From Planctomycetota bacterium (GTDB lineage: Bacteria > Planctomycetota > UBA8742 > UBA2392): a stretch of DNA of 64,000 nt. Below the pieces are notes generated by a model. That model made no database searches and had not been told where the DNA came from. It worked only from the letters and a program-made list of their open reading frames with translations. Positions 1 to 64,000 of the stretch are shown here, piece by piece. The stretch covers positions 1,036,951 through 1,100,950 of the forward strand of contig JADKGX010000001.1 in assembly GCA_016722065.1 (NCBI GenBank), written 5' to 3'. A program made the translations under genes and the position numbers. Positions within the stretch are counted from its first letter, which is position 1; every line of letters starts with the position of its first letter.

Positions 1-2
1 CG

Positions 3-371
3 GCCAACCTGTCTGCAACCGGCGGCAGCGGCATGGCAGGGGGCAATGGCGGCACCATCGAACTGGACACCGAAGGCAACCGCGCGCGCGTGGCAGCCAT
101 GCTGCTGGCATCGGCCGGTTTCTCGCTTACGGGTGGCGGCACCGGCGGGTTCATCGGCATTGGTGCCAACGATTCCCCTGCATCTGTGGTGCTGGCAGCC
201 GGCACACGCCTGGCCGCCGACGGCACCGGCAGCGGCGTGGCGGGCTTTATCACCCTTGACCCGCTGGGCGCGGCGCCCAACCCAAACCTGGTCATCGACA
301 CCGGCGTTGTCCTGAGCACCCGCGACGGCGACGGCACCGACCAGGCCGCCACAAACCAGACACTGGATTGA
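3..371 (+). CDS. C-terminal fragment of a Gly-rich secreted repeat protein (5' end outside window)
   Basis: Frame 3 is open from the window edge to TGA 369-371. Gly/Thr/Asp-rich beta-helix-like repeats (GNGGTIELD, LTGGGTGGFIGIG, DGTGSGVAGFITLD). Confidence 0.4.
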   Translation, partial: ANLSATGGSGMAGGNGGTIELDTEGNRARVAAMLLASAGFSLTGGGTGGFIGIGANDSPASVVLAAGTRLAADGTGSGVAGFITLDPLGAAPNPNLVIDTGVVLSTRDGDGTDQAATNQTLD

Positions 372-467
372 GCAAAGGCCCGGGCTTGTTACCCGCCCCG
401 ACCCGGCATATCCTGCCCGCCCTTGATGCGCCCCGCACAGCGGGGCGTATGGCTGTGGAGACAAACC

Positions 468-2216
468 ATGCGGCTGTTGAAGTTCGCACCTGTTCTGCTG
501 CTCTTGCTGGCCCTGACCGCCTGCGGCGACAAGACCGAAGACGTTGAGCCCATGGCCTGGCCGTTTCTTGAAACGCCCACGGCCTTGAGCATCAATGGCC
601 AGTCCTTCAGCGCCTTTGTTGCCAAGACCGAAGCCCACCGCAAACGCGCCCTGTACGGCCTTGCCATCAAGGAAAAGCAGGCCATTGCCTATCTGTACCC
701 CAAGCTGGACGAAGCGGCAGAAATCAAGTTCCGCAACCTGCCCGATGCCGCCGACCTGGTGTTCATTGACGCCAAAGGCAAGGCCATCGCCATTGAAAGC
801 GTGCCAGCCTTCAGCACGGGTACCTTCCCCCATGCCTACGCCCACGAAGGCGCGCGGCTGGTGCTGCAACTGCCTAAGGGCACGGCGGAAAGCCTCAAGA
901 TCTCCCGTGGCAGCGACGTAAAGACAGAACCAGACCTGCTGCAGGAAGCCGAGAAAGCCGAACTGCAACTGGCCCGCATGTACTTTGTCAAAACCGCCCG
1001 CGAGGAAGAAAAGCCCAAAGACGCAGCCTATGTCAGCCTGAAGGTGCTGGCCAAGGCCGACGAATGCGCCCAGGGCCTCAAGAACCGCCCCGAGCTCAAG
1101 GACGGCGAAGGTGTGATTTTGCCCGTCAGCGGCATGCACGAGTTCTGGCTCAAGGGTGTGGAGGGCAAGTGCTGCGCGGCCTATGTGGAACGCAGCCAGA
1201 CCGGCGGCTATGTGATCAGCGCCATGTATGAAGGCATCGAAGACACCGGCTCGGGCGACCTTTCACGCCCGCTGTACTATTCACCCGGCACGGCCACCTA
1301 CCTTGCCATCTGGCGCGGGGCGGACTTCTTTACCAAGAACAGCATTGAGCGGCGCTCGCACGTTGTGCTGGCTGGCGTCGAAGTCTACAGCGCCGAAAAC
1401 CCTGACTACGCGGCCCTGGCCGTCAAGTTTGGCGACACACAACTGACCTGCCGCCTGGCCCGCAACCCCAGCGAGCGCGAAACCGCGCTGATCGACGCCC
1501 CCAGCCTGAAAGAGGGCAAGGGCATCGTGATGGCCTGGGACGAACCCGGCGATGTGAAGATCGAAAGCGCCCCCGCCGGCGCCAACCTGTGGTTCATCAA
1601 CGACGACGGCGGCAACAAGTACAGCATTGGCGAAAAGGTCAAAGGCACCGGTACTGAAGTCAAACTGGCCGCCAAATCGCGCTTTGTGCTGGCGGTTCCG
1701 GCCGGCTTTGAAGGCAAGGGTGATCTCGACCTGCCCTGGCTGGTTCGCGACCTCAAGCCCTGGCTGCCGGCGATTGCGTTTTACAACTCCAAGCAGAAAG
1801 ACGTGGTCAAGGACCGCTGGCCCACGGCCAAGGACAACCTGCGCAAGCTGGCCCACGTGGAACTGGCGATCACGGATTCCGAACAGCGCCGAGGCCTGAT
1901 GTTCCGCACCAGCCTCAAGACCGACCACGGCATGTTGTTCATCTATAAGGAAGAAGAAGCCAGCCTTAGCTACTGGATGAAGAACTGCAAGATGAACATC
2001 TCGATTGCCTTTGTGAACGACCGGGGCGAGATCATCAAGATTCACGCCCACATGCTGGCGCCCAAACCCGGCACACCCGACGAACTGCTGGAGAACTACC
2101 CCTCGGGCGGGCCAGCCAAGTACGCCATTGAAATGGATGAAGACTGGTTTGCCAAAAACGGCATCAAGGAAGGCGACCGCGTTTTCATTCCACCTGAATG
2201 GACCAGCCTGAAGTAA
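468..2216 (+). CDS. Lipoprotein composed of four tandem DUF192-like modules (last one canonical)
   Basis: ATG 468 is preceded by GGAG 7 nt upstream; the ORF-track start 423 is an upstream TTG. Signal peptide with lipobox LLLALTAC. The C-terminal module (LAHVELAITDSEQRRGLMFR..HGMLFIY..YWMKNCKMNISIAFVNDRGEIIKI..YAIEMDEDWFAKNGIKEGDRV) fits DUF192/COG1430. Three degenerate copies lie upstream. Confidence 0.7.
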   Translation: MRLLKFAPVLLLLLALTACGDKTEDVEPMAWPFLETPTALSINGQSFSAFVAKTEAHRKRALYGLAIKEKQAIAYLYPKLDEAAEIKFRNLPDAADLVFIDAKGKAIAIESVPAFSTGTFPHAYAHEGARLVLQLPKGTAESLKISRGSDVKTEPDLLQEAEKAELQLARMYFVKTAREEEKPKDAAYVSLKVLAKADECAQGLKNRPELKDGEGVILPVSGMHEFWLKGVEGKCCAAYVERSQTGGYVISAMYEGIEDTGSGDLSRPLYYSPGTATYLAIWRGADFFTKNSIERRSHVVLAGVEVYSAENPDYAALAVKFGDTQLTCRLARNPSERETALIDAPSLKEGKGIVMAWDEPGDVKIESAPAGANLWFINDDGGNKYSIGEKVKGTGTEVKLAAKSRFVLAVPAGFEGKGDLDLPWLVRDLKPWLPAIAFYNSKQKDVVKDRWPTAKDNLRKLAHVELAITDSEQRRGLMFRTSLKTDHGMLFIYKEEEASLSYWMKNCKMNISIAFVNDRGEIIKIHAHMLAPKPGTPDELLENYPSGGPAKYAIEMDEDWFAKNGIKEGDRVFIPPEWTSLK

Positions 2217-2235
2217 GCTGGCCAATGCAACCACG

Positions 2236-2273
2236 GGGGCGCGGCGGCTGGTTCGCCTCGCCCCTTTGCTTTG
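2236..2273 (+). terminator. Rho-independent terminator after the DUF192 lipoprotein gene
   Basis: Stem GGGGCGCGGCG / CGCCTCGCCCC (one mismatch), loop GCTGGTT, then TTTGCTTTG. Lies 20 nt after the stop codon. Confidence 0.6.
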
Positions 2274-2314
2274 AAGCCCGGAAACTGAACCGGCCCAAAC
2301 CGCAAGAATAAGCC

Positions 2315-2599
2315 ATGGGATGCCTCTACCTGCTGGTTGCGTTGATTTCTCCCCGGCTGTTGCTGGGCGGGCTGTGGTTTTTCACCGGCTATGTGCGGCC
2401 CGGGGCCTTTCAATCCTTCCTGTGGCCGCTGCTGGGGCTGATCTTCATGCCCTGGCTGACACTGGGGCTGGTATGGGGCGGCAACGTGGGTTTTGGCCCC
2501 TTGCAGATCGCGGCCTGTGTAATCGGCGGCATCATGGACGTAACAGCCCACAGCGACGCCGAACGCCGCCGCCGCAGGGCAAACCGTAACAGCAACTGA
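2315..2599 (+). CDS. Small integral membrane protein (about 3 TM helices, basic C-terminal tail)
   Basis: 94-aa ORF with host-like GC3. Hydrophobic segments LYLLVALISPRLLLGGLWFF, LWPLLGLIFMPWLTLGLVW and LQIAACVIGGIM, with tail ERRRRRANRNSN. Confidence 0.55.
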   Translation: MGCLYLLVALISPRLLLGGLWFFTGYVRPGAFQSFLWPLLGLIFMPWLTLGLVWGGNVGFGPLQIAACVIGGIMDVTAHSDAERRRRRANRNSN

Positions 2600-2768
2600 C
2601 CCTGCAAGGCCGCAGCCCCGACACGACTGGCCAACACCGCAACGGCCCTGCCGCCAAGGCGCCGCGCAGCATCAAGGACTGCACAAGCACAAAGCCGACC
2701 CCAGGCCATGGCCCTGCATGGCGGCCCTGGCGTTCCTTGCGCTAGATCTTTGCTGGCCAAACCGGCTG

Positions 2769-3323
2769 CTAGGCCGCAATCGGCGTTGCTTCGGCGGGCA
2801 CTCCCTTCCTTGGTGCGGGTGCGGGCGCGGGTGCGGGGGCCTGTTCGGCATCGGCCTGCGGCCCGGAATCGGCTTGGGTGGCTGGTTCTGCTGACTTTGG
2901 CGGACAAAGTGAGTCCGCACCGGCGGTCAATTCGGCCATCACCTGGGCGACGGCTTCTTTGGCCTCGGCGTAGCATTCGATTTTGAGTTTCTCGCGGCGT
3001 TCGATCATTTTTTGCAGGTACATGTCGGTGCGCAGCGCGACGGTAGGAGAGACCATCCAGCGATGGGCTTCGCTGGATTTTTCGATCACCTCTTTTTGTT
3101 CGCGGTCAAACAGTTCCAGGGTGCGTTTCCAGCGCTCAATGCTGGCATCCAGGAGGTCGCCGTCGCGAAGTTTGTAAATGGCGTCAAAGGCGGCATTGAA
3201 CCTTTCCAGCGCGACCTTCTCCATTTGCGCCTGCGCAGGCGCGGCCGCCGGCTGCGCGGGCGGCTTCGGGTGTGCGGGATGCGGCTTGGCGTTTCGTGGC
3301 CTGACAGAGTGATAGCGTGACAT
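2769..3323 (-). CDS. Hypothetical protein (Pro/Ala-rich ends, helical core)
   Basis: Start chosen at ATG 3323 (MSRYHSV..). The upstream 74 codons of the 258-aa ORF look like non-coding read-through. The core EKVALERFNAAFDAIYKLRDGDLLDASIERWKRTLELFDREQKEV has coding-like composition. Confidence 0.5.
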   Translation of the reverse strand: MSRYHSVRPRNAKPHPAHPKPPAQPAAAPAQAQMEKVALERFNAAFDAIYKLRDGDLLDASIERWKRTLELFDREQKEVIEKSSEAHRWMVSPTVALRTDMYLQKMIERREKLKIECYAEAKEAVAQVMAELTAGADSLCPPKSAEPATQADSGPQADAEQAPAPAPAPAPRKGVPAEATPIAA

Positions 3324-3680
3324 GACCGGTACCTCGTTGATCGGACCAGCGCAAACAATCGCGCTCGATGCAAAGAGGATACAGAGAGGTGCGACATTCC
3401 CGGGGCGCCCCAACCTGGGGGCAGTCCACGGGCGATATGGGGTCCAATGGGCAGGACTGTGGCCAGCCCCAAACAAGAGCCCGAAGCGCCAGCGAGGGCA
3501 GCAGGCAAGCTGCCAGCTCCAATCGCCCGACAACCAGCCGCTCACTCAAGGCAAGACCAAGCGACGGCAGGCAGGCTGCCTGCTCCACAAACGGCAGCAG
3601 CCCGAAGCCTTCAGGCGCGGAGCGCCGCAACCAAGTTAGCCCCCGGCGCAAGCCGGGGGTTTGCCATTCACACAAGGCCC

Positions 3681-3727
3681 AAGCCGCGGAGCGGCGACAC
3701 TCCCAGCCTGTCGCCGCTCCGCGGCTT
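3681..3727. repeat. Perfect 19-bp inverted repeat with 9-nt loop
   Basis: AAGCCGCGGAGCGGCGACA (3681-3699), loop CTCCCAGCC, then TGTCGCCGCTCCGCGGCTT (3709-3727). Sits between two oppositely oriented terminator-like hairpins. Confidence 0.8.
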
Positions 3728-3737
3728 GAAACAATGG

Positions 3738-3770
3738 GCGAAACGAAACCCCCACCTGACGGCGGGGGCT
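3738..3770 (-). terminator. Rho-independent terminator (minus strand) after the 36-codon ORF and the E1 gene
   Basis: Minus strand reads CCCCCGCC-GTCA-GGTGGGGG (one G.U pair) followed by TTTCGTTTCG. Begins 7 nt after the TAG of the small ORF. Confidence 0.6.
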
Positions 3771-3776
3771 AACCAT

Positions 3777-3887
3777 CTATGCCTGCTCCGCAGGCAGCGG
3801 CATAGCAATCGGCACGGCCCCGGCCTTGCGCTCATCACCGTCCAGCCAGGTGCCATAGGTGATGAAGTAGTTCAGTGATGGTTTCAC
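3777..3887 (-). CDS. Candidate small protein, 36 aa (MKPSLNYFITYGTWLDGDERKAGAVPIAMPLPAEQA)
   Basis: GTG start with AAGG 8 nt upstream. Host-like codons (AAC TAC TTC ATC ACC GGC ACC TGG CTG GAC ..). Terminator directly downstream. Too short to appear in the ORF track. Confidence 0.4.
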   Translation of the reverse strand: MKPSLNYFITYGTWLDGDERKAGAVPIAMPLPAEQA

Positions 3888-3944
3888 TGACTAAACCTTG
3901 GGGTCTTGTTGTGAGAACTACCCCGTCGCTTCACTTTCGGGCTG

Positions 3945-6233
3945 CTAGAACCCTGCCACGGCTTCTATTGCTTGTTTGATCCAGGCTGGTTGGGGCAGGA
4001 TTGCGGCTTCCAGCACTGTTGAAAACGGTACCGGGCTGAAGCGGGCGCCTACTCTTTCTATGGGCGCGTCCAGATGCTTAAAGGCTTTCTTGGCAATCAG
4101 GGCGGCTAGCTCGCCGCCGAAGCCGCCGAACTCGGAGCCTTCGTGGGCTATCACTACCCGGCCGGTTTTCTTGACCCACTCTAGAATCGTCTCTTCGTCC
4201 AGGGGCACGATGCTGCGCAGGTCGACCACGGCCACGGAAATGCCCCGTGCCGTGTTGCCTGTGCCCTGTGCCGGGTCAACCGCACCGCCTTCGTGCGGGT
4301 GGCTGCCGCCGCCGTCGCTGCTGCGGTGGTCGCCGGTGTCGGCGGCGCGCACCATTTCGGGGGCGCGGCGGTCTTCACCGGCAGGATTGCCGGTGCCACC
4401 TGTCGAAACGCGCCTGTCGTTACTTTCGACTCTCGACCCTTGACCCTCGACGCCCTTCGACAGTTCTTCTGCGGCTTTCAACGCCATGTGAATGGCGTTG
4501 CCATAGCTGAACACGACTACGTCGGTGCCTTCGCGGCGCACCCTGGCCTTGCCAAACGGAACATGAAACTCCTGCGGAATGTGCGCGCGGGTACGCGGGT
4601 CGTTGTACAGCCCCTTGGGTTCCATGAACAACGTGGGGCCGCGCGATTTCATGGCCGTTCGCATCAAGCCATAGGCGTCATCGGCAAAGGCCGGGTACAC
4701 AATGCGCACGCCTGGAATATTGGCCAGGCTGCCTTCAATCGTCTGGCTGTGGTACAGGCCGCCGCCAATGTAGCCGCCGCTGGCCAGGCGAATCACCACG
4801 TTGGGCGTAAACTGGCCGCGCGTGCGATAGTAATCGTGGCTGCATTCGACGTACTGGTCCATGGCGGGCCAGAAGTAATCGGCAAACTCTGCGCCTTCCA
4901 CCACCACGCGAATCTTGGGGCTGTAGCGGCTGAAGCCGTTGGCCGCGCCCATGATCCAGTTTTCGGCAATCGGCGCGTTGAACACGCGCTCATGCCCGAA
5001 CTCCTTCTGCATGCCCTTGGTGACCAGGAAAATGCCTTCTTTTTCCTTGTTGGCGATGTCCTGGCCCCACAGGTAGGTATCGGGGTTATCCCGGAACTCG
5101 CGTCGCAAGGCCGCGTTGATGCCCTGGCGCAGGGTCAAACCCATGCCCTTCTTGGCCTCAAAGTGTTCCACGAACTGCTTGTCCTGCGGGTCAGGCACGC
5201 CGTTGCCTTCCACCGCATAGACCGGCGGAAACACGAACTCGAGCGCGGTTTTGGGGTCGGGCTTGGCTGCTTGCTCGCCGTAGCTTCGGGCTTCATTGAA
5301 CTCGGACGTGGCGTCGGCCTCGATTTCTGACAGGCGGGCCTCGGTGATGCCGGCTTCGTCAATCAACCACTTGCGAAAGATCGGCAGCGGGTCGTGGGCC
5401 TTGGCCTCGGCCAGTTCTGTTTCGTCGCGGTACAGAATGTGGTTGTCGCTGTTGCTGTGGCTGCCAATGCGCGCGCACCAGGCGTACACGATGGCGCAGC
5501 CGTCGCCCTTGGCGGCGTATTGCGTGGCTTCGTGCATGGCTTTGAAGCAGGCCATCACGTCGCGGCCGTCAATACGCCAGATTTTGGCGCCCGCCAGGCC
5601 GGCAAAGTTATCGGCCAGGCATTCGTTGGCGGATTGGTCGCGCTTGGGCACGCTGATGCCGTAGCCGTTGTCCTGGATCACGGTCACCACGGGCAGGCGG
5701 TCCTTGCTGATGGCGTTGAGGGCTTCATACACATAGCCCTCGCTGGTGCTGGATTCGCCAAAGCTGCAATAGACCACGCTGTCGGCGCCGTACTTCTTGA
5801 CCGCCAGGCCCAACCCCGCCGCATGCTGGATGTGATTGCTTACGCAACTGCTGACGTTGTGAATGTTGATGGCGGGCTTGGCAAAGTGGTTGCTCATGTG
5901 CCGGCCGCCGCTGGCAACGTCTTCGTCGCGGCTGAGGCCATTGAGAATGGCTTCCTTGGCCGTAATGCCGGCCGCCAGCGCAGTGGTCAAATCGCGGTAA
6001 TACGGAAACAGGTGATCCTGGCCGGGTCTAAACGTAGCGCCCAGCGCAAGCTGGATGGCGTCGTGGCCGGCGTTGGGGGCGTGATAGGACCAGCCCATGG
6101 CCTTGCGCAGAAAGTTGGGAGCTTCGTTGTCGATCAACCTGCCCAGAAACAGCGTACGCCAGGCTTTTTCATGGCCGGGATAGTTCGGGGGCAGGTCAAG
6201 TTCTTTGCGCGGGGCGGGCTTGGTGCGGGCCAT
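3945..6233 (-). CDS. Thiamine-diphosphate-dependent 2-oxoacid dehydrogenase E1 component, fused alpha/beta subunits, with a 70-aa insertion
   Basis: The N-terminal half matches E1 alpha (SGGRHMSNHF, VYCSFGESSTSEGYVYEALNAI, VVTVIQDNGYGISVP). The C-terminal half matches E1 beta/transketolase-like (VFNAPIAENWIMGAANG, VIRLASGGYIGGGLYHSQ, VVDLRSIVPLD). No E2 or E3 gene is adjacent. Confidence 0.85.
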   Translation of the reverse strand: MARTKPAPRKELDLPPNYPGHEKAWRTLFLGRLIDNEAPNFLRKAMGWSYHAPNAGHDAIQLALGATFRPGQDHLFPYYRDLTTALAAGITAKEAILNGLSRDEDVASGGRHMSNHFAKPAINIHNVSSCVSNHIQHAAGLGLAVKKYGADSVVYCSFGESSTSEGYVYEALNAISKDRLPVVTVIQDNGYGISVPKRDQSANECLADNFAGLAGAKIWRIDGRDVMACFKAMHEATQYAAKGDGCAIVYAWCARIGSHSNSDNHILYRDETELAEAKAHDPLPIFRKWLIDEAGITEARLSEIEADATSEFNEARSYGEQAAKPDPKTALEFVFPPVYAVEGNGVPDPQDKQFVEHFEAKKGMGLTLRQGINAALRREFRDNPDTYLWGQDIANKEKEGIFLVTKGMQKEFGHERVFNAPIAENWIMGAANGFSRYSPKIRVVVEGAEFADYFWPAMDQYVECSHDYYRTRGQFTPNVVIRLASGGYIGGGLYHSQTIEGSLANIPGVRIVYPAFADDAYGLMRTAMKSRGPTLFMEPKGLYNDPRTRAHIPQEFHVPFGKARVRREGTDVVVFSYGNAIHMALKAAEELSKGVEGQGSRVESNDRRVSTGGTGNPAGEDRRAPEMVRAADTGDHRSSDGGGSHPHEGGAVDPAQGTGNTARGISVAVVDLRSIVPLDEETILEWVKKTGRVVIAHEGSEFGGFGGELAALIAKKAFKHLDAPIERVGARFSPVPFSTVLEAAILPQPAWIKQAIEAVAGF

Positions 6234-6345
6234 TGTGGTCTCATGATCTGTGAATCACCGCCCGTGCATAAGCGCCGGGCGGATTTATGTTTGTATCAAA
6301 ATCAGCGCCGTCAAGCGACCATGGGGCGCATGCGCCGACCGGGCT

Positions 6346-8514
6346 TCAGATCTGGTCGAGGTCGATTTCCATTTCGGTCTCGTCTTCTGAAGTGGGCTTG
6401 GGCGGGCTCTTGGATTGTGGCAGGGCGTCCTGGCGCTGGCGGATCTTTTCGTTGACCTGCTTGGCGGTCTCAGCCAGCGTGCGCACGGCTGTGCCGCCGG
6501 CCTTCTTGGTAAGCAAGGCCCTGGCTTGCTCGTGATCGGGCTCGTACTCAATCAGCAATCTTGCGTGCAGGGCACCGGCGGCGTCTTCGCCGGTGGCAAA
6601 GCAATCTTCGGCCAGTGTCAGGCGCGCGGCGTGAAAACGCGGGTCTTCCCGCAGGGCGTGCACCAGCAGCATGCGGCCCTGCTTGCGCTGGCCAATGCCC
6701 AGCAGCAACTCGCCCATGGCATAGGCCAGCACGGGGTCGCGGGCGTCAATCTTGCGCGCGTTGTGATATTCCACCAGCGCGCCGGCGGCGTCGTCCTGCA
6801 ACCAGCGCGCATCGCCCAGGTGACGGCGTGCCCAGAAGCAATCGGGCCAGCGCTTGAGTGCGGCCTTGCACAGTTGTTCGACCTTCTTGAAATCTCGCTG
6901 TTGCAGGGCGATTTCGGCCCGCACGCGCATGGGCGCCTGTTTTTCGGGGGCGTTGTTACACAGTTCGTCGGCGGCTTTGGCGGCAGGTTCGAGCTTTCCC
7001 TCGCCGGTCTGGCGCAGCAGGTCGACAAACCCGCGCATCAGGCGCTCGTCATCGCCGCTGATGCCGGGCAGGTGCTTCTTGCGCTGGGCCGCAGCAATGG
7101 CGATGCACAGGCCGTCGTCGTGGCGCCAGGCGGCCTCAAACTCGGCGTAGGGAATCTCGACGGGCTGCAAAAAGCGCGGGTCCTGGGCGATGATCAACTG
7201 GCCCGGCTCGTCGTAGCCGATCACGGCCAGTGCGTGGCCCGACATGCCATAGTATTCGGTCGTAACGACGGGGATGTTGCTGTCGATACAGCGGCGCAGC
7301 GTGTCGATAGACCCGAAAAACGCGCGCCAGGCGATACCTTCCACACCGGCCAGGTAATCAAACATGTCCGGCCAGCGCGTGCCGTGGCCGCGAAACACGC
7401 GGGCGGCAACTTCTTCCTGGCTGACGGGCTTGCCGACAAACGTCAGCACATTGGCCAGCGTGTTGGGCGCGCAGTAGGCGCGCTTTTGCAGCTTGCGCGG
7501 AAAATCCGACAGCCGGGCCGCCTTGCCTTTGTTGCGGGCCTCCAGGGCCTTGATGCGCGCCAGCGCGCCCGGCTTGAACTCCGTGCGCGGGTGCTGCTGC
7601 AGCAGGTCGCGAAACGCCAGCAGCGCGCCTTCTGCGCGGCCTGCGTGATACAAACTGACGCCGAGTTGAAAGCGCGAAGCTGCGGCGCTGTCGCAATCGG
7701 GGCTTACTTCCAGGGCGCGCTTGAGAAACGCAGCGGCTTCCTTGAACTGGCCCCTGGCCTCGTACATTTCGGACATCAGCTCATAGAACATCACGTTTTC
7801 AGGTGATTGCTCAATGCCGTAGGCCAGCACTTCCAGCGCCGGGTCCAACTTGCCCTGGATGAACAGGGCGTTACTGAGGCGAAAGAAAGCGTCCTCGCAG
7901 GTGGCATCCACTTGCAGGCCCTTGGCCAATTGGACTTCGGCTTCCGGGTAGGCGCCGATGCGCATCAGGCGAAAGCCTTCATCGGCCAGCAACTGGGCGC
8001 TGATCAACCCGAAGCTGGCGGCCTTTTCCAGGGCGTCCTGGCTGCTTTTGTTCAGGCCCAGCGCCGAGTACGCCACGCTGAGCGCCCCGCCGGCATGCAC
8101 GCGGTAGGGCACAAGTTCGTCTTGGTCTTGCAGCACGGCGTCCAGCACGCGCACGGAATCTTCCAGCCGGTTGCTGTCCAGCAGCGCGCGGCCCAGCAGA
8201 AAGCGCGCTTCCACATGGCAATCTTCCTGGCGGCAGGCCATGCGCAGCACACGGCAGGCCTCCTTCAGGCAGCGCTGGCGCCAGGCCACGTGGCCCGTCA
8301 AGGTCAGGAACTCGTGTTCAAAGGCCAGGATCGGCCACTGGCGCACGCCCTTGGCCAGCGTGTTGCGGGCGGCACGGAAGGCGCGGTTGTTAATGTGCTC
8401 GCGCGCGCGGGCAAGGCAGACCTTGCGGCTGGAAAAAGATTCAGCGGTGACGTCCCCGGCAGCCATGAAATTCCAAGATCCGCGGGCGAGAACAAGCGCC
8501 CGAATGCCAGTCAC
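6346..8514 (-). CDS. TPR-repeat protein with an embedded C39-like (papain-fold) cysteine peptidase domain
   Basis: The central segment RAYCAPNTLANVLTF...GMSGHALAVIGYDEPGQLIIAQDP carries a Cys/His/Asp arrangement typical of peptidase C39-like domains. TPR-like helical repeats lie on both sides. GTG start at 8514; alternative ATG at 8466. Confidence 0.6.
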   Translation of the reverse strand: MTGIRALVLARGSWNFMAAGDVTAESFSSRKVCLARAREHINNRAFRAARNTLAKGVRQWPILAFEHEFLTLTGHVAWRQRCLKEACRVLRMACRQEDCHVEARFLLGRALLDSNRLEDSVRVLDAVLQDQDELVPYRVHAGGALSVAYSALGLNKSSQDALEKAASFGLISAQLLADEGFRLMRIGAYPEAEVQLAKGLQVDATCEDAFFRLSNALFIQGKLDPALEVLAYGIEQSPENVMFYELMSEMYEARGQFKEAAAFLKRALEVSPDCDSAAASRFQLGVSLYHAGRAEGALLAFRDLLQQHPRTEFKPGALARIKALEARNKGKAARLSDFPRKLQKRAYCAPNTLANVLTFVGKPVSQEEVAARVFRGHGTRWPDMFDYLAGVEGIAWRAFFGSIDTLRRCIDSNIPVVTTEYYGMSGHALAVIGYDEPGQLIIAQDPRFLQPVEIPYAEFEAAWRHDDGLCIAIAAAQRKKHLPGISGDDERLMRGFVDLLRQTGEGKLEPAAKAADELCNNAPEKQAPMRVRAEIALQQRDFKKVEQLCKAALKRWPDCFWARRHLGDARWLQDDAAGALVEYHNARKIDARDPVLAYAMGELLLGIGQRKQGRMLLVHALREDPRFHAARLTLAEDCFATGEDAAGALHARLLIEYEPDHEQARALLTKKAGGTAVRTLAETAKQVNEKIRQRQDALPQSKSPPKPTSEDETEMEIDLDQI

Positions 8515-8608
8515 GGTCCAAAGTCCACAGCAACAGCGCGCGTCGCGATCCGCTGCGTTGTGTGCCAGCGGAACGTTGATTCTAGGCTAGCGCAGGCAGG
8601 CCGCGCAA

Positions 8609-9544
8609 CTATGCCAGCCGGCGAGTCACGACATTGCCCGGGCGCAGGCCGGCGTCGGTGATTTTCTTGACGGCTGCGGCCAGTGCCGGGTCCTCACCAC
8701 GCAGCACTCCCTCCGGCGGTGCGCTGCCATCAGCCTTGGTGATCTTGCCGTTGATGCGCCGCACGAAGTAATTGGCAGCCGTGAACATGCGCTCGAGTGT
8801 CTTTGCGGGCTGGGCCACTTTGACGGGCTGAAACGTGAAGTGAACCTTGCTGACCGGGCCCTTGGCGCTGGCAGCCAGCTTGGTTGGTTCGCCATGCACT
8901 GTAAAGGTGGGCTCGTCACCTACGCTGCCAAACCAGCCAAAGGTGTCGCCGCGGCGCTTCATGCCAAGGCACAGCGCGCAATCAATCACGGCTGCAGCGT
9001 CAAAGCTGCCCGCCACGACCAGCGAGTATGTATCTGCAAATTTGCCCTTCAGGGCGGCCAGTGCCGCGCTGCGCTGTGCGGCCTGTGCGGCGGTTTCCTT
9101 CATGGGCTGCTTGGTACGCTTGAGCAACTTGGCAATGCGGCCGGCAACCATTTCAAACATGCCCAGGTCGTCCTCGGCCAGAGGCTGGCCACTGGGTGGA
9201 AACAGTTCCTGGGCCACCAGCAACTGCACGGGTTCCGGGTGCATGGCTTCTACTTCAAGCCACAGGTCGGCATCCGTGGCGCGGCCAAACAGGTGCACGT
9301 CGGCCAGGCTTTGAAACAGCGATGCGCCAAGAAGCTCGCCCAGTGTTTGTGGCGGTGTGGCAGGCGTGCCATTGGAAATCTGCATGCTGAAGTAGGCGCC
9401 GGCCAGGAACTCTTTGTCCTGGGGCAGCTCGCGAATCGCCGGCAGCAGGTGTGCCTGCTCCTGGCTTGCGGTTTCTTCGCTTGCGAAATCGCCCATCAAG
9501 TCCGGTTGCAGCTCCGGGCCGTCAGGTGTCAGTTCGTTGCTCAT
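8609..9544 (-). CDS. Hypothetical protein
   Basis: 311-aa ORF with coding-like composition and an acidic N-terminus. No motif I can assign confidently; there is only a faint resemblance to ZipA C-terminal-type alpha/beta domains. Confidence 0.5.
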   Translation of the reverse strand: MSNELTPDGPELQPDLMGDFASEETASQEQAHLLPAIRELPQDKEFLAGAYFSMQISNGTPATPPQTLGELLGASLFQSLADVHLFGRATDADLWLEVEAMHPEPVQLLVAQELFPPSGQPLAEDDLGMFEMVAGRIAKLLKRTKQPMKETAAQAAQRSAALAALKGKFADTYSLVVAGSFDAAAVIDCALCLGMKRRGDTFGWFGSVGDEPTFTVHGEPTKLAASAKGPVSKVHFTFQPVKVAQPAKTLERMFTAANYFVRRINGKITKADGSAPPEGVLRGEDPALAAAVKKITDAGLRPGNVVTRRLA

Positions 9545-9688
9545 CGTTCCCCACTTGCGAAACGCTTCTTAAGCCGCCGAAGATAGCAACGTGCGGATCG
9601 ACAGTCAGTTCCCTTTGGCGGGAATGGAAAAGCTGTTGCCTGCCCCGGGGCGATCGCCCCCGCCCATCCATGCGACACAACGCCCGCG

Positions 9689-10768
9689 CTAGGGCGCTTC
9701 CTTCAAGGCGGGCAGCGGATGTTGTCGGCGCTGTTCAATCACTGCCGCAATCTCGGCCCCGAAAATCGCTGCGCCGCGCGAATCCAGGTGCGATCCGTCA
9801 TAGCAGCGCAGCCCTGCCAGCACAGGGTTGTCGGCCCAATGCAGGCAACGGCCCGGCAAGGCCAGCGCCAGCTTGTCCCAGGTTGCGGCCCGGGCGAAAC
9901 GCGATTGCTCCACCTCTGCAACCGCCAGATCCGATGGCATGCGCACGAAAATCACATGGCCGCCGCGGTTTTCCAGTATTTGCACCAGTTCAGCCACGGA
10001 ACGCAGCAGCGCATTGAGCGTCTGGGCATCGGGCATTGAACCGGGCTTGAGAAACTGGTGCGACTCGCTTTCGGCCAGGGCTATGCGGTCGGCAGGCGCC
10101 AGGTCGCCGACAGTAACTTCGTACCAGCGGTCGTCATGCAGACGGCCAGAAATCGGCAGTGCTTCGCCAGACCGGGCGGCGCCAGCCAGTGCGCCGGTGG
10201 CTGCTTGCAGCGGGCTGTGGCCCGATGCCGAACGAACATGCTGGCGCCAAATGGTCGCCGCTGCGGCCTCGGTGTCGGCGTACAGCGCCGGCTGTTCCAG
10301 TTGCGCCAGCACGGCATCTACGTGCGAAGGCGCGCCGCCAAAAAAGTGTGTGGGCAGAACTTCCACCACCACCGTGCCGGCAAAGCCGTCGACTTCCACC
10401 ATGCGACGCAACACCGGCAAGCCCGAACTGAAGGGCGTGCCCAGGTTCGCCACACGCGCGGGCCCAATGCCCAGGGCGGTCGCCACCTGTTGTGTGGATA
10501 CTGCTTCCTGTATGCGCGAGCTGCCAACGAACACCACGTCGGCCTGGCCGCTTTGCACGCGTCGGTATTCGCGCAACCAGTGTTCGTTGGCGGGCGGTTC
10601 TTGCGCGGGGTCCACGCCATGGGCTGCCAGCAGTGCTTCCCAGCCGGCAACCAGGGCAACCGCCACAAGGCACATCAGGGCCGCGCCACGCAGACCGGGC
10701 AGCTGGCGGGACCGCTGGGCCGCAGAAGCAGATGGCTCCGGGCTAGAACTGGAAGTAGATGAAGGCAT
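9689..10768 (-). CDS. Membrane-anchored accessory protein of the MBOAT O-acyltransferase (SGNH/DUF1574/AlgJ-like role inferred)
   Basis: N-terminal TM anchor (AALMCLVAVALVAGWEALLAA). Lies immediately downstream of and overlapping the MBOAT gene. Function is inferred from position only. Alternative start at 10675. Confidence 0.4.
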   Translation of the reverse strand: MPSSTSSSSPEPSASAAQRSRQLPGLRGAALMCLVAVALVAGWEALLAAHGVDPAQEPPANEHWLREYRRVQSGQADVVFVGSSRIQEAVSTQQVATALGIGPARVANLGTPFSSGLPVLRRMVEVDGFAGTVVVEVLPTHFFGGAPSHVDAVLAQLEQPALYADTEAAAATIWRQHVRSASGHSPLQAATGALAGAARSGEALPISGRLHDDRWYEVTVGDLAPADRIALAESESHQFLKPGSMPDAQTLNALLRSVAELVQILENRGGHVIFVRMPSDLAVAEVEQSRFARAATWDKLALALPGRCLHWADNPVLAGLRCYDGSHLDSRGAAIFGAEIAAVIEQRRQHPLPALKEAP

Positions 10769-12167
10769 TGCCCCCTCCCCCGGATGTCAACACCAGCGCC
10801 AGCATGACACCTGCCACCGCTGCGGTTGCCAACCAACCCGCGCGCGCAGACACGTCTTCCCATTTACGCTGGCGCATCAGGCCATGCACAAGCACCAGGG
10901 CCGCAATCGCCAGCGTTGAGGTCAAGGTCAGGCGGCGCGAAACCTCCGTTGTGAACAACGCCTGGCCCATGCCGAACATCGAGCGCAAAAAGCCCAGCGC
11001 CTGGCCCATGTCGCGTGCGCGAAAGAAGGCATAGCCCACACAGGCACCCTGAAACGTCAGCACAATCGCCACCGCCCGCGCCAGCCGCGACCGATGCAGC
11101 AGCCCGGAAAGCCATGCGATTTGAAAGCGTCGTTCCAGCGACAGATAGACACCGTTCAGCCCGCCCCAGGCCACGTAGGTCCAGTTTGCGCCATGCCACA
11201 GGCCCCCCAACAGCATGGTTAACGTCAGGTTCAGGTACGTGCGCAAGCGGCCTTTGCGATTGCCGCCCAAGGAGATGTAAAGGTAATCACGCAGCCAACT
11301 GGACAGGCTCATGTGCCAGCGGCGCCAGTGGTCTGTGAATCCGATCGAGCCAAAGGGCGCATGAAAGTTGTCGGGCAGCGTAAACCCCAGCGCCAGCGCC
11401 AGCCCGATGGCCATGTCGGAATAGCCACTGAAGTCGCAATAGACCTGCCCGGCAAAGGCCCACACCGAAAACCACGCGTCCAGAAAACTGGGGGCCGAGG
11501 GCAAAGAAAATCCCGCATTCACCGCCGGGGCAAAGATCTGGTCGGCCAGCCACACCTTCTTGAACAGGCCCAGCACAAACAGAATCGCCCCCCAGCCAAT
11601 CTGGTTGCCGGTGGCCTGGCGCGGGGCTTTAAGCTGGGGCAGAAACTCGCTGGCACGCACAATCGGGCCAGCCACAAGCTGCGGAAAGAAGGTCACGAAA
11701 AGCGCAAAATCAAGCAGGTTGCGTTCCGGTTCCAGCTTTCTGCGATACAGGTCGATTGTGTAGCTGAGTGTTTGAAACGTGTAGAAGCTGATACCCACCG
11801 GCAACACGATGTTCCAGGGCATCAACTGCAGTTCCCAGCCCATGGCGTGGGCCGCGGCCAGAAAGTTCTCGCTGAAGAAATTGGCGTACTTGAACACCGC
11901 CAGCACGCCCAGGTTGCCCGCCAGGCTTGCCACCAGCAGGGCCTTGCGCCGCCCGGCCGCTTGTGTGCGGGCCAGCAGCAACCCCACGCCGTAATCCAGT
12001 GCCACGGAACCCAGCAACAGCGCTACAAAAGGCGGGTTCCAGGCCGCGTAGAACGCAATGCTGGCCGCCAGCAGGATCGCCTTGCGCGCAGTCCATGGCA
12101 AACCCGCACGGCAGGCCGCGAACACCAGCGCAAAGAAAAGCACAAACACAGGCGAAGTGAAAAGCAT
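10743..12167 (-). CDS. MBOAT-family membrane-bound O-acyltransferase (AlgI/DltB-like)
   Basis: Polytopic 474-aa protein with the conserved MBOAT His region (FTDHWRRWHMSLSSWLRDYLYISLGGNRKG ... LLGGLWHGANWTYVAWG). Confidence 0.85.
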   Translation of the reverse strand: MLFTSPVFVLFFALVFAACRAGLPWTARKAILLAASIAFYAAWNPPFVALLLGSVALDYGVGLLLARTQAAGRRKALLVASLAGNLGVLAVFKYANFFSENFLAAAHAMGWELQLMPWNIVLPVGISFYTFQTLSYTIDLYRRKLEPERNLLDFALFVTFFPQLVAGPIVRASEFLPQLKAPRQATGNQIGWGAILFVLGLFKKVWLADQIFAPAVNAGFSLPSAPSFLDAWFSVWAFAGQVYCDFSGYSDMAIGLALALGFTLPDNFHAPFGSIGFTDHWRRWHMSLSSWLRDYLYISLGGNRKGRLRTYLNLTLTMLLGGLWHGANWTYVAWGGLNGVYLSLERRFQIAWLSGLLHRSRLARAVAIVLTFQGACVGYAFFRARDMGQALGFLRSMFGMGQALFTTEVSRRLTLTSTLAIAALVLVHGLMRQRKWEDVSARAGWLATAAVAGVMLALVLTSGGGGNAFIYFQF

Positions 12168-12179
12168 CGGGTGCCCGAA

Positions 12180-13301
12180 CTATAGTTTCGCCCCGGCTGC
12201 GGCATGAGTGCCCAGTACCTCCAGCCACTGGCGGCCCACCTGAGGCAGCGTGAAATGCTGCTGGGCATACACTTTGCCGGCGCGACCCAGGGCGACCTGG
12301 CGAGGCGCATCAGACAACAGCTCGCGCAAACCCTGGGCCAGGGCTGATGCCGTGGGTTCACAGGCTTCAACGGCACCGGCTTGCGCCATCTCGGGGGTCA
12401 ACAGGGCACGGGGGCTGGCCAGCACGGCAAGGCCGGCCGCTGCGGCCTCGGCAATCACCATGCCGAAGTTCTCAAAGCCCGTGGCAGGGTGCACCAGAAT
12501 GCCCCCGGGGGCGGCCAGCTCGCGCAGTTGTGCCGGGCTTAGAATGCCGTGCACGCGCAGCACGCCAGCCTGGATCAAGGGCGCGGCCAGTTGCCTCACC
12601 TGGCGGGCATAGGCGTCGTCGCTGACGGCACCGGCAAATTCGGCCGTGAAGTCCACGCCTTGGCCGTGCAAGGCCAACAGTGCCTGCACCAATTCCAGCA
12701 CACCTTTGCGCGGGTGCCAGCGGTTCAGGCACAGCACGCGGCGGGCCGGGCGCGGGTCCGCGGCCTGGTACCAGGCCGGCTCCACGGGGTTGGGTACCAC
12801 CCCGGATGGCAGGGTCGACCGGCGCGCCGTGGCGCTGGATCGGGCGGCGTCGGCCTGGGTGGAAAACAGCAACCGGGCGGCACGCACGCGGCGGGCCTCG
12901 CCTTGCACCCAGCGCAGTCGCTTGCGCCAGCGGTGGTGGGCCACGGCGTCGGGGTCCAGCATGCCGTGCGGCACAAGCCAGGCCGGCACACCCGCAGCCA
13001 CGGCGGCATCAATGGCATAGCGCGTAGGCGAAAGCCACAGCGTGTGCGCAATCACGGCTGTGTAGTCGCCCGCGTGGCTTGCAAGCCAGCGGCGCAATTC
13101 ACGGCTGGCGCGCGTCAGGCGCGGCGCAGTCGGTGCAAACACATGTATTGCCATGTCGGGCAATGGCGGCTGGGGCTGTCCCACCACGGCGCATTCGGCC
13201 TGTATGCCGGCAGCGGCCATCGCGCCAAGGGCGCTTACCAAGGCGCTGCGAATACCCCCCTGGGTGGAATCCAGGCTGGGTATCACGTGCAGCACCCTCA
13301 T
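12180..13301 (-). CDS. Glycosyltransferase family 4 (GT-B fold)
   Basis: N-terminus MRVLHVIPSLDSTQGGI. C-terminal GT1-type motif (HPATGFENFGMVIAEAAAAGLAVLAS). Confidence 0.75.
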   Translation of the reverse strand: MRVLHVIPSLDSTQGGIRSALVSALGAMAAAGIQAECAVVGQPQPPLPDMAIHVFAPTAPRLTRASRELRRWLASHAGDYTAVIAHTLWLSPTRYAIDAAVAAGVPAWLVPHGMLDPDAVAHHRWRKRLRWVQGEARRVRAARLLFSTQADAARSSATARRSTLPSGVVPNPVEPAWYQAADPRPARRVLCLNRWHPRKGVLELVQALLALHGQGVDFTAEFAGAVSDDAYARQVRQLAAPLIQAGVLRVHGILSPAQLRELAAPGGILVHPATGFENFGMVIAEAAAAGLAVLASPRALLTPEMAQAGAVEACEPTASALAQGLRELLSDAPRQVALGRAGKVYAQQHFTLPQVGRQWLEVLGTHAAAGAKL

Positions 13302-14854
13302 GTCTTCATGCGCTGTGCGGCTTCGCGATCAAGTCGCGCAAACCCCAGCAACGCCCCCACACAGGACCAGAACACCAGCAGCATGGTGCCGTTTTCAAGA
13401 ATCGGAAAAGCCTTCAGCAGGTACCAAGAAATCTGGCCGCACAGATACACCCACAACGCAAAACGCAGCGGGGCATAGCGCATGTTGCGGTTCTCAAAGG
13501 CAATCAGGAACAGGCCGATAAACAGCCAGGCCATCAGAAAGCCGCCCACAATCAAGCCGAAGTCCCCAAAGCTGTAGCGAATCAGCGCCCCGCCCCATTC
13601 CACCCACTCGGCGCCCGGCGAAGGCTTGCCCACGAGCGACATCACGCGCCCGGCCGCGCCGGCGGTGCCCGTGCCGTGCCCCAACAGGCCGGCGTTGACG
13701 GAAAGCGGCGCCGCCACGGCGTAGTCCACTCGTTCCTGCACCACGGCGGGGCTCATTGCCGTCCAGAACGCCGTCGTGCGTGGCGCCCCCATGGTGCTGA
13801 CCAGCAGCGCCCCCAGCAGCACGCCCACCACACCCCCGGCCAGCAGGCCGCCGCGCATGCGCAGTTCAGGCCGCACCAGCGGGCCCAAGGGTTGGGCATA
13901 GAAGCGCGAAAACGCCAACGGGAACATCGCAATCACGCCGCAAATGATCAGCGAAAGGCCGGTGCGAATGCCCGAAAGATACGCCCCTGAAATCGCGCAG
14001 TAACCGCACAGCCACAGCAGCAGGGACTGGCGGCGCTCCTGCCCCACCTTGATAAGCCCCACTACCATGCAGAACTGGCACAGGCAGATCAGCGCATACA
14101 GCGTGGGAGTTGCAAAGAAGGATTCGTTGTAGCCCAGCACTTCGCCGGATTCGAGCGTGCGTTCACCAAAGAAGGCCCGGTCGGTCAGAAAGCCGGGCAG
14201 CATGTCGCGAAAGTCGTTCTGCAGCAGCGCCAGCACCAGAAACGGTATCGCCAGGTACACAATCCGCCGCAGCCAGACCACGGATTCTTCGCCGTCGCGC
14301 ACAGACGCATAGACCAGCAGGGTCAGGGGCACGTACACCGACCAGGTGCGCAGACCCGAAATCGCCACCAGCAGGTGGGGCACGTCGGGGTTGAACATTT
14401 CCATCACCACAAAACCCAGCCACAGCAGCACGGGCGCAACCACCTTGACCTTGAAATCGGGCGCCAGGGCAACACGCCCGGCCTTGCGGCCCAGAAAGTA
14501 GGAGCAATAGGCCCCCAGGGCCACCAGGTCTTTCACCACGGGCACCCAGCCGGGCAGGCCGGTTAAGGCTTTGCGCACAGAGTCTTCGGTCAGGGCCAGC
14601 ATCAGCAACAGGAACAAACCGCGGCGCCAGTCCAGAAATGCAATCACGACGCTGCTGGCCAGCACCGCCCCGCCTGCACCCAAAATGGCGCCGGTGACCA
14701 TGTCTTCGCGGTTCAACGAAGCGCCCAACCCGGCGCAAAGCAGGGCAAAACCAAACATGCCCAAGAGCACACCACGCATGCGAATGGGTAAAATGGCTTG
14801 CTTTTGCAAGCCCCCATGTTGGGCGATTCCAAATCTGGCTGTAGTTGTTGTCAT
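13298..14854 (-). CDS. O-antigen ligase/polymerase-like (Wzy_C-type) polytopic membrane protein
   Basis: More than 10 predicted TM helices. A large loop carries LLGHGTGTAGAAGR followed by EWVEWGGALIRYSFGDFGLIVGG, resembling Wzy/WaaL/O-OTase family loops. ATG preceded by GGGAAGGA. Confidence 0.5.
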   Translation of the reverse strand: MTTTTARFGIAQHGGLQKQAILPIRMRGVLLGMFGFALLCAGLGASLNREDMVTGAILGAGGAVLASSVVIAFLDWRRGLFLLLMLALTEDSVRKALTGLPGWVPVVKDLVALGAYCSYFLGRKAGRVALAPDFKVKVVAPVLLWLGFVVMEMFNPDVPHLLVAISGLRTWSVYVPLTLLVYASVRDGEESVVWLRRIVYLAIPFLVLALLQNDFRDMLPGFLTDRAFFGERTLESGEVLGYNESFFATPTLYALICLCQFCMVVGLIKVGQERRQSLLLWLCGYCAISGAYLSGIRTGLSLIICGVIAMFPLAFSRFYAQPLGPLVRPELRMRGGLLAGGVVGVLLGALLVSTMGAPRTTAFWTAMSPAVVQERVDYAVAAPLSVNAGLLGHGTGTAGAAGRVMSLVGKPSPGAEWVEWGGALIRYSFGDFGLIVGGFLMAWLFIGLFLIAFENRNMRYAPLRFALWVYLCGQISWYLLKAFPILENGTMLLVFWSCVGALLGFARLDREAAQRMKT

Positions 14855-14862
14855 TCCTTCCC

Positions 14863-14891
14863 TTGAGTGTACGGCATTTCCTGCCGATAAT
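14863..14891 (+). promoter_or_regulatory. Sigma-70-like promoter of the PCP-Wza-UXS operon
   Basis: TTGAGT (14863-14868), 17-nt spacer, GATAAT (14886-14891). About 70 nt upstream of GTG 14961. Confidence 0.5.
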
Positions 14892-14960
14892 GGAGTCTTG
14901 GCCCACAGTTCGGGCCAAACACCCCCGGGCCGGTAAACGCCACCCGGGCAGGAAGGCGAC

Positions 14961-17072
14961 GTGACAGAAGCGCTGGAAGTTGTGGTCTCTGATGTTCGCC
15001 GCTATGCGGCGGCGGGTGACTTCACGTCCGCCCGCAAACGGCTGGCCGAACACATGGAAGCCTACCCCAACGGCCCGGTGGCCCAACTGAATGAACACCG
15101 CCGAACGCTGGAAGTACTGGAGTCACTGGAAGTCGTGCGCCAATTGTTGCGCGACGGAAAGACGGCTTCGGCCGCCCGTGCCGCGGAAGGCATTCGAGAC
15201 GCCCTGAACAGCACCGAATACGCCCAACTGGGCATTCTGGGCGCCGCGCTGGCGCTGCTGGGTCGTGCCAGCGACTTGGCCCGAAGGGCCGAATCCGGCG
15301 AACGCTCGCCCATGCTTGGCGAGGAACTTGGCGCCTTTGTTGAATACCTCAGCAGTGAACTGAACCACCTGCAAACCGAGCAAGTAGATCGCCGGCTGCA
15401 ACGCGTGCTGCAACCCGCGCAAACCGCAGACGCTGCCGCAACCGCCACACTGGGCGACCTGCTTTCGCGCCGCCCCTGGCGCACCAACCTGCTGCCCACG
15501 GTTTCCCAGAAGGCAACCCGCACCCAGGCCGAACCCGAGCCCCAAAGCCAGGCCCAGCCCGCAGACCCGGTGCAGGCCGCAGCATCTGGAACCAGCCCCG
15601 TGATCGGGCGCATCCTGATTGCCCAGGAACAAACCGAACGCATTGCGCCGGTTGTGCAGCCGCAAACCGCCACAGGAAGCGCGGATACGTTTGACCTGGT
15701 CGGGCGCGCGGCCTTGCGTTATTGGCATATCGTGGCCGGTTGTGCCGTGATCGCCGCGGCCATTGGCTATCTGGCCGTGCTGTCGGCACCCCAGAAGTAC
15801 CAGTCCAGTTCGTTGCTGCAGAAAACCCCGCAATCGCGTCTGCGCGCGCCCATTACGGGCAACAGCGAAGACTACGTGACCTCGCTGCCCAGCCAGACTG
15901 TGCTGCAACTGGCAACGCTGGACCCGTTTCGCGAACGCGTCTCGCGGCGCCTGACCGACATTGGCTGGACAGAAAGCGGCAAGCCCGACCCCAACACGCG
16001 CATCCCGATTACGCGCGAAGAAGTGGCGGGTGCGTTAACGGTCAATGTCGATAACACCGGCGGCGGCATTTTCTCGATTCGCTTCACCGCCGTTTCACGC
16101 GACCGGGCCACAGCCCAGGCGATTGCCGGCGCAGCCGCCGAGGAATTCCGGCAGCTTCACTATGAACACATGACGCGCGAGGCCGGGGCCAACCTGGCCG
16201 ACTATGAGAAGCGGCAAAAAGACATTCTTGCCCAGTTGGACAAACTGTATCAGCGTCGCCTGCAGGAGTTCGCAGTCGAGAACACTGATTCCGTGGGTGT
16301 TACGCTGAAGGATCGCATTGACCAGATTATTCTGGAGTTGCGCAACGCCCGCACCCAGCACGACAGCCTTGCGCTGCAACTGACCGCCGCACGCCAGGCC
16401 GAACAATCCCTGGCCGAAATCGCCCTGCGCATACCGCCCTACGAGGAATTAGCACCTGATGCCAAGCTGCTGGCCCTGCACCGCCTGCAGGCCGACATGG
16501 AAAAGGACCTGTTTGATCTGTTGCGCAAACGCAGCGATTTGGGGCCCGAACACCCCATGCAGCGCCGTATCCGCGACCTGCAGGAAGACCTGAATCTGGT
16601 CGAGAAAGAAATCGAAGAACTCGAACGCACCAACGCCGCGGATGTTGACAAGCGCAAGGTCAGCCCTTTGCGCGCCGCGGCCGACAGCCGCGTGGCTGAA
16701 GCCAAGGCCGCATCGGCGCTGTTGCAGCTTCAGTTTGACGCCGTGGGCAAGGATGTGCCCAAGCTGGAGGGCGGACTTTCCAGGTTGCGTGAACAATACC
16801 TCGCCAGCGAAACCCTGCGCCGTGACGAAACCAGCCTGGTCGCCCAGAAAGAACGCAACGAAGTGATCCTGGAGGAACTCTCGGCTGTCAGCAAAGGCGC
16901 CGAGCGCGAATTGACGCTGCTTTCCCCGGCTTCGCAGTCTCAGCCCGTGCCGCGCCAGGAACTGGTGGGCATTGCCATTGGCCTGATTGCCGGGCTGATT
17001 ATCGGCATTGGCATTGCCGTGGCCCTGCTGCGCCGCCGCCAACTGGATGAAGCGGAGTTTGCCACGGCATGA
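14961..17072 (+). CDS. Polysaccharide co-polymerase (Wzz/GumC-type chain-length determinant), no tyrosine-kinase domain
   Basis: GTG start preceded by GGAAGG. Wzz-like TM1 region (YWHIVAGCAVIAAAIGYLAVLSAPQKYQSSSLL), long coiled-coil periplasmic region, C-terminal TM (LVGIAIGLIAGLIIGIGIAVALL). No Walker A motif seen. Unusual ~240-aa N-terminal extension. Confidence 0.7.
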   Translation: MTEALEVVVSDVRRYAAAGDFTSARKRLAEHMEAYPNGPVAQLNEHRRTLEVLESLEVVRQLLRDGKTASAARAAEGIRDALNSTEYAQLGILGAALALLGRASDLARRAESGERSPMLGEELGAFVEYLSSELNHLQTEQVDRRLQRVLQPAQTADAAATATLGDLLSRRPWRTNLLPTVSQKATRTQAEPEPQSQAQPADPVQAAASGTSPVIGRILIAQEQTERIAPVVQPQTATGSADTFDLVGRAALRYWHIVAGCAVIAAAIGYLAVLSAPQKYQSSSLLQKTPQSRLRAPITGNSEDYVTSLPSQTVLQLATLDPFRERVSRRLTDIGWTESGKPDPNTRIPITREEVAGALTVNVDNTGGGIFSIRFTAVSRDRATAQAIAGAAAEEFRQLHYEHMTREAGANLADYEKRQKDILAQLDKLYQRRLQEFAVENTDSVGVTLKDRIDQIILELRNARTQHDSLALQLTAARQAEQSLAEIALRIPPYEELAPDAKLLALHRLQADMEKDLFDLLRKRSDLGPEHPMQRRIRDLQEDLNLVEKEIEELERTNAADVDKRKVSPLRAAADSRVAEAKAASALLQLQFDAVGKDVPKLEGGLSRLREQYLASETLRRDETSLVAQKERNEVILEELSAVSKGAERELTLLSPASQSQPVPRQELVGIAIGLIAGLIIGIGIAVALLRRRQLDEAEFATA

Positions 17073-17833
17073 CCAAACCGCGAATCTTGTGCTGGTTGAT
17101 TCTTCCCCTGTTGCTGGCCGCGGCCTGCGCCGGCCCGGCCAAGTACACCGACGTCACCACGCTGAAAGAACTTCCCAAGGACACCTACGTTTATCGCATT
17201 GCGCCAGGCGACGAAGTGCGCGTCGAGATTCTGCAGGACCCTGATTACAACCACGAAACCACCGTGCTGCCCGACGGCACGGCGTCCTTTCGCTGGATTG
17301 GCGAAGTCGACATGTACAACCACACCCTGTCAGAAGCGCGCGAGTTGTTGCGCACCAAGCTCAAGCCCTACTACACCAACCCCACCATGTCGCTGCAGCT
17401 CAAGCGCTCCAATGGCCCCGACCCGATTGTGTTCCTGGGCAACTTCGGTGGCAGTACCAGCACCGGCAGCACGCCCCAGGTCAACAGCGGCGGCCTGATT
17501 GCCTACCGCAAGGGTATGGGAGTGATGGAAGCCGTGGCCCGCGCAGGTGGTATTGGCGAACCCGATATCGACGTTGCCCCCTACCTGTTTGTCGTGCGCA
17601 ACATCAAGTCGCTCAAGGATCGCCAGGTGTTCCGCTTTGACCTGGCTGAAGCCGTGCGTGGCGGCTCGCCGGACCTGCCTTTGCACCCCGGCGACGTGAT
17701 GTTTATTGACCAGTCCTGGTTACAGGACCTCAGCCGCGCGCTGGGTTATGTAACCACGGTGGTCAGTTCCAGCACCCAGGGCATCGGCACGGCCTTGTTG
17801 ATTGACACCGTATCTGACCGGGCCCGCAACTGA
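17069..17833 (+). CDS. Polysaccharide export lipoprotein (Wza/Poly_export + SLBB-like)
   Basis: ATGA overlap with the PCP gene. Lipobox LLLAAC. Motif [39 protein letters not shown] is typical of the Poly_export domain. Confidence 0.75.
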
Positions 17834-18789
17834 TGGGCCGCGTGCTGGTTAGCGGCGGCGCGGGTTTTCTGGGCAGCCACTTGTGCGACGCGCTGCTGGC
17901 TGCCGGCCACGAAGTAACCGCGATTGACGACTTGAGCACCGGCACCCGGGCCAACTTGCAGGCAGCTGGCGCGCATGCCCGCTTTCACTTTGAACAAGCC
18001 GACGTCCTGCAACCCCTGTGCGGGCAGTACGACCGCCTGTATCACCTGGCTTGTCCCGCCAGCCCAGCACAATACCGGCGCGACCCCGTGCGCACCCTGA
18101 AAGTTGCTGTCACCGGCACGCTGCATGCGCTGGAGTTGGCCGCGCAAACCGGCGCCAGGCTGCTGCTGGCAAGCACCAGCGAAGTGTACGGCGACCCGCT
18201 GATTCACCCGCAACCCGAAAGCTACTTCGGCAATGTCGACACCCAGGGCACCCGGGCCTGCTACGACGAAGGCAAGCGCGCCGCCGAAACCCTGGTGGCC
18301 GACTTTGTTCGCACGCGCCGGGTCGATGCCCGCACTGCGCGCATCTTCAACACCTATGGCCCGCGCATGGCCCTGGCCGACGGGCGCGTGGTCACCAACT
18401 TCATTGTCGCGGCACTGCAGGGCAAGCCTCTGCAACTTACCGGCGGCGGCGGCCAGGGCCGCAGCTTCTGTTATGTCGATGACTTGATTGCCGGCCTGAC
18501 AGGCTTGATGGAAACCCATTCTGCCCACGCCAGCGCGCCGACCAACCTGGGCATGCCGCAGCAGATTTCCGTGCGCGAGCTGGCCCACTTGGTGATCCGC
18601 CTGACCGGCTCGAAGTCAACACTGGCCGACACACCCGGCGAAGCAGGCGACCCCGCGCGCCGTTGCCCGGATATCAGCCGGGCACGGGCGATGTTCGGCT
18701 TTGATCCGAAAACCGGGCTCGAGCAAGGCCTGCTGCGCACAATCGACTACGCCCGCGGCGCTTTGGCCTCTGCGGCAACCGTGCGGTAA
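17833..18789 (+). CDS. uxs: UDP-glucuronate decarboxylase (UDP-xylose synthase), SDR family
   Basis: [65 protein letters not shown] and DGRVVTNFI are all characteristic of UXS. Confidence 0.85.
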
Positions 18790-20999
18790 ACCGCGGCATA
18801 TTGGCTTGCGATGTTTGCGGGTGCGAAGCGCTGAAGGTTCGCAAACCCTGCCGTGACAAGCCGGCCCCGCAGCTCGGTATCACCAGACAGCGACTCTATG
18901 GCAGCGCGAATCTGGCTGCCATCGCGCGGGTCGATCAGCAACGCGCCGTCACCCGCCACCCAGTTCAAGGGCTCAATGCTTGATGTAACGACGGGCAGCC
19001 CGGCGGCCTGGGCCTCCACGACCGGCATACCAAACCCTTCGTACAACGAGGCAAACACCAGCGCGTCGGCCTCCAGGTAAGCGCGAATCATGCCCCCGTC
19101 ATCCAGCCCCACGGAATTGCGCCAGACCAGCCCCGAATCCGCCAGCAGCTCCCGCTGCGCCCCCGACAGGCCGCCCACCACATGCAACTGCCAGGGACCA
19201 CCACGCAGGGCTTTTACGACACTCTCCAGGTTCTTGTGCGGCAGGGTGCCGATCATCAGCAGTTTGTTGCCGTCGCGCTTGCCTGTGGCGCCGGTTGCGA
19301 ATCGGTCTGACACGCAGTTGGCAATCACCGTGGGCGGATGCGCGCCGCGCAAGCCGAACTCTTCGAGTTCGCGCAGCGTACGCGGCGAAATGACGGTGGT
19401 CGCCGCGGCCAGGGCCATAGGCCTTTCAAAGTAATACTTGCGAATCAGCCGCAGTTTCAGCCCGCGGGATCTAACCAGGTTCACGCAATCGTGAATCGTC
19501 AGGACCGCGCGCTGGGGCTGCAACCCCAGCACCAGGTAGTGCGCGTCGCCAACCACGTGAACGACTTCGGCCTTCAGCTTGCGCGCAAAGCGCAGGTTCA
19601 GAAGCCGGCGCAGCACCCCGCGCCCCACCCAGGGCGCGCGAATCATGGCCACGTCGATGTCGCCCGGCAGGTTGCGGCGCACCGTGGCAAACAGGTTTTC
19701 GATGCTGTAGTAACCTGGCCCCGGGGCGCGCTCAAAGTGAATCACCTTTACCACGCGCTTGGCCGTGGCGCGTTCCTGGGCGCGCGATGCAATCTGCGCA
19801 TACCGCCAGGCAAAGGCTTGCGCCCCCCACTGTGCCTGTGCGTCCTGGGCCCACTGCGCCCGTTGCGCTGGGGGCGGGTTTTCGGCCAGTCGTGCCTGTA
19901 CGGCCTCGCGCAGGGCTGGTTCGTTGCCAGCGGGCACAAGGCTGCCCCAGGGCTGGCGGCACCATTCGCGCACACCACCAACGTCAAAGGCCACCACGCC
20001 GCAGCCCTGGGCCACGGCTTCGGGCCCGGTCATGCCCCAGGCTTCAAACCAGCGGCCTGGCATCAACAGGCAAGACGCGCGGGCCATTTCGCGCGCCAGC
20101 GCCGGCGCATCCAGCCAGCCCAGAAACTGCACCCGGTCAGCAATGCCCAGGCGCGCGGCTTGTTCTCGCGCGGCAGCCTCGGCGGGCCCGGTGCCGGCAA
20201 CCGCCAGGTGCGTTGCGGGCAACGCCGCGCAAAGGGCAATCGCTTCATGCAGGCCTTTGAAGCCCTGCAATCGTCCACTGAACAACAGGCGCTGTGAGTC
20301 GCGGTCGACCTCAACCAAGTGCGGCTGGGGCAACGGCGGTTGCAGCACATAGCTGCGCCCGGGCACTCCCACAGTGGCATGAAACAAGCCTTCCAGCGCA
20401 TAGCTGTTGAAGACCGCCGCCCAGGCCAGGGCCACGGCCTGGCGGCTGAGTTTGCCTCGCAACGGCGCGCGCAGTTTCTGCAACATCGCAAAGGGTTCGC
20501 CCTGCTGCCCTGAAAGACAGCCCTGCGAAAGATCGACACCCAGGCAGGCCACGCCCGGCGCCCGCGAACACACACCCCCGCTGCGTAGCAGAATACGCCC
20601 GCCTGCCGGGCAGGTCAGTTCGGCCGTGTGCGCGTACAACAGGACAGGCAGTCGCCGCTGCAGTGCCTGCAGCAGTGCCGTCGGTGCGCTGCCGTGAAAC
20701 TCGACCATGTCGCAGCGGGCGGCAATCGCGTCGGCTGCGGCCTGGACGCAAGCCGCACTGGCCCGGTGAAGCGGGTGCAGGGATTCATTCAGCGCACCTG
20801 CCAGATCGAAGTGCCCGGCCTGCGGCGCGCCATCGTCCGTGAACACGCTGGTTTGTGCCCCCAGCTGCTGCTGGGCGCACAATAGGCGCTGTACATACAC
20901 TTCGGTGCCGCCCGCAAGCGCCAGCGAGCGCGTGACTACACCAATGCGCAGGCCCGCAAGCGCGGTCATGATGCTTCCTTCAGCAGCAGTTGGCGCCAT
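18747..20999 (-). CDS. Bifunctional glycosyltransferase (two GT4/GT-B modules)
   Basis: Two Glycos_transf_1-like C-terminal motifs: LLMPGRWFEAWGMTGPEAVAQGCGVVA and VFASLYEGFGMPVVEAQAAGLPVVTS. Confidence 0.75.
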   Translation of the reverse strand: MAPTAAEGSIMTALAGLRIGVVTRSLALAGGTEVYVQRLLCAQQQLGAQTSVFTDDGAPQAGHFDLAGALNESLHPLHRASAACVQAAADAIAARCDMVEFHGSAPTALLQALQRRLPVLLYAHTAELTCPAGGRILLRSGGVCSRAPGVACLGVDLSQGCLSGQQGEPFAMLQKLRAPLRGKLSRQAVALAWAAVFNSYALEGLFHATVGVPGRSYVLQPPLPQPHLVEVDRDSQRLLFSGRLQGFKGLHEAIALCAALPATHLAVAGTGPAEAAAREQAARLGIADRVQFLGWLDAPALAREMARASCLLMPGRWFEAWGMTGPEAVAQGCGVVAFDVGGVREWCRQPWGSLVPAGNEPALREAVQARLAENPPPAQRAQWAQDAQAQWGAQAFAWRYAQIASRAQERATAKRVVKVIHFERAPGPGYYSIENLFATVRRNLPGDIDVAMIRAPWVGRGVLRRLLNLRFARKLKAEVVHVVGDAHYLVLGLQPQRAVLTIHDCVNLVRSRGLKLRLIRKYYFERPMALAAATTVISPRTLRELEEFGLRGAHPPTVIANCVSDRFATGATGKRDGNKLLMIGTLPHKNLESVVKALRGGPWQLHVVGGLSGAQRELLADSGLVWRNSVGLDDGGMIRAYLEADALVFASLYEGFGMPVVEAQAAGLPVVTSSIEPLNWVAGDGALLIDPRDGSQIRAAIESLSGDTELRGRLVTAGFANLQRFAPANIASQYAAVYRTVAAEAKAPRA

Positions 21000-22150
21000 T
21001 GCTGGTGCGCCCGCCCATACCCAAAATGCGCCACGGCGTAGGCGCGGGCCGCAACAGACATCTGCCGCAATGCCGCCCGGTCAGCCGCCAGGCTGTGCAG
21101 CGCGGCAACCAGCTCCGAGACGGCTTGATCTGGCGGCTCGGGTGTAACCAGCATTCGCGTTTGCGGCGGCAACTCATGCAGCCCGCCCACGGCCGTGCAC
21201 AGTGGCACAACGCCATGCGCCATGGCCTCCATGACCACGACGGGAAACCCTTCACGTTCTGAAGCCAGCACCAGCACATCGGCCGACTCATATTCGGCAG
21301 CCAGGGCAGCGGGGTCGGTCAGCATGCCTGTGAATCGGCAGAACTGGCGGTCGCTGGCATCAACCACGGCTTCAACATCTCCCACCAGCGTGAAGCTTGC
21401 GGCCGGACCCATCGCCCGGGCGACGCGACCCACCAGGTGCACACGCTTCTCGGGCGTGCCCCTGCCCACGTACAACACACGCAACGGGCCGTGTGATTGG
21501 TGCGCGGACACATGGGCCGGAATCGGCACCGAGTTGCCAATCACCTGCACGCGGGCCATCCAGGCTGTGTTGATGCCCTCATGGCGATAGTGCGTGCGCA
21601 GTTTTTCGCGCAGGGTTTGCGTGATCACCACCCGGGCCTCCAGCCGCGCCACGTGGGGCAGGCTGTAGTTTTCAAAGTTAACACCAAAGTTGTGCAGCAG
21701 GTCGATACAGCGCACACCCTTCAGCCAGGGCAGCATGTCATAAAAGAAGTGGCTGAAGCACCCAAACACCGTGTGCACCTGCCCGCGCGAAATGCGCCCG
21801 CCCTGCAAACCAGCTTGAAAGTAGGCGCCCAGCCGATGGCGCAGTCGCCTGCCCAGTTGCACAACCGTTGCGCTGGATTCGAACTTGGCCAGCAACCCGG
21901 CATCACGGGGCAGTTCCGTGAACCACACTTCGGGCCCGTGATCGGCAATGGCTGCCACGATGTTGGCGTGCACTTGTTCCGCACCGCCCATGTTGGGCGT
22001 GGCCAGCACGCACACTACCGGCGCCCGCACCGGGTCCACAAACCACGCACACAGGCGGCCCAGGCCGCCCAGCACAAACCGCAAACCAGCCACGATCAAC
22101 CGCCTCAGAGACCCATCTCCTTGCGCACGACCTCTGCGCTGCGGTCCCAA
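20966..22150 (-). CDS. Glycosyltransferase family 4
   Basis: NMGGAEQV N-terminal motif. LVLASEREGFPVVVMEAMAHGVVPLCTAVGG GT1 motif. Confidence 0.7.
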   Translation of the reverse strand: MGPQRRGRAQGDGSLRRLIVAGLRFVLGGLGRLCAWFVDPVRAPVVCVLATPNMGGAEQVHANIVAAIADHGPEVWFTELPRDAGLLAKFESSATVVQLGRRLRHRLGAYFQAGLQGGRISRGQVHTVFGCFSHFFYDMLPWLKGVRCIDLLHNFGVNFENYSLPHVARLEARVVITQTLREKLRTHYRHEGINTAWMARVQVIGNSVPIPAHVSAHQSHGPLRVLYVGRGTPEKRVHLVGRVARAMGPAASFTLVGDVEAVVDASDRQFCRFTGMLTDPAALAAEYESADVLVLASEREGFPVVVMEAMAHGVVPLCTAVGGLHELPPQTRMLVTPEPPDQAVSELVAALHSLAADRAALRQMSVAARAYAVAHFGYGRAHQQWRQLLLKEAS

Positions 22151-23247
22151 TCAAACACCTCGACGCTGGCGCGCAGTGCCTCTTTGTCAAACGGCGCAAA
22201 GGTCTGCGGGTCCGCCAGCGCAGCAGCCCAGGCATCGGTGGTTGCTGCGGCAAAGCGCAGGTTCGGCCAGGCCAGCCGCTTCAGTTCACGAAGCGGGTTG
22301 CACAACATGGGTCGGCCCAGCGTGCTGAACTCTACGACATTCAGCGGCGTGGCGTCTTCTGTGACCGGCCGCGGCACATAGGGGTGCACGCCCGCATCGC
22401 AGGCCAGAATGTAGGCCGCGACTTCTGCCGGCGGCACCGGGCCAATGCAGTGCACGCCCTGCGCGGGCCCAAGACCCAGCGGCCCCGCAAGACGATCCGA
22501 CCCCGGCCCCACAATCAACAGGGCAAGCTGCGGCCGAAGCTGGTGTGCCCTGGGCCAGGCCTGCAACAGCATTTCCATGCCGTCAAAGGCCATGCGGTGG
22601 TTGCCAATGAACCCGACCACGAACCGATCTTTCAGCCCCAACTTTTCGCGCATCGCAAGCCCGGCCCCGGCCGGGCAAGCCAGCATTTCGGCGCGCGCGG
22701 CGCCATTGGGGGCATAGGCAGAAGCCCGACCTGTCAGCCGGTGGGCGTAGTCGCACAAGCTGTGGCTGCAGGCCGAAAGTGTATCGGCGCGCTGCATCGC
22801 GCTTTGCAGAAACTGCTTGCGCGCGCGACCCAGCGGCGTGTCGGGCCACTCGTCGTAGAAGTTGTCGATCACGTCAAAGTGCACGTGATAGTCGCGCTGC
22901 TCGCGCGGCGGTGGCAAAAAGAAGAACGGGTTGCCGTGAAACACATGCGTGCAGCCAAAGCGCCTCACCATGGCGGCAATTCGCGCGTTGTTGCGCCGGG
23001 CCGCCCAGTGGCAGAACGCGGGCCCCGTGGAAGCCCACACCGGCATGCGAAAGCGCGTGACCGGACCTTCACTGAGCACGCGGGTGGATGCCATGCGCAG
23101 TCGCCAGCGCATCTTCAGCCGCGCCCTGATGCTGTTGTCGGAGACGGTCACGGCCTCGCTGCGGTCCAGTGCAAACACAGGTGTGTGTGCGGCGACGCGG
23201 CGGGCCAGCTCGATCTCGCGCACGCGCAGATTCGGTGCAAACAGCAT
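22105..23247 (-). CDS. Glycosyltransferase (GT-B, GT4-like)
   Basis: Start moved to ATG 23247 (MLFAPNLRV..). The 87 upstream codons of the 467-aa ORF overlap the wecB tail region and look non-coding. GT-B-like C-terminal half (VVGFIGNHRMAFDGMEMLLQAW.., ..LNVVEFSTLGRPMLCN). Confidence 0.6.
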   Translation of the reverse strand: MLFAPNLRVREIELARRVAAHTPVFALDRSEAVTVSDNSIRARLKMRWRLRMASTRVLSEGPVTRFRMPVWASTGPAFCHWAARRNNARIAAMVRRFGCTHVFHGNPFFFLPPPREQRDYHVHFDVIDNFYDEWPDTPLGRARKQFLQSAMQRADTLSACSHSLCDYAHRLTGRASAYAPNGAARAEMLACPAGAGLAMREKLGLKDRFVVGFIGNHRMAFDGMEMLLQAWPRAHQLRPQLALLIVGPGSDRLAGPLGLGPAQGVHCIGPVPPAEVAAYILACDAGVHPYVPRPVTEDATPLNVVEFSTLGRPMLCNPLRELKRLAWPNLRFAAATTDAWAAALADPQTFAPFDKEALRASVEVFDWDRSAEVVRKEMGL

Positions 23248-23371
23248 GCGGCCAACCCACAACACGCCGCTCAATGCCCACCGCCGGCAAGCATGCGCAC
23301 GACATCGGCCGCGATACGCTGCGAGGCCTTGCCGTCTCCGTAGGGGTTGGGCAAGCCCTGCAGGCGCTGCT

Positions 23372-24394
23372 TCATGCCCTGGCCTTGCAGGGCCTGTTGC
23401 AGGCCGGTTCGTATTTGTCCGGGTCCGTGCCTGTGATGTGCAGAAAGCCTGGTGCGATACCCTCGGGCCGTTCGGTGTTGTCGCGTGTGACCAGCACGGG
23501 CGTGCCAAAACAGGGCGCCTCTTCTTGCAACCCGCCGCTATCGCTTACTACGCATGCGCTGTGTCGCAGCAGCCACAGGCTGGCGGCGTAGCTTACGGGT
23601 TCAATCACGCGCCAGTGAGCATGCGGCGAAATGCCCTGCAGTTCTCGGCGTACTTCCGGCGAAGGGTGGGCCGCAAACAGAACCGTCACGTCGTCGCGGC
23701 TGGCGGCCATTTCCCGCAGCACGGCCGCAACCCGTGCAATGCCACCATTTTGGTTCTCTCTTCGATGTCCGGTTGCGAACACCAGGCGTTGCCGGCAATC
23801 GGCCAGGGCCACGGCCAGCTCCGGTGGCGGGTCTGGCGGCAGTGTGGCCGCGACCTGCAAAGCTGCGTCCACGCCGGTCTGGCCGCTGACCAGAATCGAC
23901 GCGTCGGCCAGGCCCTCGCGCAGCAGGTTTTCGCGCGCGCCTTGCGTGGGTGCGTACAGCCGGGTTGCCAGGCGATCTACCATGGCGCGGTTCAATTCCT
24001 CCGGCCAGGGGGCATAGCGGTCGTGGCTGCGCAGACCCGCCTCAATGTGGCCGCAGGGCAAGTGGCGATAGTACGCCGCCAGGGCGCCCGCATAGGCGGT
24101 GGTCGTGTCACCCTGCACAAGTATCAGACGTGGCGGGTGCGCAGCCAGATCACCCTCCAGGCGTGTCACCAGTGTTGCCGTAAGGGCGCCCAGTGTCTGG
24201 CCTGGCGGCATGGAACCAGCATCGGCATCGGCCTTCAGCCCAAACGTGGCCAGCGCATCGTGCAACAGCGCCCCATGCTGGCCCGATGCCACCAGCCGTG
24301 TCGCGACGCCAGCGTGGCGCAAGGCGGCCAGCACCGGAGCAAGCTTGATCGCCTCGGGTCGGGTGCCCGCAAAGATGGTCACGTCAATTGGCAT
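23372..24394 (-). CDS. wecB: UDP-N-acetylglucosamine 2-epimerase (non-hydrolysing); the C-terminal ~45 residues are encoded in another frame down to 23271 (apparent frameshift)
   Basis: FAGTRPEAIKLAPV, VQGDTTT, HIEAGLRS and WPEELNR motifs. After ..GTDPDK the expected tail (IRTGLQQAL..LPNPYGDGKASQRIAADVVRMLAGGGH*) continues in a different frame after the T3 run at 23414-23416. Confidence 0.85.
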   Translation of the reverse strand: MPIDVTIFAGTRPEAIKLAPVLAALRHAGVATRLVASGQHGALLHDALATFGLKADADAGSMPPGQTLGALTATLVTRLEGDLAAHPPRLILVQGDTTTAYAGALAAYYRHLPCGHIEAGLRSHDRYAPWPEELNRAMVDRLATRLYAPTQGARENLLREGLADASILVSGQTGVDAALQVAATLPPDPPPELAVALADCRQRLVFATGHRRENQNGGIARVAAVLREMAASRDDVTVLFAAHPSPEVRRELQGISPHAHWRVIEPVSYAASLWLLRHSACVVSDSGGLQEEAPCFGTPVLVTRDNTERPEGIAPGFLHITGTDPDKYEPACNRPCKARA

Positions 24395-26384
24395 GGCCGC
24401 CTCTCAGGCGCTTGCCCAGGCGCAGCAGCGGCATGGGCGTCACGGCGCGCAGCAGCGCTTTATAGCCCGAAACAGAAAGCGGACGATGGCTGACAATGCT
24501 GCAAGCCGCGCGCAGGCTGCGCCACGCCAAACCCTGCCACTTATAGGCACCGGCCAGCCGCACCATCTGGGCGTGGTAGTCGGCATCCCAGTGCGCGGGT
24601 GTGCCGGCGATTGCCATGGCAGCTTCAAGTACTTCTGCTGGTCGGGTGCGCGTCAGGCTGTCGGGCGTGTCACCGTAATCATACAGCACCCGCGCCAGGC
24701 GGCCGATGCGCCCCACCTTGGACATGCGCAGCCAGTAGTCCCAGTCCTCGGCAAGTTTGCGGCCGGGGTCATAAACACCCACCTGGCGGGCGACCTCTGC
24801 GCGATACAGAAAGCATGCGCCCACCACATTGCGCGTTGCAAGTTCGCTGACCGGCCCGGTGCAGGTGGGCTTGCGGCTGCCGTCCTGAAAGCGCACTTCG
24901 TAATCTGCAAACACCATGGCCAGGGAAGTATCCAGCATCAGCTCTCGCGCCATGGCCTGCAGCGCTCCGGGCCGATAGGCATTGTCGTCGCTGGTCCAGG
25001 TCCACAAGTCGCCCGTGGCTGCCTCAAACCCTCGGTTGAGCGCAGTAGGCAGCCCCGCGTTTTCAAAGTGCAGCACGCGCAGGCGCGGATCGTTGCGCCG
25101 GGCCACGACCTGGTCCAGCACCTGGCGGGTAGCGTCGCGGCTGCCGTCGTTGACAACAATCAATTCCAGGTTGGGGTAGTTCTGGTCCAGCACATTGGCG
25201 ATCGCGGCCTCAATCAGCCCCGCGCGATTGAAGGTGGGCAGCACGACACTGACTTTGGGCCAATGCGGTTGCGTCAAGGTGCTGTACAGCGCGCTTTCGC
25301 GGGCCTCGACCACCGCAATGTCGTAGGGCTCGCTGGCGGTTCGCGCCGGAGCAGCCAGGCGTGCCCGGGTGGCCGGTTCGGCGATGTCGCAGATTGCCCG
25401 CGCAATGTCTGCCACACTCTCCGGGTCGCACAGCAATCCGTCCCACTGGTCAGTGACGATGGCATTCATCGGCGCGCGGCGGCTGGTAACGACGGGGACA
25501 CCGCAGGCCAGCGCCTCGGCGAACACAATGCCAAAACCTTCCCACAGGCTGGGCAACACAAACGCATCCGCCCAGCGCAGCCAATTGGGCAACTCGGCGT
25601 GGGGTATGGCATCAAAGTGCGTCACAAAGGGCCACCGAGACCAGTCGCGCGCGGATTTGCCCGCATGCACCAGCGTCAATCCCGGTTGTTTCAAGCGCGC
25701 CTGCTCACAGGCCGCCAGCAGCCGATCCAGATTCTTCTGTTCCACGTCGCGCGCGATGCAAAGTAGGCGCGGCGAACCGGCGGGGCCTTGTGCGGCCGGG
25801 CCCTGGGGCGTGAACACTTGCCGATCCACGCGGTTGGGCACGGTCACGACACGTGCAGGGTCCGCCCCTGCCGCAACGGCGGCGAAGGCCACCGCGTCGC
25901 TGACGCACATCACCACATCAGCCCCAGCCACTACGTTGGCTGCTATGCCGCGCACGTTGTGCACGCTGACCAAGCAGGGCACAGCCATTGCCCTGGCAAG
26001 TTCCAGCCCGATCTGCCCTGCCGCATCGGCATCGTAGGCGCGCACTGCAACCGGGTTGGCATCGCGCGCGGCCTGCAACCACTGGGCCGGCAGCCCGGGC
26101 CAGCCGGCCAGCATTTCAGAGCCCGAAACTACGTCCCGAATGCTGATGTCGCCGAGGCCTGACCGCCAGGCTGCAATCCCTGGCGCGGGCGTTGCCTGAA
26201 CCATCTGCGCGGCGAATGCCTCCGGTGCAGCCTCCTGCTGCCAGTTGAAGAATCGCGTCTGTGCAAAGCAGGCGGCCGGATTGTAGTAACGCTGCATCGC
26301 GGGTGGTTGCTGGCCTTTGGCAACCAGCGTGCCCAGCATGTCGCCGGTGACAATCAACAGGCTGCCCGTCGATGAGCCGGTCAT
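24384..26384 (-). CDS. Fused glycosyltransferase (N-terminal GT4 module + C-terminal GT2 module)
   Basis: GT4 motif FVLPSLWEGFGIVFAEALACGVPVVTS. GT2 motif VSVVLPTFNRAGLIEAAIANVLDQNYPNLELIVVNDGSRD. ATGA overlap with the upstream wzt. Confidence 0.8.
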   Translation of the reverse strand: MTGSSTGSLLIVTGDMLGTLVAKGQQPPAMQRYYNPAACFAQTRFFNWQQEAAPEAFAAQMVQATPAPGIAAWRSGLGDISIRDVVSGSEMLAGWPGLPAQWLQAARDANPVAVRAYDADAAGQIGLELARAMAVPCLVSVHNVRGIAANVVAGADVVMCVSDAVAFAAVAAGADPARVVTVPNRVDRQVFTPQGPAAQGPAGSPRLLCIARDVEQKNLDRLLAACEQARLKQPGLTLVHAGKSARDWSRWPFVTHFDAIPHAELPNWLRWADAFVLPSLWEGFGIVFAEALACGVPVVTSRRAPMNAIVTDQWDGLLCDPESVADIARAICDIAEPATRARLAAPARTASEPYDIAVVEARESALYSTLTQPHWPKVSVVLPTFNRAGLIEAAIANVLDQNYPNLELIVVNDGSRDATRQVLDQVVARRNDPRLRVLHFENAGLPTALNRGFEAATGDLWTWTSDDNAYRPGALQAMARELMLDTSLAMVFADYEVRFQDGSRKPTCTGPVSELATRNVVGACFLYRAEVARQVGVYDPGRKLAEDWDYWLRMSKVGRIGRLARVLYDYGDTPDSLTRTRPAEVLEAAMAIAGTPAHWDADYHAQMVRLAGAYKWQGLAWRSLRAACSIVSHRPLSVSGYKALLRAVTPMPLLRLGKRLRGGHAN

Positions 26385-27652
26385 GGCTGGCTGCCTTCTG
26401 CCATGACGGGCATGCCCCAGGTTTGGCGGTGGTCCAGCAGTGCGCGGCCGTCACTCCAGCCGGGTCGTTTGACCTCAATGCGTGTGGCGCCATCCTGCAG
26501 AAAAATCGGCGTTACACCGTCTCGCTCATACAGATAGGTCTTGGCCCGATAACTGCCCACGGGCAGGCGCACATCTTTCACGCTGACTTCGACCACGCCC
26601 TTGCCGCGCAGCGTCATACCCTTGAAAGCTTCTCCGCTGAAGGCCTGAAACAGGTAGTGCCGGGGCGAACTCAGCGGAATGCGGGCGTCGTCATGGAACA
26701 GCGTCAGCCCGAACATGGGCGATTCCACGGCGGCGTTGGCCTGAAAGTGAAAGCGGATCGTCAACTCGGCGCCATGTTCGAGTGCCCGAAGTTGCTGGCC
26801 GTCGTCACCCAGGAACTCCACGCGCTCAATCACGGCTCGGGCCTGGCCGCTTTCGGTCTTGACAAAGCTGGTTTCGGGCACGGGGTCGCGCTGGCCCAGG
26901 CTTAGGTCCTGCAGATAGCGGTCAATCACCGCCCGGGGCTCGCCCAGCAGCACCGGCTTGCCGGCATTGAGGTAAAGGCAGCGGGACGAAGCCGCCATGG
27001 CATAAAGGTCGTGGCTGACAGCCACCACCGCGCGGCCGGATTTGCGCATGCGCGCCATCCAGTCGTAGCACTTGAGCTGAAACGTGGCGTCGCCCACGGC
27101 CAGCACTTCGTCGACCAGCAGCACGTCGGGGTCGGCATGGGCCGCAATCGCAAACGCCAGGCGGGCGTACATGCCGCTGCTGTAATCCTTCACCGGCATG
27201 TCCATGAACTCGGCAATGCCCGCAAACTCAACAATCGAATCATAGCGCTGGCGCACCTGGGCGCGAGTCATGCCCAGAATGGCACCGTTGATGAAGACGT
27301 TTTCGCGGCCACTGAGATAGGGGTGAAAACCCGCCCCAAGTTCAATCAACCCGCCCACGCGCCCCTTGGCCCGGACCTGCCCTGCGTCGGGCCGCAGAAT
27401 GCGAAACAACAACTTCAACACCGTGCTCTTGCCGGACCCGTTAGGACCCAGAATGCCCAGGGATTCGCCAGCTTGCAGGGCAAAGGTCACTTCGCTCAGC
27501 GCGTAAAACTCGCCGGGCAACAGGCCGGATTCGTTCTTTCGTGCCAGCCAGCGTCGGGGCGCACCCAGCACCAGCCCGGCCAGCGTGCTAATGCGAGCGC
27601 CCTTGTGAAAGCGCTTGCTTACGGCATCAAACTCCACGGCCGGGGCGGTCAT
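26381..27652 (-). CDS. wzt: Polysaccharide ABC exporter ATP-binding protein (Wzt/TagH-type) with C-terminal extension domain
   Basis: Walker A GPNGSGKST, signature YSSGMYARLAF, Walker B LLVDEVLAVGD. An additional ~170-aa beta-rich C-terminal domain resembles glycan-terminus-binding Wzt proteins. Confidence 0.85.
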   Translation of the reverse strand: MTAPAVEFDAVSKRFHKGARISTLAGLVLGAPRRWLARKNESGLLPGEFYALSEVTFALQAGESLGILGPNGSGKSTVLKLLFRILRPDAGQVRAKGRVGGLIELGAGFHPYLSGRENVFINGAILGMTRAQVRQRYDSIVEFAGIAEFMDMPVKDYSSGMYARLAFAIAAHADPDVLLVDEVLAVGDATFQLKCYDWMARMRKSGRAVVAVSHDLYAMAASSRCLYLNAGKPVLLGEPRAVIDRYLQDLSLGQRDPVPETSFVKTESGQARAVIERVEFLGDDGQQLRALEHGAELTIRFHFQANAAVESPMFGLTLFHDDARIPLSSPRHYLFQAFSGEAFKGMTLRGKGVVEVSVKDVRLPVGSYRAKTYLYERDGVTPIFLQDGATRIEVKRPGWSDGRALLDHRQTWGMPVMAEGSQP

Positions 27653-28443
27653 GCCAACTCCCCGAACTTGCCTTCAACGCCGCGAAACCAGCGCCAGCCA
27701 AAAACCATCAGCACAAGGCTGACCAGCGCAGCCACGCCAAACTCCGGCTTGAACCAGGTTTCGCCGCCGACGATCAGCCCGCGGTATGCATCCAGAATCG
27801 GCGTCATCGGGTTCAGCCAGGCCAGCCAGGCCAGGTTACCGGTACGCGGAATCGGGTACACCACGGAGCTTGCGAACATCCAGACCAGCACAAGCACCTG
27901 CAACAGGTACTGCACGTCGCGGTACAGCAGGTTCCCGGCCGAAAACAGAAACGCCAATCCGATCGACAACGCGACTTGTACGGCAAGCACAAGCGGCACA
28001 AGCAGCAGGCCCCAGCCGGGCACCACGGCATACCAGGCCATCAGGACCACCAACACAAGCGCGGCCACGGCAAAATCCGCCAGCGCTGAAAACACCACGG
28101 AAAGCGGCAGGGCCTCGCGCGCAAAGTACACCTTGGTGACCAGGTTGCGGTTTTCGGTAAGGCAACGGGCGGAAGCCGTCAGCACAGAAGCATGGAACTG
28201 CCAGGGCACCAGCCCAAGGTAGACAAACACTGCATAGGGCAGGCTGCCTGTTGAAACGCGGGCCACGCGCGAAAACAGGAACGTGAAAACCAACATAAGG
28301 CAAAGCGGCACCGCCAGCGCCCAGCCAATGCCCAGCACCGTATGCTTGTAACGCACGCGGATTTCCCGCGCGGCCAGCATCCAGGCCAGTTCGCGCGCCG
28401 CGATTACCTCACGCAGTTCTGCAAGGATCGACACGGCTTTCAT
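27649..28443 (-). CDS. wzm: ABC-2 type polysaccharide exporter permease (Wzm)
   Basis: Start moved to ATG 28443 (MKAVSILAELREVIAARELAWMLAAREIRVRYKHTVLGIGW), the typical ABC-2 N-terminus. Six hydrophobic segments. 4-bp overlap with wzt. Confidence 0.8.
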   Translation of the reverse strand: MKAVSILAELREVIAARELAWMLAAREIRVRYKHTVLGIGWALAVPLCLMLVFTFLFSRVARVSTGSLPYAVFVYLGLVPWQFHASVLTASARCLTENRNLVTKVYFAREALPLSVVFSALADFAVAALVLVVLMAWYAVVPGWGLLLVPLVLAVQVALSIGLAFLFSAGNLLYRDVQYLLQVLVLVWMFASSVVYPIPRTGNLAWLAWLNPMTPILDAYRGLIVGGETWFKPEFGVAALVSLVLMVFGWRWFRGVEGKFGELA

Positions 28444-28487
28444 TGTGCGAAACCGGCGGGTGCGCGATAGCCCAAACAAGCCGGGAC

Positions 28488-31400
28488 TCAATCGCCCCAG
28501 AACCACAGGTCGGTCAGGCCGCCCTGCTGCATGGCCGAGACTTCGCCATCCAGATAACCGCTGACCACCACCATGCGCGAACCGGCAGCGTCCCACACGG
28601 CGCCGTGCGCCCAACGGTTCTGCGGCCGCGCCACGGGGGGCAGAATTTCCGTCCAGGTGTTCGTGGCCAGGTCCATCGAGAACAAGCGACCCTCCGAGAA
28701 CGCGTTGAACCCGCCGTACACCAGCATGCGGTGCAACGCAGGGTCATACACCATGCTGTGATAAAACAGGCCTGCGGGCGCCGTGCCGACCTTGGCCATG
28801 GTGGTCCATGCCGGGGCACCGGACATGTTCAGGGAGTGCAATGTCGTCAACGTGCCGTTGTTGCTGCCGCCGTACAAGATCATCCTGTCGCCCACCGGGT
28901 CATAGATTGCGGCTGCGGCAATGCGCGCGTTGATGGAACCCGTCGCGGCGACCTGCGCCCAGACCAGTGTTGACAGGTTCAGCGCATAGGTGGTGTTCAA
29001 GAACGCGCCGGTTTCCGCGCGACCGCCAAAGATCACCATGCGCCCTGCACCGTCCACCACCGCCACATGCTGGGCACGCTTGCCGGGCGACGCGCCGCTG
29101 GTGGCCAGCAGCGTCCAGGATTCGCTGCCCGGCGTCAGTGTCAGCGCCCAGACTTCGTCCGTAATCGTGCTGTCGGCTACGCCGGTGCGGCCGCCATACA
29201 GAATCATGCGGCTGCTGCCGGCGTCGTAAATCATGGTCGCTGTGCGCCGCGTGCCAGGGCGAGCGCCAGGCGGGTCTATCCGCTGCCAAGTGGCAATCGG
29301 GGATGCCAGGTCCAGCGACCACAGTGAGGCATCAACCAGCCCGTCCACCAGACCGCCAAAGGCAATCAGCCTGCGGTTGACAGGGTCCAGGGCCACGGCC
29401 GTGTGGGCCAAGGCTGAGGGACTGGCCAGTTCGCCCAGCTGCGTCCAGCCCGCGGCCGGGGCGGAGGGGTCAATCTGCCATACATCGCGCAAGGGCGCCC
29501 CGGAAAGCAGGCCAAAGCCGATCACGAGTCTGGAACCGTCATAGGCGCCAGCGTGGGTGGTACGCGCTGAAGGGGCGGGAGCCGCAAAGGCAAGCTGCGT
29601 CCAGGCCGCAATAGCGCCACCGACGTCCAGTTGCCACAGATCGGACTGCGCCACTCCGGTGTCGCCGCCAAACAGCCATGCCATCGTGCCTGCAGTGTTG
29701 TTTCCGCAGCCAAACAACGCGCGGCCAACCGGCTGCGTGCCGCCAACTTGCGAGATGTTCGTCCAGCCCATGGTTGTCAGCTCAAACGACCACACTTCGT
29801 TGGTGAACGCGCTGGAGTGGCGCCCGCCAAAAATCACCATGCGGTTCTGCGCCGCGTCGAACATTGCCCCATGGCCATAACGTGCAGCAGGTGCGAGGCC
29901 TGACGGCACAAGCTGTGTCCAGGCTGAAAGGCCGAAGTCATAGGCCCAGGTTGTGCCAACATACGTGGTGGTAAAGCCGCCATGCATGATCGCGCGGTTG
30001 GTCAGGCTGTCATACACCAGCGAATGGCGAATGCTGCCCAGCGGGCCCGAACCGGCATGGGCCGTCCATACCGGAGTGCCGGCAAGATCGAGCGTCCAGA
30101 TATCGGCCTGGCGGGTTCCGGTGGCGTCCTGGCCGCCGCAAACAATCATACGCCGGTTGACAGCATCAAATGTGGCGGCGTGATAGACCCGCGCACCCGG
30201 CCCACCGGCAACGTTCAAACGTACCCAGGGCGCACCGGATATCGACCGGTCCATCACCCAGATTTCGCTGTAGTAGTTGTTGGCGTCCTTGCCGCCGAAC
30301 AGCACAAGCTGGTTGTTGAACGAATCAAACACGATCGTCGCGCCCCACCGCGCCGGAGGCGTGTTCGATGTCAATGTCGGGCTGCCCAAGAACGCCGGTG
30401 GCTGCACCGACAAATCCAGCACGCTGAACGCCACCAAAGCGACGCTGCCTGTGAACCCGCCATAGAATAGACCCTGCTGCCGCACCGGGTCAAATGCTGC
30501 CGCACCCTGCACGCGGCCTGCCGCGGCAGCCGGGTCACCCGGCAGTTGGGACCAGACATGCTGGTTGGGGCCGGAAAGCGGCATCGCAAATCCGTCCACA
30601 CGCACCGCGCCGCCGTTGTAGCCACTTTGCACGACGATGCGGTTACTGACGCTGTCATAAAGGTAGGTACCAAAGTAGCGGGCGCCCGGTGCGCCTGCCG
30701 TTGCCACCGACGACCACGAGAACGTGGTCAGGTTCATCTGCCAGGTGTCGGCGTTTGTGCCCGTGGATGACTGCCCGCCGTAAATCACCAGACGGTTGCC
30801 AGATGCATCCAGGGCCGCGGCTTGGCCACTGCGTGAAGGACCGCCTGTGGTGACCGGCCCGGTGCCCCAGCTTTCCGCGCCCAGGGTCAAATCCAGCGCC
30901 CAAGTGTCGTTCTGGTATCCGCTGCCAACACCGCCGTGCATCAGGGCGCGCTGGTTGCCGGCATCGTACGTAAACGATGCGGCATAGCGCGCCGCCGGCG
31001 TTGCCGGAGAGGCCCCGGCCAGCAGGGTCCAGGCTTCAGCGCCCGGCGTAAGGTCCAGGGCCCATACCTGGGCCGAAGTGCCGGAATCAGCCAGCCCGCC
31101 AAAGACCACCATGCGGTCGTTGGCGGCGTCATACAGCGCCGTCGAATACTGGCGCGAAGAGGGCGCAGTGCCCGAGGGCGAAAGCATCTTCCAGCCAAGC
31201 ACGGAACCAGGGCCGCGTTCATAGACCCATACCCGGTTGGTGCGTACAGTGCCGATCTTGCCGCCAAACACCACCATGCGGTCGTTGGCCTCGTCGTAGA
31301 CCGCAACATGCCCCAGCACTGGCGTGGCTTGTTCGCTGGGCGTTACGTGCTGCGTCCAGCCGCCGTTGCGCTGCAGGGTGAAGGCTGGGCTGCTGCCGGG

Positions 31401-34400
31401 GGTGCCGGGCTGCACGCCAATGAAAGGCGACAGCGTCAGCACGTAGTTGAACGCCGTGGTGTGGCGTTCCGTGGCATAGGCATCCCAGACCAGCGTGATT
31501 GTCGTGTTGGACGGCACACCCAGAATCGTATTGCCGGAAATCGTGCCCGCAGAGGTAGAAACCAGCACCGGCGGGCCGGCATTGGCGCCGCCGCTGTAGG
31601 TAACCACAACGTCAATGAATGTCGAAACCGGCCCATTGATCGTGGCCTGCACGGTCAGCGGGCCGCCGTTGTCGGCACTGACCGTAACGGCCGTGACGCT
31701 GGCCGGTGGCACGCCGTTGCCGGTCAAAGTCACGTCAAAGTCGCCACTGCTGCCGCCGCTGTCGCTGGTGATACGCAGCAAACTGGCCCGCGCGCCTGTG
31801 GCACCCGGGGTGAAGACCGCGTCGAACTGGAAGTTGCCGCCCGCTGCAACCACCACCGGCAAACTCGGGGCAACAGCAAAGGTCCAATCCGTTGCGTTGC
31901 CGGTCGTAAATGCCAGGCCGGTGATCGTCAGAGGCCCGGTGCCGGTGTTGTTCAATGTGTGGGTCAGCGGCGACAGGTTCGACGGGCTGCCGACATAGCC
32001 AGTGCCGAAATCAACCGGCGAGGCCGCAGCCAAAGTTCCCACAGTGCCGGTGCCGGTAACCGTGACGTCGAAATTGCCGCTGGTGCCGCCGCTGTCACTG
32101 GTGATGCGCAGCAGACTGTTGCGACCGCCGATGGCACCGGGCGTAAACGTGGCCGAAACAACCACGTTACCGCCGGCCGCAATCACAATCGGGAAGCTTG
32201 GCGCCACGGTGAACGCCCAGTCGCTGGCGTTACCCGTGGTGAAAGCCAGGCCGGTAATCGTCAGCGGGCCCGTGCCGGTGTTGTTCAGCGTGTGGTTGAC
32301 CGCACCAGAGGTCTGGAACAGGTTCAAGCTGCCGTATCCGACGGGCGTTGCGGTGCTCAACGTACCAACGGTGCCGGTACCGGTCACCGCGACGTCAAAG
32401 TCGCCGCTGGTGCCGCCGCTGTCGCTGGTGGTGCGCAACAGGCTGTTGCGCGCACCCACGGCACCTGGCGTGAAGGTGGCCGAAACAACCACATTGCTGC
32501 CGGCGGCAATCACAATCGGGAAACTCGGCGCCACGGTAAATGCCCAGTCACTGGCGTTGCCGGTCGTGAACGCAAGGCCGGTGATCGTAAGCGGGCCAGT
32601 ACCCGTATTGTTCAGTGTGTGGTTAACCGCACCGGTGGTCTGGAACAGGTTGATGCTGCCATAAGCCACCGGCGTCGTGGTTGTCAGCGTACCCACCGTA
32701 CCTGTGCCGTTGCATACAACATCAAAGTCGCTGCTGGGCCCGCCCGAATTGTACGTGATTCGCAGCAGTGTCGACCGTGCGCCGGGCGCGCCGGGGGTGA
32801 ACGTGGCCTGCACGTTTACATTCAGCCCTGCACCAATGTTGATGGGATAGGTCGGCGCAACCGTAAAGGCCCAGTCGCTGGCGTTGCCCGTAATGAACTG
32901 AAGGTTGGTCACCGAAAGCGGGCCGCTGCCCGTGTTCGAAAGTGTGTGCGTGACGGCCGTGCCGGTCTGAAACACATTGATAGTCGGGTAAATCACTGGC
33001 GAGGCCGAGGCCATGCTGCCCGTTGTGCCGGTACCCGATACGGCCACATCAAAATCACCGCTGGTGCCGCCGCTGTCACTGGTGATGCGCAGCAGACTGC
33101 TGCGGGCACCTGTGGCGCCGGGCGTGAATGTCGCCGAAATCACCACGTTGCCGCCGGCAGCAACCACAATCGGGAAGCTTGGCGCCACGGTGAAGGCCCA
33201 ATCACTGGCGTTGCCGGTCGTGAACACCAGGCCGGTAATCGTCAGCGGGCCGGTGCCCGTGTTGTTCAGCGTGTGGCCCACAGGGCTGCTGGTGACGCCG
33301 ACATTCGATGACCCGTAGGCGACAGGCGTTGCGGTGGCCAGCGTTGCCACGGTGCCGGTACCGTTAACCGTCACGTCGAAATCACCACTGGTGCCGCCGC
33401 TGTCACTGGTGATGCGCAGCAGGCTGTTGCGCGCACCCACGGCGCTTGGCGTGAGCGTGGCTGAAATCACCACGTTGCCGCCGGCAGCAATCACGATCGG
33501 CAAGCTTGGCGCCACGGTAAATGCCCAGTCACTGGCGTTGCCGGTTGTGAACACCAGGCCCGTGATCGTAAGCGGGCCTGTGCCTGTGTTGTTCAAAGTG
33601 TGGTTGACCGCACTGGTAGTCTGAAACAGGTTGATGCTGCCATAGGCCACTGGCGTCGCTGTTGTCAACGTTCCGACAGTACCTGTGCCGTTGAGGGTGA
33701 TGGTCGTGATCGTCGTGCCCACGCCAGCACCTTGGTCCCAGGTGATGCTGACCGTGGCTGTGCGCGGCCCAGTGGCCGAAGGTGTAAACACGCCGCTGAA
33801 TACGATGTTACCTGAACCCGCCACGGTGGCCGGGAAGGCCGGCAGACCACTGAGTGCCCAATCGCTGGCGTTGGCGCCACCCAGGGCAATGCCCGTGATT
33901 CGCATCGGGCCGGTGCCTGTGTTGTTCACCTGATGATTGGTGGCAGGGCTGGTTGAGACGCCCAAATTGCTGTTGCCGTAGTTCACCGGCGTGGTAACGC
34001 CAATCACGGCTTGGGTGCCGGTGCCATTGAGTGTGATGGTGGTAATCGTCGTGCCGACGCCGCCGCCTTGATCCCAGGTAATGCTGATTGTGGCTGTGCG
34101 CGGGCCTGTTGCCGAAGGCGTAAACACGCCTGAGAACACCATGTTGCCGGCAGCCGCCACGGTGGCCGGGAAGGCCGGCAGACCACTGAGTGCCCAATCG
34201 CTGGCGTTGGCGCCGCCCAGGGCAATGCCGGTGATTCGCATCGGGCCGGTGCCTGTGTTGTTCACCTGATGATTGGTGGCCGGGCTGGTTGAGACGCCCA
34301 AATTGCTGTTGCCGTAGTTCACCGGCGTGGTAACGCCAATCACGGCCTGGGTGCCGGTGCCGTTGAGTGTGATCGTGGTGATCGTCGTGCCTACGCCAGC

Positions 34401-37400
34401 ACCTTGATCCCAGGTGATGCTGATAGTGGCTGTGCGCGGGCCTGTTGCCGAAGGCGTGAACACGCCTGAGAACACCATGTTGCCGGCAGCCGCCACGGTG
34501 GCCGGGAAAGCCGGCAGACCACTGAGTGCCCAATCACTGGCGTTGGCGCCACCCAGGGCAATGCCCGTGATTCGCATCGGGCCGGTGCCTGTGTTGTTCA
34601 CCTGGTGGTTTGTAGCGGGGCTGGTTGAGACGCCCAGGTTGCTGTTTCCGTAGTTCACGGGCGTCGTCACGCCGATCACGGCTTGGGTGCCCGTGCCGTT
34701 TACCGTGACGTCAAAATCACCGCTGGTGCCGCCGCTGTCACTTGTGATGCGCAGCAGGCTGCTGCGGGCACCTGTTGCGCCGGGCGTGAATGTCGCCGAA
34801 ATCAACACGTTGCCACCGGCCGCAATCACAATCGGGAAGCTTGGCGCAACGGTGAAGGCCCAATCACTGGCGTTGCCGGTCGTGAATGCCAAGGCCGTGA
34901 TCGTAAGCGGGCCAGTGCCCGTATTGTTCAGTGTGTGGCCCACAGGGCTGCTGGTGACGCCCACATTCGATGACCCATAGGCCACAGGCGTCGCGGTGGC
35001 CAGCGTTGCCACGGTGCCGGTACCGTTGAGTGTAATGTTGGTGATGGTCGTGCCCACGCCAGCACCTTGATCCCAGGTAATGCTGATTGTGGCTGTGCGC
35101 GGCCCAGTGGCCGAAGGCGTAAACACGCCGCTGAATACGATGTTACCTGAACCCGCCACGGTGGCCGGGAAAGCCGGCAGGCCACTGAGTGCCCAATCGC
35201 CGGCATTGGCGCCACCCAAGGCAATGCCGGTGATTCGCATCGGGCCGGTGCCGCTGTTGTTCACCTGATGGTTCGTGGCCGGGCTGGTTGGGACGCCCAG
35301 GTTGCTGTTTCCGTAGTTTACTGGCGTGGTAACGCCGATCACGGCTTGGGTGCCCGTGCCGTTTACCGTGACATCAAAATCGCCGCTGGTGCCGCCGCTG
35401 TCGCTGGTGATGCGCAAGAGGCTGCTGCGGGCACCTGTGGCGCCGGGCGTGAATGTCGCCGAAATCACCACGTTGCCACCTGCCGCAATCACAGTCGGAA
35501 AGCTTGGCGCCACGGTGAAGGCCCAATCACTGGCGTTGCCGGTCGTGAACACCAGGCCGGTAATCGTCAGCGGGCCGGTGCCCGTGTTGTTCAGCGTGTG
35601 GCCGACCGGGCTGCTGGTTACGCCAACATTCGATGACCCATAGGCCACTGGGGTTGTCGCTGACAGCGTTCCGACTGTGCCGTTGCCGGTCAGGGCGACA
35701 TCGGTCTGGGTATTGATCGGGCCTGTGGTGTTGCTGAAGAACCGCAAAGTTCCGTTGCGGCTGCCGGTGCCCTGCGGAATGAACCGCACCTGAAACGCCG
35801 TGTTGCCGCCCGGCGTAACGTTGATTGGAAAGGTTGGCGCGGGTGCGGTAAATGACCAGTCACCGCCATTGGCGCCCACAAAGCTGGCGCCAGAAATCGT
35901 CAGCGTTCCCGACCCGGTGTTCGTCACGGTGTGTGTGATCGGCGAAAGCGGCGAAACCGTAAACACGTTGGTCGTGCCGTAGTCCACGGGCCCCAGGGGT
36001 GTGCTCAAGGTAGCCACCGTGCCTGTGCCCGTTACATTGACGTCGGTCAACGTGTTGATGAAGCCACCGGAATCGCTGGTAAACCGCAGCGTGGAAGCCA
36101 GGGCCCCAGTCGCCGTAGGAGTCAGAACTGCCGTAACATTGGCGTTGCCGCCGGCAAGAATCACAATCGGCAGGCTTGGCGCCGGGCTGAACGCCCACAT
36201 CGCTGCCTGGCCACCCGTGAACTGAATGTTGCTGATCGTCAGCGTGCCCGTGCCTGTGTTGTTGATCGTGTGCGTCACGGGGGAAAGACTGCTGGGCGTG
36301 AACAGGTTACTGGTGCCGTAGGCCACGTTCAGGCTGGTCGTCAACACGCCCGCTGTGCCACTGCCCGAAACCGCAATGTTGAAGTTGCCGCTGGTGCCGC
36401 CTGAATCGCTGGTCACGCGCAACGTGGAGTTGCGTGCGCCCACAGCCGTTGGAATCAACCTGGCCTGAACGTTGTTGCTGGCACCGGGGCCAATCAACAT
36501 GGGCAGGCTGGGGGCAACCACAAAGCTCCAGTCCGCTGCGTCGCCGCCGACAAACGCCAGGGCGGTAATCGTCAATGTGCCGGTTCCGGTGTTGGTAAAG
36601 GTGTGCGTCACCGGCGACAGGTTCGTAGGCGAACCCAGGTTGCCGGTGCCGTAGTTTGCCGAGGCCGCGGTGCTGAGAGTGCCCACCAGCGCGTTGCCGG
36701 TTACCGATACATCCGTGAACTGGCCAGCCGGGCCACCGGTGTTGCTGGTAATGCGCAACGTCGCAGCACGGCCCCCTGTGCCCTGGGGCGTGAAACTGGC
36801 CTGTATGTTGACTGTTGCACCAATGCCAATGTTGAAGGGCAAGCCGGGCGCCGAAGTCACGGCCCAATCGGCGGCATTGGCACCAATGAAGTTCAGGGCC
36901 GTCACCGTCAATACGGCACTGCCGGTGTTGGTCAGTGCATGGGTGATCGGTGAAAGCGGAGAAGTCGTAAACACGTTGGTTGAGCCATAGTTCACCGGGC
37001 CCAGCGGCGTGCTCAAGATACCTGCGATGCCCGTGCCCGTGACGGCCACATTGCGCGTTGTGTAGGGTGCACTGGCGTTGGTGACGTTGCCACTGAAGGC
37101 ACCCGATGCCGCGGGGTTAAAGCGCACAAAGATCGTGGTCAGCGTCGCGGCTTGTGCCGGGGTACGTGACAGGCTTGCAAGCCAGGGCCCGCCCGCTGCC
37201 AGCGCTACTTCAAAGTTGGCCGGTGGCGTAATCACCAGGTTGGCAGCCAGGCCAACGCCCTGCACGTTGTAGCTTTGCGCAGCCGAAGCCGTGCTGACCT
37301 GCTGGTTGCCAAATGCCAAGGGCCCGGCCGTGCTGACGGTGATTCCTGCGCCCGTGCCGCTTACCGCCACGTTCTGGGTTGCAGCACCCGTGCTGGCGTT

Positions 37401-40400
37401 GCTGACATTGCCAGCAGCAGCACCCAGAGACGCCGGGTTGAAGCGAACAAACACGGTGGTGGAAGCCACTGTGCCGCTGGCCGGGACCAGGCTGAGGTTT
37501 GCAAGCCACGGCCCGCCCGCAGCCAGGGCAACCTGAAAGTTGGCCGGAGGCGTAACCACCAGGTTGGCCGCGAGGAACGTGCCCGACACGCTGTAACTCT
37601 GGGCGGCTGAGTTGGTGCCAATCTCGACATTGCCAAAGCTCAACGGCCCGCCCACCACGCTGATGGTCGGCACCACGCCAGTACCCGAAATCGCGTAGTT
37701 ACTGGTTGCCGTTGCCGGCATGGTGGCGTCAGAATTGTTCCAGGTGACCGTAATGTTGGCCGTGCGCAAACCGACTGCGCCCGGTGTGAACACGATGTTG
37801 TAGGTAGCCGTGCTGGCGCCTGCGGCAAGCACCCCACTGGGGGCGACGCCCTGAATGACAAAGTCGGATGCATTGGCGCCAGTGATGCGAATGCCGTTGG
37901 CCGGCACAGGCGCGGGCAACGTGAGCGAAAAGTTGCCCATGTTCTGCACCTGAAAGCCCTGGGCCGCGCTGGGCGCGCCAACAGCCACGTTGCCGAAGTT
38001 ACTGAAGCCGGCCGTGGGCACGCTTTTCACCTGCGCGCGCTCGGCCGGCACGTACTGCACAAACCACGAAATCAGGCGGCCCGTGCCGCCGTTGCCGTCG
38101 TCGGCAATCGCGATTGTCCAGTTGCCCGAAGGGTTGGTGCCGTACAGCGCGTTGAAAGCCGCCGTGCCTTCCTCAATGTAACCATTGGCCGCGGTAAACG
38201 GCGCCGTGCCGCCCGTGACCGGCGTGTTGCCCGGGCTGAACTGCCGGTCGCCGTTGCGCGAAAGCCGCGCGTACACAAATGAAACCGCGCCGGTACCGTA
38301 GTCATTGCCGGTGCCGCCGTTGTCGGTCGAAAGCTCAATCACCCCCGCGGGCGGTGTCACGTTGGCGCCGTTGTTGATCGTGGTGTAGGGGCCGGCCCAG
38401 GTCACACCGGGCGGAATCAGCCAGATATCCAGGTCTGCGTCGTTGGCGTGGTCAATACGAATGCCAATGCGCAACGCACCAATCAGGTCACTGGTGGCCG
38501 GAATCGTGATCGTGTCGGTAATACCCGCCGCGTTGTTGTCCGGGATGCTTTTGCCAAAGGGCGGCGTGCTTACATACGTGTTGGGCGGATTCAGCGGGTG
38601 CGCCCCGTAATCCAGCGGGTAAGGCGCAATTTCACTGGTTGAACCCACAATGTCGGCATTTGTCGCGTGGCGCAGCGAAAGCACCGTGTTAGCCGGCGAG
38701 GCCTGAACCGTACCCACAATCAGCAGGAACTCGGTGGCGCCAGAAGCAACATTGAAGCCACCGGCAATATTGAACGTGGCCACAGCGCCGGCCATGCCGC
38801 CGTTGGCCACCAGTGTATCCGTGCCGGGGTCATAGACGCCGTTGGCGTTGACGTCGCGGTACAACGCAATCGCACTGAGGTTATTGCCGATGTTGAAGTT
38901 GTTGACTTCACGGGCGGTAATCTGGGTGACGCTGTTGGCGCCAAAGTAAGCCGAAAGCTCCAGTTGCCCGAACACGTTGCCAGCCGTGCCCGTGGTGGCG
39001 GGCAAGCCGGGGTTGTTGCTGTCGCCTATGTTGGCCCAGAACTGCGGCGTCGTAATAGGCACGTATTCAAGTTGCCAGGAAACCAGATAGCCCACGTCCT
39101 GGCCCCAGGAATCGACGACGATCAACTGCCATGTTCCGCTGGGGTTGCCGTTGTAAGAAAGATTCCAGGCCGTGGTGCCTTCGACGCGATACTGCGGCTG
39201 GGCCGTGAACGGCGAACCGCCGCCCGTGATCAAGCTGGAAGCTGGCCACGTGGGGTCATTAGCGCCAGACAGGCGCGCATAGTTGTAGGTGTAACTAGTG
39301 GCGTTGCTGCCCCAGTTGTTGCCGCCGCCACCGTTGTCGGTGGACAGTTCAATCACTTGCGGCGGGGCGGTAATCACCGGGCCGTTGTTTGGCACCGCGT
39401 AAGGCGGGTTCCAGACCACTCCGGGCGGCAGAAGGTAGATGTCCAGGTCCTGGTCGTACGTGTGATCCAGCCGGATACCAACCCGCATCGAGCCAACACG
39501 GTCACTGGTGGCCGGAATGGTAATGCCGCGGGTGATGCCGACCTCGTCGTTGTCCGTAATCAGATCCGGCTGCCCCGGCCGATATGTGAAGGTCGTCGCA
39601 GTAACAAATGGGCGCGGCCCGGCGCGCACCGGAAACAAACCGTCTTCGGTTAGTGGAGACCCGATTGAGGCCGCCGACAGAATCTCAATCTGCATCGAAG
39701 CCGGGGCCGGAGCGGCGACAACTGTGCCAACCAGCAGCAGGTTCACGCCCGCATTGGCCCCAATAGCCTGGGCAAAGTTGAAGGTTGCGTTGGCACCAGC
39801 CAGCACGCCCGCAGCCAGCAGCGTGTCGCCACCATCCAGCAAGCCATCGCCGTTGTTGTCGCGATACAGCGAGGCCGCAGAAATCAGGCTGGTCAGCGTT
39901 GTGTTCGCCACCTCATGAAACACAATGCTGGTCAGGTTGTTGGCAGCCCCACCAACAGCTTCCATGCGGTACTGGCCCAGCACCTGGCCGGCCTGTCCGC
40001 GTGCGATGGGCAAGCCCGGGTCGTTGTTATCACCCAGGTGGGCATACAGCGTGTTTGCGGCCACGGGGGTATAGAGGATCTCCCAGCTCACCAGCGTGCC
40101 GGTGCCCGTGCCGGTGTCGTCAGCGACTATCAGCGTCCAATTGCCTGCGGCGGGGCGCCCGTACAGCAACTCCAACCAGTCCGAGCCCTCGGGTGAATAC
40201 ACCATGGTGGTAAACGGGGACACGCCCGTGGTGACCGACGCCAGGCCGGGGGTCACCGGGTCGCCAGCCGCCGAAAAACGCGCATAGGACGACGGGGCCG
40301 CAGTGGTGCCGTAGTTCGCGCCGCCGCCGTTATCGGTCGAAAGTTCAATCACACCGCGCGGAATCGGTACGTTCAGGGCCTCTGATTGCGTGGAAAACTC

Positions 40401-41210
40401 GTTGGCAACCAGCGTGTAAGGGCCTGCCCAGGTCACCCCCGGCGGAACAAGGTAGATATCCAGGTGCGTGTCGTTGGCGTGGCTGATGCGCAGCCCAACC
40501 TGCAAAGATCCAATCAGGTCACCGCTGGCAGGAATCGAGATCGTGCTGGCAACACCGGTGCGAGAGCCGTCGGGAATGGCAACTCCCGGGTCGGCAAAAT
40601 AGCCGTGCACGTAACGTACTTCCCAGGAAATCAGGGTGCCGGTCTGTCCGCCCTGGTCGTCCAGTACCACCAGTTTCCAGTCGCCAACCGGGCTGGTGCG
40701 GTACAGGGCATTGAAGTCGTTCACACCCTCTACGGTGTAACTGTTGGCTGTGAAGGGCGCAGAGCCCGCCGTGACCGCTTGTGTGGACTGAAACACCGGG
40801 TCGGTCGTTACGCTCAGGCGGGTGTAAACATAGGGCCCAGCCCCGGAGCCGTAGTTGGGGTTGTTACCGCCGTTGTCGGTGCTCAAATCCACCACGCCAG
40901 CCGGCGGCGGAGTTACATAGTTCGCGCCGCTGCGATTCCAGGTAACACCTGGCGGCACCAGGTACATATCCAGGTGTTGGTCGCGCGGGTGGTCCACACG
41001 CACGCCGATCTGAAGCGCGCCAATCTGATGGCCGTTGTAGGGCGCCGAGTTGGGTATCGTGATGGTGCTGTCTGCGCCAGCATCACTGTTATCAGGAATG
41101 GCAATGTTGGGCGAAGCCGACAACGAAACGACCTGCGCCGACAACCCGGATGCGAGTGCGATCAGTGCAACTAGTGCCAGTTGTCCGCACTTCGTCAAGC
41201 TGTCCCCCAA
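28488..41210 (-). CDS. Giant secreted surface protein (~4,240 aa): signal peptide, 4 proprotein-convertase-type P-domains, 19 Ig-like (choice-of-anchor-D/ASH-like) modules, 1 beta-sandwich, 18 Kelch blades
   Basis: Single uninterrupted ORF. P-domain motif repeated 4 times (IPD..G..S.I.IP....IG.L.VG.RI.H..D..LDIYL.PPGV.W ... W.L.V.D...G..G.L.SW.). 19 modules of about 111 aa (..H.L.NTGTGPLTI..L.F.GGNA.DW.F...P..P..I..G.......F.P...G.R...LRITSDSGG...F.V...GTGT). 18 Kelch-type ..R....GG.. blades. Start is TTG 41210 or, more likely, TTG 41198 (SD GGGGGA; MTKCGQLALVALIALASGLSAQ). Confidence 0.9.
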   Translation of the reverse strand: MGDSLTKCGQLALVALIALASGLSAQVVSLSASPNIAIPDNSDAGADSTITIPNSAPYNGHQIGALQIGVRVDHPRDQHLDMYLVPPGVTWNRSGANYVTPPPAGVVDLSTDNGGNNPNYGSGAGPYVYTRLSVTTDPVFQSTQAVTAGSAPFTANSYTVEGVNDFNALYRTSPVGDWKLVVLDDQGGQTGTLISWEVRYVHGYFADPGVAIPDGSRTGVASTISIPASGDLIGSLQVGLRISHANDTHLDIYLVPPGVTWAGPYTLVANEFSTQSEALNVPIPRGVIELSTDNGGGANYGTTAAPSSYARFSAAGDPVTPGLASVTTGVSPFTTMVYSPEGSDWLELLYGRPAAGNWTLIVADDTGTGTGTLVSWEILYTPVAANTLYAHLGDNNDPGLPIARGQAGQVLGQYRMEAVGGAANNLTSIVFHEVANTTLTSLISAASLYRDNNGDGLLDGGDTLLAAGVLAGANATFNFAQAIGANAGVNLLLVGTVVAAPAPASMQIEILSAASIGSPLTEDGLFPVRAGPRPFVTATTFTYRPGQPDLITDNDEVGITRGITIPATSDRVGSMRVGIRLDHTYDQDLDIYLLPPGVVWNPPYAVPNNGPVITAPPQVIELSTDNGGGGNNWGSNATSYTYNYARLSGANDPTWPASSLITGGGSPFTAQPQYRVEGTTAWNLSYNGNPSGTWQLIVVDSWGQDVGYLVSWQLEYVPITTPQFWANIGDSNNPGLPATTGTAGNVFGQLELSAYFGANSVTQITAREVNNFNIGNNLSAIALYRDVNANGVYDPGTDTLVANGGMAGAVATFNIAGGFNVASGATEFLLIVGTVQASPANTVLSLRHATNADIVGSTSEIAPYPLDYGAHPLNPPNTYVSTPPFGKSIPDNNAAGITDTITIPATSDLIGALRIGIRIDHANDADLDIWLIPPGVTWAGPYTTINNGANVTPPAGVIELSTDNGGTGNDYGTGAVSFVYARLSRNGDRQFSPGNTPVTGGTAPFTAANGYIEEGTAAFNALYGTNPSGNWTIAIADDGNGGTGRLISWFVQYVPAERAQVKSVPTAGFSNFGNVAVGAPSAAQGFQVQNMGNFSLTLPAPVPANGIRITGANASDFVIQGVAPSGVLAAGASTATYNIVFTPGAVGLRTANITVTWNNSDATMPATATSNYAISGTGVVPTISVVGGPLSFGNVEIGTNSAAQSYSVSGTFLAANLVVTPPANFQVALAAGGPWLANLSLVPASGTVASTTVFVRFNPASLGAAAGNVSNASTGAATQNVAVSGTGAGITVSTAGPLAFGNQQVSTASAAQSYNVQGVGLAANLVITPPANFEVALAAGGPWLASLSRTPAQAATLTTIFVRFNPAASGAFSGNVTNASAPYTTRNVAVTGTGIAGILSTPLGPVNYGSTNVFTTSPLSPITHALTNTGSAVLTVTALNFIGANAADWAVTSAPGLPFNIGIGATVNIQASFTPQGTGGRAATLRITSNTGGPAGQFTDVSVTGNALVGTLSTAASANYGTGNLGSPTNLSPVTHTFTNTGTGTLTITALAFVGGDAADWSFVVAPSLPMLIGPGASNNVQARLIPTAVGARNSTLRVTSDSGGTSGNFNIAVSGSGTAGVLTTSLNVAYGTSNLFTPSSLSPVTHTINNTGTGTLTISNIQFTGGQAAMWAFSPAPSLPIVILAGGNANVTAVLTPTATGALASTLRFTSDSGGFINTLTDVNVTGTGTVATLSTPLGPVDYGTTNVFTVSPLSPITHTVTNTGSGTLTISGASFVGANGGDWSFTAPAPTFPINVTPGGNTAFQVRFIPQGTGSRNGTLRFFSNTTGPINTQTDVALTGNGTVGTLSATTPVAYGSSNVGVTSSPVGHTLNNTGTGPLTITGLVFTTGNASDWAFTVAPSFPTVIAAGGNVVISATFTPGATGARSSLLRITSDSGGTSGDFDVTVNGTGTQAVIGVTTPVNYGNSNLGVPTSPATNHQVNNSGTGPMRITGIALGGANAGDWALSGLPAFPATVAGSGNIVFSGVFTPSATGPRTATISITWDQGAGVGTTITNITLNGTGTVATLATATPVAYGSSNVGVTSSPVGHTLNNTGTGPLTITALAFTTGNASDWAFTVAPSFPIVIAAGGNVLISATFTPGATGARSSLLRITSDSGGTSGDFDVTVNGTGTQAVIGVTTPVNYGNSNLGVSTSPATNHQVNNTGTGPMRITGIALGGANASDWALSGLPAFPATVAAAGNMVFSGVFTPSATGPRTATISITWDQGAGVGTTITTITLNGTGTQAVIGVTTPVNYGNSNLGVSTSPATNHQVNNTGTGPMRITGIALGGANASDWALSGLPAFPATVAAAGNMVFSGVFTPSATGPRTATISITWDQGGGVGTTITTITLNGTGTQAVIGVTTPVNYGNSNLGVSTSPATNHQVNNTGTGPMRITGIALGGANASDWALSGLPAFPATVAGSGNIVFSGVFTPSATGPRTATVSITWDQGAGVGTTITTITLNGTGTVGTLTTATPVAYGSINLFQTTSAVNHTLNNTGTGPLTITGLVFTTGNASDWAFTVAPSLPIVIAAGGNVVISATLTPSAVGARNSLLRITSDSGGTSGDFDVTVNGTGTVATLATATPVAYGSSNVGVTSSPVGHTLNNTGTGPLTITGLVFTTGNASDWAFTVAPSFPIVVAAGGNVVISATFTPGATGARSSLLRITSDSGGTSGDFDVAVSGTGTTGSMASASPVIYPTINVFQTGTAVTHTLSNTGSGPLSVTNLQFITGNASDWAFTVAPTYPINIGAGLNVNVQATFTPGAPGARSTLLRITYNSGGPSSDFDVVCNGTGTVGTLTTTTPVAYGSINLFQTTGAVNHTLNNTGTGPLTITGLAFTTGNASDWAFTVAPSFPIVIAAGSNVVVSATFTPGAVGARNSLLRTTSDSGGTSGDFDVAVTGTGTVGTLSTATPVGYGSLNLFQTSGAVNHTLNNTGTGPLTITGLAFTTGNASDWAFTVAPSFPIVIAAGGNVVVSATFTPGAIGGRNSLLRITSDSGGTSGNFDVTVTGTGTVGTLAAASPVDFGTGYVGSPSNLSPLTHTLNNTGTGPLTITGLAFTTGNATDWTFAVAPSLPVVVAAGGNFQFDAVFTPGATGARASLLRITSDSGGSSGDFDVTLTGNGVPPASVTAVTVSADNGGPLTVQATINGPVSTFIDVVVTYSGGANAGPPVLVSTSAGTISGNTILGVPSNTTITLVWDAYATERHTTAFNYVLTLSPFIGVQPGTPGSSPAFTLQRNGGWTQHVTPSEQATPVLGHVAVYDEANDRMVVFGGKIGTVRTNRVWVYERGPGSVLGWKMLSPSGTAPSSRQYSTALYDAANDRMVVFGGLADSGTSAQVWALDLTPGAEAWTLLAGASPATPAARYAASFTYDAGNQRALMHGGVGSGYQNDTWALDLTLGAESWGTGPVTTGGPSRSGQAAALDASGNRLVIYGGQSSTGTNADTWQMNLTTFSWSSVATAGAPGARYFGTYLYDSVSNRIVVQSGYNGGAVRVDGFAMPLSGPNQHVWSQLPGDPAAAAGRVQGAAAFDPVRQQGLFYGGFTGSVALVAFSVLDLSVQPPAFLGSPTLTSNTPPARWGATIVFDSFNNQLVLFGGKDANNYYSEIWVMDRSISGAPWVRLNVAGGPGARVYHAATFDAVNRRMIVCGGQDATGTRQADIWTLDLAGTPVWTAHAGSGPLGSIRHSLVYDSLTNRAIMHGGFTTTYVGTTWAYDFGLSAWTQLVPSGLAPAARYGHGAMFDAAQNRMVIFGGRHSSAFTNEVWSFELTTMGWTNISQVGGTQPVGRALFGCGNNTAGTMAWLFGGDTGVAQSDLWQLDVGGAIAAWTQLAFAAPAPSARTTHAGAYDGSRLVIGFGLLSGAPLRDVWQIDPSAPAAGWTQLGELASPSALAHTAVALDPVNRRLIAFGGLVDGLVDASLWSLDLASPIATWQRIDPPGARPGTRRTATMIYDAGSSRMILYGGRTGVADSTITDEVWALTLTPGSESWTLLATSGASPGKRAQHVAVVDGAGRMVIFGGRAETGAFLNTTYALNLSTLVWAQVAATGSINARIAAAAIYDPVGDRMILYGGSNNGTLTTLHSLNMSGAPAWTTMAKVGTAPAGLFYHSMVYDPALHRMLVYGGFNAFSEGRLFSMDLATNTWTEILPPVARPQNRWAHGAVWDAAGSRMVVVSGYLDGEVSAMQQGGLTDLWFWGD
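31711..38039 (-). repeat. Array of 19 Ig-like coding modules (~111 aa each) inside the giant gene
   Basis: Modules counted directly from the translation. Two subfamilies, A (112 aa, ..WALSGLPAFPATV..ISITWDQGAGVGTTIT) and B (109 aa, ..WAFTVAPSFPIVIAAGGNVVISATF..LRITSDSGGTSGDFDV), alternate in the centre. Confidence 0.85.
33678..34685 (-). repeat. Three tandem, near-identical 336-bp (112-aa) type-A modules
   Basis: Unit boundaries at 34685, 34349, 34013 and 33678, anchored on CAG GCC/T GTG ATT GGC (QAVIG). Copies differ at a few percent of positions, mostly synonymous. A fourth A copy lies at 35013-35348. Confidence 0.85.
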
Positions 41211-41277
41211 GACACAACCAACGGCGAGAATCCGTCGATTGGGCCATTACTAAGGAAGCAATCCAAAGCAGCCTGAA

Positions 41278-41306
41278 AGGCTATCGCATCTGGCGCCAGA
41301 GGTCAA
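41278..41306 (-). promoter_or_regulatory. Sigma-70-like promoter of the giant-protein operon with a palindrome in the spacer
   Basis: Minus strand: TTGACC (41306-41301), 17-nt spacer, TAGCCT (41283-41278). The spacer contains the perfect 12-bp palindrome TCTGGCGCCAGA (41289-41300). Confidence 0.45.
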
Positions 41307-41612
41307 GCATTCCTGCCCACCTGTGCCCCGGCGTAAGTGATTGTGTCGCATTGGTTTGAGACGGCGCCTTGGTCGAAGTGAGCGATTTTATCGGACCAAG
41401 TTGCCAAATCGAACGATTTTTGGTGACCAGATCATGAAAAACCACGATTCACCACGGCCGCAACCGCATGGCGCGCTGGTTACGGCGACTCATTTTCATT
41501 TCACCGCGTCGCAACCAGAACAATTTGTGGAAACACTGTTGGCAACGCAACTTGCGGCCTTTCCTTCGGGCGCGCCGTCGCTGCCTGCGCTAGACTTGCG
41601 TCAGGGGGAGCA

Positions 41613-43349
41613 TTGGAAACATCCTGCATTGATGCAGCCTGGTGCATTGCCAGCCAGCGAACGCCTGCTGTTCGCGAACTGGCCGATGGGCTGCGCATTC
41701 CCGATTACGTTGCCCGGGCGCTGATCAATCGCGGCGCAGGCGATTTGGACCAAGCCCGGCAGTTTCTGGCCGCCACCAGCGCCAACCTGGAAGACCCCTT
41801 TGCCTTCCGAGACATGCAGCAGGCCGTGGACCGCGTTCTGCTGGCCCTGCAGCGCCACGAATTGACACTGATTCAGGGCGATTACGACGTCGATGGCAGC
41901 GCCAGCGCGGCCCTTTTGGTGAACCTGTTTCGCCTGCTGGGTGGCCAGGTGGAAGTCAGCATTCCTTCCCGCGCACAGGATGGCTACGGCCTGAATGAAC
42001 GCATCGTGCGCCGGGCCGCCCAGCGCGGTGTGAAGCTGATGATCACCTGCGACAACGGCACGACGGCCAACGCCGAGATCGCGCTGGCCCGCGACCTGGG
42101 CATTGAAACCATCATTACCGATCACCACACCGTGGGTGAAACCCTGCCCCCGGCCGTGGCGGTGCTGAACCCGCACGTCAAATCCGAGCAACTGAAGTTC
42201 CGCGACCTGTGCGGCGCGGGGGTTGCTTTCAAGCTGGCCTGGGCGGTACTGACCCGCCTTTCAAGCCGCGAGAAACTGGACCCGCCGTTTCGGGATTTTC
42301 TGGCCGGCGCCCAAAGCCTGGTGGCACTGGCCAGCGTGGCCGACGTGGTGCCGCTGCTGGGCGACAACCGCATCTTGACGCGTCAAGGCCTACGCAGCAT
42401 GCCCGACAGCCCCAACCCCGGCATTCGCGCGCTGATGGAAACCAGCGGCCTGGACAAGATTCCCAGTGGCACCGATGTCGGCTTCAAGCTGGCACCGCGC
42501 CTCAATGCCGGCGGCCGCCTGGGCCGCGAAACCCTGGCCGTGGAACTGCTGACGGCACAAAGCTACGGCCAGGCCATGGAACTGGCCGCTGAAACCGACA
42601 GCCTGAACCGCCAGCGCCAGACACTCGATCGCGAACTGACCCGCATGGCCGAAGACATGGTCACGGCTGATGCGGGCTATGAGTCCGAACGCATTCTGGT
42701 TGTGGGCCACGACGATTTTCACCCGGGCGTCGTCGGCATTGTGGCGGCGCGGCTTTCGCGGCGGTTTAACAAGCCTGCCGTGCTGGTGGCCACTGGCGCG
42801 GCAATGGGCCGGGGCTCCGGTCGCAGCATTCCGGGTTTTCACCTGTACAACGCGCTGCAGGAATGCGGCACCTTGATGCACCGCTTTGGCGGCCACGCCC
42901 AGGCCGCAGGTCTGGAAATCACCCGCGAAAACCTGGGCATGCTGCGGCGTGCCGTGAATGAAATCGCCGACAAGCATGTGGTGCAGGCTGGCTATGAAAC
43001 CCCGACATTGAAGATCGACGCGGAAGTTCCGCTTGCCGATCTGGGCGTTGAGGGCGTGGACATCCTTCAAGGCCTGGAGCCCTTTGGCGAAGGTAACCCT
43101 GAGCCCGCGTTCATGACCACGGATGTCGAAGTCGCGGCGCCGCCCAAGGTGGTGGGGCGCGGCACGGGGCATCTTTCGATTCTGCTAAAGCAGCAAGGCC
43201 CGGCCATGCGCGGCATCGGTTTTGGACTGGGCGACCGCATTGGCCAGTTCAAGCGCGGCGACAAAGTGCGTGTCGTTTACACACCAAAGATCAGCACCTT
43301 TCGCGGCCCCGCGGAAGTCGAACTGGAACTCAAGGACATCCGCGCCTGA
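41613..43349 (+). CDS. recJ: Single-stranded-DNA-specific exonuclease RecJ
   Basis: DHH motifs (IQGDYDVDGSAS, ITCDNGT, ITDHH), DHHA1 region (GGHAQAAGL) and C-terminal OB-like region. TTG 41613 is the only start codon in the open frame. Confidence 0.9.
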   Translation: METSCIDAAWCIASQRTPAVRELADGLRIPDYVARALINRGAGDLDQARQFLAATSANLEDPFAFRDMQQAVDRVLLALQRHELTLIQGDYDVDGSASAALLVNLFRLLGGQVEVSIPSRAQDGYGLNERIVRRAAQRGVKLMITCDNGTTANAEIALARDLGIETIITDHHTVGETLPPAVAVLNPHVKSEQLKFRDLCGAGVAFKLAWAVLTRLSSREKLDPPFRDFLAGAQSLVALASVADVVPLLGDNRILTRQGLRSMPDSPNPGIRALMETSGLDKIPSGTDVGFKLAPRLNAGGRLGRETLAVELLTAQSYGQAMELAAETDSLNRQRQTLDRELTRMAEDMVTADAGYESERILVVGHDDFHPGVVGIVAARLSRRFNKPAVLVATGAAMGRGSGRSIPGFHLYNALQECGTLMHRFGGHAQAAGLEITRENLGMLRRAVNEIADKHVVQAGYETPTLKIDAEVPLADLGVEGVDILQGLEPFGEGNPEPAFMTTDVEVAAPPKVVGRGTGHLSILLKQQGPAMRGIGFGLGDRIGQFKRGDKVRVVYTPKISTFRGPAEVELELKDIRA

Positions 43350-43393
43350 TCTCGCCTTGCTGTGTATCGCCCGGGAATCGGCCGGGCAGCGGG

Positions 43394-44119
43394 CTAGTGG
43401 TTGGTCGCGCTGCCACCACCGTAAGCCATGCCGAACATGCGGTCCTGGGTGCCATCGGTGTGGCACTTCATGCACGGCGCCAGCTTGCCGGCGGCGGTCA
43501 CGATCTTGCCGTCGGGCGACAACGTGCCGTACACCCAGCCCAGGTCAGTGCCCTGCGTGGCCGGGTCCAGTTTGAACATCACAAACAGGTCGGATTTCGC
43601 GCCCAGCTTGCGCCCCGGGTCGGGCTGGCCGTCGGGGCCGTCTACCGTATGAAAGCTTTCCTTTACAAGAATCTGGCCCACGGGCTGGGGTGCCGTCCTG
43701 TCGTTATCGGAGTAGTCCTTGCCCACGGTCTCATAGTTCTGGGCCTTGCTTACCCACATGTAGTACAGCTTGCGCTTGTGGGCGCCGCTGTCGGCGGCGC
43801 TGGCCAGTGGCTTGTCGCGAATCGGGGCGCGGCACATCGTTGGCGCATACTGCGGGTCGTCGGCCATTTTTGTATAGCCGCGATATTCCGCCGCGATCTC
43901 CAGCAGCCGGGGCCGAAAGCGCTTCAATGCGGCCTCGGATTCAGATTCTGCTTCGGGCGTGATTGCCTTTTCCGGCTCTGGCTGGTTGGCGGGGGCGTTA
44001 CTTGCCTGATTGCCCGTGGCTGGTTGCGCGGCGGTATTCTGGGCTGGCGGCCTGCTGCAGGCCAGGCAGGCAAGCGCCATCAGCAGTATTATCGCGGGCA
44101 ACAGGAAGCGAGTGTGCAT
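43394..44119 (-). CDS. Cytochrome P460-family-like haem lipoprotein
   Basis: Start at ATG 44119 (MHTRFLLPAIILLMALACLACS, lipobox). Single C-terminal CXXCH (LAPCMKCHTDGTQDRMFGMAY), as in cytochrome P460/c'-beta proteins. Confidence 0.5.
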   Translation of the reverse strand: MHTRFLLPAIILLMALACLACSRPPAQNTAAQPATGNQASNAPANQPEPEKAITPEAESESEAALKRFRPRLLEIAAEYRGYTKMADDPQYAPTMCRAPIRDKPLASAADSGAHKRKLYYMWVSKAQNYETVGKDYSDNDRTAPQPVGQILVKESFHTVDGPDGQPDPGRKLGAKSDLFVMFKLDPATQGTDLGWVYGTLSPDGKIVTAAGKLAPCMKCHTDGTQDRMFGMAYGGGSATNH

Positions 44120-44228
44120 GAGATTGTCTCCGTACCCATTAGACGCTGCAACCAGGCTTTGCTGGGTAACGACAATGTAACTTCTGCGGGGCGCATCGAA
44201 GCGCGCCAGCAAGTACAGTAGGCAAGCC

Positions 44229-44771
44229 ATGTACGTCATTGACGGCTATAACCTGCAACACGCCCTGGCACGACACAACGTGCTGCCGGGCGATTTTGGC
44301 CGCGCCCGGGCGCGCCTGATTGAGTTGCTGGGCCACCTGGCCCGACGCGAAAGCACCAACCTGCGCATCTTCTTTGACGGGGCACCGGGCCAGCTTGCGC
44401 CCGGCGAAATCAGCTACCCCGGGGTTTCGGTGCTGTTCTGTGGCGAAGGGATTGAAAGTGCCGACCACGCTGTACGCGAATACGTCGAAAACAGTGCCCA
44501 CCCCGGCAAGTTGCGCGTGGTCAGCAGCGACCGGGCCGTGGCCCGCGCCTGCAAGCTCAGTGGCGCAAAGGTCATGAGTGCCCAGGACATGGCCGATCGC
44601 CTGGCCAGTCTGGTCAGCGAAGGTCGCGCCCCGCGCGGCAGCGCCCTGGAAAAACCAACCCGCGGCGCGATCGGACGCATTGAGCGCGAAATGATTGACG
44701 ACATCGGCGACCTGCGCGCCTTTGAACAACAGGTGCTGCGCGAACTGACAGACAACAAAGACCTTCCATGA
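44229..44771 (+). CDS. NYN-domain (YacP/Rae1-like, PIN-related) predicted ribonuclease
   Basis: MYVIDGYNLQHAL ... IFFDG ... ADHAVREYV ... VVSSDRAVARACKLSGAKVMSAQ matches the YacP-like NYN pattern. Its stop overlaps the start of TPR paralog 1 (ATGA). Confidence 0.7.
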   Translation: MYVIDGYNLQHALARHNVLPGDFGRARARLIELLGHLARRESTNLRIFFDGAPGQLAPGEISYPGVSVLFCGEGIESADHAVREYVENSAHPGKLRVVSSDRAVARACKLSGAKVMSAQDMADRLASLVSEGRAPRGSALEKPTRGAIGRIEREMIDDIGDLRAFEQQVLRELTDNKDLP

Positions 44772-46228
44772 GCCCGGCCCCCGCCGAGCAAGCCTACCTG
44801 TTCCAGCACGCCCTGCTGCGCGAAGCTGCCTACGAACTTCAGCCCCCCACCGACCGCGCCAACCTGCACGCCCTTGCCCTGGCTTCCCTGGAAACAGTGC
44901 TGCAGGCGCTGCCCGGCGCCCTGGATGCTTCAGCCCTGGAGCTTGCAAACCACGCGCGCCTTGGAGCGGCCAGCCACGACGACCTGCAGGCACGCGAACT
45001 GCATTACCTTCAAATCGCCCGTGCTTACGCAGCCGGCCAATACCGGCATGATGTAGAGGCCGACTGCCTGGCCCGCATTCTGGCCCATCCGGGCGTCACG
45101 CCCGACATTCGTTTGCGGGCCCTGGAAAACATGGGCCACAACCGCTACCGCCTGGGGCGAACCGAAGACGCGCGGAGCTGTTTTGAAAACCTGCTGGCCG
45201 ACGCACGCAAACTGCACCGGGCACCGGCGGAGTTGGCAGCCCTGACCGGCCTTGGACAGGCCCTGCGCGCGCTGGGCCAGATTGCCAGGGCGGCGGAAGT
45301 GCTTTCCGAAGCGGCTGCGCTGGCACACAGCCAGGGCGACCAAAGGCAACATGGGATTGCACTGGGCATGCGGGCGGTACTGTTGCAGCAGCAGAACCAG
45401 TTCGCTCCGGCCGACGAAGCCTTTGCCGCTGCCCTGGCCGCCGCGCGTGCGGTAGGCGACCGCAAATCTGAAGAATTGGCGCTGGGCAACTGGGCCAGCC
45501 TTTTTCTTATGCACTTTCAATTTGACCGTGCCCAGGAGCTTTATGAACAAGCTCTGGCGATTTCCCTGCAACGCGGCGACTTGCGCACCCAGGGCATCTG
45601 GACCGGCAATCTCGCCCTGCTCCACGGCAAGCTGGGCGACCGGCCTCGGGCCGATGCCTGGATTGAAGAAAGCCTGCGCATTGCGCGCCGGTGCGGTGAC
45701 CGCCGCACCGAGGCCAGCATGCTGCTGAACGTTGCGGTGTCCCGTCTTGTCGACACCGAAGGACCCGCCCGCATGCGTGCCGCGCAACAGGCCCTGGACC
45801 TGTGCGCGGAAATCCAGTCACCACCGCTGGAGTTACGCGCGCGCATCCTGCTGGGACGCTGCGACCTGGAGCAGGGTCGAGCCGAACAAGCCCTGGCCGC
45901 ACTGGACGCGGCAGTTCAGACCGCGCGCAAATTGCGCGACCCGCGCCAACAAGGCGAAGCCCTGGGCTACGGCGCTGGCGCCCTTCTTTTGCTGGGTCGT
46001 AAGGAGGACTATCAGCCCCGGCTGTTACAGGCCATCGAATGCGCCACCCAGGCGTCGGACCCCGAGAGTTATGCCGGCTGGTGCGTCGAGTTAGCCGTAG
46101 ACCTGCGACAGCAGGGTCAGGAACAACTGGCCCAAAAGTGGTACCAGCAAGGCATGCAGGCCCTGGCGGACGTGCATGACCCCGCCATGGAAGCGCGCCT
46201 GGCTGCAAAATTCGGACAAACCCCATGA
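44768..46228 (+). CDS. TPR-repeat protein, paralog 1 of 7 (STAND winged-helix signature at N-terminus, no NTPase domain)
   Basis: N-terminus MSPAPAEQAYLFQHALLREAAYELQPPTDRANLHALALASLE, then ..LELANHA.. and TPR-like repeats. ATGA coupling to the NYN gene. Confidence 0.8.
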   Translation: MSPAPAEQAYLFQHALLREAAYELQPPTDRANLHALALASLETVLQALPGALDASALELANHARLGAASHDDLQARELHYLQIARAYAAGQYRHDVEADCLARILAHPGVTPDIRLRALENMGHNRYRLGRTEDARSCFENLLADARKLHRAPAELAALTGLGQALRALGQIARAAEVLSEAAALAHSQGDQRQHGIALGMRAVLLQQQNQFAPADEAFAAALAAARAVGDRKSEELALGNWASLFLMHFQFDRAQELYEQALAISLQRGDLRTQGIWTGNLALLHGKLGDRPRADAWIEESLRIARRCGDRRTEASMLLNVAVSRLVDTEGPARMRAAQQALDLCAEIQSPPLELRARILLGRCDLEQGRAEQALAALDAAVQTARKLRDPRQQGEALGYGAGALLLLGRKEDYQPRLLQAIECATQASDPESYAGWCVELAVDLRQQGQEQLAQKWYQQGMQALADVHDPAMEARLAAKFGQTP

Positions 46229-47715
46229 ACGCGCCCTCCGCCGAGCAAGCCTATTTGTTCCGGCACGCGCTGTTGCGTGAGGCCGCCTACGAACTGCAAC
46301 CGCCAACCCAGCGCGCGGCCTTGCACGCCATTTGTCTGCAATTGCTTTCGACACTGGCGCAGGCACGGCCTGAACTGGCCGGCGCCATGGCGCTGGAACT
46401 GGCCGACCACGCCCACGCTGCCAGCCTTCCCGGCAGCGAGCACGCAGCCAATCGCGACGACCTGGCAAAGGCCGAAGCCTTGTGGTTGTCGATTGCAGCA
46501 GACTACGCCCACCAGAAAGCAGATTACCGTGGCGCCGCGGCGACGTGGCGTCGCCTGCTGGCATGCCCGAACCTGGACGACGCCCGTCGTTCCGACACGC
46601 TGCTGCATCTGGCCACCACGGAGCTCGGGCTGGGCAACGCCGCCACGGCCGAGAGCGTAGCAACGATCGCGCTGGATCTTGGCAAACACCGCGGCGACGA
46701 CAGCACCCAGGGTGCGGCCCTGAACCTTGTGGCGCGGGCCCAGGAAGCACAGGGCCGCAGCGAACAGGCATTGCAGTCCCACCTGCCGGCCGTGGCCGCA
46801 TTGCGCAGGGCCGCTTCCGGCCCGTTACCCCTCGCACTGGCGGGGCTGGCGTCCTGCTTGCGGCAACTGGGCCGCAACAGCGAAGGCTGGCCATGCATTG
46901 AGGAGGCCGTTGAACTGATCGCAGGCCAGGCGACGTCCAAGGACCAAGGGCCCGTGCTGGCCGTGCGCGCCCAGTTTCTGGCCGATGAAGGCAAGAACGA
47001 CACGGCCGTCGTCGCCTACGAAGCCTTGATTGCAAAGCTGGATGCCCGGGGCGCGCGCGCCGCCAGCGCCATGGCCCGCGCCAACATGGGGTTTGCGCTT
47101 TCGGCGCTGGGCCGGCTGGACCAGGCCCATGCCGTGGGCCTTGCGGCATTGCAAGACGCGCGCGCCGTGGGCGCCTTGCACGCCCAGACCGTGGTGCTGA
47201 ACCAGCTGGGCGGCGTGGCGCTGGAACGCAAGCGATTGGAGGAAGCCCTGTCCTGGTTCCAGCAATGCCTGCAGACCGCGCGTGAAAGCGACTATCGCGC
47301 CTACCTGACCACGGCACTGAACAACAACGCGTTGACACTTGACCACCTGGGCCGCCTGCCGGAAGCCGAAGCGCTGCAACGCCAGGCCCTGGAGTTGGCA
47401 CGCCAAAGCGGCAATCGCAGGGCCGAGGGCAGCTCGCTGGCCAACCTGGCCAGCACGCTGCTGGACCAGGACAAGCTGGCAGAGGCCGAAGACTGCGTGC
47501 GCCAGTCGATTGCCATCCAGATCGAGATCAACAACCCGCGCTACCACGCCAGCGCGCTTACCACCCTGTGCAGGCTGCAAGCGCGGCGCGGCGACCTGGA
47601 CTCTGCCTGTGCTTCCCTGCGCCAGGCCGCCGAACTGTTTCAGCAGTCCGGCGACACCGCCAATGCGACTTCCACGCTCGCCGACCTGAACAAGCTGCAA
47701 GGCACCATGCCCTAG
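46225..47715 (+). CDS. TPR-repeat protein, paralog 2 of 7
   Basis: MNAPSAEQAYLFRHALLREAAYELQPPTQRAALHAICLQLL, then ..LELADHA.. and TPR repeats. ATGA overlap with paralog 1. Confidence 0.8.
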   Translation: MNAPSAEQAYLFRHALLREAAYELQPPTQRAALHAICLQLLSTLAQARPELAGAMALELADHAHAASLPGSEHAANRDDLAKAEALWLSIAADYAHQKADYRGAAATWRRLLACPNLDDARRSDTLLHLATTELGLGNAATAESVATIALDLGKHRGDDSTQGAALNLVARAQEAQGRSEQALQSHLPAVAALRRAASGPLPLALAGLASCLRQLGRNSEGWPCIEEAVELIAGQATSKDQGPVLAVRAQFLADEGKNDTAVVAYEALIAKLDARGARAASAMARANMGFALSALGRLDQAHAVGLAALQDARAVGALHAQTVVLNQLGGVALERKRLEEALSWFQQCLQTARESDYRAYLTTALNNNALTLDHLGRLPEAEALQRQALELARQSGNRRAEGSSLANLASTLLDQDKLAEAEDCVRQSIAIQIEINNPRYHASALTTLCRLQARRGDLDSACASLRQAAELFQQSGDTANATSTLADLNKLQGTMP

Positions 47716-47803
47716 CCCACGCGCGCAAAATAGCGGCGACGCCACCCAGGGTCGCGCCTACACTGCATGGGCCAGCCATCTACGAACCTTGAGGCACGCC
47801 GCC

Positions 47804-49207
47804 ATGAGAACCGTTGCCGCCTTGTTGCTGATGCTGGGATTGGCTGTGTCGGCCTGCGCGGGCGACGAAAACAAGGACTCCGGCAGCCAGGCCCTGGCGC
47901 CAGTGACCTCGTTGGTTGCGACGCAGGGCGATGGCCAGCTTGCCTTGGCCTGGGTGAACCCCACGTTTGCGGACTTTGCAGGCGTTACCTTGCGCCGCGA
48001 CACGTCTGGGGCGCCAGCCACACCAACTTCGGGCGTGCTGGTGTATGAAGGCACGGGCCTGGGCGTGGTGGACAGCGCCCTGGCCAACGGCGTGCGCTAC
48101 TATTACTCGGCCTTTGCCCATGACGCAGCGGGCAGTTACGCCGCCGGCACGTTGGCCGATGGCGTGCCCAACCCGGCAAGCCCGGTGCAACTGGCCTTTG
48201 CGGGAGTCGGCGGCGGCGGCGGCGACCACGGCATTTTCGACCCGTCGCTTGCACTGGATCCGGCTTCCGGCCGCATCTGGATGGCGTATTCAGAAGTCAT
48301 CGATTCGCCCCAGTGGCCCGGGCAGAACCGCTTCATCAGCACGCGTATTGGCTGGTCCGACGACCAGGGCGCCAGCTGGGCCGACCAGGGCGTAATCAAC
48401 CCCGCCCAGGACGTCACGATACCGCTTGCGCCACCCAACAACGCTGGCACCTGGGTCAACGAAACTCCGTCGCTGGTTTACGACGCCGCCGCGCCGGCCA
48501 ATGAACGCTGGAAGTTGATGTGGATGCGCTATCTGCTGGTCAATGGCGTGCGCCACTTTGAGCACGGCTGGATGGGCATCAAGACCGCCCCCGACCCCGC
48601 CGGCAGCTGGTCTGCCGAACGCAAACTGTTTGTCGGTTCGCTGTACGACACCAGCAATAACGTCATCATCGGGCCGCCCGAAGTCCAACTTGACCAGTTG
48701 CACCCGGACCTCAACGCCATGCTGGTGGCCGCGGAGCCCGGGCTGCTGGCTGATGCTTCTGGCCTGTACGTCACGCTGTATGCCGCAGAAGGGCTTGCCA
48801 CCAACGGCCGACTGGCCCTGTTGCGTTTGCCTGTCGGCCAGACCACCTGGCAGTATCGCGGTTCGCTGCTGGTCAACGCGACCGACGGGCCGCTGCTGGG
48901 ATTTGACGGCTACTCGGCCCCGGCCCTGTTTGAAAAGGCCGGCCAGCGCTTTCTGGTCGCCACACCCGAAAACGGCGACTACTACCTGGGTGCGCAGGTG
49001 TTTGCCGTGAACAGCTTGAGCAACGCCGCATTGCAGCGAGCTTCCGGCACGCCGGTGGTCACCTTCAGCCACGCTGGCACCGCAGGCAGTTTCAACGGGG
49101 CTGCGGCGTACATTCCGCAAGCCACGGCCAGCGGATTGCTTTACAGCGAGGCCGTCGTGACCAGCGTGGTCGAGTTCCGCATCTACGCCAGCCGCCGTAA
49201 CCCTTGA
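47804..49207 (+). CDS. Lipoprotein with Fn3-like domain and BNR/Asp-box (sialidase-like beta-propeller) region
   Basis: ATG 47804 with GAGG 9 nt upstream; the ORF-track start 47789 is TTG. Lipobox LGLAVSAC. Asp-box SDDQGASW. Confidence 0.5.
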   Translation: MRTVAALLLMLGLAVSACAGDENKDSGSQALAPVTSLVATQGDGQLALAWVNPTFADFAGVTLRRDTSGAPATPTSGVLVYEGTGLGVVDSALANGVRYYYSAFAHDAAGSYAAGTLADGVPNPASPVQLAFAGVGGGGGDHGIFDPSLALDPASGRIWMAYSEVIDSPQWPGQNRFISTRIGWSDDQGASWADQGVINPAQDVTIPLAPPNNAGTWVNETPSLVYDAAAPANERWKLMWMRYLLVNGVRHFEHGWMGIKTAPDPAGSWSAERKLFVGSLYDTSNNVIIGPPEVQLDQLHPDLNAMLVAAEPGLLADASGLYVTLYAAEGLATNGRLALLRLPVGQTTWQYRGSLLVNATDGPLLGFDGYSAPALFEKAGQRFLVATPENGDYYLGAQVFAVNSLSNAALQRASGTPVVTFSHAGTAGSFNGAAAYIPQATASGLLYSEAVVTSVVEFRIYASRRNP

Positions 49208-49311
49208 ACACGCGCGCAATTTTCTCAACGCGCGCCACGCTGACTCGTTCCATGGGCAGGTAGCGCTTCTCACACCCAAAATCGCCAGACCTGATCCACC
49301 GGAGACTCCCC

Positions 49312-50622
49312 ATGGTTCGCAAGACGGCTGCTCTTTCGTTGCTGGCGCTGCTTTCTGCCGGCCCGTTGCTGGCCCAAGCCAAGCTTGATGACGCCCCTGG
49401 CTCCAACGTGCTGGGGCAGCAATGCCCGGAACTGCAACTGGCAGAAGAACCCGTGCAGGGCGCAAAGATCACCCAGGCGGACTTTGCGGGGAAAATGGTT
49501 TTCTTCATGTTCTATCAACGTGGCTGCGAAGGCTGCGAAGAACAAGCCATGCCCGCGTTGCAGAAGCTGTTCGAGAAATACGAGTATTCCAAGTGCGCGC
49601 TGGTGTTCGCCATCAACACCGCCTTTGACAAAGACAAAGACGAATACCTGGCCGACACCGCTGCCACTGCTGCACACCTGCGCGCCAAGGGCTGGACCAT
49701 GCCGGTCATGCGCGACCTGGATGAGGCATCCAACCCGTTGTTCACCATCGACAAAGTCAGTGGCACTCCCCAGGCCGTGGTGCTGGACGAAAACGGTTTC
49801 GTGTGCGACCACGACTGGTACAGCGCCAAAGACGAAATCCGCGACCTGCATGCCACGGCCGATGCCGTGTTTGCCGGTCTGAACTGCGAATGTGTGCGCC
49901 TGCCACGCAAGATGACAGGCGCCTGCAAGGGCGCTTACGAAAGCATCCGCAAAGGCGAATACACGGACGCCTGGGCCAGCGCCGCGGACATTGCCGAAAA
50001 ACCCCAGGCCGCTGCCCAGGACAAACGCGACGCCGAAGAACTGAAGGAATGGCTGACCGGCCTTGTACGCAACCGCACCCGCAAGTTCGAAGAACACTTC
50101 GACTACGACCCGATCGACACCGTGGACCGCGCCCAAGCCATGGCGCCAAGGTTCAAGGCCATTCCCGGCGCCCAGGAGCTCGAGGTCAAGATCGACTCTT
50201 GGCGCAACTCGGACAGTTACAGCAAGTTCAAGCAGGTCAAAGACGAGCTGGAGGTTGCCGAATCCGAAATCGCCAAGCCCACGGCGGACCAGGCCGCGTG
50301 GCTGAAGAAACTGCAGGACATTGGCGCCCGCGCCGGCAATACCTCCGTGGGTGACCGCGCGCGGTCACGCGCTGGCCAGATCAGCAGCCCGCAAGCCGAG
50401 CCCGTCAAGGCCGCAGGGGGCACAAAGGCCGCTACAGGCGGAAGTTCCCGCGCTGGTGGCCAGACGCCCCCGGTGGCAACCGGCGGCCGGCGCATGGGCG
50501 GCACCAGCGACGCCACCAAGCCCGCCGTGGCACCCAGCCGCAGTGCCACGCGCATCAGCGGTGGCGCAGCAACGGCGCCACGCACACGTTCAGAATCCCG
50601 CGTGCTGGGCTCCAGTCGCTAG
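49312..50622 (+). CDS. Secreted thioredoxin-fold (TlpA/ResA-like) protein with helical domain and disordered Ala/Gly/Arg tail
   Basis: GGAG SD. Signal peptide MVRKTAALSLLALLSAGPLLAQA. Redox motif FFMFYQRGCEGCEEQ and GTPQAVVLDENG. Confidence 0.6.
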   Translation: MVRKTAALSLLALLSAGPLLAQAKLDDAPGSNVLGQQCPELQLAEEPVQGAKITQADFAGKMVFFMFYQRGCEGCEEQAMPALQKLFEKYEYSKCALVFAINTAFDKDKDEYLADTAATAAHLRAKGWTMPVMRDLDEASNPLFTIDKVSGTPQAVVLDENGFVCDHDWYSAKDEIRDLHATADAVFAGLNCECVRLPRKMTGACKGAYESIRKGEYTDAWASAADIAEKPQAAAQDKRDAEELKEWLTGLVRNRTRKFEEHFDYDPIDTVDRAQAMAPRFKAIPGAQELEVKIDSWRNSDSYSKFKQVKDELEVAESEIAKPTADQAAWLKKLQDIGARAGNTSVGDRARSRAGQISSPQAEPVKAAGGTKAATGGSSRAGGQTPPVATGGRRMGGTSDATKPAVAPSRSATRISGGAATAPRTRSESRVLGSSR

Positions 50623-50647
50623 GCATGTCGCGGGGCAACCAGGCAAG

Positions 50648-50684
50648 CAGCGCAGGTCTCTGGCCTGCGCTGTTTCCGTTTTTC
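50648..50684 (+). terminator. Rho-independent terminator after the TlpA-like gene
   Basis: CAGCGCAGG-TCTCTGG-CCTGCGCTG followed by TTTCCGTTTTTC. Confidence 0.65.
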
Positions 50685-50715
50685 GTGTTGCCGCTGGTCA
50701 TGGTCTAATGCCGCC
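50680..50715 (+). promoter_or_regulatory. Conserved promoter-like module of TPR paralog 3 (-10-like hexamer 6 nt from ATG; candidate leaderless start)
   Basis: TTTTCG, 18 nt, TCTAAT, GCCGCC, ATG(50716). No SD. Same architecture and spacing as at 53689 and 55485. Confidence 0.4.
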
Positions 50716-52014
50716 ATGGCTTTGCCCGCCGCCGAAGACGCCTACGTGTTTCGCCACGCCCTTGTGCGCGATGCGGCCTATGAGCTGCAGCCGCCCAGCG
50801 CCCGCGCGCGGCTGCACGGCCTGGCTTTGGGCTGCCTGGAGGAATTGACCGGCGGCCGCCCCGACGAAACCCCCGTGGCCATCGACGACGGCGCAACCGA
50901 TGCCCATCCTTGCGACGCCGTCGCCCTGCAGCTGGCCGACCACGCCGGCCTTGCCGAACCCGGCACCGTGGGCGACCGCGCTGCATTGCGCTGTCTGTAC
51001 CTTCGCCGCGCCGCTGAGCACGCCGAACGCCTGCACCAGTACCCACAGGCGCGCCAACTTTGGTCGCAGTTGATTCCACTGGCGCAGCCCGGCGCCCGAC
51101 CACGCTGTCTTTTGCGCCTGGCCATGGCCGCCGGCAGGGCTGGCGACAACGCAGCAGCCGTGGCCGCGCTGGAAACACTCAATGCGGATGCCGCCCTGGA
51201 ACCCGAGCTGCGCTGCATGGGTCACAGCCGGCTGTCGCACTTCCTGCGCGAACTGGGCCGCCACGCACCTGCCGAGGCCGCGGCCACCTTTGCCCGGGAA
51301 CTGGCCCGCGCATCCGGCCTGGCGATGCACGAAGCCTGGGCGCTGGGCAACTTGGCCAACCTTCATCGCGACACGGGCCGCGCCGCCGAAGCCGAGCAGG
51401 GCTATGCCCGGGCGCTGGACGTATTCCAGCGCCTGGGTAACCAGCGATATGCAGCGGTGGCGCTGGGCAACTTGGCGGCACTTCGCCAGATGGCCGGCGA
51501 CACCGCCATGGCTGAACATCAGTACCGGCGCGCCCTGCAGCTGTGCAGGGAAGCCGGTGACCTGAGGTTTGAGGGCATCTCGCTGGGCAACCTGGCGATC
51601 GTGCTGCAGCAGCAAGCCCGCCTTGTCGACGCGGCACAGGCCTATGACCAGGCGCTGGAGATTCACCGGCGGACCGGCAACCGCCGATCGGAGGGCATCA
51701 CGCTGGGAAATCTTGCAGGTATGCTGCGCCAGGCAGGACAGCCGAGGCAGGCTCTGGCCGCCTATGAGTCTGCGCTGGCCATGCACCGCGAACTCAGCAA
51801 TCGCAGTTTCGAAGGCGCGCACCTCTGTTACTTCGCATTGTGCCTGGTTGACCTGCGCCGCGCGGACGAGGCCCGCGCCGCGTGGCGCGCCGGCATGGCG
51901 ATCCTGCACGAACTGGGCGACCGCATGCAGGCCGAGCGGGCACGCCAGCCTATGCTCGAAACCTGCCGCAAAGCCGGCATGCCGCCGCTGGACGAGCCGG
52001 AGGCCGCGCCATGA
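50716..52014 (+). CDS. TPR-repeat protein, paralog 3 of 7
   Basis: MALPAAEDAYVFRHALVRDAAYELQPPSARARLHGLALGCLE, then ..LQLADHA.. and regular 40-aa repeats (LGNLANLHRDTGRAAEAEQGYARALDVFQRLGNQRYAAVA..). Confidence 0.85.
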   Translation: MALPAAEDAYVFRHALVRDAAYELQPPSARARLHGLALGCLEELTGGRPDETPVAIDDGATDAHPCDAVALQLADHAGLAEPGTVGDRAALRCLYLRRAAEHAERLHQYPQARQLWSQLIPLAQPGARPRCLLRLAMAAGRAGDNAAAVAALETLNADAALEPELRCMGHSRLSHFLRELGRHAPAEAAATFARELARASGLAMHEAWALGNLANLHRDTGRAAEAEQGYARALDVFQRLGNQRYAAVALGNLAALRQMAGDTAMAEHQYRRALQLCREAGDLRFEGISLGNLAIVLQQQARLVDAAQAYDQALEIHRRTGNRRSEGITLGNLAGMLRQAGQPRQALAAYESALAMHRELSNRSFEGAHLCYFALCLVDLRRADEARAAWRAGMAILHELGDRMQAERARQPMLETCRKAGMPPLDEPEAAP

Positions 52015-53588
52015 CCAAGCCATCCGGCGAGACGATTGACATGCCCGCCGTAGCCGAAGATGCCTACGTGTTTCGCCACGCCCTGCTGCGTGCCGCGGCC
52101 TATGAATTGCAATTACCCGGCGAGCGCGCGGCGCTGCACGCCCTGGCGTTGCACGCAATGCAGAACGCCCTGGGCGGCCCGCCCGCCATGCCTTCCTTGT
52201 GGCCCGGGCAGGAAGCATCGTTCATTCCTCACCCCGGCGATGGCGCAGCAGCCGAACTGGCACAGCACGCGTACATAGCCCGCAGTGCCGCACAGGCCGA
52301 CACCGCGGCACTGGACCAGTCCCGCCGCCTGTACCTGCACCGGGCTGCGCTGCATGCCACTCGCCTGCACGACGGGGCCGCCGCCCGTGACCTGTGGCTG
52401 GAACTGGCACCGCTGCACCAGGGCGCCGCCCGGGCCGCCTGCCTGTGGCGCGCCGCTGAACGTGAACTTCTGCACGGGCTTGGCGCACAGGGCGAATCGT
52501 TGCTGCACCAGGCGCTGGAACTGGCCCGCGCTGCCAGCGACCAGGTCATGCAAGGCGCCGTTTTGGGCACGCAGGCATCCATGCTGCGCGAAACCGGCCG
52601 CAGCGCCGAGTCGGAGGCTGCCTCGACACTGGCCATTGCCATTCACCGGCAGGCTGGCAATCGACCTGCCCTGGGGGCGGCCTTGGGGGCACTGGCGGCT
52701 GCCTATCGCGCCACCGGGCGCGCTGCCCAGGCCGAGGCGGCCTACAACGAAGCACTGGCGATTCATCGTGATGTCGGCAATCGCCGCCAGGAAGCTGTGG
52801 CACTGGCCAACCTGGCAAACCTGTACCGTGAAACTGGGCGTGTGCCTCTGGCTGAGACTTCCTATCAACAGGCCCTGCAGATCTTGCGGGCCGTCGGCGA
52901 CCGCCGGGCTGAAGGCATGACACTGGGCAACCTGGGTTCTGTCTTTCTTCAGACCAACCGCGTGGCAGAGGCGGAAGCGGCCTACCGCCTGGCCCTGGAA
53001 TACAATCGCCAGGTAGGCGACCGCAGGGCCCAAGGCGTTTCCCTGGGGCACATCGCCGGGGTGCTGCTGCACCAGGGCCGCGCCCAGGAGGCCGCGGACC
53101 TGTATCAGCAGGTCATTGCCATTGCAAGCGAAGTACGCGACCGCGCTACGCAAGGCCACGCCTTGGGCAATCTCGCTGACCTGTACATCCAAACGGGCAG
53201 CCACGACCGGGCCGCACCCCTGATTGAGGCCGCGCTGGCCATTCACCGCGAAGTCGGCAACCGCCGCAGTGAGGGCGTGGCGCTGGGCAGTCTTGCCGAA
53301 TTGCAGTTGGCCAAAGGCAACGCGCGCGCCGCCGAAACAACTCTGCGCAATGCCCTGGAGGTACATCGCAAGGTCAACAACCGGCGCTTTGAAGCCATGG
53401 ACCTGTGCCGCCTGGCGCGCGTACTGGTCGCACTGGGCCGCCGCGATGAAGCCCAGGCGGCCTGGCACCAGGGTGCCGATGCCTTGCGCAACCTGGGCGA
53501 CACCAGCGCCATTGCCAGCGCCCGCGTGCTGCTTGACCAGGCATGCAAAGACAACGCGATGGCCGTCATGGCCGATGCCCGGCCGTAA
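52011..53588 (+). CDS. TPR-repeat protein, paralog 4 of 7
   Basis: ATGA overlap with paralog 3. ..MPAVAEDAYVFRHALLRAAAYELQLPGERAALHALALHAMQ; an alternative start at ATG 52041 would give the family-typical short N-terminus. About nine 40-aa TPR_12-like repeats. Confidence 0.8.
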   Translation: MTKPSGETIDMPAVAEDAYVFRHALLRAAAYELQLPGERAALHALALHAMQNALGGPPAMPSLWPGQEASFIPHPGDGAAAELAQHAYIARSAAQADTAALDQSRRLYLHRAALHATRLHDGAAARDLWLELAPLHQGAARAACLWRAAERELLHGLGAQGESLLHQALELARAASDQVMQGAVLGTQASMLRETGRSAESEAASTLAIAIHRQAGNRPALGAALGALAAAYRATGRAAQAEAAYNEALAIHRDVGNRRQEAVALANLANLYRETGRVPLAETSYQQALQILRAVGDRRAEGMTLGNLGSVFLQTNRVAEAEAAYRLALEYNRQVGDRRAQGVSLGHIAGVLLHQGRAQEAADLYQQVIAIASEVRDRATQGHALGNLADLYIQTGSHDRAAPLIEAALAIHREVGNRRSEGVALGSLAELQLAKGNARAAETTLRNALEVHRKVNNRRFEAMDLCRLARVLVALGRRDEAQAAWHQGADALRNLGDTSAIASARVLLDQACKDNAMAVMADARP

Positions 53589-53688
53589 CCACAAAACCCG
53601 CCTGGTTCCAATCCCTGGGCTGCACGCTTGGAGTTCAGGCTTGGCCTTGGCGGGCCCACAGATGGCCACCGGTGGGCGCCAAAACCGT

Positions 53689-53724
53689 TTTTCGCATCCT
53701 GCCAAGGCATGTTCTAATGCCGCC
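53689..53724 (+). promoter_or_regulatory. Conserved promoter-like module of TPR paralog 5
   Basis: TTTTCG, 18 nt, TCTAAT, GCCGCC, ATG(53725). CCGTTTTTCG and CATG.TCTAATGCCGCCATG are identical to the paralog 3 upstream region at the same spacing. Confidence 0.4.
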
Positions 53725-55302
53725 ATGCGGCAACACAGCGCCGAAGACGCCTACCTGTTTCGCCATGCAATGTTGCGCGAAGCGGCGTACCAGTTGCAGC
53801 CGCCGCTTGACCGCGCATTGCTGCATGCCGCGGCTTTCACGCTGGTGGAGGCAGCATATGGGGGCCCCGCGCCGGAACTGCCGCCGCCGGTAACCGGCAG
53901 AATGCAGCCGATGATCCCCCACCGCACCGACGCCGTCGCCCTCGAACTCGCGAGCCACGCGGAGCTGGCCCAACACGTGGATCTGGACATCGGCATGGCT
54001 AACGCGGCCCGGCGTTACATCCACCGCGCGGCCTGCCTTGCTACGGAGCAATTCCGGTTCCATGAGGCGATTGGTTTATGGCGCCGGCTGGCCGAAAGGC
54101 TGTCAGGCCAACCCATGCTGATTGCCCTGTCCCGATGCGGGACCGCAGCCAAGGAATGGGGCGATGCAGCTTTGGCAAGGCGCACGCTTGAGGAACTCCA
54201 CGAAAAGGCCTGGGCAGCAGGCGACCAGCACATGCAGGGCATCGCGCTGGGCGAACTGGCGCAGGCCATGACCGCGCAAGGCGATCTTGTCGCCGCAGAG
54301 GCCGCAGTGCGCGAATCCATCGCCATGTTGCGCGTACTGGCCGTGCCCCGGTCCCTTGCGGCATCGATTTCGGGGCTGGCAAATCTGCTATGGCGCGGGG
54401 GCCACGCAGATAGTGCCCAGGCCCTGTGGCGCGAGGCCCTAGAACTGCTGGCCGGGCAAGATCCCGACGACGCCCGCGCCGCAATCCTTAACAACCTTGC
54501 GGGCTGCTTCGGCCGGCTGGGCAATACTGCGCAGGCCGAACCGCTGTTTCGGCAAGCCATGGATATTCACCAGGCGCAGGGCCAACGACACGCCGTCGAG
54601 CTCGTCCGCATGAACCTTGCCAATCTTTTCGCCGAGACCGGCCGCGTGCCGCAAGCGCTGACCATCTACCGGCAGTCCGTTCAGGCTCTTTCCGGCCTGG
54701 GGCATCGCCGGCTGGAGGGTGTGGCCCTGGCAAACCTGGCGGCCATCCTGTTCAACACCGGCGAAAAATACGAATCAGAAGACCTCCTTTTGAAGGCGAT
54801 CGCCATCCACCACGAGGTTGGCGACAACCAACGGCTGGCCCACGCCCTGTCAACGCTGATGGCGGTGTACCAGAACAGCGGCCGGCATGAACTCGCCCTT
54901 GCCACCGGCCAGCAAACTCTGGAACTGTGTCGCGCGCTGGGCCTGAAATCTGATGAGTCGACGGTGCTCTACAACCTGGCTTCCATGGCCGTGGACCAGA
55001 AGCAACTCGATCAGGCATGCGCCTTGTTTGAGCAGGCCATTGCCATGCAGCGGCAGATTGGCCTGCCGGTGAAGCTTGCGGGCTCCTTGTGCAACTACAT
55101 GCACGCCCTGCTGCTGCTTGGCCGAATCGACGAAGCCCGCGCGGCCTGGCTGGAAGGCGCGGCGCTTTTGAAGGACTTTCGCGACATTGCGGACCTGAAG
55201 AACAAACAACGCACCATGCAGAAGTTGTGCGTCGAATGCGGTATCGAGCCCTTCGGCATGCCGGTACGTTCGGGCCCCGTCCCGCCCGGGCCGCAAGCCT
55301 GA
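53725..55302 (+). CDS. TPR-repeat protein, paralog 5 of 7
   Basis: Start moved to ATG 53725 (MRQHSAEDAYLFRHAMLREAAYQLQPPLDRALLHAAAFTLVE). The upstream 167 codons of the 692-aa ORF overlap paralog 4 out of frame. Ends at TGA 55300-55302. Confidence 0.8.
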   Translation: MRQHSAEDAYLFRHAMLREAAYQLQPPLDRALLHAAAFTLVEAAYGGPAPELPPPVTGRMQPMIPHRTDAVALELASHAELAQHVDLDIGMANAARRYIHRAACLATEQFRFHEAIGLWRRLAERLSGQPMLIALSRCGTAAKEWGDAALARRTLEELHEKAWAAGDQHMQGIALGELAQAMTAQGDLVAAEAAVRESIAMLRVLAVPRSLAASISGLANLLWRGGHADSAQALWREALELLAGQDPDDARAAILNNLAGCFGRLGNTAQAEPLFRQAMDIHQAQGQRHAVELVRMNLANLFAETGRVPQALTIYRQSVQALSGLGHRRLEGVALANLAAILFNTGEKYESEDLLLKAIAIHHEVGDNQRLAHALSTLMAVYQNSGRHELALATGQQTLELCRALGLKSDESTVLYNLASMAVDQKQLDQACALFEQAIAMQRQIGLPVKLAGSLCNYMHALLLLGRIDEARAAWLEGAALLKDFRDIADLKNKQRTMQKLCVECGIEPFGMPVRSGPVPPGPQA

Positions 55303-55449
55303 CCCGGCACGGCGGCTCGCGACGCGTGGCGGGCAGGCGCGGCCATTCTGTGCGGGCTGAACGATGCGGCCGCGCTGCAAGCCCTGCGCGCCGACGTGCG
55401 TGAAGCCTGTGCACAGGCGGGCGTGCCGCACTTTGACACCCGCGAATAG
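55303..55449 (+). other. In-frame post-stop extension encoding a second copy of the family C-terminal tail (gene remnant or read-through extension)
   Basis: The 48 codons directly after TGA 55300-55302, in the same frame, read PGTAARDAWRAGAAILCGLNDAAALQALRADVREACAQAGVPHFDTRE*. This is collinear with the paralog tails (about 45% identity to the paralog 3 tail ARAAWRAGMAILHELGDRMQAERARQPMLETCRKAGMPPLDEPE). Confidence 0.6.
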
Positions 55450-55484
55450 ATTAAGGGTGCGCCCGCGACAGATTGCGCGACGAA

Positions 55485-55520
55485 TTCTCGCCCGGAACTG
55501 CAACAACATACAATGCCGCT
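55485..55520 (+). promoter_or_regulatory. Conserved promoter-like module of TPR paralog 6
   Basis: TTCTCG, 18 nt, TACAAT, GCCGCT, ATG(55521). TACAAT is a near-consensus -10 hexamer placed 6 nt from the start codon. No SD. Confidence 0.45.
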
Positions 55521-57065
55521 ATGCACGCCGAGCAAGCCTACCTGTTTCGCCACGCCCTGCTGCGCGACGCCGCGTACCAGCTGCAACTTCCGGCGGACCG
55601 GGGGCAACTGCATGGGCTGGCGCTGGCGGCGATTGAGTCCGTGTTGGGCGGGCCGCCACCTGCACCGGCCGACGACGACCTGCCGGCCTCCGATCGATGG
55701 TCGCCCCACCCCATGGACAGCAGCGCGGCGGAACTTGCGCATCACGCAGCGCTGGCGCTGCAGGCGGACAGCCCGCCAAACCCGGCGCTAAGAGATGCGC
55801 GTCGCCTGTACCTGCACCGCGCCGCGGGCCACGCAGAGCAGCAACTGGCACTGCGGTCGGCAATCGTGCTGTGGCGCGAGCTTGCCGCTGAAACCGATGG
55901 CAAACTTTCGGCCATGTGTTTGCGGCGCGCGGCACTCAGTGCTGAAGCCACTGGCGACATCACATCCGCGCATGCACTTTTCAAGGCTGCTCTGGTCGCA
56001 TATCGCGCGCTTGGCCTGCGGCTGAATGAGGGCGTGGCGCTGGGCAACCTTGCCGGGTTGTTTGCAGCGCGCGGCGACATCGAACAGGCCGAGAAACACT
56101 ACCAGCAGGCGCTTGCGATCCACCGCGAACTCGATAACCGGCGCAGCGTGGCAATCATGCTGGGCAACCTGGCCAACCTGTGCAAGGACACCGGTCGCGC
56201 AGCGCAAGCCGAAGAACTGTACCAGCAGGCACTGGCACACCACCGCCAAGACAACGACCGCAACGGCGAAGCGATCGTGCTGGGCAATCTTGCCGAACTG
56301 TGGCAATCGCTGGGCCGCACCGCTGACGCCGAGCGCACCTTCGAGCAAGCGCTGGCCATGCACCGCGCCTCCGGCAAGCGACGCTACCAGGCCATGGTCG
56401 GCAGCACGCTGGCGGTGCTGTACTACCAGACTGGCCGACCGCCGCTGGCCTTTGAGCAGATCGCGCAGGCGATTGCAGTGTTTCGCGAGATTGAAGATCG
56501 TCCCGGCCTGACGGTCACGCTGGCGAACCTTGCAACCATGCGCGCCCAGACCGGCGACCTGGCACAGGCCGAACGCGACGCCCTTGAGGCACTGGAACTC
56601 GCACAGGAAATGGGCCGACGGCGGCTGGTCGCTGGCACGCTGATGACGCTGGCGGATATCTATGTGCGCACCGGTCGAGCAGCACAGGCCGAGCCGATGT
56701 TCCGCCGCACGATTGCAATCATGCGCGCACTCAAGGATTCGCACTCCGAGGCGCAATCCAAGGCCGCGTTGGCATCCTTGCTGGGCGAACAGGGCCAACT
56801 GGACGCCGCCGACGCGCTGTTTACCGAGGCGCTGGCAGCGTTGCAGGCGCTGAAGTTTCTGCGCGACGAAGGGGCCGTGCATTGCGACCACGCACTGGTG
56901 GCGCTGGCTCGCGGAGATCTGGCACTGGCCCGCCAACGATGGCAACGTGGCCAGGGCATGCTGGCCGAGGCAGGCGACGAAGTTGAGCGCAGACTCAAGC
57001 GCGAGGCTATGCGCAATGCCTGTGCAGCAGCTGGCATGGCACTGCTGGACAGCGACACAACATGA
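55521..57065 (+). CDS. TPR-repeat protein, paralog 6 of 7
   Basis: Start moved to ATG 55521 (MHAEQAYLFRHALLRDAAYQLQLPADRGQLHGLALAAIE), then ..AELAHHA.. and about eight 40-aa repeats. Confidence 0.8.
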   Translation: MHAEQAYLFRHALLRDAAYQLQLPADRGQLHGLALAAIESVLGGPPPAPADDDLPASDRWSPHPMDSSAAELAHHAALALQADSPPNPALRDARRLYLHRAAGHAEQQLALRSAIVLWRELAAETDGKLSAMCLRRAALSAEATGDITSAHALFKAALVAYRALGLRLNEGVALGNLAGLFAARGDIEQAEKHYQQALAIHRELDNRRSVAIMLGNLANLCKDTGRAAQAEELYQQALAHHRQDNDRNGEAIVLGNLAELWQSLGRTADAERTFEQALAMHRASGKRRYQAMVGSTLAVLYYQTGRPPLAFEQIAQAIAVFREIEDRPGLTVTLANLATMRAQTGDLAQAERDALEALELAQEMGRRRLVAGTLMTLADIYVRTGRAAQAEPMFRRTIAIMRALKDSHSEAQSKAALASLLGEQGQLDAADALFTEALAALQALKFLRDEGAVHCDHALVALARGDLALARQRWQRGQGMLAEAGDEVERRLKREAMRNACAAAGMALLDSDTT

Positions 57066-58366
57066 TCGACTCCGAAACTGCCTATCTGTTTCGACACGCG
57101 CTGTTGCGCGATGCTGCGTACCAGCTTCATATGCCGCAACAACGAGCCGACCTGCACGGGGAGGCGGCAGAATTGCTGTTGGAACTGCATGGCCAAGCTC
57201 CTGCGCCCCAGCCCGGTCTTGAGATCCTTGCACACCTGCGAACGGCCGCCGAAACCTTGGGCCAGCTTTCGGATGAGTCCGACGGCAACGGCCAGGTGGA
57301 GTTGCGGGAGGGCGGCCGCGCCAAGGCCTTGCTTCAGCGCGAGTTTGCATTGCTGGAGCCGATCGCCATCGAGCTTGGTCGCCGCCGGGACTTGCCCGCA
57401 TTGCTGGCCGTAAGGCAAAGACAACTCCACCACCCCCTTCAGGCCCAGCAATCCAAGGGTGCGGCGCGCCTGGTCTATGCCATCGCCTTGCGCATGTGCG
57501 GCCGTGTGCCAGAGGCTGAATCCATCTATCGCGACGTACTTGCTTCTGCCCAGGCACAAACGGATGCCCTGCTACGCGGACGTTGCGTGGCTGGTCTGGC
57601 CACGATCTTCCAGTACACCGGAAGAGTAAGCGAGGCCGAGACACTGACCCTGGAGGCGATCGAGATTTCGAGGCAGTTGCAGAACAATCCAATGCTCGCT
57701 GTACAGCTTGGAAACTACGGTTCGCTTCTCAAGGAAACCGGCAGGGCAGCCCTGGCTGTTGAACCAACGCAACAGGCCGTGAACCTTGCGCTCGCCACCG
57801 GCCAGACGGACGTCGCCTACAGGTATATGGCAAACCTGACCGGGATTCTCGTGGATGTCGGCGATAACGCTGGAGCCATTGCCATGGGTCGCCGGTGCCT
57901 GGAACTGGTCGTTCAATGGCACATGCCCGACGTGGAAGGAGTGTGCCGCGGGAACATGGCGGCGGCGCTGTCTGCTACAGGCGACCAAAGTACCGCAGAT
58001 AACGAATTCCGGGTCGCGCTGCGGCTCGCCATGGCTTCGGGCGACCACAGAGTCGCGGCCGTTTGGGCATCCGTCGTCGCCCTGAGGGCAATCCGAAAGC
58101 GCGATATCAATGCGGCCGAGTTGGTGCTGCGCCAAGGCCTGGCATCTGCCCTAGAAGCCAACGCCCCGGTCTCTGTTGCAAGGTGCAGCGCCATGCTGAC
58201 GTTGCTGCAACCAGAAGATCAACGCGATCAAGAGCAATTGGACGAAACACTGGCCACCCTTCGCAAGGCGCGGGATGCCAACGCGATCAATGACATTCTC
58301 GAAGCCGCACAACATCTTGGAATCGACATGGCAGACGTAGATGTCGATGGGTCTGCGAATCGCTGA
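57062..58366 (+). CDS. TPR-repeat protein, paralog 7 of 7 (most divergent, lower-GC C-terminal half)
   Basis: ATGA overlap with paralog 6. MIDSETAYLFRHALLRDAAYQLHMPQQRADLHGEAAELLLE. Degenerate repeats. Confidence 0.75.
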   Translation: MIDSETAYLFRHALLRDAAYQLHMPQQRADLHGEAAELLLELHGQAPAPQPGLEILAHLRTAAETLGQLSDESDGNGQVELREGGRAKALLQREFALLEPIAIELGRRRDLPALLAVRQRQLHHPLQAQQSKGAARLVYAIALRMCGRVPEAESIYRDVLASAQAQTDALLRGRCVAGLATIFQYTGRVSEAETLTLEAIEISRQLQNNPMLAVQLGNYGSLLKETGRAALAVEPTQQAVNLALATGQTDVAYRYMANLTGILVDVGDNAGAIAMGRRCLELVVQWHMPDVEGVCRGNMAAALSATGDQSTADNEFRVALRLAMASGDHRVAAVWASVVALRAIRKRDINAAELVLRQGLASALEANAPVSVARCSAMLTLLQPEDQRDQEQLDETLATLRKARDANAINDILEAAQHLGIDMADVDVDGSANR

Positions 58367-58404
58367 TCATTCGCACTCAACTGCCAGCGCAGTCCAAGGG
58401 CGCC

Positions 58405-58434
58405 TTGGACAATGCCCCCGCGCGCCCCTAGAAT
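58405..58434 (+). promoter_or_regulatory. Sigma-70-like promoter of fhs
   Basis: TTGGAC, 18 nt, TAGAAT. The 7-bp inverted repeat TCCAAGG-GCG-CCTTGGA (58393-58409) overlaps the -35. Confidence 0.45.
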
Positions 58435-58470
58435 CCCCGGCCCACCCAAACCACCTGCTTTGGAGCCGCC

Positions 58471-60159
58471 ATGAAGCCGGACCAGGAAATCGCACGTGCC
58501 GCAAAACTCGAACCGATTGAAAACATTGCCAAGCGCTACGGCATCAACCGCGACGAGCTTGAACTCTATGGCGACGTCAAGGCCAAGGTGAAACTCAGCA
58601 TCGTCGATCGACTGGCCAGCCGCCCCAACGGCAAGTACATCGATATCACCGCCATTTCCCCCACGCCCCTGGGCGAGGGCAAAACCACCAACACCATCGG
58701 CGTCACCATGGGCCTGACACACATCGGCAAGAAGGCCGCCTGTGTGATTCGACAGGCTTCGCTGGGCCCGGTGTTCGGCATCAAGGGTGGCGCAGCCGGC
58801 GGCGGGCAGGCCCAGGTGATTCCACCTGAAGACCTGAACATTCACCTTACGGGCGACATTCACGCCGTGCAGGCCGCCAACAACCTGGCCTGCGCGTTTC
58901 TGGACAACCAGTTGTTCAACGACAACGCCCTGAACATTGACCCCGACACAATCAACATCCGGCGCGGCATGGACATCAACGACCGCGACCTGCGCAACAT
59001 CATCACAGGCTTGCGTGGAAACGGCATTGCCCGCGAAACCGGCTTTGATATCGCGGTCGCCAGCGAGGTCATGGCGATTTTGGCGCTTGCGGAAAACCTG
59101 AAAGACCTGCGCGCGCGCCTGGGCCGTATGGTGGTCGGCTTTAACCGCGATGGCAAAGCCGTCACGGCCGAAGACATCAAGGTCGCCGGAGCCATGACGG
59201 CGATTTTGCGCGACGCGATCAAACCCAACATTTTGCAGACCATTGGCGGCTCGCTGGCGTTTGTCCACTGTGGGCCCTTTGCGAATATTGCCCACGGCAA
59301 CAGCAGCGTCGTGGCCGACCGCGTGGCACTCAAGGTCGCCGATTACGTGGTAACGGAATCAGGCTTCGGGGCCGACATGGGCGCCGAAAAGTTCATGAAC
59401 ATCAAGTGCCGCCAAAGTGGCCTGATACCGGACGCCGTGGGCCTGGTCGCTACAGTGCGCGCGCTGAAATCCAACAGTGGCAAGTTCAAGGTCGTGGCCG
59501 GCAAACCCCTGCCAGACGGTCTGGTCAAGGAAGACCTGGATGCCCTGCGCGCCGGCATGCCCAACCTGGTTCGGCACATCAAGAACATGAAGGCCTTTGG
59601 CCTGCCAGTGGTGGTGGGCATCAACAGCTTTGGCACCGAGTCTCCGGCCGAGATCGAGATGGTCAAGAAAGCCGCCCGCGAGGCCGGGGCTAGCGACTGC
59701 GTCATGAGTGAAGTGTTCGCCAAGGGCGGCGAGGGCGGGGCCGAGTTCGCCAAGGCACTGGTCAAGGCCTGCGAAGAACCCCGCAACTTCAAGCTGACCT
59801 ACGAGAACGACACGCCGATCAAGAAGAAGGTGGAGGCCGTGGCGACCAAAATCTACGGGGCAGCCGGCGTGGATTGGGCACCCGAGGCCAGCAAACGCGT
59901 CAAGCAGTTCGAAGAAGCCGGCTTTGGCAAACTGGCCATCTGCATGGCCAAAACGCAGTACTCGTTTTCCCACGACCCCAAGCTTCTGGGCGCGCCCGAG
60001 GGTTGGACCCTGCCAATCAAGGACGCAAGGTTGAGCGCCGGCGCGGGCTTTGTCTACCTGATCTGCGGCGACATGATGACCATGCCCGGCCTGGGCAAGA
60101 ACCCCGGCGGCCAGAACATAGACATCAACGAAAAGGGCGAGATTGTGGGGATGTTCTAA
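58471..60159 (+). CDS. fhs: Formate--tetrahydrofolate ligase
   Basis: Full-length 562 aa. PTPLGEGKTT P-loop and typical FTHFS sequence throughout (..GGAAGGGQAQVIP.., ..FANIAHGNSSV.., ..PGLGKNPG..). GGAG SD. Confidence 0.95.
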   Translation: MKPDQEIARAAKLEPIENIAKRYGINRDELELYGDVKAKVKLSIVDRLASRPNGKYIDITAISPTPLGEGKTTNTIGVTMGLTHIGKKAACVIRQASLGPVFGIKGGAAGGGQAQVIPPEDLNIHLTGDIHAVQAANNLACAFLDNQLFNDNALNIDPDTINIRRGMDINDRDLRNIITGLRGNGIARETGFDIAVASEVMAILALAENLKDLRARLGRMVVGFNRDGKAVTAEDIKVAGAMTAILRDAIKPNILQTIGGSLAFVHCGPFANIAHGNSSVVADRVALKVADYVVTESGFGADMGAEKFMNIKCRQSGLIPDAVGLVATVRALKSNSGKFKVVAGKPLPDGLVKEDLDALRAGMPNLVRHIKNMKAFGLPVVVGINSFGTESPAEIEMVKKAAREAGASDCVMSEVFAKGGEGGAEFAKALVKACEEPRNFKLTYENDTPIKKKVEAVATKIYGAAGVDWAPEASKRVKQFEEAGFGKLAICMAKTQYSFSHDPKLLGAPEGWTLPIKDARLSAGAGFVYLICGDMMTMPGLGKNPGGQNIDINEKGEIVGMF

Positions 60160-60199
60160 AGGACCGCGGGCATCCTGCCCGGAAACAAAGGGGGCACAC

Positions 60200-60649
60200 A
60201 TGAGGTACCTATGGGCAGTGATGCTGGTGACGGTGCTTTTCGTGGCCGCCTGTGGCGGCGCAAACAACGCGACGTCCAGCAGTTCAAGCGGCGGTTCCAG
60301 CGACAGTGACAAACCCTCGGGGCCGGACCTCACGACACCGGCAGGCACCGCCAAGGCCGTGGCCGAAGCCTTTGGCTCGGGCGACTTCGCGAAGTTCGAC
60401 CCGCTGTGGGCAAAAAGCGTGACCCAGGAAAAGAAGGACAAGTTGAAGAAAGACTACGGTGAACTCGTAGACGCCGGCGGCAGCTTCAAGTTTGAGTTTG
60501 CCGATGCCGACGTGAAGACCGAAGGCGACGACAAGGCCTCCGTGAAGGGCAAGCTGTTCATCACGCCAAAGAAGGGCGAAAAGACAGAAGAAGAAAGCGA
60601 AACCATGCGCTTCGTCAAAGAAGACGGCAAATGGAAGTACACCGGGTAA
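60200..60649 (+). CDS. Small Lys/Glu-rich lipoprotein (DUF4878/NTF2-like fold suspected)
   Basis: ATG 60200 preceded by AAAGGGGG. Lipobox LFVAAC. C-terminal ..MRFVKEDGKWKYTG. Confidence 0.6.
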   Translation: MRYLWAVMLVTVLFVAACGGANNATSSSSSGGSSDSDKPSGPDLTTPAGTAKAVAEAFGSGDFAKFDPLWAKSVTQEKKDKLKKDYGELVDAGGSFKFEFADADVKTEGDDKASVKGKLFITPKKGEKTEEESETMRFVKEDGKWKYTG

Positions 60650-60665
60650 GTACTGGACCGACAGG

Positions 60666-60698
60666 AACGGCGCTGCTTCGGCGGCGCCGTTTTCTTTC
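60666..60698 (+). terminator. Rho-independent terminator with UUCG tetraloop
   Basis: AACGGCGCTGC-TTCG-GCGGCGCCGTT followed by TTTCTTTC. Lies 17 nt after the lipoprotein stop. Confidence 0.8.
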
Positions 60699-60717
60699 GG
60701 GCAAGTGGGACAACACA

Positions 60718-61284
60718 ATGACCCTCACCCTCAAGAAACTCACGCCCGCCCTTTGGCCCGCCGTGGAGGCTCTGTTTGGGGCCAATGGGGCCTGTGGCGG
60801 GTGCTGGTGCATGCACTGGCGCACGGAAAAGGGCCAGTCCTGGGACGACTTCAAGGGCGCGCCCGCCAAGGCCGCCTTCCGCAAACTGGTGCAGTCGGGC
60901 AAGGCCCGCGGCGTGCTGGCTTTTGCTGGCGACACCCCCGTGGGCTGGTGCGCCTATGGCCGGCGCGTGGAGTTTGCCAAGCTCAACCGCGCGCCCAGCC
61001 TGGCCTGTGACGACGCCGAGCAGGTCTGGTCTCTGCCCTGCTTCTTCATCAAGGCCCGATACCGCGACCAGGGCATCGCGGGCAAGCTGCTGGCCTTTGC
61101 GATGCAATGCCTGAAAGAAGAAGGGGCCAAAATCGCCGAGGCCTACCCGGTCAAACCCAAGCCCGGCCAGAAGATGCCCGGCGCCTTTGCCTGGACCGGC
61201 GTGGTCAGCATGTTCAAGCAGGCCGGCTTCCAGCCCGCCGACAGCAAGGCCAAAGGCAAGCAGCGCATGCGTAAGACCCCTTAG
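60718..61284 (+). CDS. GNAT-family N-acetyltransferase
   Basis: Start at ATG 60718 (MTLTLKKLTP..). GACGGCWCMHWR N-terminal Cys motif. Acetyl-CoA site-like region FFIKARYRDQGIAGKLLAFAMQCLKEEGA. Confidence 0.7.
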   Translation: MTLTLKKLTPALWPAVEALFGANGACGGCWCMHWRTEKGQSWDDFKGAPAKAAFRKLVQSGKARGVLAFAGDTPVGWCAYGRRVEFAKLNRAPSLACDDAEQVWSLPCFFIKARYRDQGIAGKLLAFAMQCLKEEGAKIAEAYPVKPKPGQKMPGAFAWTGVVSMFKQAGFQPADSKAKGKQRMRKTP

Positions 61285-61343
61285 CAAAGGCACGCGGCGA
61301 CCTGCTAAAGTCGCCGTCCGTCGCTTGGCCATCAAAGGGCTAT

Positions 61344-62474
61344 ATGCCTGTCGTCCACCAGAACTCAAGCCAGGGGCCGCACTTCCGCACGGGAGATTTT
61401 AACCCGGCTGATTTTGTCGTCGGCCTTGGCGCATTGGTCAACGTGGTTGCTTTTGTGGCCGGCATCTTCATCTCGGGCACTGTATTCAACGCCTTTCTTG
61501 GCCCGGCTGCGCTGGCGGTTGTGGGCGTTGCGGCGTACACCGCGCTGGAAAAGGCCGGCAAGTTCAAAAGTGCCGGCCACCGGCTGCTTCAGGCTTCACT
61601 GTTCATCGGCTTGTGGGGTTTCACCTTGGTGGCGGCGCACTGGGTGCCCTATCTTTGGGTGGCTGGGGCGTCCGTTGGGTTGTTTGCCGCGTCGCTTGTG
61701 TCAGGCGTGTTTGCGGTGCTGAGCAAGCTGTGGAAGTTCCTGGCCGCCCTGTTTGCAATCTGCGCTATCAGCGCAGTCGTGGTACTGCCCCAACCCAGCG
61801 GCACCGAGGACCCCGACGACGAAACCAACAAATGGCGTGTTGAGGTCACCGTGATCGATGCTGACGGCCAGCCTGTGCAGAACGCAACCGTGCGCGTGGC
61901 GGTTGTCATGGCCTGGGATGCGCAGGCCGCGTTGAAGCTCAAAGACTCCACACCCACCGGTGCCGACGGCAGCATTGCCGACCTTACGTTCACCGAAGAC
62001 CCCAAGCTGAAAGCTGTGATTGTTGAGGCCGAGAAAGCCCAAGGCCCCGCCAACGCGGCCTACCCGCTGGTGCGCGAAGTTGGGCTGAACATGACCCGCG
62101 GCGGCAAAGTGTCCATCAAGGTGCAGTTGCACGAAAACGCGCACCCGGACAAAGCCTTTGTGCTGGTCGACGCCAAAGTCAAGCCACACGAGAGCTGGTA
62201 CTACCTGAAGTTCCAGTTGTGGGACGGTCCGCCCGAAGGTGCATTTTGGGGCCATGAAGGAAACCCGCGCCTGTTGCAACAGACTTCCTGGCCTGACATG
62301 CCGGAACACAGCCTTGTGGTCGGCCGTGACCTGGCCGGAAAGGACCTTTACCTGCGGCACAGCTACGAAAGCGGGCCGGAAACCGAAACCGCAACGACGC
62401 ACCTGGTCCCGATCGCCCCCGGTGGCCGCACGCGCGTTGCGCTGAACATACCTGGGCACAAGAACTCTGATTGA
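61344..62474 (+). CDS. Membrane protein (about 5 TM) with C-terminal beta-sandwich (carboxypeptidase-regulatory-like) domain
   Basis: The N-terminal 150 aa are hydrophobic. KWRVEVTVIDADGQPVQNATVRVAVV resembles CarboxypepD_reg-type strands. Confidence 0.55.
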   Translation: MPVVHQNSSQGPHFRTGDFNPADFVVGLGALVNVVAFVAGIFISGTVFNAFLGPAALAVVGVAAYTALEKAGKFKSAGHRLLQASLFIGLWGFTLVAAHWVPYLWVAGASVGLFAASLVSGVFAVLSKLWKFLAALFAICAISAVVVLPQPSGTEDPDDETNKWRVEVTVIDADGQPVQNATVRVAVVMAWDAQAALKLKDSTPTGADGSIADLTFTEDPKLKAVIVEAEKAQGPANAAYPLVREVGLNMTRGGKVSIKVQLHENAHPDKAFVLVDAKVKPHESWYYLKFQLWDGPPEGAFWGHEGNPRLLQQTSWPDMPEHSLVVGRDLAGKDLYLRHSYESGPETETATTHLVPIAPGGRTRVALNIPGHKNSD

Positions 62475-62531
62475 TCCAGCGCGGGCTGACAGTTGGTCTG
62501 ACGGCCCGCCCCGAAGCCTGCACGAAAGGGC

Positions 62532-62560
62532 TTGACCACCACATTACGCTGTTATATATT
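62532..62560 (+). promoter_or_regulatory. Near-consensus sigma-70 promoter of the Lgt-like/radical-SAM operon
   Basis: TTGACC (62532-62537), 17-nt spacer, TATATT (62555-62560). ATG at 62583, with AAGGGA in between. Confidence 0.6.
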
Positions 62561-62582
62561 GCCGTGATACAAGGGACCGGAC

Positions 62583-63347
62583 ATGCACTTTCCTGTGGTC
62601 TTTGAGTTGGGTCCCGCCCTGATTCCGGCGCACCTTGTGTTTGAGGTCGCCGCTTACGGTGTCGGCCTTGCCCTTTACCGCCGCGCGCGCAGCAAACAGG
62701 GACTCTCCGCAGACCAATCGTTATGGCTGCTTGCCGGTGCGGTAATCGGCGCTGCGCTGGGCGCAAAAATCCTGGGTTTCCTGGAGCAGCTTCCACGCAA
62801 TGCAGATTCGCTGTCTGACCCCGCTGTGTGGCTGGAAACAAAGACCATTGTCGGCGGCCTGCTGGGCGCATGGCTGGGTGTCGAGGTCGCCAAGCGCGCC
62901 ACCGGCGTTGCCGCACCCACGGGCGACGCGACGGTGATGGCCTTTCTGGTTGGACTTGCCATCGGCCGCATAGGCTGCTTTCTGACGGGAGTTGAAGACA
63001 TGACGGTGGGGCTGCACACCGACCTGCCCTGGGCGGTGGATTTTGGCGACGGGCCGCGCCACCCCAGCCCGCTTTACGAAATCGGTTTCTGCCTGGCCTT
63101 TGCGGCTGTGTTGCACGCCGCGCGCAAACATCTGCGGCCGGCGGGAGTTGCGTTTCGCGTGATGGTGCTTGGCTACCTGGCGTTTCGGTTTGCGGGCGAC
63201 TTTCTGAAGCCACGCCAGCCCGTTTTGCTTGGTTTGGATGCGATTCAGCTTGCGTCGCTTTGCGGCATGGTTGCCGCAGGGTGGGGCATTTTCCGGCGCT
63301 ACCGGCACGAGGCCAACCATGACCGACAGGCCGTACCACTTCATTGA
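62583..63347 (+). CDS. Prolipoprotein diacylglyceryl transferase (Lgt) family membrane protein
   Basis: Seven hydrophobic segments. Lgt-like motifs GRIGCFLTG and RHPSPLYE. Confidence 0.7.
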   Translation: MHFPVVFELGPALIPAHLVFEVAAYGVGLALYRRARSKQGLSADQSLWLLAGAVIGAALGAKILGFLEQLPRNADSLSDPAVWLETKTIVGGLLGAWLGVEVAKRATGVAAPTGDATVMAFLVGLAIGRIGCFLTGVEDMTVGLHTDLPWAVDFGDGPRHPSPLYEIGFCLAFAAVLHAARKHLRPAGVAFRVMVLGYLAFRFAGDFLKPRQPVLLGLDAIQLASLCGMVAAGWGIFRRYRHEANHDRQAVPLH

Positions 63348-64000
63348 GCTGACGTTGAGCCTGTGCAGCGTCTGCCGCAACCGCGTGGACGCCAAGCTGG
63401 TGTCGCAGGACGGCCGCATCTACATGCTCAAGCATTGCCTTGAACACGGGCCGGAGCGCGTGCTGGTGGCCACCGATGCCGAGTACTGGCTGCGATCGCG
63501 CCGCACCCTCAAGCCGGGGCAACTGCCCAAGCGCTTCAACACGAAGACCGAGCGCGGTTGCCCCTGGGATTGCGGCATATGCCCCGATCATGAGCAGCAC
63601 GGCTGTCTGACGCTCCTGGAGATCACCGACCGCTGCAACCTGTCCTGCCCTGTCTGCTATGCCGACAGTGCACCTGGCAAGGGCAGGCACCGCACGCTGC
63701 AAGAAGTCAACGCGATGCTGGACACCGTGGTTGCCAACGAAGGCGAACCCGATGTCGTCCAGATCAGCGGCGGCGAGCCGACCATTCACCCGCAGTTCTT
63801 TGAGATCATGGATGCTGCCCAAAGCCGCCCGATCAAGCACCTGATGCTGAACACCAACGGCCTGCGCATCGCGACCGAGCCGGGCTTCGCCGAGCGGCTG
63901 GCGACCTACCTGCCGAGGTTCGAGGTCTATCTGCAATGGGATTCGATGCGCGCCGAACCGTTACGCGAGTTGCGTGGCGCGGAACTGCTTGAGACCCGCC
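63319..64000 (+). CDS. Radical SAM enzyme, COG1964-like architecture (3' end outside window; not in supplied ORF track)
   Basis: My own translation from ATG 63319 is open to the window edge. CSVCRNRVDAKL..HCLEHG is zinc-ribbon/rubredoxin-like. RGCPWDCGICPDHEQHGC is an auxiliary Cys cluster. DRCNLSCPVCYA is the CX3CX2C radical-SAM motif. QISGGEPT is the SAM-binding GGE motif. Overlaps the Lgt-like gene by 29 nt. Confidence 0.75.
   Translation, partial: MTDRPYHFIELTLSLCSVCRNRVDAKLVSQDGRIYMLKHCLEHGPERVLVATDAEYWLRSRRTLKPGQLPKRFNTKTERGCPWDCGICPDHEQHGCLTLLEITDRCNLSCPVCYADSAPGKGRHRTLQEVNAMLDTVVANEGEPDVVQISGGEPTIHPQFFEIMDAAQSRPIKHLMLNTNGLRIATEPGFAERLATYLPRFEVYLQWDSMRAEPLRELRGAELLETR

Follow-up and report, generated by a model that had tools for sequence, protein, structure and literature searches.

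The genes at 18747–28443 are best explained, with a probability that we put at roughly 0.55, as an autonomous operon for an ABC-transporter-dependent glycan of O-polysaccharide (O-PS) type, whose product would be lipid-linked, which is probably read through from the upstream gene for a giant secreted protein, and which includes no dedicated step of protein glycosylation. The locus lies in a window of 64,000 nt, the whole stretch of planctomycete DNA that was analysed. The glycan module does not need the giant gene in cis, nor does any transferase connect the two. An earlier note had proposed a dedicated protein-glycosylation system; we think this unlikely, as the operon encodes no periplasmic transferase, its linkage to the giant gene has been broken at least four times, and recJ is an equally conserved neighbour of that gene.

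The glycan operon and the giant gene

All of the genes listed in the earlier note were found on the minus strand in the order it gave, from the giant gene through wzm, wzt, GT4-GT2, wecB, GT and GT4 to the double GT4 (Table 1). From wzm to the double GT4 the genes overlap or sit no more than 5 nt apart (5 nt between the GT-B and GT4 genes), the GT genes are translationally coupled, and the 3′ end of the double GT4 gene extends 43 nt into the convergent epimerase gene. The layout from giant gene into glycan genes looks operon-like. The wecB call had been described as truncated by a frameshift, and comparison of reading frames with the orthologues of genomes G001 and G004 bore this out: the annotated frame ends at 23372, and the conserved NPYGDGKAS tail runs on in another frame to 23271. 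With the frameshift corrected, the wecB stop overlaps the TTG at 23274 with which the next GT gene starts, a start backed by orthologues that align from residue 1–4. At the corresponding position wecB is missing in G002 and G013. Where five GT modules had been reported, we count six GT domains in four proteins.

Table 1. Features of the locus, by position in the window
Feature	Position	Strand	Remarks
MBOAT	10743–12167		in run headed by the 518-aa gene
GT4	12180–13301		in run headed by the 518-aa gene
518-aa polytopic membrane protein	13298–14854	−	WaaL/Wzy/SEDS-like fold; heads run with GT4 and MBOAT
703-aa protein of PCP-like topology, Wza-type Poly_export protein, NAD-dependent epimerase	14961–18789	+	convergent block
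Double GT4 glycosyltransferase	18747–20969	−	740 aa; two Glycos_transf_1 stretches; last operon gene
GT4 glycosyltransferase	20966–22099	−	377 aa; ATGA overlap with following gene
GT-B glycosyltransferase	22105–23274	−	389 aa from TTG 23274; Glyco_trans_1_4 match
wecB, UDP-GlcNAc 2-epimerase	23271–24394	−	frameshifted; PF02350, E = 3.7e-79
GT4-GT2 two-domain glycosyltransferase	24384–26384	−	ATGA overlap with wzt; 11-nt overlap with wecB
wzt, ATPase with C-terminal Wzt_C carbohydrate-binding domain	26381–27652	−	PF00005 and PF14524; ATGA overlap with wzm stop
wzm, ABC-2 permease of glycan exporter	27649–28443	−	PF01061, E = 3e-18
Spacer, giant stop codon to wzm ATG	28444–28487	−	44 nt
Giant secreted protein gene	28488–41198	−	4,236 aa from TTG 41198 (alternative TTG at 41210); stop 28488
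Weak sigma-70-like element, TTGACC-N17-TAGCCT	41278–41306	−	in recJ/giant intergenic region
recJ	41613–43349	+	TIGR00644, 523.6 bits; divergent neighbour of giant gene; synteny control

Wzm, with about four hydrophobic spans, is the only polytopic protein encoded in the operon, and no periplasm-facing transferase was found there. Its best solved relative is Aquifex aeolicus Wzm (6m96_B, E = 2.3e-18), and that of Wzt is A. aeolicus WzmWzt (8dku/7k2t, E = 1.7e-54). The Wzt_C match of the present Wzt scored 41.3 bits against a cut-off of 30.4, and wzt is the sole Wzt-type gene in the genome. By their Pfam, NCBIfam and PDB matches, the predicted Wzm/Wzt pair is closest to the A. aeolicus O-antigen exporter.

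The giant protein, whose signal peptide ends in ...GLSAQ, comprises P-domain modules, HYDIN/ASH-type Ig repeats and, at the C-terminus, three Kelch propellers. It is Thr/Ser-rich, as previously remarked (T 13.0%, S 8.3%, versus a genome background of ~5% each), with Ser+Thr at 21% overall and up to 30% in the Ig repeats (residues 1400–3200), and low in Lys, Glu and Cys; Thr-richness is common to ~25 other secreted proteins of the same genome. The gene is single-copy and occurs in 21 of 23 family genomes and in 0 of 38 outside the family, and its product is predicted to be a Sec-exported protein confined to one lineage. Orthologues, named ‘choice-of-anchor D domain-containing protein’ by NCBI, range from 2,416 to 4,504 aa; their C-terminal ~1,240 residues are the best-conserved part, and the N-terminal modules vary. 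No anchor motif was recognised in the giant protein, an observation that counts against our preferred reading.

At the junction with wzm, the motif GCACAAT stands immediately 5′ of the wzm ATG, and in genera g1 and g5 it recurs 0–8 nt before whichever gene comes first after the giant gene. The sole terminator-like feature is a marginal 5–7 bp hairpin over the giant stop codon that lacks a proper U-tract; the junction showed no significant RNA structure, folding no better than shuffled sequence (z = +0.97), and a scan found no consensus promoter within 18000–30000. Because no terminator was detectable, transcription from the giant gene’s promoter probably continues into the glycan operon in this genome. 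Close spacing can also involve an unrelated gene: in G004, 76 nt separate the giant gene from fhs, which follows it on the same strand. The divergent recJ/giant intergenic region (400 nt) holds the element that had been called promoter-like. That label is only partly upheld: 8/12 positions match and the score falls under the promoter-scan threshold, but congener G001 keeps both hexamers and the 17-nt spacing, though not the spacer sequence.

Synteny within the family

We compared the locus across one uncultured Planctomycetota family of 23 species, in which 20 genomes have both the giant gene and the wzm operon. The two are adjacent in 13 of the 20 and probably in one more, and also on six further public contigs; the comparative-genomic check suggested earlier thus came out in favour of linkage. 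Gaps between the adjacent genes range from 10 to 47 nt over three genera, with giant-protein identity of only 36–54%, and a small methyltransferase gene often lies between. Adjacency is kept more than the flanks beyond recJ or past the last GT; that it is retained despite such divergence counts against our preferred reading. The comparison indicates that the order recJ, giant gene, [methyltransferase], wzm is inherited synteny inside this one family, to which both the giant protein and the Wzt orthologue group of this locus are confined.

The linkage is not fixed. The giant gene and the wzm operon are unlinked in 5 of the 20 genomes, where fhs, mnmA, PALP or TPR genes follow the giant gene, and the linkage state changes at least four times on the Wzt tree with both partners kept. 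A divergent NusG-like regulator gene lies directly upstream of wzm in G003, G011 and G014. The order wzm-wzt-GT4GT2-(wecB)-GT-(GT4)-GT4 is kept with or without an adjacent giant gene, and the GT4-GT2 fusion follows wzt directly in all family loci examined. At least 12 family genomes have the synteny control, recJ, beside the giant gene, and G004, with its wzm at another place, is among them; recJ is a neighbour of the giant gene conserved as well as wzm. In G004 the place upstream of wzm is taken by a different secreted protein, likewise Thr-rich and Lys-poor (a class of ~1% of genes), and this also counts against our preferred reading. G008 has the giant gene and no detectable wzt in an assembly only 87% complete, and the Wzt tree groups G002 with another genus. 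Relatives’ modules hold one to four SAM methyltransferase genes, which might serve to terminate or modify the chain, as in methyl-capped O-PS.

The proposed O-polysaccharide pathway

The genome encodes LpxC and two PNPT genes, and no PHPT gene was found in it. In an organism with LpxC, an ordinary O-polysaccharide pathway appears to explain the gene content fully. By analogy with established O-PS pathways, we propose that a WecA-type PNPT encoded elsewhere would prime undecaprenyl phosphate, the only step with a gene-level basis here. The four soluble glycosyltransferases would assemble the chain in the cytoplasm, with ManNAc supply via the frameshifted wecB being optional; the Wzt C-terminal domain would recognise the finished chain for export by Wzm/Wzt, and a lipid would finally accept the chain, for instance lipid A-core or some other lipoglycan. 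Because no WaaL-type ligase was recognised, which counts against our preferred reading, we can only infer the lipid acceptor itself.

The E. coli O8/O9a polymannan system (Wzm/Wzt, WbdA-D) and A. aeolicus WzmWzt (PDB 6M96, 7K2T, 8DKU) pair an ABC-2 permease with an ATPase whose C-terminal domain binds carbohydrate, as this locus does. These ABC-transporter-dependent O-PS pathways also resemble it in multi-domain GT4/GT2 transferases translationally coupled downstream, in methyltransferase genes (here in relatives’ clusters) and in a PNPT-type initiator encoded elsewhere. In contrast, the present genome has no WbdD-like kinase/methyltransferase ruler and no methyltransferase at all in the module, the whole family has no recognisable WaaL (PF04932), and the operon stands directly behind a giant secreted-protein gene.

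Possible links between the glycan and the giant protein

Alternatively, an undecaprenyl-linked glycan exported by Wzm/Wzt might be transferred en bloc in the periplasm to Ser/Thr of the giant protein, in slg- or EmaA-like fashion, by a transferase encoded in trans, for which the 518-aa protein is a candidate. We consider this unlikely, although the operon-like layout kept in most of the family, the Ser+Thr content of the giant protein and its Ig repeats and the WaaL-like fold of the 518-aa protein speak for it, as do several precedents. In the slg clusters of Geobacillus stearothermophilus NRS 2004/3a and G. tepidamans, a surface-protein gene adjoins wzm, wzt and overlapping GT genes, and in the Geobacillus system methylation ends the chain and is read by Wzt (PMC2943079). 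The earlier analogy with slg is fair for this layout, but the S-layer genes there are transcribed monocistronically, apart from the glycosylation cluster (PMC2943079); moreover, the Wzy_C O-OTase WsaB and the PHPT initiator WsaP belong to the slg clusters but are present here neither in the cluster nor in the genome, and the present host is a lipid A-bearing diderm. In Gram-negative Aggregatibacter actinomycetemcomitans, the large adhesin EmaA is proposed to be modified with sugars of the LPS O-PS pathway, in a manner that requires O-PS synthesis and WaaL (bioRxiv 10.1101/2022.10.31.514599); that WaaL is canonical, whereas none was found here, and the adhesin and O-PS genes do not form one operon there. 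The S-layer protein Kustd1514 of ‘Ca. Kuenenia stuttgartiensis’, reported in 2016 to be the first planctomycete glycoprotein characterised, carries an O-linked, heavily methylated, short non-repeating hexasaccharide, for which no biosynthetic genes were named (PMC5088730). Its methylation parallels the up to four methyltransferases in relatives’ clusters; the short, non-repeating glycan is a difference.

The candidate transferase fares poorly. Previously termed ‘Wzy_C-like’, the 518-aa protein is a real polytopic membrane protein whose likeness to Wzy_C is at fold level only: its AlphaFold2 model (pLDDT 77.5, pTM 0.83) matched FtsW (8p1u), WaaL (7tpg) and RodA in Foldseek, but its sequence had no Pfam, NCBIfam or PDB match and no Wzy_C (PF04932) hit at E ≤ 0.1. 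PF04932 matched nothing in this genome, and nothing above cut-off in the family. WaaL and PglL require a catalytic His, and the 518-aa family has no invariant His; profile comparison with planctomycete Wzy_C proteins gave a probability of only 8.8%. The gene occurs in 23 of 23 family genomes, even in G016 and G017, where both the giant gene and wzt are absent; it is mostly hundreds of kb from the cluster, being syntenic with it only in this genus and one other genome. Its neighbours (GT4, MBOAT, PCP-like protein, Wza) point to a Wzy-type polymerase. The convergent block is part of a separate Wzy/Wza-type EPS module outside the operon, which it adjoins in genus g1 only. The other Thr-rich secreted proteins of the genome and the repeatedly broken giant-wzm linkage also argue against covalent glycosylation.

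It is similarly doubtful that the giant protein uses its conserved C-terminal beta-sandwich and triple-Kelch module to bind a lipid-anchored surface glycan non-covalently, so that the two form one surface structure. The conservation of that C-terminal part over variable N-terminal modules, the lack of an anchor motif, the conserved adjacency and the shared restriction of the giant protein and Wzt group to one family are consistent with such anchoring. G008, with the incompleteness of its assembly noted above, and the linkage broken in five genomes weigh against it. The placement of G002 suggests an exchange of glycan modules around a giant gene that stays, which speaks against tight co-adaptation.

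Our preferred reading thus remains an autonomous O-polysaccharide-type operon behind the giant gene. The precedent for anchoring is RsaA on the LPS O-antigen of Caulobacter crescentus, which is likewise secreted to the surface, lacks a membrane anchor and belongs to a diderm that makes an O-antigen-type glycan (PMC6978808). RsaA leaves the cell by type I secretion and binds O-antigen through an N-terminal domain, whereas the giant protein has a Sec signal peptide and Kelch/Ig modules; the RsaA case nevertheless offers a non-covalent way in which protein and polymer could be joined (PMC6978808).

Gene order and the junction ahead of wzm

We checked the gene run by ORF listing, Pfam searches and inspection of start codons. 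The window corresponds to C1:1036951-1100950 of a 3.86-Mb MAG (G000) that is 88% complete, and homologous proteins carry NCBI labels of Planctomycetes or Planctomycetota MAGs. The layout described in the earlier note, with the giant gene at the head of a minus-strand run of glycan export and assembly genes, was borne out (see table). The giant protein carries P-domain modules, Thr-rich HYDIN/ASH Ig repeats (about residues 1400-3200) and a C-terminal set of three Kelch propellers (about residues 3000-4236); its signal peptide ends in ...LASGLSAQ. The chosen start codons were backed by orthologues aligning from residue 1-6. Downstream of wzm the junctions were ATGA overlaps, one 11-nt overlap or one 5-nt gap (overlaps span 4-11 nt). 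From the giant gene through the double GT4, all genes lie on the same strand with short gaps and no convincing terminator.

Features of the window and of related loci
Feature	Coordinates	Strand	Details
Giant gene	41198/41210 to 28488	minus	4,236 aa from TTG 41198
Spacer, giant gene to wzm	28444-28487		44 nt
GCACAAT motif	28444-28450
wzm	28443-27649	minus	ABC-2 permease; PF01061, 66.6 bits
wzt	27652-26381	minus	PF00005 ABC_tran, 70.3 bits; PF14524 Wzt_C, 41.3 bits (cut-off 30.4)
GT4-GT2 fusion	26384-24384	minus
wecB	24394-23372 (annotated frame)	minus	frameshifted; tail to 23271
GT	23274-22105	minus	TTG start
GT4	22099-20966	minus
Double GT4	20969-18747	minus	last gene of run
518-aa membrane protein gene	13298-14854
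fhs, window	58471-60159
fhs, relative G004	L051:3670-5358
MT gene, congener G001	L031:4782-5438
MT gene, relative G013	L032:4053-4739
NusG-like gene, relative G014	L034:15300-15848
NusG-like gene, relative G003	L045:5194-5736
NusG-like gene, relative G011	L037:4157-4693
Secreted 1,212-aa protein gene, relative G004	L035:4972-8610
Giant-like composition, example in G000	C2:959155-964782
Giant-like composition, example in G000	C1:1732561-1738095
Giant-like composition, example in G000	C1:1526983-1531338

Glycosyltransferase genes do follow the giant gene as had been claimed, but the count of five GT modules was not correct: we counted six GT domains in four proteins. These four proteins lack convincing membrane spans, and their genes are co-located and coupled with the transporter genes. 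Because Wzm is the sole polytopic protein of the operon, the operon contains no transferase acting in the periplasm. The frameshift proposed for wecB was confirmed by its conserved ...LPNPYGDGKAS... tail, which runs on in another frame to a stop overlapping the TTG of the next GT. The wecB gene is not at its usual position in G002 (a congener of the window genome) and G013, and ManNAc supply therefore looks dispensable for the glycan module. At the far end of the run, the double GT4 gene (minus) and an NAD-dependent epimerase gene (plus) converge and share 43 nt at their 3' ends (18747-18789), leaving no room for terminators between those two transcription units.

The spacer between the giant gene and wzm showed no significant secondary structure against shuffled sequence (z = +0.97). 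A possible terminator, a hairpin across the giant stop codon at 28500-28481, was marginal, folded no better than shuffled sequence and was not conserved in orthologous junctions; we rejected it as evidence of an independent transcript. A consensus promoter scan of 18000-30000 found none. Given the lack of significant structure, the non-conserved hairpin and the empty promoter scan, it is plausible that transcription of the giant gene continues into wzm. The promoter-like element reported upstream of the giant gene (TTGACC-N17-TAGCCT) is present, although it agrees with the consensus at 8 of 12 bases and did not reach the threshold of the scan. In congener G001 both hexamers and the 17-nt spacing are kept; the spacer sequence, palindrome included, is not.

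In many relatives, a gene for a class I SAM methyltransferase (MT; 214-249 aa) separates the giant gene from wzm (see table; also loci L077-L079 and L082). In some of them wzt is flanked by additional MT genes, on the wzm side and downstream, which brings the number per cluster to as many as four (L079). Since the G000 genome contains no homologue of this MT, the 44-nt spacer may be the scar of an MT deletion. In the window's genus g1 and in genus g5, the gene next after the giant gene, be it wzm or MT, has the motif GCACAAT 0-8 nt 5' of its start codon, and genus g4 conserves CCGTATCTTCTTGC(C)TATG in its place. GCACAAT may be a signal for translation initiation or for processing. In the window it overlaps the wzm ATG, and we could not read it as a -10 element.

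Linkage of the giant gene to wzm across the family

The comparative check suggested earlier, for linkage between this protein family and wzm/wzt, revealed a real and frequent pairing (13-14/20 genomes) that is confined to one family, sampled as 23 species genomes. Searches for the giant protein found it, always as a single copy, in 21/23 genomes inside the family and in 0/38 outside it. Full-length Wzt orthologues (48-69% identity) occur in 20/23 family genomes. Thirteen of the 20 genomes having both genes carry the giant gene immediately 5' of wzm on the same strand, with a gap of ~45 nt or an MT alone between them (G000, G001, G002, G005, G006, G009, G010, G012, G013, G018, G019, G021, G022). 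Genome G020 is fragmented but consistent with adjacency, in G014 an opposite-strand insert of 2.2 kb separates the two genes, and the genes are unlinked in five genomes (G003, G004, G007, G011, G015). Wzt was not detectable in G008, which has the giant gene; G016 and G017 have neither. We rejected this co-absence as evidence (Fisher p ~0.01, by hand), because in those genera the two genes lie side by side and both would be lost through a single deletion, or with a single contig missing from a MAG that is 82-84% complete.

The order recJ, giant gene, (MT), wzm, (MT), wzt, GT4GT2, wecB, with recJ divergent, also appears on six further public contigs. We did not count these as independent lineages: several have spacers identical to those of GTDB genomes and are probably conspecific with the family genomes.

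As a synteny control we used recJ, which is the giant gene's divergent neighbor no less often than wzm is its neighbor downstream, and which keeps this place in G004 though wzm is elsewhere. There, fhs follows the giant gene by 76 nt on the same strand; mnmA, a PALP enzyme gene or a TPR protein gene follows it in the other unlinked genomes. The order wzm-wzt-GT4GT2-(wecB)-GT-(GT4)-GT4 is kept whether or not the module is linked to the giant gene. On the Wzt tree the linked or unlinked state changes at least 4 times. The tree also groups G002, a member of the window's genus, with genus g5 (97/97 support) and not with G000 and G001, which suggests that the glycan module has been laterally exchanged within the family. 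Genome G012 has a second wzt on a 12.9-kb contig, nearly identical to that of G011, reflecting either contamination or transfer. The fhs gene lies on the recJ side of the giant gene in the window, beyond a seven-gene TPR array, and directly after the giant gene in G004; its different sides indicate a history of inversion or insertion around the giant gene.

In G003, G011 and G014, a divergent gene ahead of wzm encodes a 182-aa NusG-like paralogue (NusG N-terminal domain plus KOW). This arrangement is characteristic of a polysaccharide operon that is autonomous, and the paralogue may be an operon-specific antiterminator of the RfaH/UpxY type; tblastn found no homologue of it in G000. Behind the NusG-like gene, G014 and G011 have a gene for a 495-aa membrane protein without Pfam matches. 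A 564-aa ORF upstream of wzm in G011 proved spurious, being the opposite strand of the real 495-aa gene homologous to that of G014.

One observation points the other way from these controls for autonomy. In G004, the gene 90 nt ahead of wzm encodes another secreted protein, 1,212 aa long, with He_PIG, LTD/Lamin-tail and GEVED domains. Its composition (S+T 23%, K 0.2%, E 0.9%) is unusual in the same way as that of the giant protein, and the two signal peptides share the ending ...GLSAQ. Genome G000 encodes ~25 secreted proteins of this kind among ~2,500 ORFs of at least 300 aa, with Lys < 1%, Glu ~1-2%, Ser+Thr 18-28% and signal peptides ending ...A(A/L/S)AQ or similar. This Lys-poor, Ser/Thr-rich set looks like a distinct class of exoproteins.

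The glycan pathway and the 518-aa protein

The operon has the features of a Wzm/Wzt O-polysaccharide (O-PS) pathway, namely an ABC-2 permease, a Wzt_C-bearing ATPase and coupled cytoplasmic GTs. The closest solved structures belong to the Aquifex aeolicus O-antigen exporter, both for Wzt (8dku/7k2t; 8dku_A, E = 1.7e-54) and for Wzm (6m96_B, E = 2.3e-18), and the Wzt-type gene in the operon is the only one in G000. The window operon contains no chain-terminating methyltransferase or kinase. Two PF00953 PNPT genes occur in G000, both outside the cluster and one presumably MraY; a PHPT initiator of the WbaP/WsaP type (PF02397) is absent from the genome. With LpxC present, two PNPT genes and no PHPT, the gene set fits a pathway of the O-PS type, primed by WecA and linked to undecaprenyl, in a lipid A-producing diderm.

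PF04932, the profile for Wzy_C and for WaaL-type ligases, had no match in the window or the G000 genome. Above its cut-off it found none in the 16 family genomes searched, and the same search gave matches in 9 control genomes. LpxC without a canonical WaaL makes one ask how glycans are ligated in this family. Should the lineage have an O-antigen ligase, it has gone unrecognised, and the only candidate in G000 is the 518-aa protein, whose predicted model has a WaaL/SEDS-like fold.

The earlier note had described this protein (~10 hydrophobic spans) as Wzy_C-like, a label that we could not uphold beyond a likeness of fold. It had no PF04932 match at E <= 0.1, trivial matches to DUF3325 and HpsL being the only ones, and an NCBIfam search gave no Wzy_C identity. 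Its 27 homologues, hypothetical proteins of Planctomycetota MAGs, contained no Pfam domain, a profile search of PDB sequences with the family found nothing, and when the family was compared with four planctomycete Wzy_C proteins in hhalign, the probability was 8.8%. The AlphaFold2 model (pLDDT 77.5, pTM 0.83) matched WaaL in Foldseek (7tpg_B, E = 4.5e-4, TM 0.45/0.55). Because FtsW (8p1u) and RodA matched about as well, the model assigns the protein to the WaaL/Wzy/SEDS superfold at large and to no member in particular. WaaL and PglL have a conserved catalytic His in a large periplasmic loop; among 18 aligned homologues of the 518-aa protein there was no invariant or near-invariant His.

All of the 23 family genomes, G016 and G017 among them, have a single copy of the gene. 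Only in genus g1 and in G003 is it close to the wzt cluster; elsewhere the two are on different contigs or hundreds of kb apart. Its local partners are GT4, MBOAT, a protein with PCP topology and Wza, and these neighbors suggest that the 518-aa protein is a Wzy-type polymerase of a separate EPS.

Readings of the pairing

The proposal of a dedicated protein-glycosylation system drew on the S-layer glycosylation (slg) clusters. One slg-like feature is present, since a surface-protein gene adjoins a wzm/wzt and GT cluster and does so recurrently in the family. In contrast, slg clusters have a Wzy_C O-oligosaccharyltransferase (WsaB/WsfB), for which the window operon, window and genome have no counterpart, and a WbaP/WsaP-type initiator, which G000 also lacks. 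Because no Wzy_C O-oligosaccharyltransferase is present, the model fails its defining test. The most economical reading is that this is an ordinary operon for an O-PS-type, lipid-linked glycan that lies behind the giant gene by inherited synteny and is probably read through from it; we give this reading a probability of roughly 0.55.

Covalent O-glycosylation of the giant protein with the operon's glycan has precedents in the Kuenenia S-layer protein, reported in 2016 as the first planctomycete glycoprotein (PMC5088730), and in EmaA, whose modification is proposed to require WaaL (bioRxiv 10.1101/2022.10.31.514599). We consider it unlikely here, given the missing Wzy_C enzyme. In the slg systems themselves, S-layer genes are reported to be transcribed independently of the slg cluster, which they adjoin in some species only (PMC2943079). 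Non-covalent retention of the anchorless giant protein by the glycan, for which the binding of RsaA to O-antigen is a precedent (PMC6978808), seems to us similarly improbable. Still more doubtful is a joint surface structure, specific to this uncultured family, in which a non-Wzy_C transferase attaches the glycan exported by Wzm/Wzt (heavily methylated in relatives) to the giant protein, with the 518-aa protein as the candidate.

As it stands, we are dealing with an ordinary O-PS-type operon with a suggestive, lineage-specific neighbor, and ABC-dependent glycan operons are of a known kind. If the joint surface structure were real, the 518-aa protein would represent a new type of O-oligosaccharyltransferase or ligase, from bacteria with lipid A and without a recognisable WaaL. 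Protein glycosylation and surface-layer biology are little known in Planctomycetota, and the pairing of the giant protein with the genome's only O-PS-type exporter would give a testable entry to how the outermost layer is built in these diderms.

Follow-up and report, generated by a model that had tools for sequence, protein, structure and literature searches.

A giant secreted protein of Planctomycetota with P-domain head, Ig-like stalk and Kelch propellers is encoded beside a glycan ABC-export locus

In the window analyzed here, a stretch of 64,000 nucleotides on a 2.7 Mb contig of a Planctomycetota bacterium, one reading frame on the reverse strand runs uninterrupted over 12.7 kb (28488..41210). 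It comprises 4,240 codons from the first TTG at 41210 and ends with a stop codon at 28488-28490. The public record of the protein (P0002, 4,236 aa) begins four codons later at TTG 41198 (MTKCGQLALVALIALASGLSAQ, followed by VV). GGGGGA is found 6 nt upstream of TTG 41198, which is the likely real start of the gene. The features of the giant gene and of its neighborhood are listed in Table 1. tRNA and Rfam scans of the 64-kb window gave no matches. An earlier note on this DNA had described the product as a secreted protein with a signal peptide. The intact frame and a Sec signal peptide bear this out, and an equivalent hydrophobic N-terminus with cleavage between A and Q is present in all full-length relatives.

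Table 1. Features of the giant gene and of the neighboring genes in the window (residues numbered from TTG 41210)
Feature	Position	Strand	Residues	Remarks
recJ	41613..43349	(+)		divergent upstream neighbor; conserved synteny marker of the slot
Signal peptide	41133..41210	(-)		Sec type I; MTKCGQLALVALIALASGLSA, cleaved before Q; without lipobox
P-domain module 1	40599..41132	(-)	27-204	PF01483, 25.1 bits; LSTDNGG..NYG in ~70-aa insert
P-domain module 2	40059..40598	(-)	205-384	PF01483, 30.5 bits
Spacer module 1	39567..40058	(-)	385-548	predicted beta-sandwich (AF2 pLDDT 90.8); loop DNNGDGLLDGGD
P-domain module 3	39039..39566	(-)	549-724	PF01483, 33.2 bits
Spacer module 2	38559..39038	(-)	725-884	loop DVNANGVYDPGTD; 40% identity to spacer 1
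P-domain module 4	38025..38558	(-)	885-1062	PF01483, 26.5 bits
Stalk, 19 Ig-like modules	31743..38024	(-)	1063-3156	Pfam, NCBIfam, tandem repeats
Hallmark Ig-like sandwich	31335..31742	(-)	3157-3292	invariant W-D-A-Y-A-x-E-x-H; family alignment; AF2 pLDDT 85
18 'GG' Kelch blades	28491..31334	(-)		PF24681 399.7 bits, PF24981 268.8, PF13415 169.7
wzm	27649-28443	(-)		ATG 44 nt after the stop of the giant gene
wzt	26381-27652	(-)		with Wzt_C domain; wzm/wzt form a glycan ABC exporter
Glycan synthesis genes	18747..26384	(-)		GT4-GT2 fusion, UDP-GlcNAc 2-epimerase, two GT4, double GT4

The order and families of the domains are those already read in the earlier note: four P-domains with two spacers, 19 Ig-like modules, one sandwich and 18 Kelch blades. 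Applied to the whole protein, Pfam gave P_proprotein, HYDIN/ASH/Cep192-type Ig and Kelch families, and NCBIfam gave choice_anch_D alone (583.5 bits against a cut-off of 45, in 18 stretches). No catalytic family was detected by Pfam or NCBIfam across the 4,240 aa. Peptidase_S8 and other peptidase families are absent from the Pfam matches, in agreement with the missing subtilisin domain noticed before. Matches to the ‘galactose oxidase central domain’ are generic Kelch motifs in a region with only two Cys, and a galactose-oxidase-type enzyme was rejected.

All four P-domain modules of ~178 aa, scored separately, exceed the PF01483 cut-off of 21 bits. The native matches cover only positions ~50-85 of this 86-position profile. 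Aligning the four modules revealed a ~70-residue insert with an invariant LSTDNGG motif inside each of them. When the insert was spliced out, module 1 spanned positions 4-85 of 86 and module 3 reached 36.5 bits at positions 3-85, so that these two modules match the proprotein-convertase P-domain end to end. Comparison of the P modules with the PDB by sequence gave a single spurious aspartokinase match and no solved structure. In furin and kexin as well as in bacterial secreted proteases the P-domain follows a subtilisin domain, whereas the giant protein has no protease domain and carries a fourfold array, each copy with the insert and its motif.

The two spacers are predicted with confidence to be beta-sandwiches, and their nearest fold is the N-terminal carbohydrate-binding module (CBM) of Bacteroidetes sialidases: the best Foldseek matches of spacer 1 were the N-terminal CBMs of the GH33 sialidases 4fj6, 4bbw and 7qxo (E ~1e-4, TMq 0.5-0.6). 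Both spacers contain a D-x-N-x-D-G-x-x-D-x-x-D loop that is conserved across 20 homologous copies. A spacer profile gave weak matches to dockerin Ca loops in the PDB and otherwise chance matches. The loop is best described as a putative Ca loop of the dockerin/EF-hand type, as the Ca-binding-like loops of the first reading had suggested; that reading had missed the head inserts and the CBM-like nature of the spacers.

The stalk is made up of one divergent choice-of-anchor-D-like module, two modules of 107 aa without a Pfam family and 16 modules of the choice-of-anchor D/ASH/HYDIN type (109-114 aa), which fall into two recently expanded subtypes. Pfam families matched in the protein include ASH, HYDIN_VesB_CFA65 and Cep192_D4. 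The earlier note had named collapse or expansion of repeats during assembly as a possible objection. This is unlikely because even the closest repeats are only 87-91% identical in DNA, i.e. 9-13% different (91-96% identical in protein), exact DNA repeats within the gene reach at most 104 bp, and the closest repeat pairs show a dN/dS of 0.06-0.12 at a dS of 0.27-0.5. The stalk repeats are under purifying selection. One observation does speak for an artefact: P0003 and P0004, near-identical proteins from two assemblies, have Ig module counts about six apart, so either the repeat number is unstable in the family or it is sometimes collapsed in assembly. Given the unbroken frame, the divergence and dN/dS of the repeats and intact orthologues in 16 species, a mis-assembled array or a decaying pseudogene is extremely improbable here.

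The hallmark sandwich following the stalk has no Pfam family. A fold search gave generic Ig, nanobody and V-set folds without a specific relative, its profile found chance matches only in the PDB, and only 45 representative proteins match it among 1.84 billion. The Kelch repeat profiles all lie above their cut-offs. The count of 18 blades is compatible with closed propellers, and the blades would form three six-bladed ones at about aa 3293-3620, 3621-3935 and 3936-4240. Their nearest solved structures are eukaryotic Kelch domains, which bind proteins and are not lectins. The chain terminates on a blade strand, ...LTDLWFWGD, and the tail TWF[WY]G[DRE] is kept in all relatives. We considered ...WFWGD as a C-terminal sorting signal and dismissed it as unneeded: the 18th blade has these residues as its normal third strand ([DE]xWxhxh), and they fit no model.

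The search for sorting signals agreed with the earlier note, which had seen no recognizable anchor. NCBIfam sorting-signal models gave zero matches in the whole protein, and none in the last 150 aa alone at E <= 10. The C-terminal anchors that accompany choice-of-anchor domains (PEP-CTERM, LPXTG, T9SS CTD and similar) were not found in the giant protein, and the genome has no exosortase. Pfam did not detect a HemolysinCabind (RTX) match, and neither Pfam nor NCBIfam detected a C-terminal autotransporter beta-barrel or an N-terminal TPS domain. Membership in the choice-of-anchor D domain family (NF012200) does not require an anchor. A paralogue search of the same genome gave weak matches only, to Kelch at three loci and to the P-domain once; for the spacers, the choice-of-anchor D modules and the sandwich it found nothing.

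Searching for homologues and their neighboring genes, as had been proposed earlier, uncovered a family of 16 species-level loci, all from Planctomycetota metagenome-assembled genomes (MAGs). In the window the neighbors are recJ and wzm/wzt, and no type I secretion (T1SS) genes are adjacent. Within a single planctomycete GTDB family, 17 of 22 genomes give matches; outside of it there are only weak, P-domain-only matches (E >= 9e-14). The architecture is not unique to this copy but marks a small family, a point absent from the first reading. At least 12 full-length relatives, catalogued as ‘choice-of-anchor D domain-containing protein’, share the ...TWFWGD end and the signal-peptide cleavage site between A and Q. 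RecJ is encoded upstream in 13 of the 16 relatives’ loci, the remaining three being too short to reach it. wzm/wzt lie directly downstream in 11 of 15 informative loci (the window and 10 of 14 informative relatives), whereas unrelated housekeeping genes follow the giant gene in L023, L030, L032 and L033. The glycan synthesis genes are collinear in L001, L003, L014 and L018-L031, and the wider locus also has genes for a Wza-like exporter, an MBOAT protein and glycosyltransferases. This glycan ABC-export locus had been missed in the first reading. An unassigned polytopic membrane protein of 518 aa is also encoded in the locus.

The arrangement of a structural gene followed after a 44-nt gap by wzm/wzt and glycosyltransferase genes resembles the Geobacillus slg loci, and the protein is rich in Thr (13%), Ser (8%) and Asn (6.5%). 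Both would suit a glycoprotein to which the glycan of the Wzm/Wzt cluster is covalently attached. However, secreted proteins rich in beta structure typically show such a composition. PF04932 (Wzy_C; WaaL/PglL/WsaB-type) had no match anywhere in the genome at E <= 0.01 with positive controls, a result to be read against a genome that is 88% complete and a locus that holds the 518-aa membrane protein, and no O-antigen ligase or O-oligosaccharyltransferase was found in the locus at relaxed thresholds. We therefore regard covalent glycosylation as very unlikely.

What is constant across the family is the C-terminal block, i.e. the WDAYATE.H sandwich, the three propellers and the ...TWFWGD end. Relatives such as P0004 (ACE_PLA32), P0005 (HKST-UBA87) and P0016 (H3_PLA7) share with the giant protein this block as well as the signal peptide, a head, the choice-of-anchor D stalk and the recJ / wzm-wzt slot. 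The head itself is exchanged: within one genus P-domains are replaced by LamG modules in the same slot between recJ and wzm/wzt. With four P-domain modules, the head of the window’s copy exceeds the other P-domain heads seen, which have two or three, while further members have LamG instead; its stalk has 19 modules. The family is uncharacterized. Genomes without a match to the N-terminal head retain wzt, and at least two of them (G002, G005) carry a head-variant giant gene. In the nearest relative the propellers are 42-57% and the head 66-89% identical to the giant protein, compared to 50-67% for the glycosyltransferases and 79% for RecJ. In this comparison the propellers and the glycosyltransferases diverge at a similar rate, and the head tracks or exceeds RecJ; physical linkage of propeller and glycan genes would, however, mimic a co-evolution signal.

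These data bear on the orientation of the protein. The earlier note had read it as a long secreted fibre of binding modules with the propellers at the distal, ligand-binding end. The fibre remains the best description, while the distal position of the propellers was not borne out and may have to be reversed. In characterized giant adhesins of the RTX type it is the ligand-binding modules that are exchanged, forming a variable distal tip. Since the head is exchanged and the Kelch block constant, the head would correspond to this tip. In the opposite orientation the propellers would be the lectin- or ligand-binding end, and the head or another partner would hold the fibre to the cell. The fast evolution of the propellers relative to the head is what an exposed tip would be expected to show, and the cell’s own glycan could be a ligand of the CBM-like spacers and the P-domains. 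Against this, the Kelch block is architecturally invariant down to its exact C-terminal end and a species of the same genus has LamG modules in place of the entire head, which makes distal propellers rather unlikely in our view.

Taken together, the data make a fibre of the cell surface or the matrix, rather than a novel type of machine, the most likely identity of the giant protein. We consider it somewhat more probable than otherwise that the protein is held non-covalently and works with the glycan of the locus. It would be a Sec-exported, enzyme-free fibre without covalent anchor, measuring ~100 nm if fully extended, as judged from the number of modules. Its head, four P-domain jelly rolls (of the galactose-binding-domain-like superfamily) and two CBM-like sandwiches with the Ca-loop motif, would most likely be the variable ligand- or glycan-binding tip. 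The Ig-like stalk would drift in module number by duplication, and the constant block ending on the last propeller strand would be the likelier docking end. After cleavage of the signal peptide in the periplasm the protein would probably cross the outer membrane by a secretin-based, type II-like system. In the manner of a lectin, it would then bind non-covalently to the polysaccharide of the Wzm/Wzt locus and so remain attached to the cell or to the floc matrix.

Several points weigh against this surface or matrix fibre. RecJ is as syntenic as wzm/wzt, and the adjacency may be inherited gene order without functional meaning. In addition, housekeeping genes follow the giant gene in the four relatives named above, and wzt persists in genomes lacking a match to the head. 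The fast divergence of the propellers suits an exposed distal tip equally well, and the nearest solved relatives of the propellers bind proteins. Furthermore, the signal peptide proves export only to the periplasm. The protein could also be a scaffold within the envelope that leaves the cytoplasm by Sec and remains in the periplasm, binding for example imported or nascent polysaccharide: the Sec signal alone is demonstrable, no feature for outer-membrane targeting is present, and Planctomycetes have been described with an enlarged periplasm for polysaccharide handling (PMC12673574). Such a scaffold is clearly unlikely: extracellular fibres are typically built as long rods of this sort, here ~100 nm with 19 Ig modules and lectin-like ends, the genome provides five secretin genes, and the swapped heads together with the rapid evolution of the propellers point to an exposed position outside the cell.

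Giant RTX adhesins (LapA, SiiE, MpIBP/FrhA type) are type I-secreted and consist of a long Ig-like extender with lectin-like ligand-binding modules and no enzyme. The giant protein follows the same general plan, but it has an N-terminal Sec signal instead of a C-terminal T1SS signal, and it lacks RTX repeats, an N-terminal retention plug, a BIg-type extender and adjacent T1SS genes. A second parallel is found in the matrix proteins RbmA, RbmC and Bap1 of Vibrio cholerae, of which RbmC and Bap1 contain a propeller. Like the giant protein they are secreted and anchorless, consist of beta-sandwich, lectin or propeller modules and are encoded beside a polysaccharide locus. RbmA binds the polysaccharide VPS directly (PMC5605196), and the V. 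cholerae matrix proteins travel with type II secretion substrates (PMC10865864). Binding to the polysaccharide, which keeps these proteins in place, is demonstrated for them, whereas we infer it for the giant protein, to which they have no sequence relationship; they are 10-20 times smaller and have another type of propeller.

Non-covalent anchoring to glycans is also known from surface layers: Caulobacter RsaA is held on O-antigen, SLH domains bind secondary cell-wall polymers, and in the Geobacillus slg loci the structural gene of the S-layer glycoprotein precedes the glycan cluster. The hold proposed here would likewise be non-covalent, by a glycan of an ABC-transporter pathway, and a glycan cluster of the ABC-transporter type immediately follows the giant gene in the 11 of 15 loci. 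In contrast to these systems the giant protein has no SLH or RsaA-like domain and shows no sign of lattice formation, and its genome has no Wzy_C-type ligase. A functional parallel to the SLH domains and the RsaA N-terminal domain could be a further, more speculative role of the C-terminal block, which we think improbable but worth stating: an undescribed, polysaccharide-dependent docking device of diderm Planctomycetota that tethers exchangeable heads to the Wzm/Wzt glycan. It would carry P-domain or LamG heads on an Ig stalk of variable length, and its propellers may co-evolve with the glycan.

Giant genes of Planctomycetota have long been noted and are functionally unexplained (PMC12673574). 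The family described here bears on how diderm Planctomycetota display very large proteins without known sorting signals. New are the P-domain inserts, the CBM-like spacers, the lineage-restricted family, the constant C-terminal block, the head swapping and the wzm/wzt synteny. A constant C-terminal module, lectin-like heads exchangeable in one genus, a drifting stalk and a fixed glycan-export slot provide a comparative handle. If glycan docking is wrong, the protein simply adds to the number of large binding proteins without an anchor, in this case from an uncultured lineage; if true, the family would reveal a novel principle of anchoring and be a candidate for a structural part of sludge flocs. 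Judging from the MAG names and the projects behind them, the organisms presumably come from activated sludge and wastewater.

The giant gene has its earliest possible start at a TTG at position 41210. A second TTG lies four codons further in (41198), with GGGGGA ahead of it; the product from this start begins MTKCGQLALVALIALASGLSAQ followed by VV, and the publicly deposited form (P0002; 4,236 aa; contig of 2.7 Mb) has the same start. The composition of the protein (Gly, Thr and Ala 12–13% each, Lys 0.2%, four Cys) is typical of a secreted beta-protein. Pfam searches returned P_proprotein, Ig domains of the HYDIN/ASH/Cep192 type and several Kelch families, and among the NCBIfam models choice_anch_D alone matched, with 583 bits over 18 stretches. 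In addition the chain was divided into modules and each was searched separately. All four head modules (about 178 aa each) exceeded the P_proprotein cut-off singly. We further counted 19 Ig-like modules (one divergent, two of a 107-aa type without a Pfam family and 16 regular), one separate sandwich at residues 3157–3292 and 18 Kelch 'GG' blades, so that the domain list of the earlier note was borne out. The same holds for its statement that no anchor is recognisable: neither Pfam nor NCBIfam detected RTX, autotransporter or TPS domains, the protein has no lipobox or membrane-spanning tail, and the C-terminal 150 residues matched no sorting-signal model at a threshold as loose as E ≤ 10.

The earlier note had also considered that the ORF might result from assembly collapse or expansion of repeats. 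The sequence itself argues against this. The four most similar stalk modules share 91–96% identity at the protein level and just 87–91% at the DNA level, and the longest exact DNA repeat within the gene is 104 bp. With dS values of 0.27–0.50 and dN/dS ratios of 0.06–0.12 for the most similar pairs, the stalk copies are old, distinguishable and under purifying selection. Two near-identical relatives from different assemblies, P0003 (locus L003; 3,780 aa) and P0004 (L018/L005; 3,113 aa), are about six Ig modules apart, reflecting either real repeat-number polymorphism or short-read assembly collapse.

Unedited head modules match only the last ~35 of the 86 positions of the P-domain profile. After removal of the ~70 residues that separate PPGVxW from Y..EG, modules 1 and 3 matched positions 3/4–85, and the profile matches thus identify the head modules as P-domain jelly rolls, each split by an insert. 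In the alignment of the modules this insert bears an invariant L-S-T-D-N-G-G motif; we found no family of its own for it, nor a sequence match of the P modules to solved structures. The two spacers of the head are domains in their own right. In 20 aligned copies the stretch L-Y-x-D-x-N-x-D-G-x-x-D-x-G-D is invariant or nearly so, with the 1-3-5-9-12 pattern of dockerin/EF-hand loops, and the only PDB matches of the spacer profile are weak ones to dockerin calcium loops. AlphaFold2 modelled the spacer fold confidently (pLDDT 90.8), and the best fold matches of this model (E ~1e-4, TMq 0.5–0.6) are two N-terminal domains, the carbohydrate-binding module of Bacteroidetes GH33 sialidases and the sandwich of GH123 enzymes.

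Among 5.8 billion proteins searched, about a dozen were full-length relatives (2,600–4,500 aa) with the same domain families, recorded, where named, as 'choice-of-anchor D domain-containing protein [Planctomycetes bacterium]'. All of them end in ...TWF[WY]G[DRE], and those with an intact N-terminus carry a signal peptide ending in A before Q. In the giant protein the terminal DLWFWGD is an ordinary third strand of blade 18 (compare QVWALDL, DIWTLDL and EVWALTL in other blades), and the chain therefore ends exactly where the last propeller does. The sandwich and triple-Kelch block is common to every family member. Most heads combine spacers with two to four P-domains; P0015 and P0016 lack such a head, and P0016, encoded between recJ and wzm in a species of the same genus, features N-terminal LamG (Laminin_G_3) and CARDB modules instead. 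Sequence divergence runs opposite to architecture: compared with the nearest relative, identity is 66–89% for the head modules, 79% for RecJ, 74% and 68% for Wzm and Wzt, 50–67% for the glycosyltransferases and only 42–57% for the propellers. The Kelch block is thus architecturally constant, yet fast-evolving.

Among 41 related genomes the head was present in 17 of the 22 belonging to one GTDB family, and outside this family only weak matches confined to P-domains were obtained (E ≥ 9e-14). In two genomes without a head match (G002, loci L014/L019; G005, loci L015/L026) a giant gene with the constant sandwich–Kelch block occupies the recJ–wzm slot, which indicates that such absences reflect a variant head rather than loss of the gene. 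Scanning 185,579 species genomes with a pattern yielded 16 loci, all in Planctomycetota MAGs. Judging from isolate names, several presumably stem from activated-sludge or wastewater studies. The window's own genome contains no further copies of the choice-of-anchor D, spacer or sandwich modules. The family is small and lineage-restricted, already catalogued and unstudied, and represents a new architectural variant of giant repeat-rich surface or matrix proteins.

Downstream, the ATG of wzm lies 44 nt past the giant gene's stop codon, followed on the same strand by wzt (with a Wzt_C domain), a GT4–GT2 fusion, a UDP-GlcNAc 2-epimerase and further GT4 genes of a large mixed glycan locus. A weak 7-bp hairpin overlapping the stop codon, the only hairpin before wzm, is followed by CTTGTTTGGG; it could be an attenuating terminator between the giant gene and wzm. 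The gene pair wzm–wzt directly follows the giant gene in 10 of the 14 loci informative on this side (of the 16 species loci; gaps of about 50–840 nt), or 11 of 15 including the window. In the other four, the giant gene is followed by unrelated housekeeping genes, and wzt lies elsewhere in the genome. These four include L032 and L033, the two readable loci of a sub-clade ending in ...ETWFYGR (also P0007, P0009 and P0022; other members end in ...TWFWGD), where cysteine-synthase-like, Ser/Thr kinase, ATE, PilT-like and LpxC-FabZ genes follow. Since the divergent recJ is equally syntenic (upstream in 13 of 13 loci with that side visible), the adjacency to wzm/wzt may be inherited gene order and not a functional link. 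An array of TPR paralogues just past recJ has no relation to the giant gene.

Features of the giant gene, the glycan locus and their surroundings
Feature	Position	Strand	Remark
Giant gene ORF	28488-41210	-	4,240 codons without interruption
Stop-codon hairpin	28481-28500	-	
Glycan locus	8609-28443		
NAD epimerase/dehydratase			glycan locus, beyond GT4 genes
Wza-like Poly_export protein	17069-17833	+	
703-aa protein	14961-17072	+	faint Wzz match only
518-aa polytopic membrane protein	13298-14854	-	no family match
MBOAT acyltransferase	10743-12167	-	
722-aa protein	6346-8514	-	TPR repeats and Peptidase_C39_2; glycan locus edge
TPR paralogue array	44768-58366		

Sec export to the periplasm is well supported, and it is possible that the giant protein resides there. 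Candidates for outer-membrane passage in the genome are five secretin and two TolC-like genes; no exosortase was found in it. Because the protein has binding-type folds only and no enzyme module, a giant fibre of the surface or matrix is the best reading. We favour a model in which the fibre would be held non-covalently on the glycan from the adjoining locus; the constant Kelch block would serve as its docking end, and the exchangeable head would form the tip. Head swapping at a fixed slot and propellers diverging at the pace of the glycosyltransferases fit this arrangement. The earlier note, whose observations were confirmed and whose interpretation is partly supported, had placed the propellers at the distal end, an opposite orientation that is possible. 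Covalent glycosylation of the protein is likewise possible; this reading is weakened in that neither a Wzy_C-type ligase nor an oligosaccharyltransferase was found in the genome. The closest functional analogues are giant RTX adhesins, which follow the same logic but differ in secretion and anchoring, and, in Vibrio cholerae, the matrix proteins bound to exopolysaccharide (PMC5605196; PMC10865864). Planctomycetota are known for giant genes whose role is unexplained (PMC12673574). Of note are the protein's architecture, its lack of a recognisable anchor and the pattern of head swapping; the organism is uncultured and the mechanism is a proposal only.

The sandwich ahead of the propellers carries an invariant W-D-A-Y-A-x-E-x-H motif in the alignment, and its good structural model (pLDDT 85) matched generic Ig/V-set folds only. 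Among 1.84 billion proteins 45 representatives matched it, about a dozen of them being the family proper; the others contain a distant version of the domain arrayed in tandem. P0054, P0057, P0060 and P0062–P0064, for example, have 5–14 copies of this distant WDAYATE.H sandwich and are large, secreted or lipoprotein-like and otherwise unrelated proteins. Together these sandwiches form one beta-sandwich domain family without a Pfam model.

Follow-up and report, generated by a model that had tools for sequence, protein, structure and literature searches.

STAND and NLR proteins are central immunity and signalling switches in all domains of life. The logic of STAND proteins is thought to need a sensor, an arm and a WHD that clamp the nucleotide-binding core in cis. 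The TPR-STANDs include PH0952 (6mfv), MalT and the Guanylate_cyc-AAA_16-TPR fusions of the TIGR03903 type. In PH0952, WHD residue His382 binds to the ADP phosphates, contacts to the NBD and the P-loop come from the wing tip and the N-terminal end of helix alpha14, and the arm is the key autoinhibitory element (PMC6468293).

N-terminally truncated NLR paralogs have hitherto been a plant topic. Arabidopsis NRG1C is reduced to WHD-LRR and competes successfully with NRG1A for EDS1-SAG101 (PMC12177489). Superhelices of the TPR_12 type are found in LGN/Pins, kinesin light chain (KLC) and Rap, where extended peptides are bound in the concave channel.

Seven paralogous genes were analyzed in a window of 64,000 nucleotides from a Planctomycetota bacterium (GCA_016722065.1 JADKGX010000001.1:1036951-1100950). 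The encoded proteins are homologous to the TPR-STANDs from the last WHD strand on and share with them the F.H.L.R..AY..L....R..LH block, the LA.H arm motif and the TPR_12 sensor. Unlike the TPR-STANDs, these headless proteins are without an effector, a P-loop NBD, an HD, WHD helices H1-H3 and strands beta1-beta2, and they possess an extra Pro-rich loop (GG.P.P..PH..D), a Cys-containing C-terminal cap and dozens of copies per genome. The family has dropped the NBD core yet, under strong purifying selection, keeps the clamp elements, including a WHD His that is 100% conserved. Like NRG1C, its members are functional STAND/NLR paralogs cut to part of the WHD and a repeat sensor, with full-length relatives nearby (PMC12177489). 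NRG1C, however, belongs to the NB-ARC/LRR clade and is one gene whose ligand is defined, and ligand sequestration is shown for NRG1C only, whereas the headless family comprises hundreds of divergent copies and provides a large bacterial counterpart. The sequence kinship with LGN, KLC and Rap is confined to the TPR repeat; these proteins are without the WHD-stub/arm N-module.

Seven intact genes without an NTPase module

The preliminary description had listed seven ORFs of 432-525 aa, and all seven are present and intact on the plus strand. The NCBI PGAP annotation makes the identical seven gene calls (MBK9974020, 21 and 24-28). Paralog 1 (p1; 44768..46228; 486 aa; identical to MBK9974020.1) and p2 (46225..47715; 496 aa) are followed by two unrelated plus-strand genes that interrupt the array (47789..50622), both also found in the sister strain. 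They encode a 472-aa protein whose N-terminus is hydrophobic and which has no Pfam match, and a 436-aa AhpC/TSA-type redoxin. The array continues with p3 (50716..52014; 432 aa; identical to MBK9974024.1), p4 (52011..53588; 525 aa), p5 (53725..55302; 525 aa), p6 (55521..57065; 514 aa) and p7 (57062..58366; 434 aa). The reported ATGA overlaps were verified at four junctions (NYN/p1, p1/p2, p3/p4 and p6/p7). At the first of these, the stop of a NYN_YacP-domain gene (44229..44771, plus strand) overlaps the p1 start. An alternative ATG at 52041 would give p4 a family-typical N-terminus, MPAVAEDAY. As had been noted, p7 is more divergent and lower in GC (0.611, GC3 0.669, vs 0.644-0.695 in the other paralogs); its ORF is nevertheless intact.

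A terminator-like hairpin with a 14-bp stem and a T-tail (50645..50685, plus strand) lies after the redoxin gene, directly upstream of p3. On the same strand, -10-like hexamers stand 6 nt before the ATG of p3 (TCTAAT, 50704..50709), p5 (TCTAAT, 53713..53718) and p6 (TACAAT, 55509..55514). The module CCGTTTTTCG-N18-TCTAAT-GCCGCC-ATG is shared by p3 and p5, and TANAAT-like hexamers are enriched 6-7 nt before the ATG family-wide (29/102). The p3 hexamer suggests a leaderless transcript.

The N-terminal block, the second block and the 40-residue TPR_12-like repeats described earlier occur in every one of the seven ORFs. The first is encoded by a 99-nt block (repeat family D1) that recurs seven times on the plus strand, at 44782..44880 (p1), 46239..46337 (p2), 50730..50828 (p3), 52052..52150 (p4), 53739..53837 (p5), 55526..55624 (p6) and 57070..57168 (p7). 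It reads AE[QDT]AY[LV]F[RQ]HA[LM][LV]R[EDA]AAY[EQ]L[QH].P..R..LH, with 15 residues invariant across the paralogs. The blocks are 64-80% identical in DNA (64% for p7, 80% between p3 and p4), with identities of 0.77/0.84/0.50 at codon positions 1/2/3, and are thus conserved at the protein level. The second block (..A.ELA.HA) is accompanied by TPR_12 repeats with a 120-nt periodicity. Overall pairwise identity of the seven paralogs is only 23-30%.

Profile HMM searches matched TPR_12 in 7/7 proteins (E-values 3e-14 to 3e-42; 53-143 bits, cut-off 30.1), and TPR_MalT exceeded its 45-bit cut-off in p1, p2, p4 and p6. Residues 1-110 of the seven proteins had no Pfam match. No AAA_16, NB-ARC or NACHT match was found in the seven proteins at E<=0.01, and the coding frames of 44000-58700 are all free of a Walker A motif. 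Reading upstream from each start, an in-frame stop is reached after 14-53 codons, except for p5 (167 codons), where the upstream stretch is the 3' end of p4 read out of frame. The NTPase module is thus missing in all seven, as had been proposed.

Mis-called starts, an assembly error or decaying STAND pseudogene fragments could produce such ORFs, and the lower GC and weaker coding score of p7 and the frameshifts in some full-length relatives elsewhere (L012, L159) point that way. The probability of this is negligible. The upstream stops, the lack of a Walker A motif and the agreement of the PGAP calls argue against it, and for the family it is refuted by purifying selection, fixed starts and the same gene order in two other assemblies. 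Compared with the L157 orthologues, dN/dS is 0.15 for p1 and 0.22 for p2 (dS 0.23-0.27), and coding scores are similar to those of housekeeping genes, p7 being weaker. Across 201 intact family copies the median block-to-stop length is 481 aa, the start codon precedes the Phe by 8-9 codons in 150/193, and the N-module occupies residues 1-59 in the best 150 of 1250 profile hits. The seven genes are therefore functional and not debris.

Origin from AAA_16-type STAND ATPases

The block had been recognized as a signature that follows the NTPase in STAND proteins, and this is borne out by profile, full-length relatives and structure model alike. The first residues of p1, p2, p3, p6 and p7 align to positions 828-887 of the 1267 positions of NCBIfam TIGR03903 (kinase/cyclase/AAA/TPR fusion). 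The same Planctomycetota MAG set includes full-length Guanylate_cyc+AAA_16+TPR proteins (L036, L038 and L039), which carry F[KR]HALLRDAAYSLL..K.R.RLH ~320 aa after Walker A. An alignment of 59 such proteins has the consensus E.EY.F.H.L.R.VAY..L....R...H...A...E ... LA.H...A, and the conserved N-module positions of the headless family are those conserved in the full-length STANDs. In the AF2 model of full-length P0251 (pLDDT 87.9), the block forms wing strand beta3 (523-526), His528 and a helix (529-537), directly following the WHD elements H468-477, E483-485, H486-493, H498-506 and E510-512. The best PDB match of this model is the TPR-STAND PH0952 (6mfv, E 2e-14). A NOD+block profile searched against the PDB gave no significant STAND match, PH0952 reaching E 0.46 over the NBD region only.

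The position of the block ~320 aa after Walker A and its AF2 placement support the reading of the seven proteins as a WHD stub, an arm and a TPR sensor detached from a STAND ATPase. The preceding WHD elements (468-512 in P0251) have no counterpart in the seven proteins, whose WHD is thus incomplete; the conserved WHD histidine motif followed by the arm and repeat sensor is present, with F-R-H at 99-100% in the 201 copies. The proteins start 1-5 residues before the last WHD wing strand. The preliminary description had placed the start at the helix and the arm before the block; the start is at the last WHD beta-strand, and the arm comes after the block.

The family is derived from AAA_16-type STAND ATPases with TPR sensors, probably from the cyclase-AAA_16-TPR lineage that these genomes also contain. 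It has lost the effector, NBD and HD entirely and the WHD for the most part. The retained part begins with the last WHD wing strand and the invariant F-R-H His and continues through the last WHD helix into the arm, followed by a variable solenoid of TPR_12 repeats (LGN/KLC type) and usually a C-terminal cap; the p1 block, for example, codes for the stretch from wing strand beta3 through the conserved His and the last WHD helix to the first arm helix. Judged by model topology and fold match, the F-R-H His would be topologically equivalent to the ADP-contacting WHD His, such as H382 of PH0952.

Over the 201 copies the N-module is much more conserved than the remaining protein (F 99%, R 99%, H 100%, R 100%, Y 100%, P 99%; further positions R 98%, H 98%, E42 95%, H73 93%). 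A conserved Pro-rich loop, GG.P.P...PH..D, follows the first arm helix and is absent in full-length STANDs. The C-terminal cap contains Cys, is specific to the family and is usually present.

NsdA-family and AfsR proteins (NF053720, NF053617) have a weak profile similarity in the TPR region, with scores far below the curated cut-offs (<=44 vs 75; <=89 vs 1430) and an unmatched N-module. The seven proteins are not RRNPP/Rap quorum-sensing receptors either: p5 alone gives an RNPP_C match, below threshold (21.9 vs 26.5 bits), there is no HTH, and the likeness is confined to the fold.

Family size, recombination and the search for heads

The headless family comprises >600 clusters at 50% identity. 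In 23 Planctomycetota genomes 201 copies were found, often in tandem, and one MAG holds at least 44. All seven array proteins have the family features captured by profile A2: an N-module at the extreme N-terminus, a start 8-9 codons before the Phe, TPRs and a length of ~430-560 aa. This is a large Planctomycetota-specific family with dozens of copies per genome in uncultured Planctomycetota. The stand-alone, expanded lineage of the preliminary description therefore holds, but the expansion is genome-wide and clade-wide and not only local. The family is already deposited in databases, where NCBI names its members only "tetratricopeptide repeat protein". For these >600 clusters, the origin and a domain boundary are now defined and a profile is available.

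The genes next to family copies vary. The Pfam families among the 95 upstream and 87 downstream neighbors number 175 and 135, with no conserved neighbor and no enrichment of P-loop or AAA_16 domains. NYN_YacP was matched in 1/95 upstream neighbors and is thus not a conserved partner of the family. A role as an anti-phage defense STAND is not indicated by PADLOC, where only the generic 'TPR' model matched, and the neighbors are housekeeping genes.

The window and the sister strain differ structurally at two places, and at each of them the junctions fall within the conserved block. A block-to-block unit (50830-52052), with the p3 and p4 blocks at its two ends, is missing in L157/L158, which lack p3, and sister-strain homology ends at 53786, within the p5 block, with the p5 body replaced after codon ~21. 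Copies multiply, are lost or are replaced through homologous recombination within the conserved 5' block. The same junctions would fit silent cassettes, in which the 5' block is a recombination site that swaps sensor arms onto an expressed full-length STAND as programmed variation. This is most improbable and largely refuted, since the block is conserved as protein (its DNA varying as given above), each copy has a start codon of its own, in many cases a -10-like element as well, and evolves under purifying selection, and the window contains no full-length acceptor gene. All copies are also in direct orientation, and the exchange resembles ordinary unequal or homologous recombination.

The preliminary description had envisaged NTPase-only partners ending just before the block, which were not found: no NOD ORF of this kind occurs in 1.3 Mb around headless genes, and the closest Planctomycetota cyclase-NOD proteins include no tail-less one, all of them containing the block or being frameshifted. 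No cognate head gene was found next to the 201 copies or in sampled relatives. Full-length cyclase-STANDs lie within 10 kb of headless genes, on the same strand, in L012, L036, L038 and L039.

STAND head and tail can be separate genes, as L076 shows. Its 557-aa cyclase-AAA_16 head (6001-7674) ends inside the WHD, and its 492-aa tail (7671-9149), which starts MTTKGDLQTLEGSGLIRVAAYQPELEYLFRHALVQDAAY, is joined to it by an ATGA overlap. About 12 clusters of tail-less cyclase+AAA_16 proteins of 535-563 aa were found, and the two sequences read (P0260 and P0265) end at the point of the L076 head inside the WHD. Among 82 metagenomic WHD-bearing ORFs, 77 are fused, 3 are cut by a contig end, 1 is too divergent to call and 1 is split, the last being L076, which was already known. 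The L076 tail resembles the headless proteins: it is translated on its own, starts within the WHD and has the same block, arm and TPRs. It is split ~26 residues earlier, however, and keeps helix H3 and the whole wing; its head and tail are adjacent, ATGA-coupled and one to one, whereas the Planctomycetota headless family is without an adjacent head.

Proposed roles of the headless proteins

The near-invariant N-module (~75-120 aa) would dock one shared partner, and the fast-diverging concave TPR surface would bind different peptide or protein ligands, so that each paralog would couple a different input to the same output. The shared partner is argued from the strong conservation of the N-module in paralogs that otherwise have little in common, the ligand-binding solenoid from the match to TPR peptide receptors, and the feasibility of assembly in trans from the split L076 genes; the cyclase-STANDs close to headless genes show that potential heads are co-resident. 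We put this hub-and-adaptor design at slightly under an even chance. Taken together with the STAND-derived origin of the family, it forms the best explanation overall, which we hold tentatively and at somewhat less than even probability. The most plausible hub would be the NBD-HD core that STAND ATPases would supply in trans, and the headless proteins would then be detachable sensor or autoinhibitory subunits of co-resident cyclase-STANDs or of another head. In TPR-STANDs the NBD is clamped in cis by the wing strand and His, the N-terminal end of the last WHD helix and the arm, and the N-module is made up of precisely these parts. Action on a NOD in trans is nonetheless unlikely on balance. 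If true, it would be a new modular build of STAND receptor, with one ATPase reading many inputs; if the module is re-used for something else, the family would reveal what a conserved motif does outside the NOD.

A decidedly less probable extension is a one-to-many split STAND, in which dozens of interchangeable, separately encoded sensor arms per genome would complete the WHD of a few NBD-HD heads in trans. Completion would occur by beta-strand augmentation and delivery of the nucleotide-sensing His. The result would be a combinatorial intracellular receptor repertoire, with for example a cyclic-nucleotide output, diversified by recombination in the 5' block; if true, bacteria would have a counterpart to modular immune-receptor repertoires.

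The structure prediction and Foldseek comparison foreseen at the outset bear on whether a hub is needed. The AF2 model of p6 is an all-helical TPR solenoid (pLDDT 89.9, pTM 0.85) whose top matches are the TPR peptide receptors LGN/Pins, KLC and Rap (E 5e-11 to 1e-6). In this model, residues 3-21 form a helix packed in cis (pLDDT ~80) and residues 3-41 a helical hairpin on the solenoid, so that the N-module could be self-sufficient, which counts against a shared hub. The proteins may instead work autonomously as TPR scaffolds or receptors, singly or in homo- or hetero-oligomers of paralogs, with the stub and arm serving as a cap or dimerization element and no common hub. The confident, self-contained model, its likeness to stand-alone peptide-binding TPRs and the lack of a conserved neighbor are consistent with this; the coupled pairs p1/p2, p3/p4 and p6/p7 would suit heteromers with compatible N-modules, and the hydrophobic pattern Y.LF..ALL..AAY.L fits a buried helix. 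However, polar residues E7, R13, H14, R18, R30, H34 and E42 are kept at 95-100% in paralogs that are ~25% identical, which is rare for a cap, and the same positions are conserved in NOD-containing relatives. We regard autonomy as somewhat unlikely.

Headless proteins could also be ligand sinks or decoys that bind the activating ligands of full-length STANDs through the WHD stub and repeats and so damp signalling. NRG1C provides a precedent (PMC12177489), and full-length cyclase-STANDs with a nearly identical block coexist with headless genes, sometimes adjacent to them. However, with dozens of highly divergent TPR bodies per genome, the headless copies are far more numerous than the few full-length relatives seen, and in the TPR region headless and full-length proteins share just ~30% identity, so that shared ligands are not indicated. 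A decoy role is very unlikely.

Besides the negative searches for a partner, two further observations concern the hub-and-adaptor design and count against it. Tails, at 44 or more per MAG, would be far in excess of any heads, and the family's own Pro-rich loop hints at a new function.

Seven paralogous genes with a conserved start

The window is GC-rich (about 64%) and belongs to a 2.71-Mb contig of an NCBI Planctomycetes MAG. It carries a polysaccharide-synthesis cluster with Wzm/Wzt, a 4240-aa repetitive ORF, recJ, a P460-like ORF, an NYN_YacP gene, the array, and fhs. The array is composed of seven plus-strand paralogs, p1-p7, that begin at 44768, 46225, 50716, 52011, 53725, 55521 and 57062 and encode 486, 496, 432, 525, 525, 514 and 434 aa, as the preliminary description had read them. 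PGAP calls the same seven genes, under MBK99740xx accessions, and labels them "tetratricopeptide repeat protein". The ATGA overlaps proposed in that description are found at four places, NYN/p1, p1/p2, p3/p4 and p6/p7, and p7 is indeed lower in GC (0.611; GC3 0.669).

A repeat search recovered a 99-nt family with exactly seven members (64-80% nucleotide identity), starting at 44782, 46239, 50730, 52052, 53739, 55526 and 57070. This block encodes AE.AYLFRHALLR.AAY.LQ.P..R..LH, the shared N-terminal motif recognized earlier, and the aligned proteins are invariant at E7, A9, Y10, F12, H14, A15, R18, A20, A21, Y22, L24, P27, R30, L33 and H34 (p1 numbering). The His of a second block, ..A.ELA.HA.., is likewise invariant among p1-p7, while overall pairwise identity is only 23-30%. 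The TPR repeats were also recovered, since Pfam matches are to TPR families only (TPR_12 at 3e-14 to 3e-42, plus TPR_MalT and TPR_10). These matches all start beyond about residue 110, and the N-terminal 120 aa are covered by no Pfam, NCBIfam or PADLOC family. The proteins combine an extremely conserved N-module, the first ~75-120 aa, with a variable TPR body.

The claim that the NTPase is missing holds: no Walker A occurs in any coding frame of 44000-58700, and the sole genuine P-loop in the window is that of the Wzt ABC ATPase near 27448. The starts are preceded by in-frame stops at a distance of 14-53 codons, or 167 codons for p5, whose stop-free stretch is the shifted-frame 3' end of p4. 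Long stop-free stretches 5' of some homologous copies in other assemblies (L023 and others) were considered as N-terminal extensions and rejected as out-of-frame read-through of the preceding TPR gene.

The seven are real genes under purifying selection. A sister strain with about 91% nucleotide identity has the gene order of the window; its two assemblies, L157 and L158, are the same in sequence and were counted as one strain. Against L157, dN/dS is 0.15 for p1 and 0.22 for p2 (dS 0.23-0.27); for comparison, RecJ, NYN and the redoxin give 0.03-0.06. Beside this conserved order and constraint, an origin of the ORFs as artefact or debris is barely conceivable.

Three copies, p3, p5 and p6, are uncoupled from an upstream gene. 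Each has a -10-like hexamer exactly 6 nt before its ATG: TCTAAT at 50704-50709 for p3, TCTAAT at 53713-53718 for p5, and TACAAT at 55509-55514 for p6. In p3 and p5 the hexamer is part of a common 45-nt module, CCGTTTTTCG-N18-TCTAAT-GCCGCC-ATG. Family-wide (loci L001-L075), TANAAT-like hexamers lie 6-7 nt before the start in 29 of 102 copies, with at most 3 at any other spacing. Such spacing suggests leaderless transcripts, which would back the annotated starts. A generic sigma-70 consensus scan found zero full canonical promoters before p3, p5 and p6 and supports only the -10-like hexamer. The CCGTTTTTCG element upstream of p3, considered as a -35 box, is actually a terminator T-tail.

Origin of the N-terminal block

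Three independent lines place the block at the end of the NOD (NBD-HD-WHD) of AAA_16-type STAND proteins. NCBIfam TIGR03903, a kinase/cyclase/AAA/TPR fusion of 1267 profile positions, aligns at positions 828-887 with residues 4-8 onward of p1, p2, p3, p6 and p7, and the whole of p1 aligns to positions 829-1251. Full-length cyclase-STANDs are encoded in other Planctomycetota MAGs (L036 2747-6244, L039 3902-7798, and L038) near members of the headless family, that is, proteins made of a WHD stub, arm and TPRs that lack the STAND NTPase. These full-length proteins are laid out as Guanylate_cyc (about 4-170), AAA_16 (about 195-384) and TPRs, and carry ..W/F.F[KR]HALLRD[AS]AYSLL..K.R.RLH.. around residue 540, some 320 aa downstream of the Walker A GDAG[IV]GKS. 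A 59-sequence cyclase-AAA_16 alignment from many phyla gives the consensus E.EY.F.H.L.R.VAY..L....R...H...A...E...LA.H...A, with conservation of F 95%, H 80%, R 91%, H 88% and H 87%.

The AF2 model of p6 (48 homologues; pLDDT 89.9, pTM 0.85) is entirely helical: a helix at 3-21 (pLDDT about 80) is followed by one at 24-41, a Pro-rich loop of low confidence spans 42-65, and the remainder forms an unbroken solenoid. The former WHD strand is predicted in this model as an N-terminal extension of the helix. Foldseek comparison of the p6 model returned, as best structural matches, the peptide-binding TPR superhelices LGN/Pins, KLC and Rap, and the solenoid is peptide-receptor-like. Since these matches are generic TPR proteins only, the WHD claim was tested on the model of a full-length relative, the Planctomycetia protein P0251 (pLDDT 87.9, pTM 0.79). 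This model contains a canonical winged helix (H468-477, E483-485, H486-493, H498-506, E510-512, a wing loop, and E523-526). Its block is modelled as strand 523-526 (ELAF), R-H528, helix 529-537 (ALLRDAAYS) and the first arm helix, 541-559. Among PDB structures, the P0251 model is closest to the TPR-STAND PH0952 (6mfv; E 2e-14, 731 aligned columns). Thus, p1-p7 begin at the last WHD beta-strand and are composed of a WHD stub, an arm and a TPR sensor.

In PH0952, the WHD residue His382, located right behind the S7-S8 wing, forms hydrogen bonds with the ADP phosphates, and the NBD and P-loop are touched by the wing tip and by the N-terminus of the next helix; autoinhibition of TPR-STANDs depends mainly on the arm (PMC6468293). 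Topology and fold suggest that His14 is the equivalent of this ADP-sensing histidine. Sequence profiles did not reach solved STANDs in PDB searches: the N-module profile gave chance LEAFY matches only (E about 0.7), the L036 NOD gave zero matches, and the NOD+block profile gave P-loop noise only, with 6mfv at E 0.46, so these searches gave no residue-level alignment with a solved STAND.

Because the NBD, HD and most of the WHD were tested for and are absent, p1-p7 are not STAND NTPases. They are homologous to the tail (block, arm and TPRs) of TPR-STANDs and are bona fide TPR_12 proteins, and curated thresholds exclude them from RRNPP, NsdA/AfsR and known defence proteins. N-terminally truncated NLR paralogs are already known in plants. 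The searchable literature yielded no description of a bacterial NOD-less STAND-tail family or of the headless family itself. The family's sequences have already been deposited publicly, under a generic name.

A planctomycete family and its missing head

A survey of related genomes showed that the headless architecture recurs, with 201 copies at E<1e-10 in 75 loci plus the window. The scan of GTDB species representatives gave 357 confirmed stretches, and the 75 retained loci are almost all labelled Planctomycetota MAGs, the exceptions being two from an "uncultured bacterium" bin and two Candidatus Brocadiia. Full-length matches to p6 are 390-560-aa Planctomycetota MAG proteins with 29-47% identity. 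Among 1.84 billion representative proteins, a 119-position N-terminal profile has 1250 matches at E<1e-3 and 612 at E<1e-10; in all of the best 150 of the 1250, the module is at the protein's own N-terminus (start at residue 1-59). The position of the N-terminus is fixed: in 150 of 193 copies, the start codon is found 8 or 9 codons ahead of the Phe. Copies often occur in tandem, 97 of 201 having another same-strand copy directly upstream, with as many as 11 within 20 kb and 44 or more in a single MAG. The family is robust and large, and it poses a sharp, testable question.

Across the 201 copies, conservation reaches E7 98%, Y10 98%, F12 99%, R13 99%, H14 100%, R18 100%, Y22 100%, P27 99%, R30 98%, H34 98%, E42 95% and H73 93%. 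The Pro-rich loop, residues about 42-66 of each paralog (window 55644-55718 in p6), separates the first arm helix from the ELA.HA helix. Its motif GG.P.P...PH..D (G46/G47 94/91%, H61 88%, D64 93%) is specific to the headless family and, modelled with low confidence, has no counterpart in full-length cyclase-STANDs. Most members end in a C-terminal cap, ...FEG.HLC..A..L..G....AR..W..G..IL..LGD....M..AC..AG...FD. The cap is present in p3-p6 (e.g., window 51780-52011); p7 has a degenerate version, and p1 and p2 have none. A role as a docking or autoinhibitory peptide is conceivable for the short C-terminal tail. One family member, P0019 (798 aa, JGI), has a normal headless N-terminus and TPRs followed by a C-terminal APH-type phosphotransferase (kinase-like) domain at 533-764, a possible hint at output activity.

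No tail-less head (the NOD part) was found in Planctomycetota. A phmmer search of 76 loci with NOD and cyclase queries, around 201 copies, returned zero heads. In a cyclase+NOD query against 5.8 billion proteins, each of the closest Planctomycetota cyclase-NOD proteins either contains the block, is truncated at a contig end or carries a frameshift. A natural split did turn up in another lineage. Tail-less cyclase+AAA_16 proteins (535-563 aa) form about a dozen clusters, and the two that were read, P0260 and P0265, stop at the same point inside the WHD (...ILERLLEARTT). An HD+WHD metagenome scan gave 82 WHD-bearing ORFs, of which 77 are fused, 3 are cut by a contig end and 1 is too divergent to call; the lone split case is L076 (JGI 3300078520, Ga0645769_0000044). 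Its head (6001-7674, 557 aa) is composed of Guanylate_cyc and AAA_16 and ends inside the winged-helix domain. Its tail (7671-9149, 492 aa), joined by an ATGA overlap, begins MTTKGDLQTLEGSGLIRVAAYQPELEYLFRHALVQDAAYSSLLKQDRRSLH and continues through the remainder of the WHD to the F.H block and then TPRs. This gene pair, adjacent and one to one, shows that head and tail can be separate polypeptides. An intact 1056-aa cyclase-STAND (2834-6004) lies directly upstream of the split head. Full-length cyclase-AAA_16-TPR genes frameshifted in the NOD or arm occur beside headless genes (L012 7262-9584) and elsewhere (L159 8001-11415); they are either assembly errors or decaying copies and not clean heads.

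A constant N-module on a variable solenoid would suit a hub-and-adaptor design: one shared partner would be bound by the N-module of every paralog, and ligands that differ between paralogs by the TPR groove. We give this design a little less than an even chance. The partner considered most likely is a STAND NBD-HD core, which would be engaged in trans; it is favoured because the cis-clamping elements are exactly what the N-module consists of, and even so this identity is doubtful. In such a one-head-many-tails reading the head is so far missing. Autonomous or mutually oligomerising TPR scaffolds are somewhat unlikely. Ligand sinks have a precedent in NRG1C (PMC12177489); for these proteins that role is improbable. 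The hub-and-adaptor design remains our preferred reading.

Array dynamics and genomic neighbours

The window and the sister strain have two structural differences, with both junctions within the conserved block (window 50730-50829/52053-52150 and about 53786; L157 15962-16060 and 17632-17693). L157 1-16060 corresponds to window 34755-50829, and L157 15962-17693 to window 52053-53786. The overlap between these alignments is the 99-nt block exactly; therefore, the sister strain lacks 50830-52052 (the p3 body), and its gene is a chimera with the p3 promoter and first codons and the p4 body. Homology ends at 53786, about codon 21 of p5, where the sister-strain gene begins MRHHSAEDAYLFRHAMLREAA and then has a different paralog body. 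Since both junctions are inside it, the block evidently acts as a substrate for homologous recombination, deleting and replacing paralog bodies. Silent cassettes exchanged at such a block are a very remote reading, rejected on codon-position identity: pairwise nucleotide identity within the block is 0.77, 0.84 and 0.50 at positions 1, 2 and 3, so its conservation acts at the protein level.

Among 95 upstream and 87 downstream neighbours of headless genes, there is no conserved operon partner and no P-loop enrichment. The upstream neighbours match 175 Pfam families and the downstream ones 135; recurrent types are limited to generic TPR proteins and a handful of syntenic housekeeping genes. NYN_YacP was considered as a conserved partner and rejected, as it matched in one upstream neighbour only, the window's own. 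At L012, L036, L038 and L039, full-length cyclase-STANDs and headless genes share a strand and are no more than 10 kb apart, a suggestive proximity whose excess over chance is not demonstrable.

Two unrelated genes interrupt the array in the window. One encodes a 472-aa protein (47789-49207) whose N-terminus is hydrophobic and which neither Pfam nor NCBIfam matches; a 61%-identical homologue is again directly downstream of a headless gene at L070 (11619-13025). The other encodes an AhpC/TSA-type redoxin (49312-50622) whose long C-terminus is of low complexity and rich in Ala, Gly, Ser and Arg. Between recJ and the NYN_YacP gene lies the 281-aa P460-like ORF (43394-44239, minus strand), with a sub-threshold Cytochrome_P460 match (26.8 bits; cut-off, 27); the sister strain keeps it, with a called length of 241 aa. 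The 4240-aa ORF with internal repeats (28488-41210, minus strand) adjoins the Wzm/Wzt and glycosyltransferase cluster, and the first 934 nt of L157 match many sites within 32044-35687 of the window.
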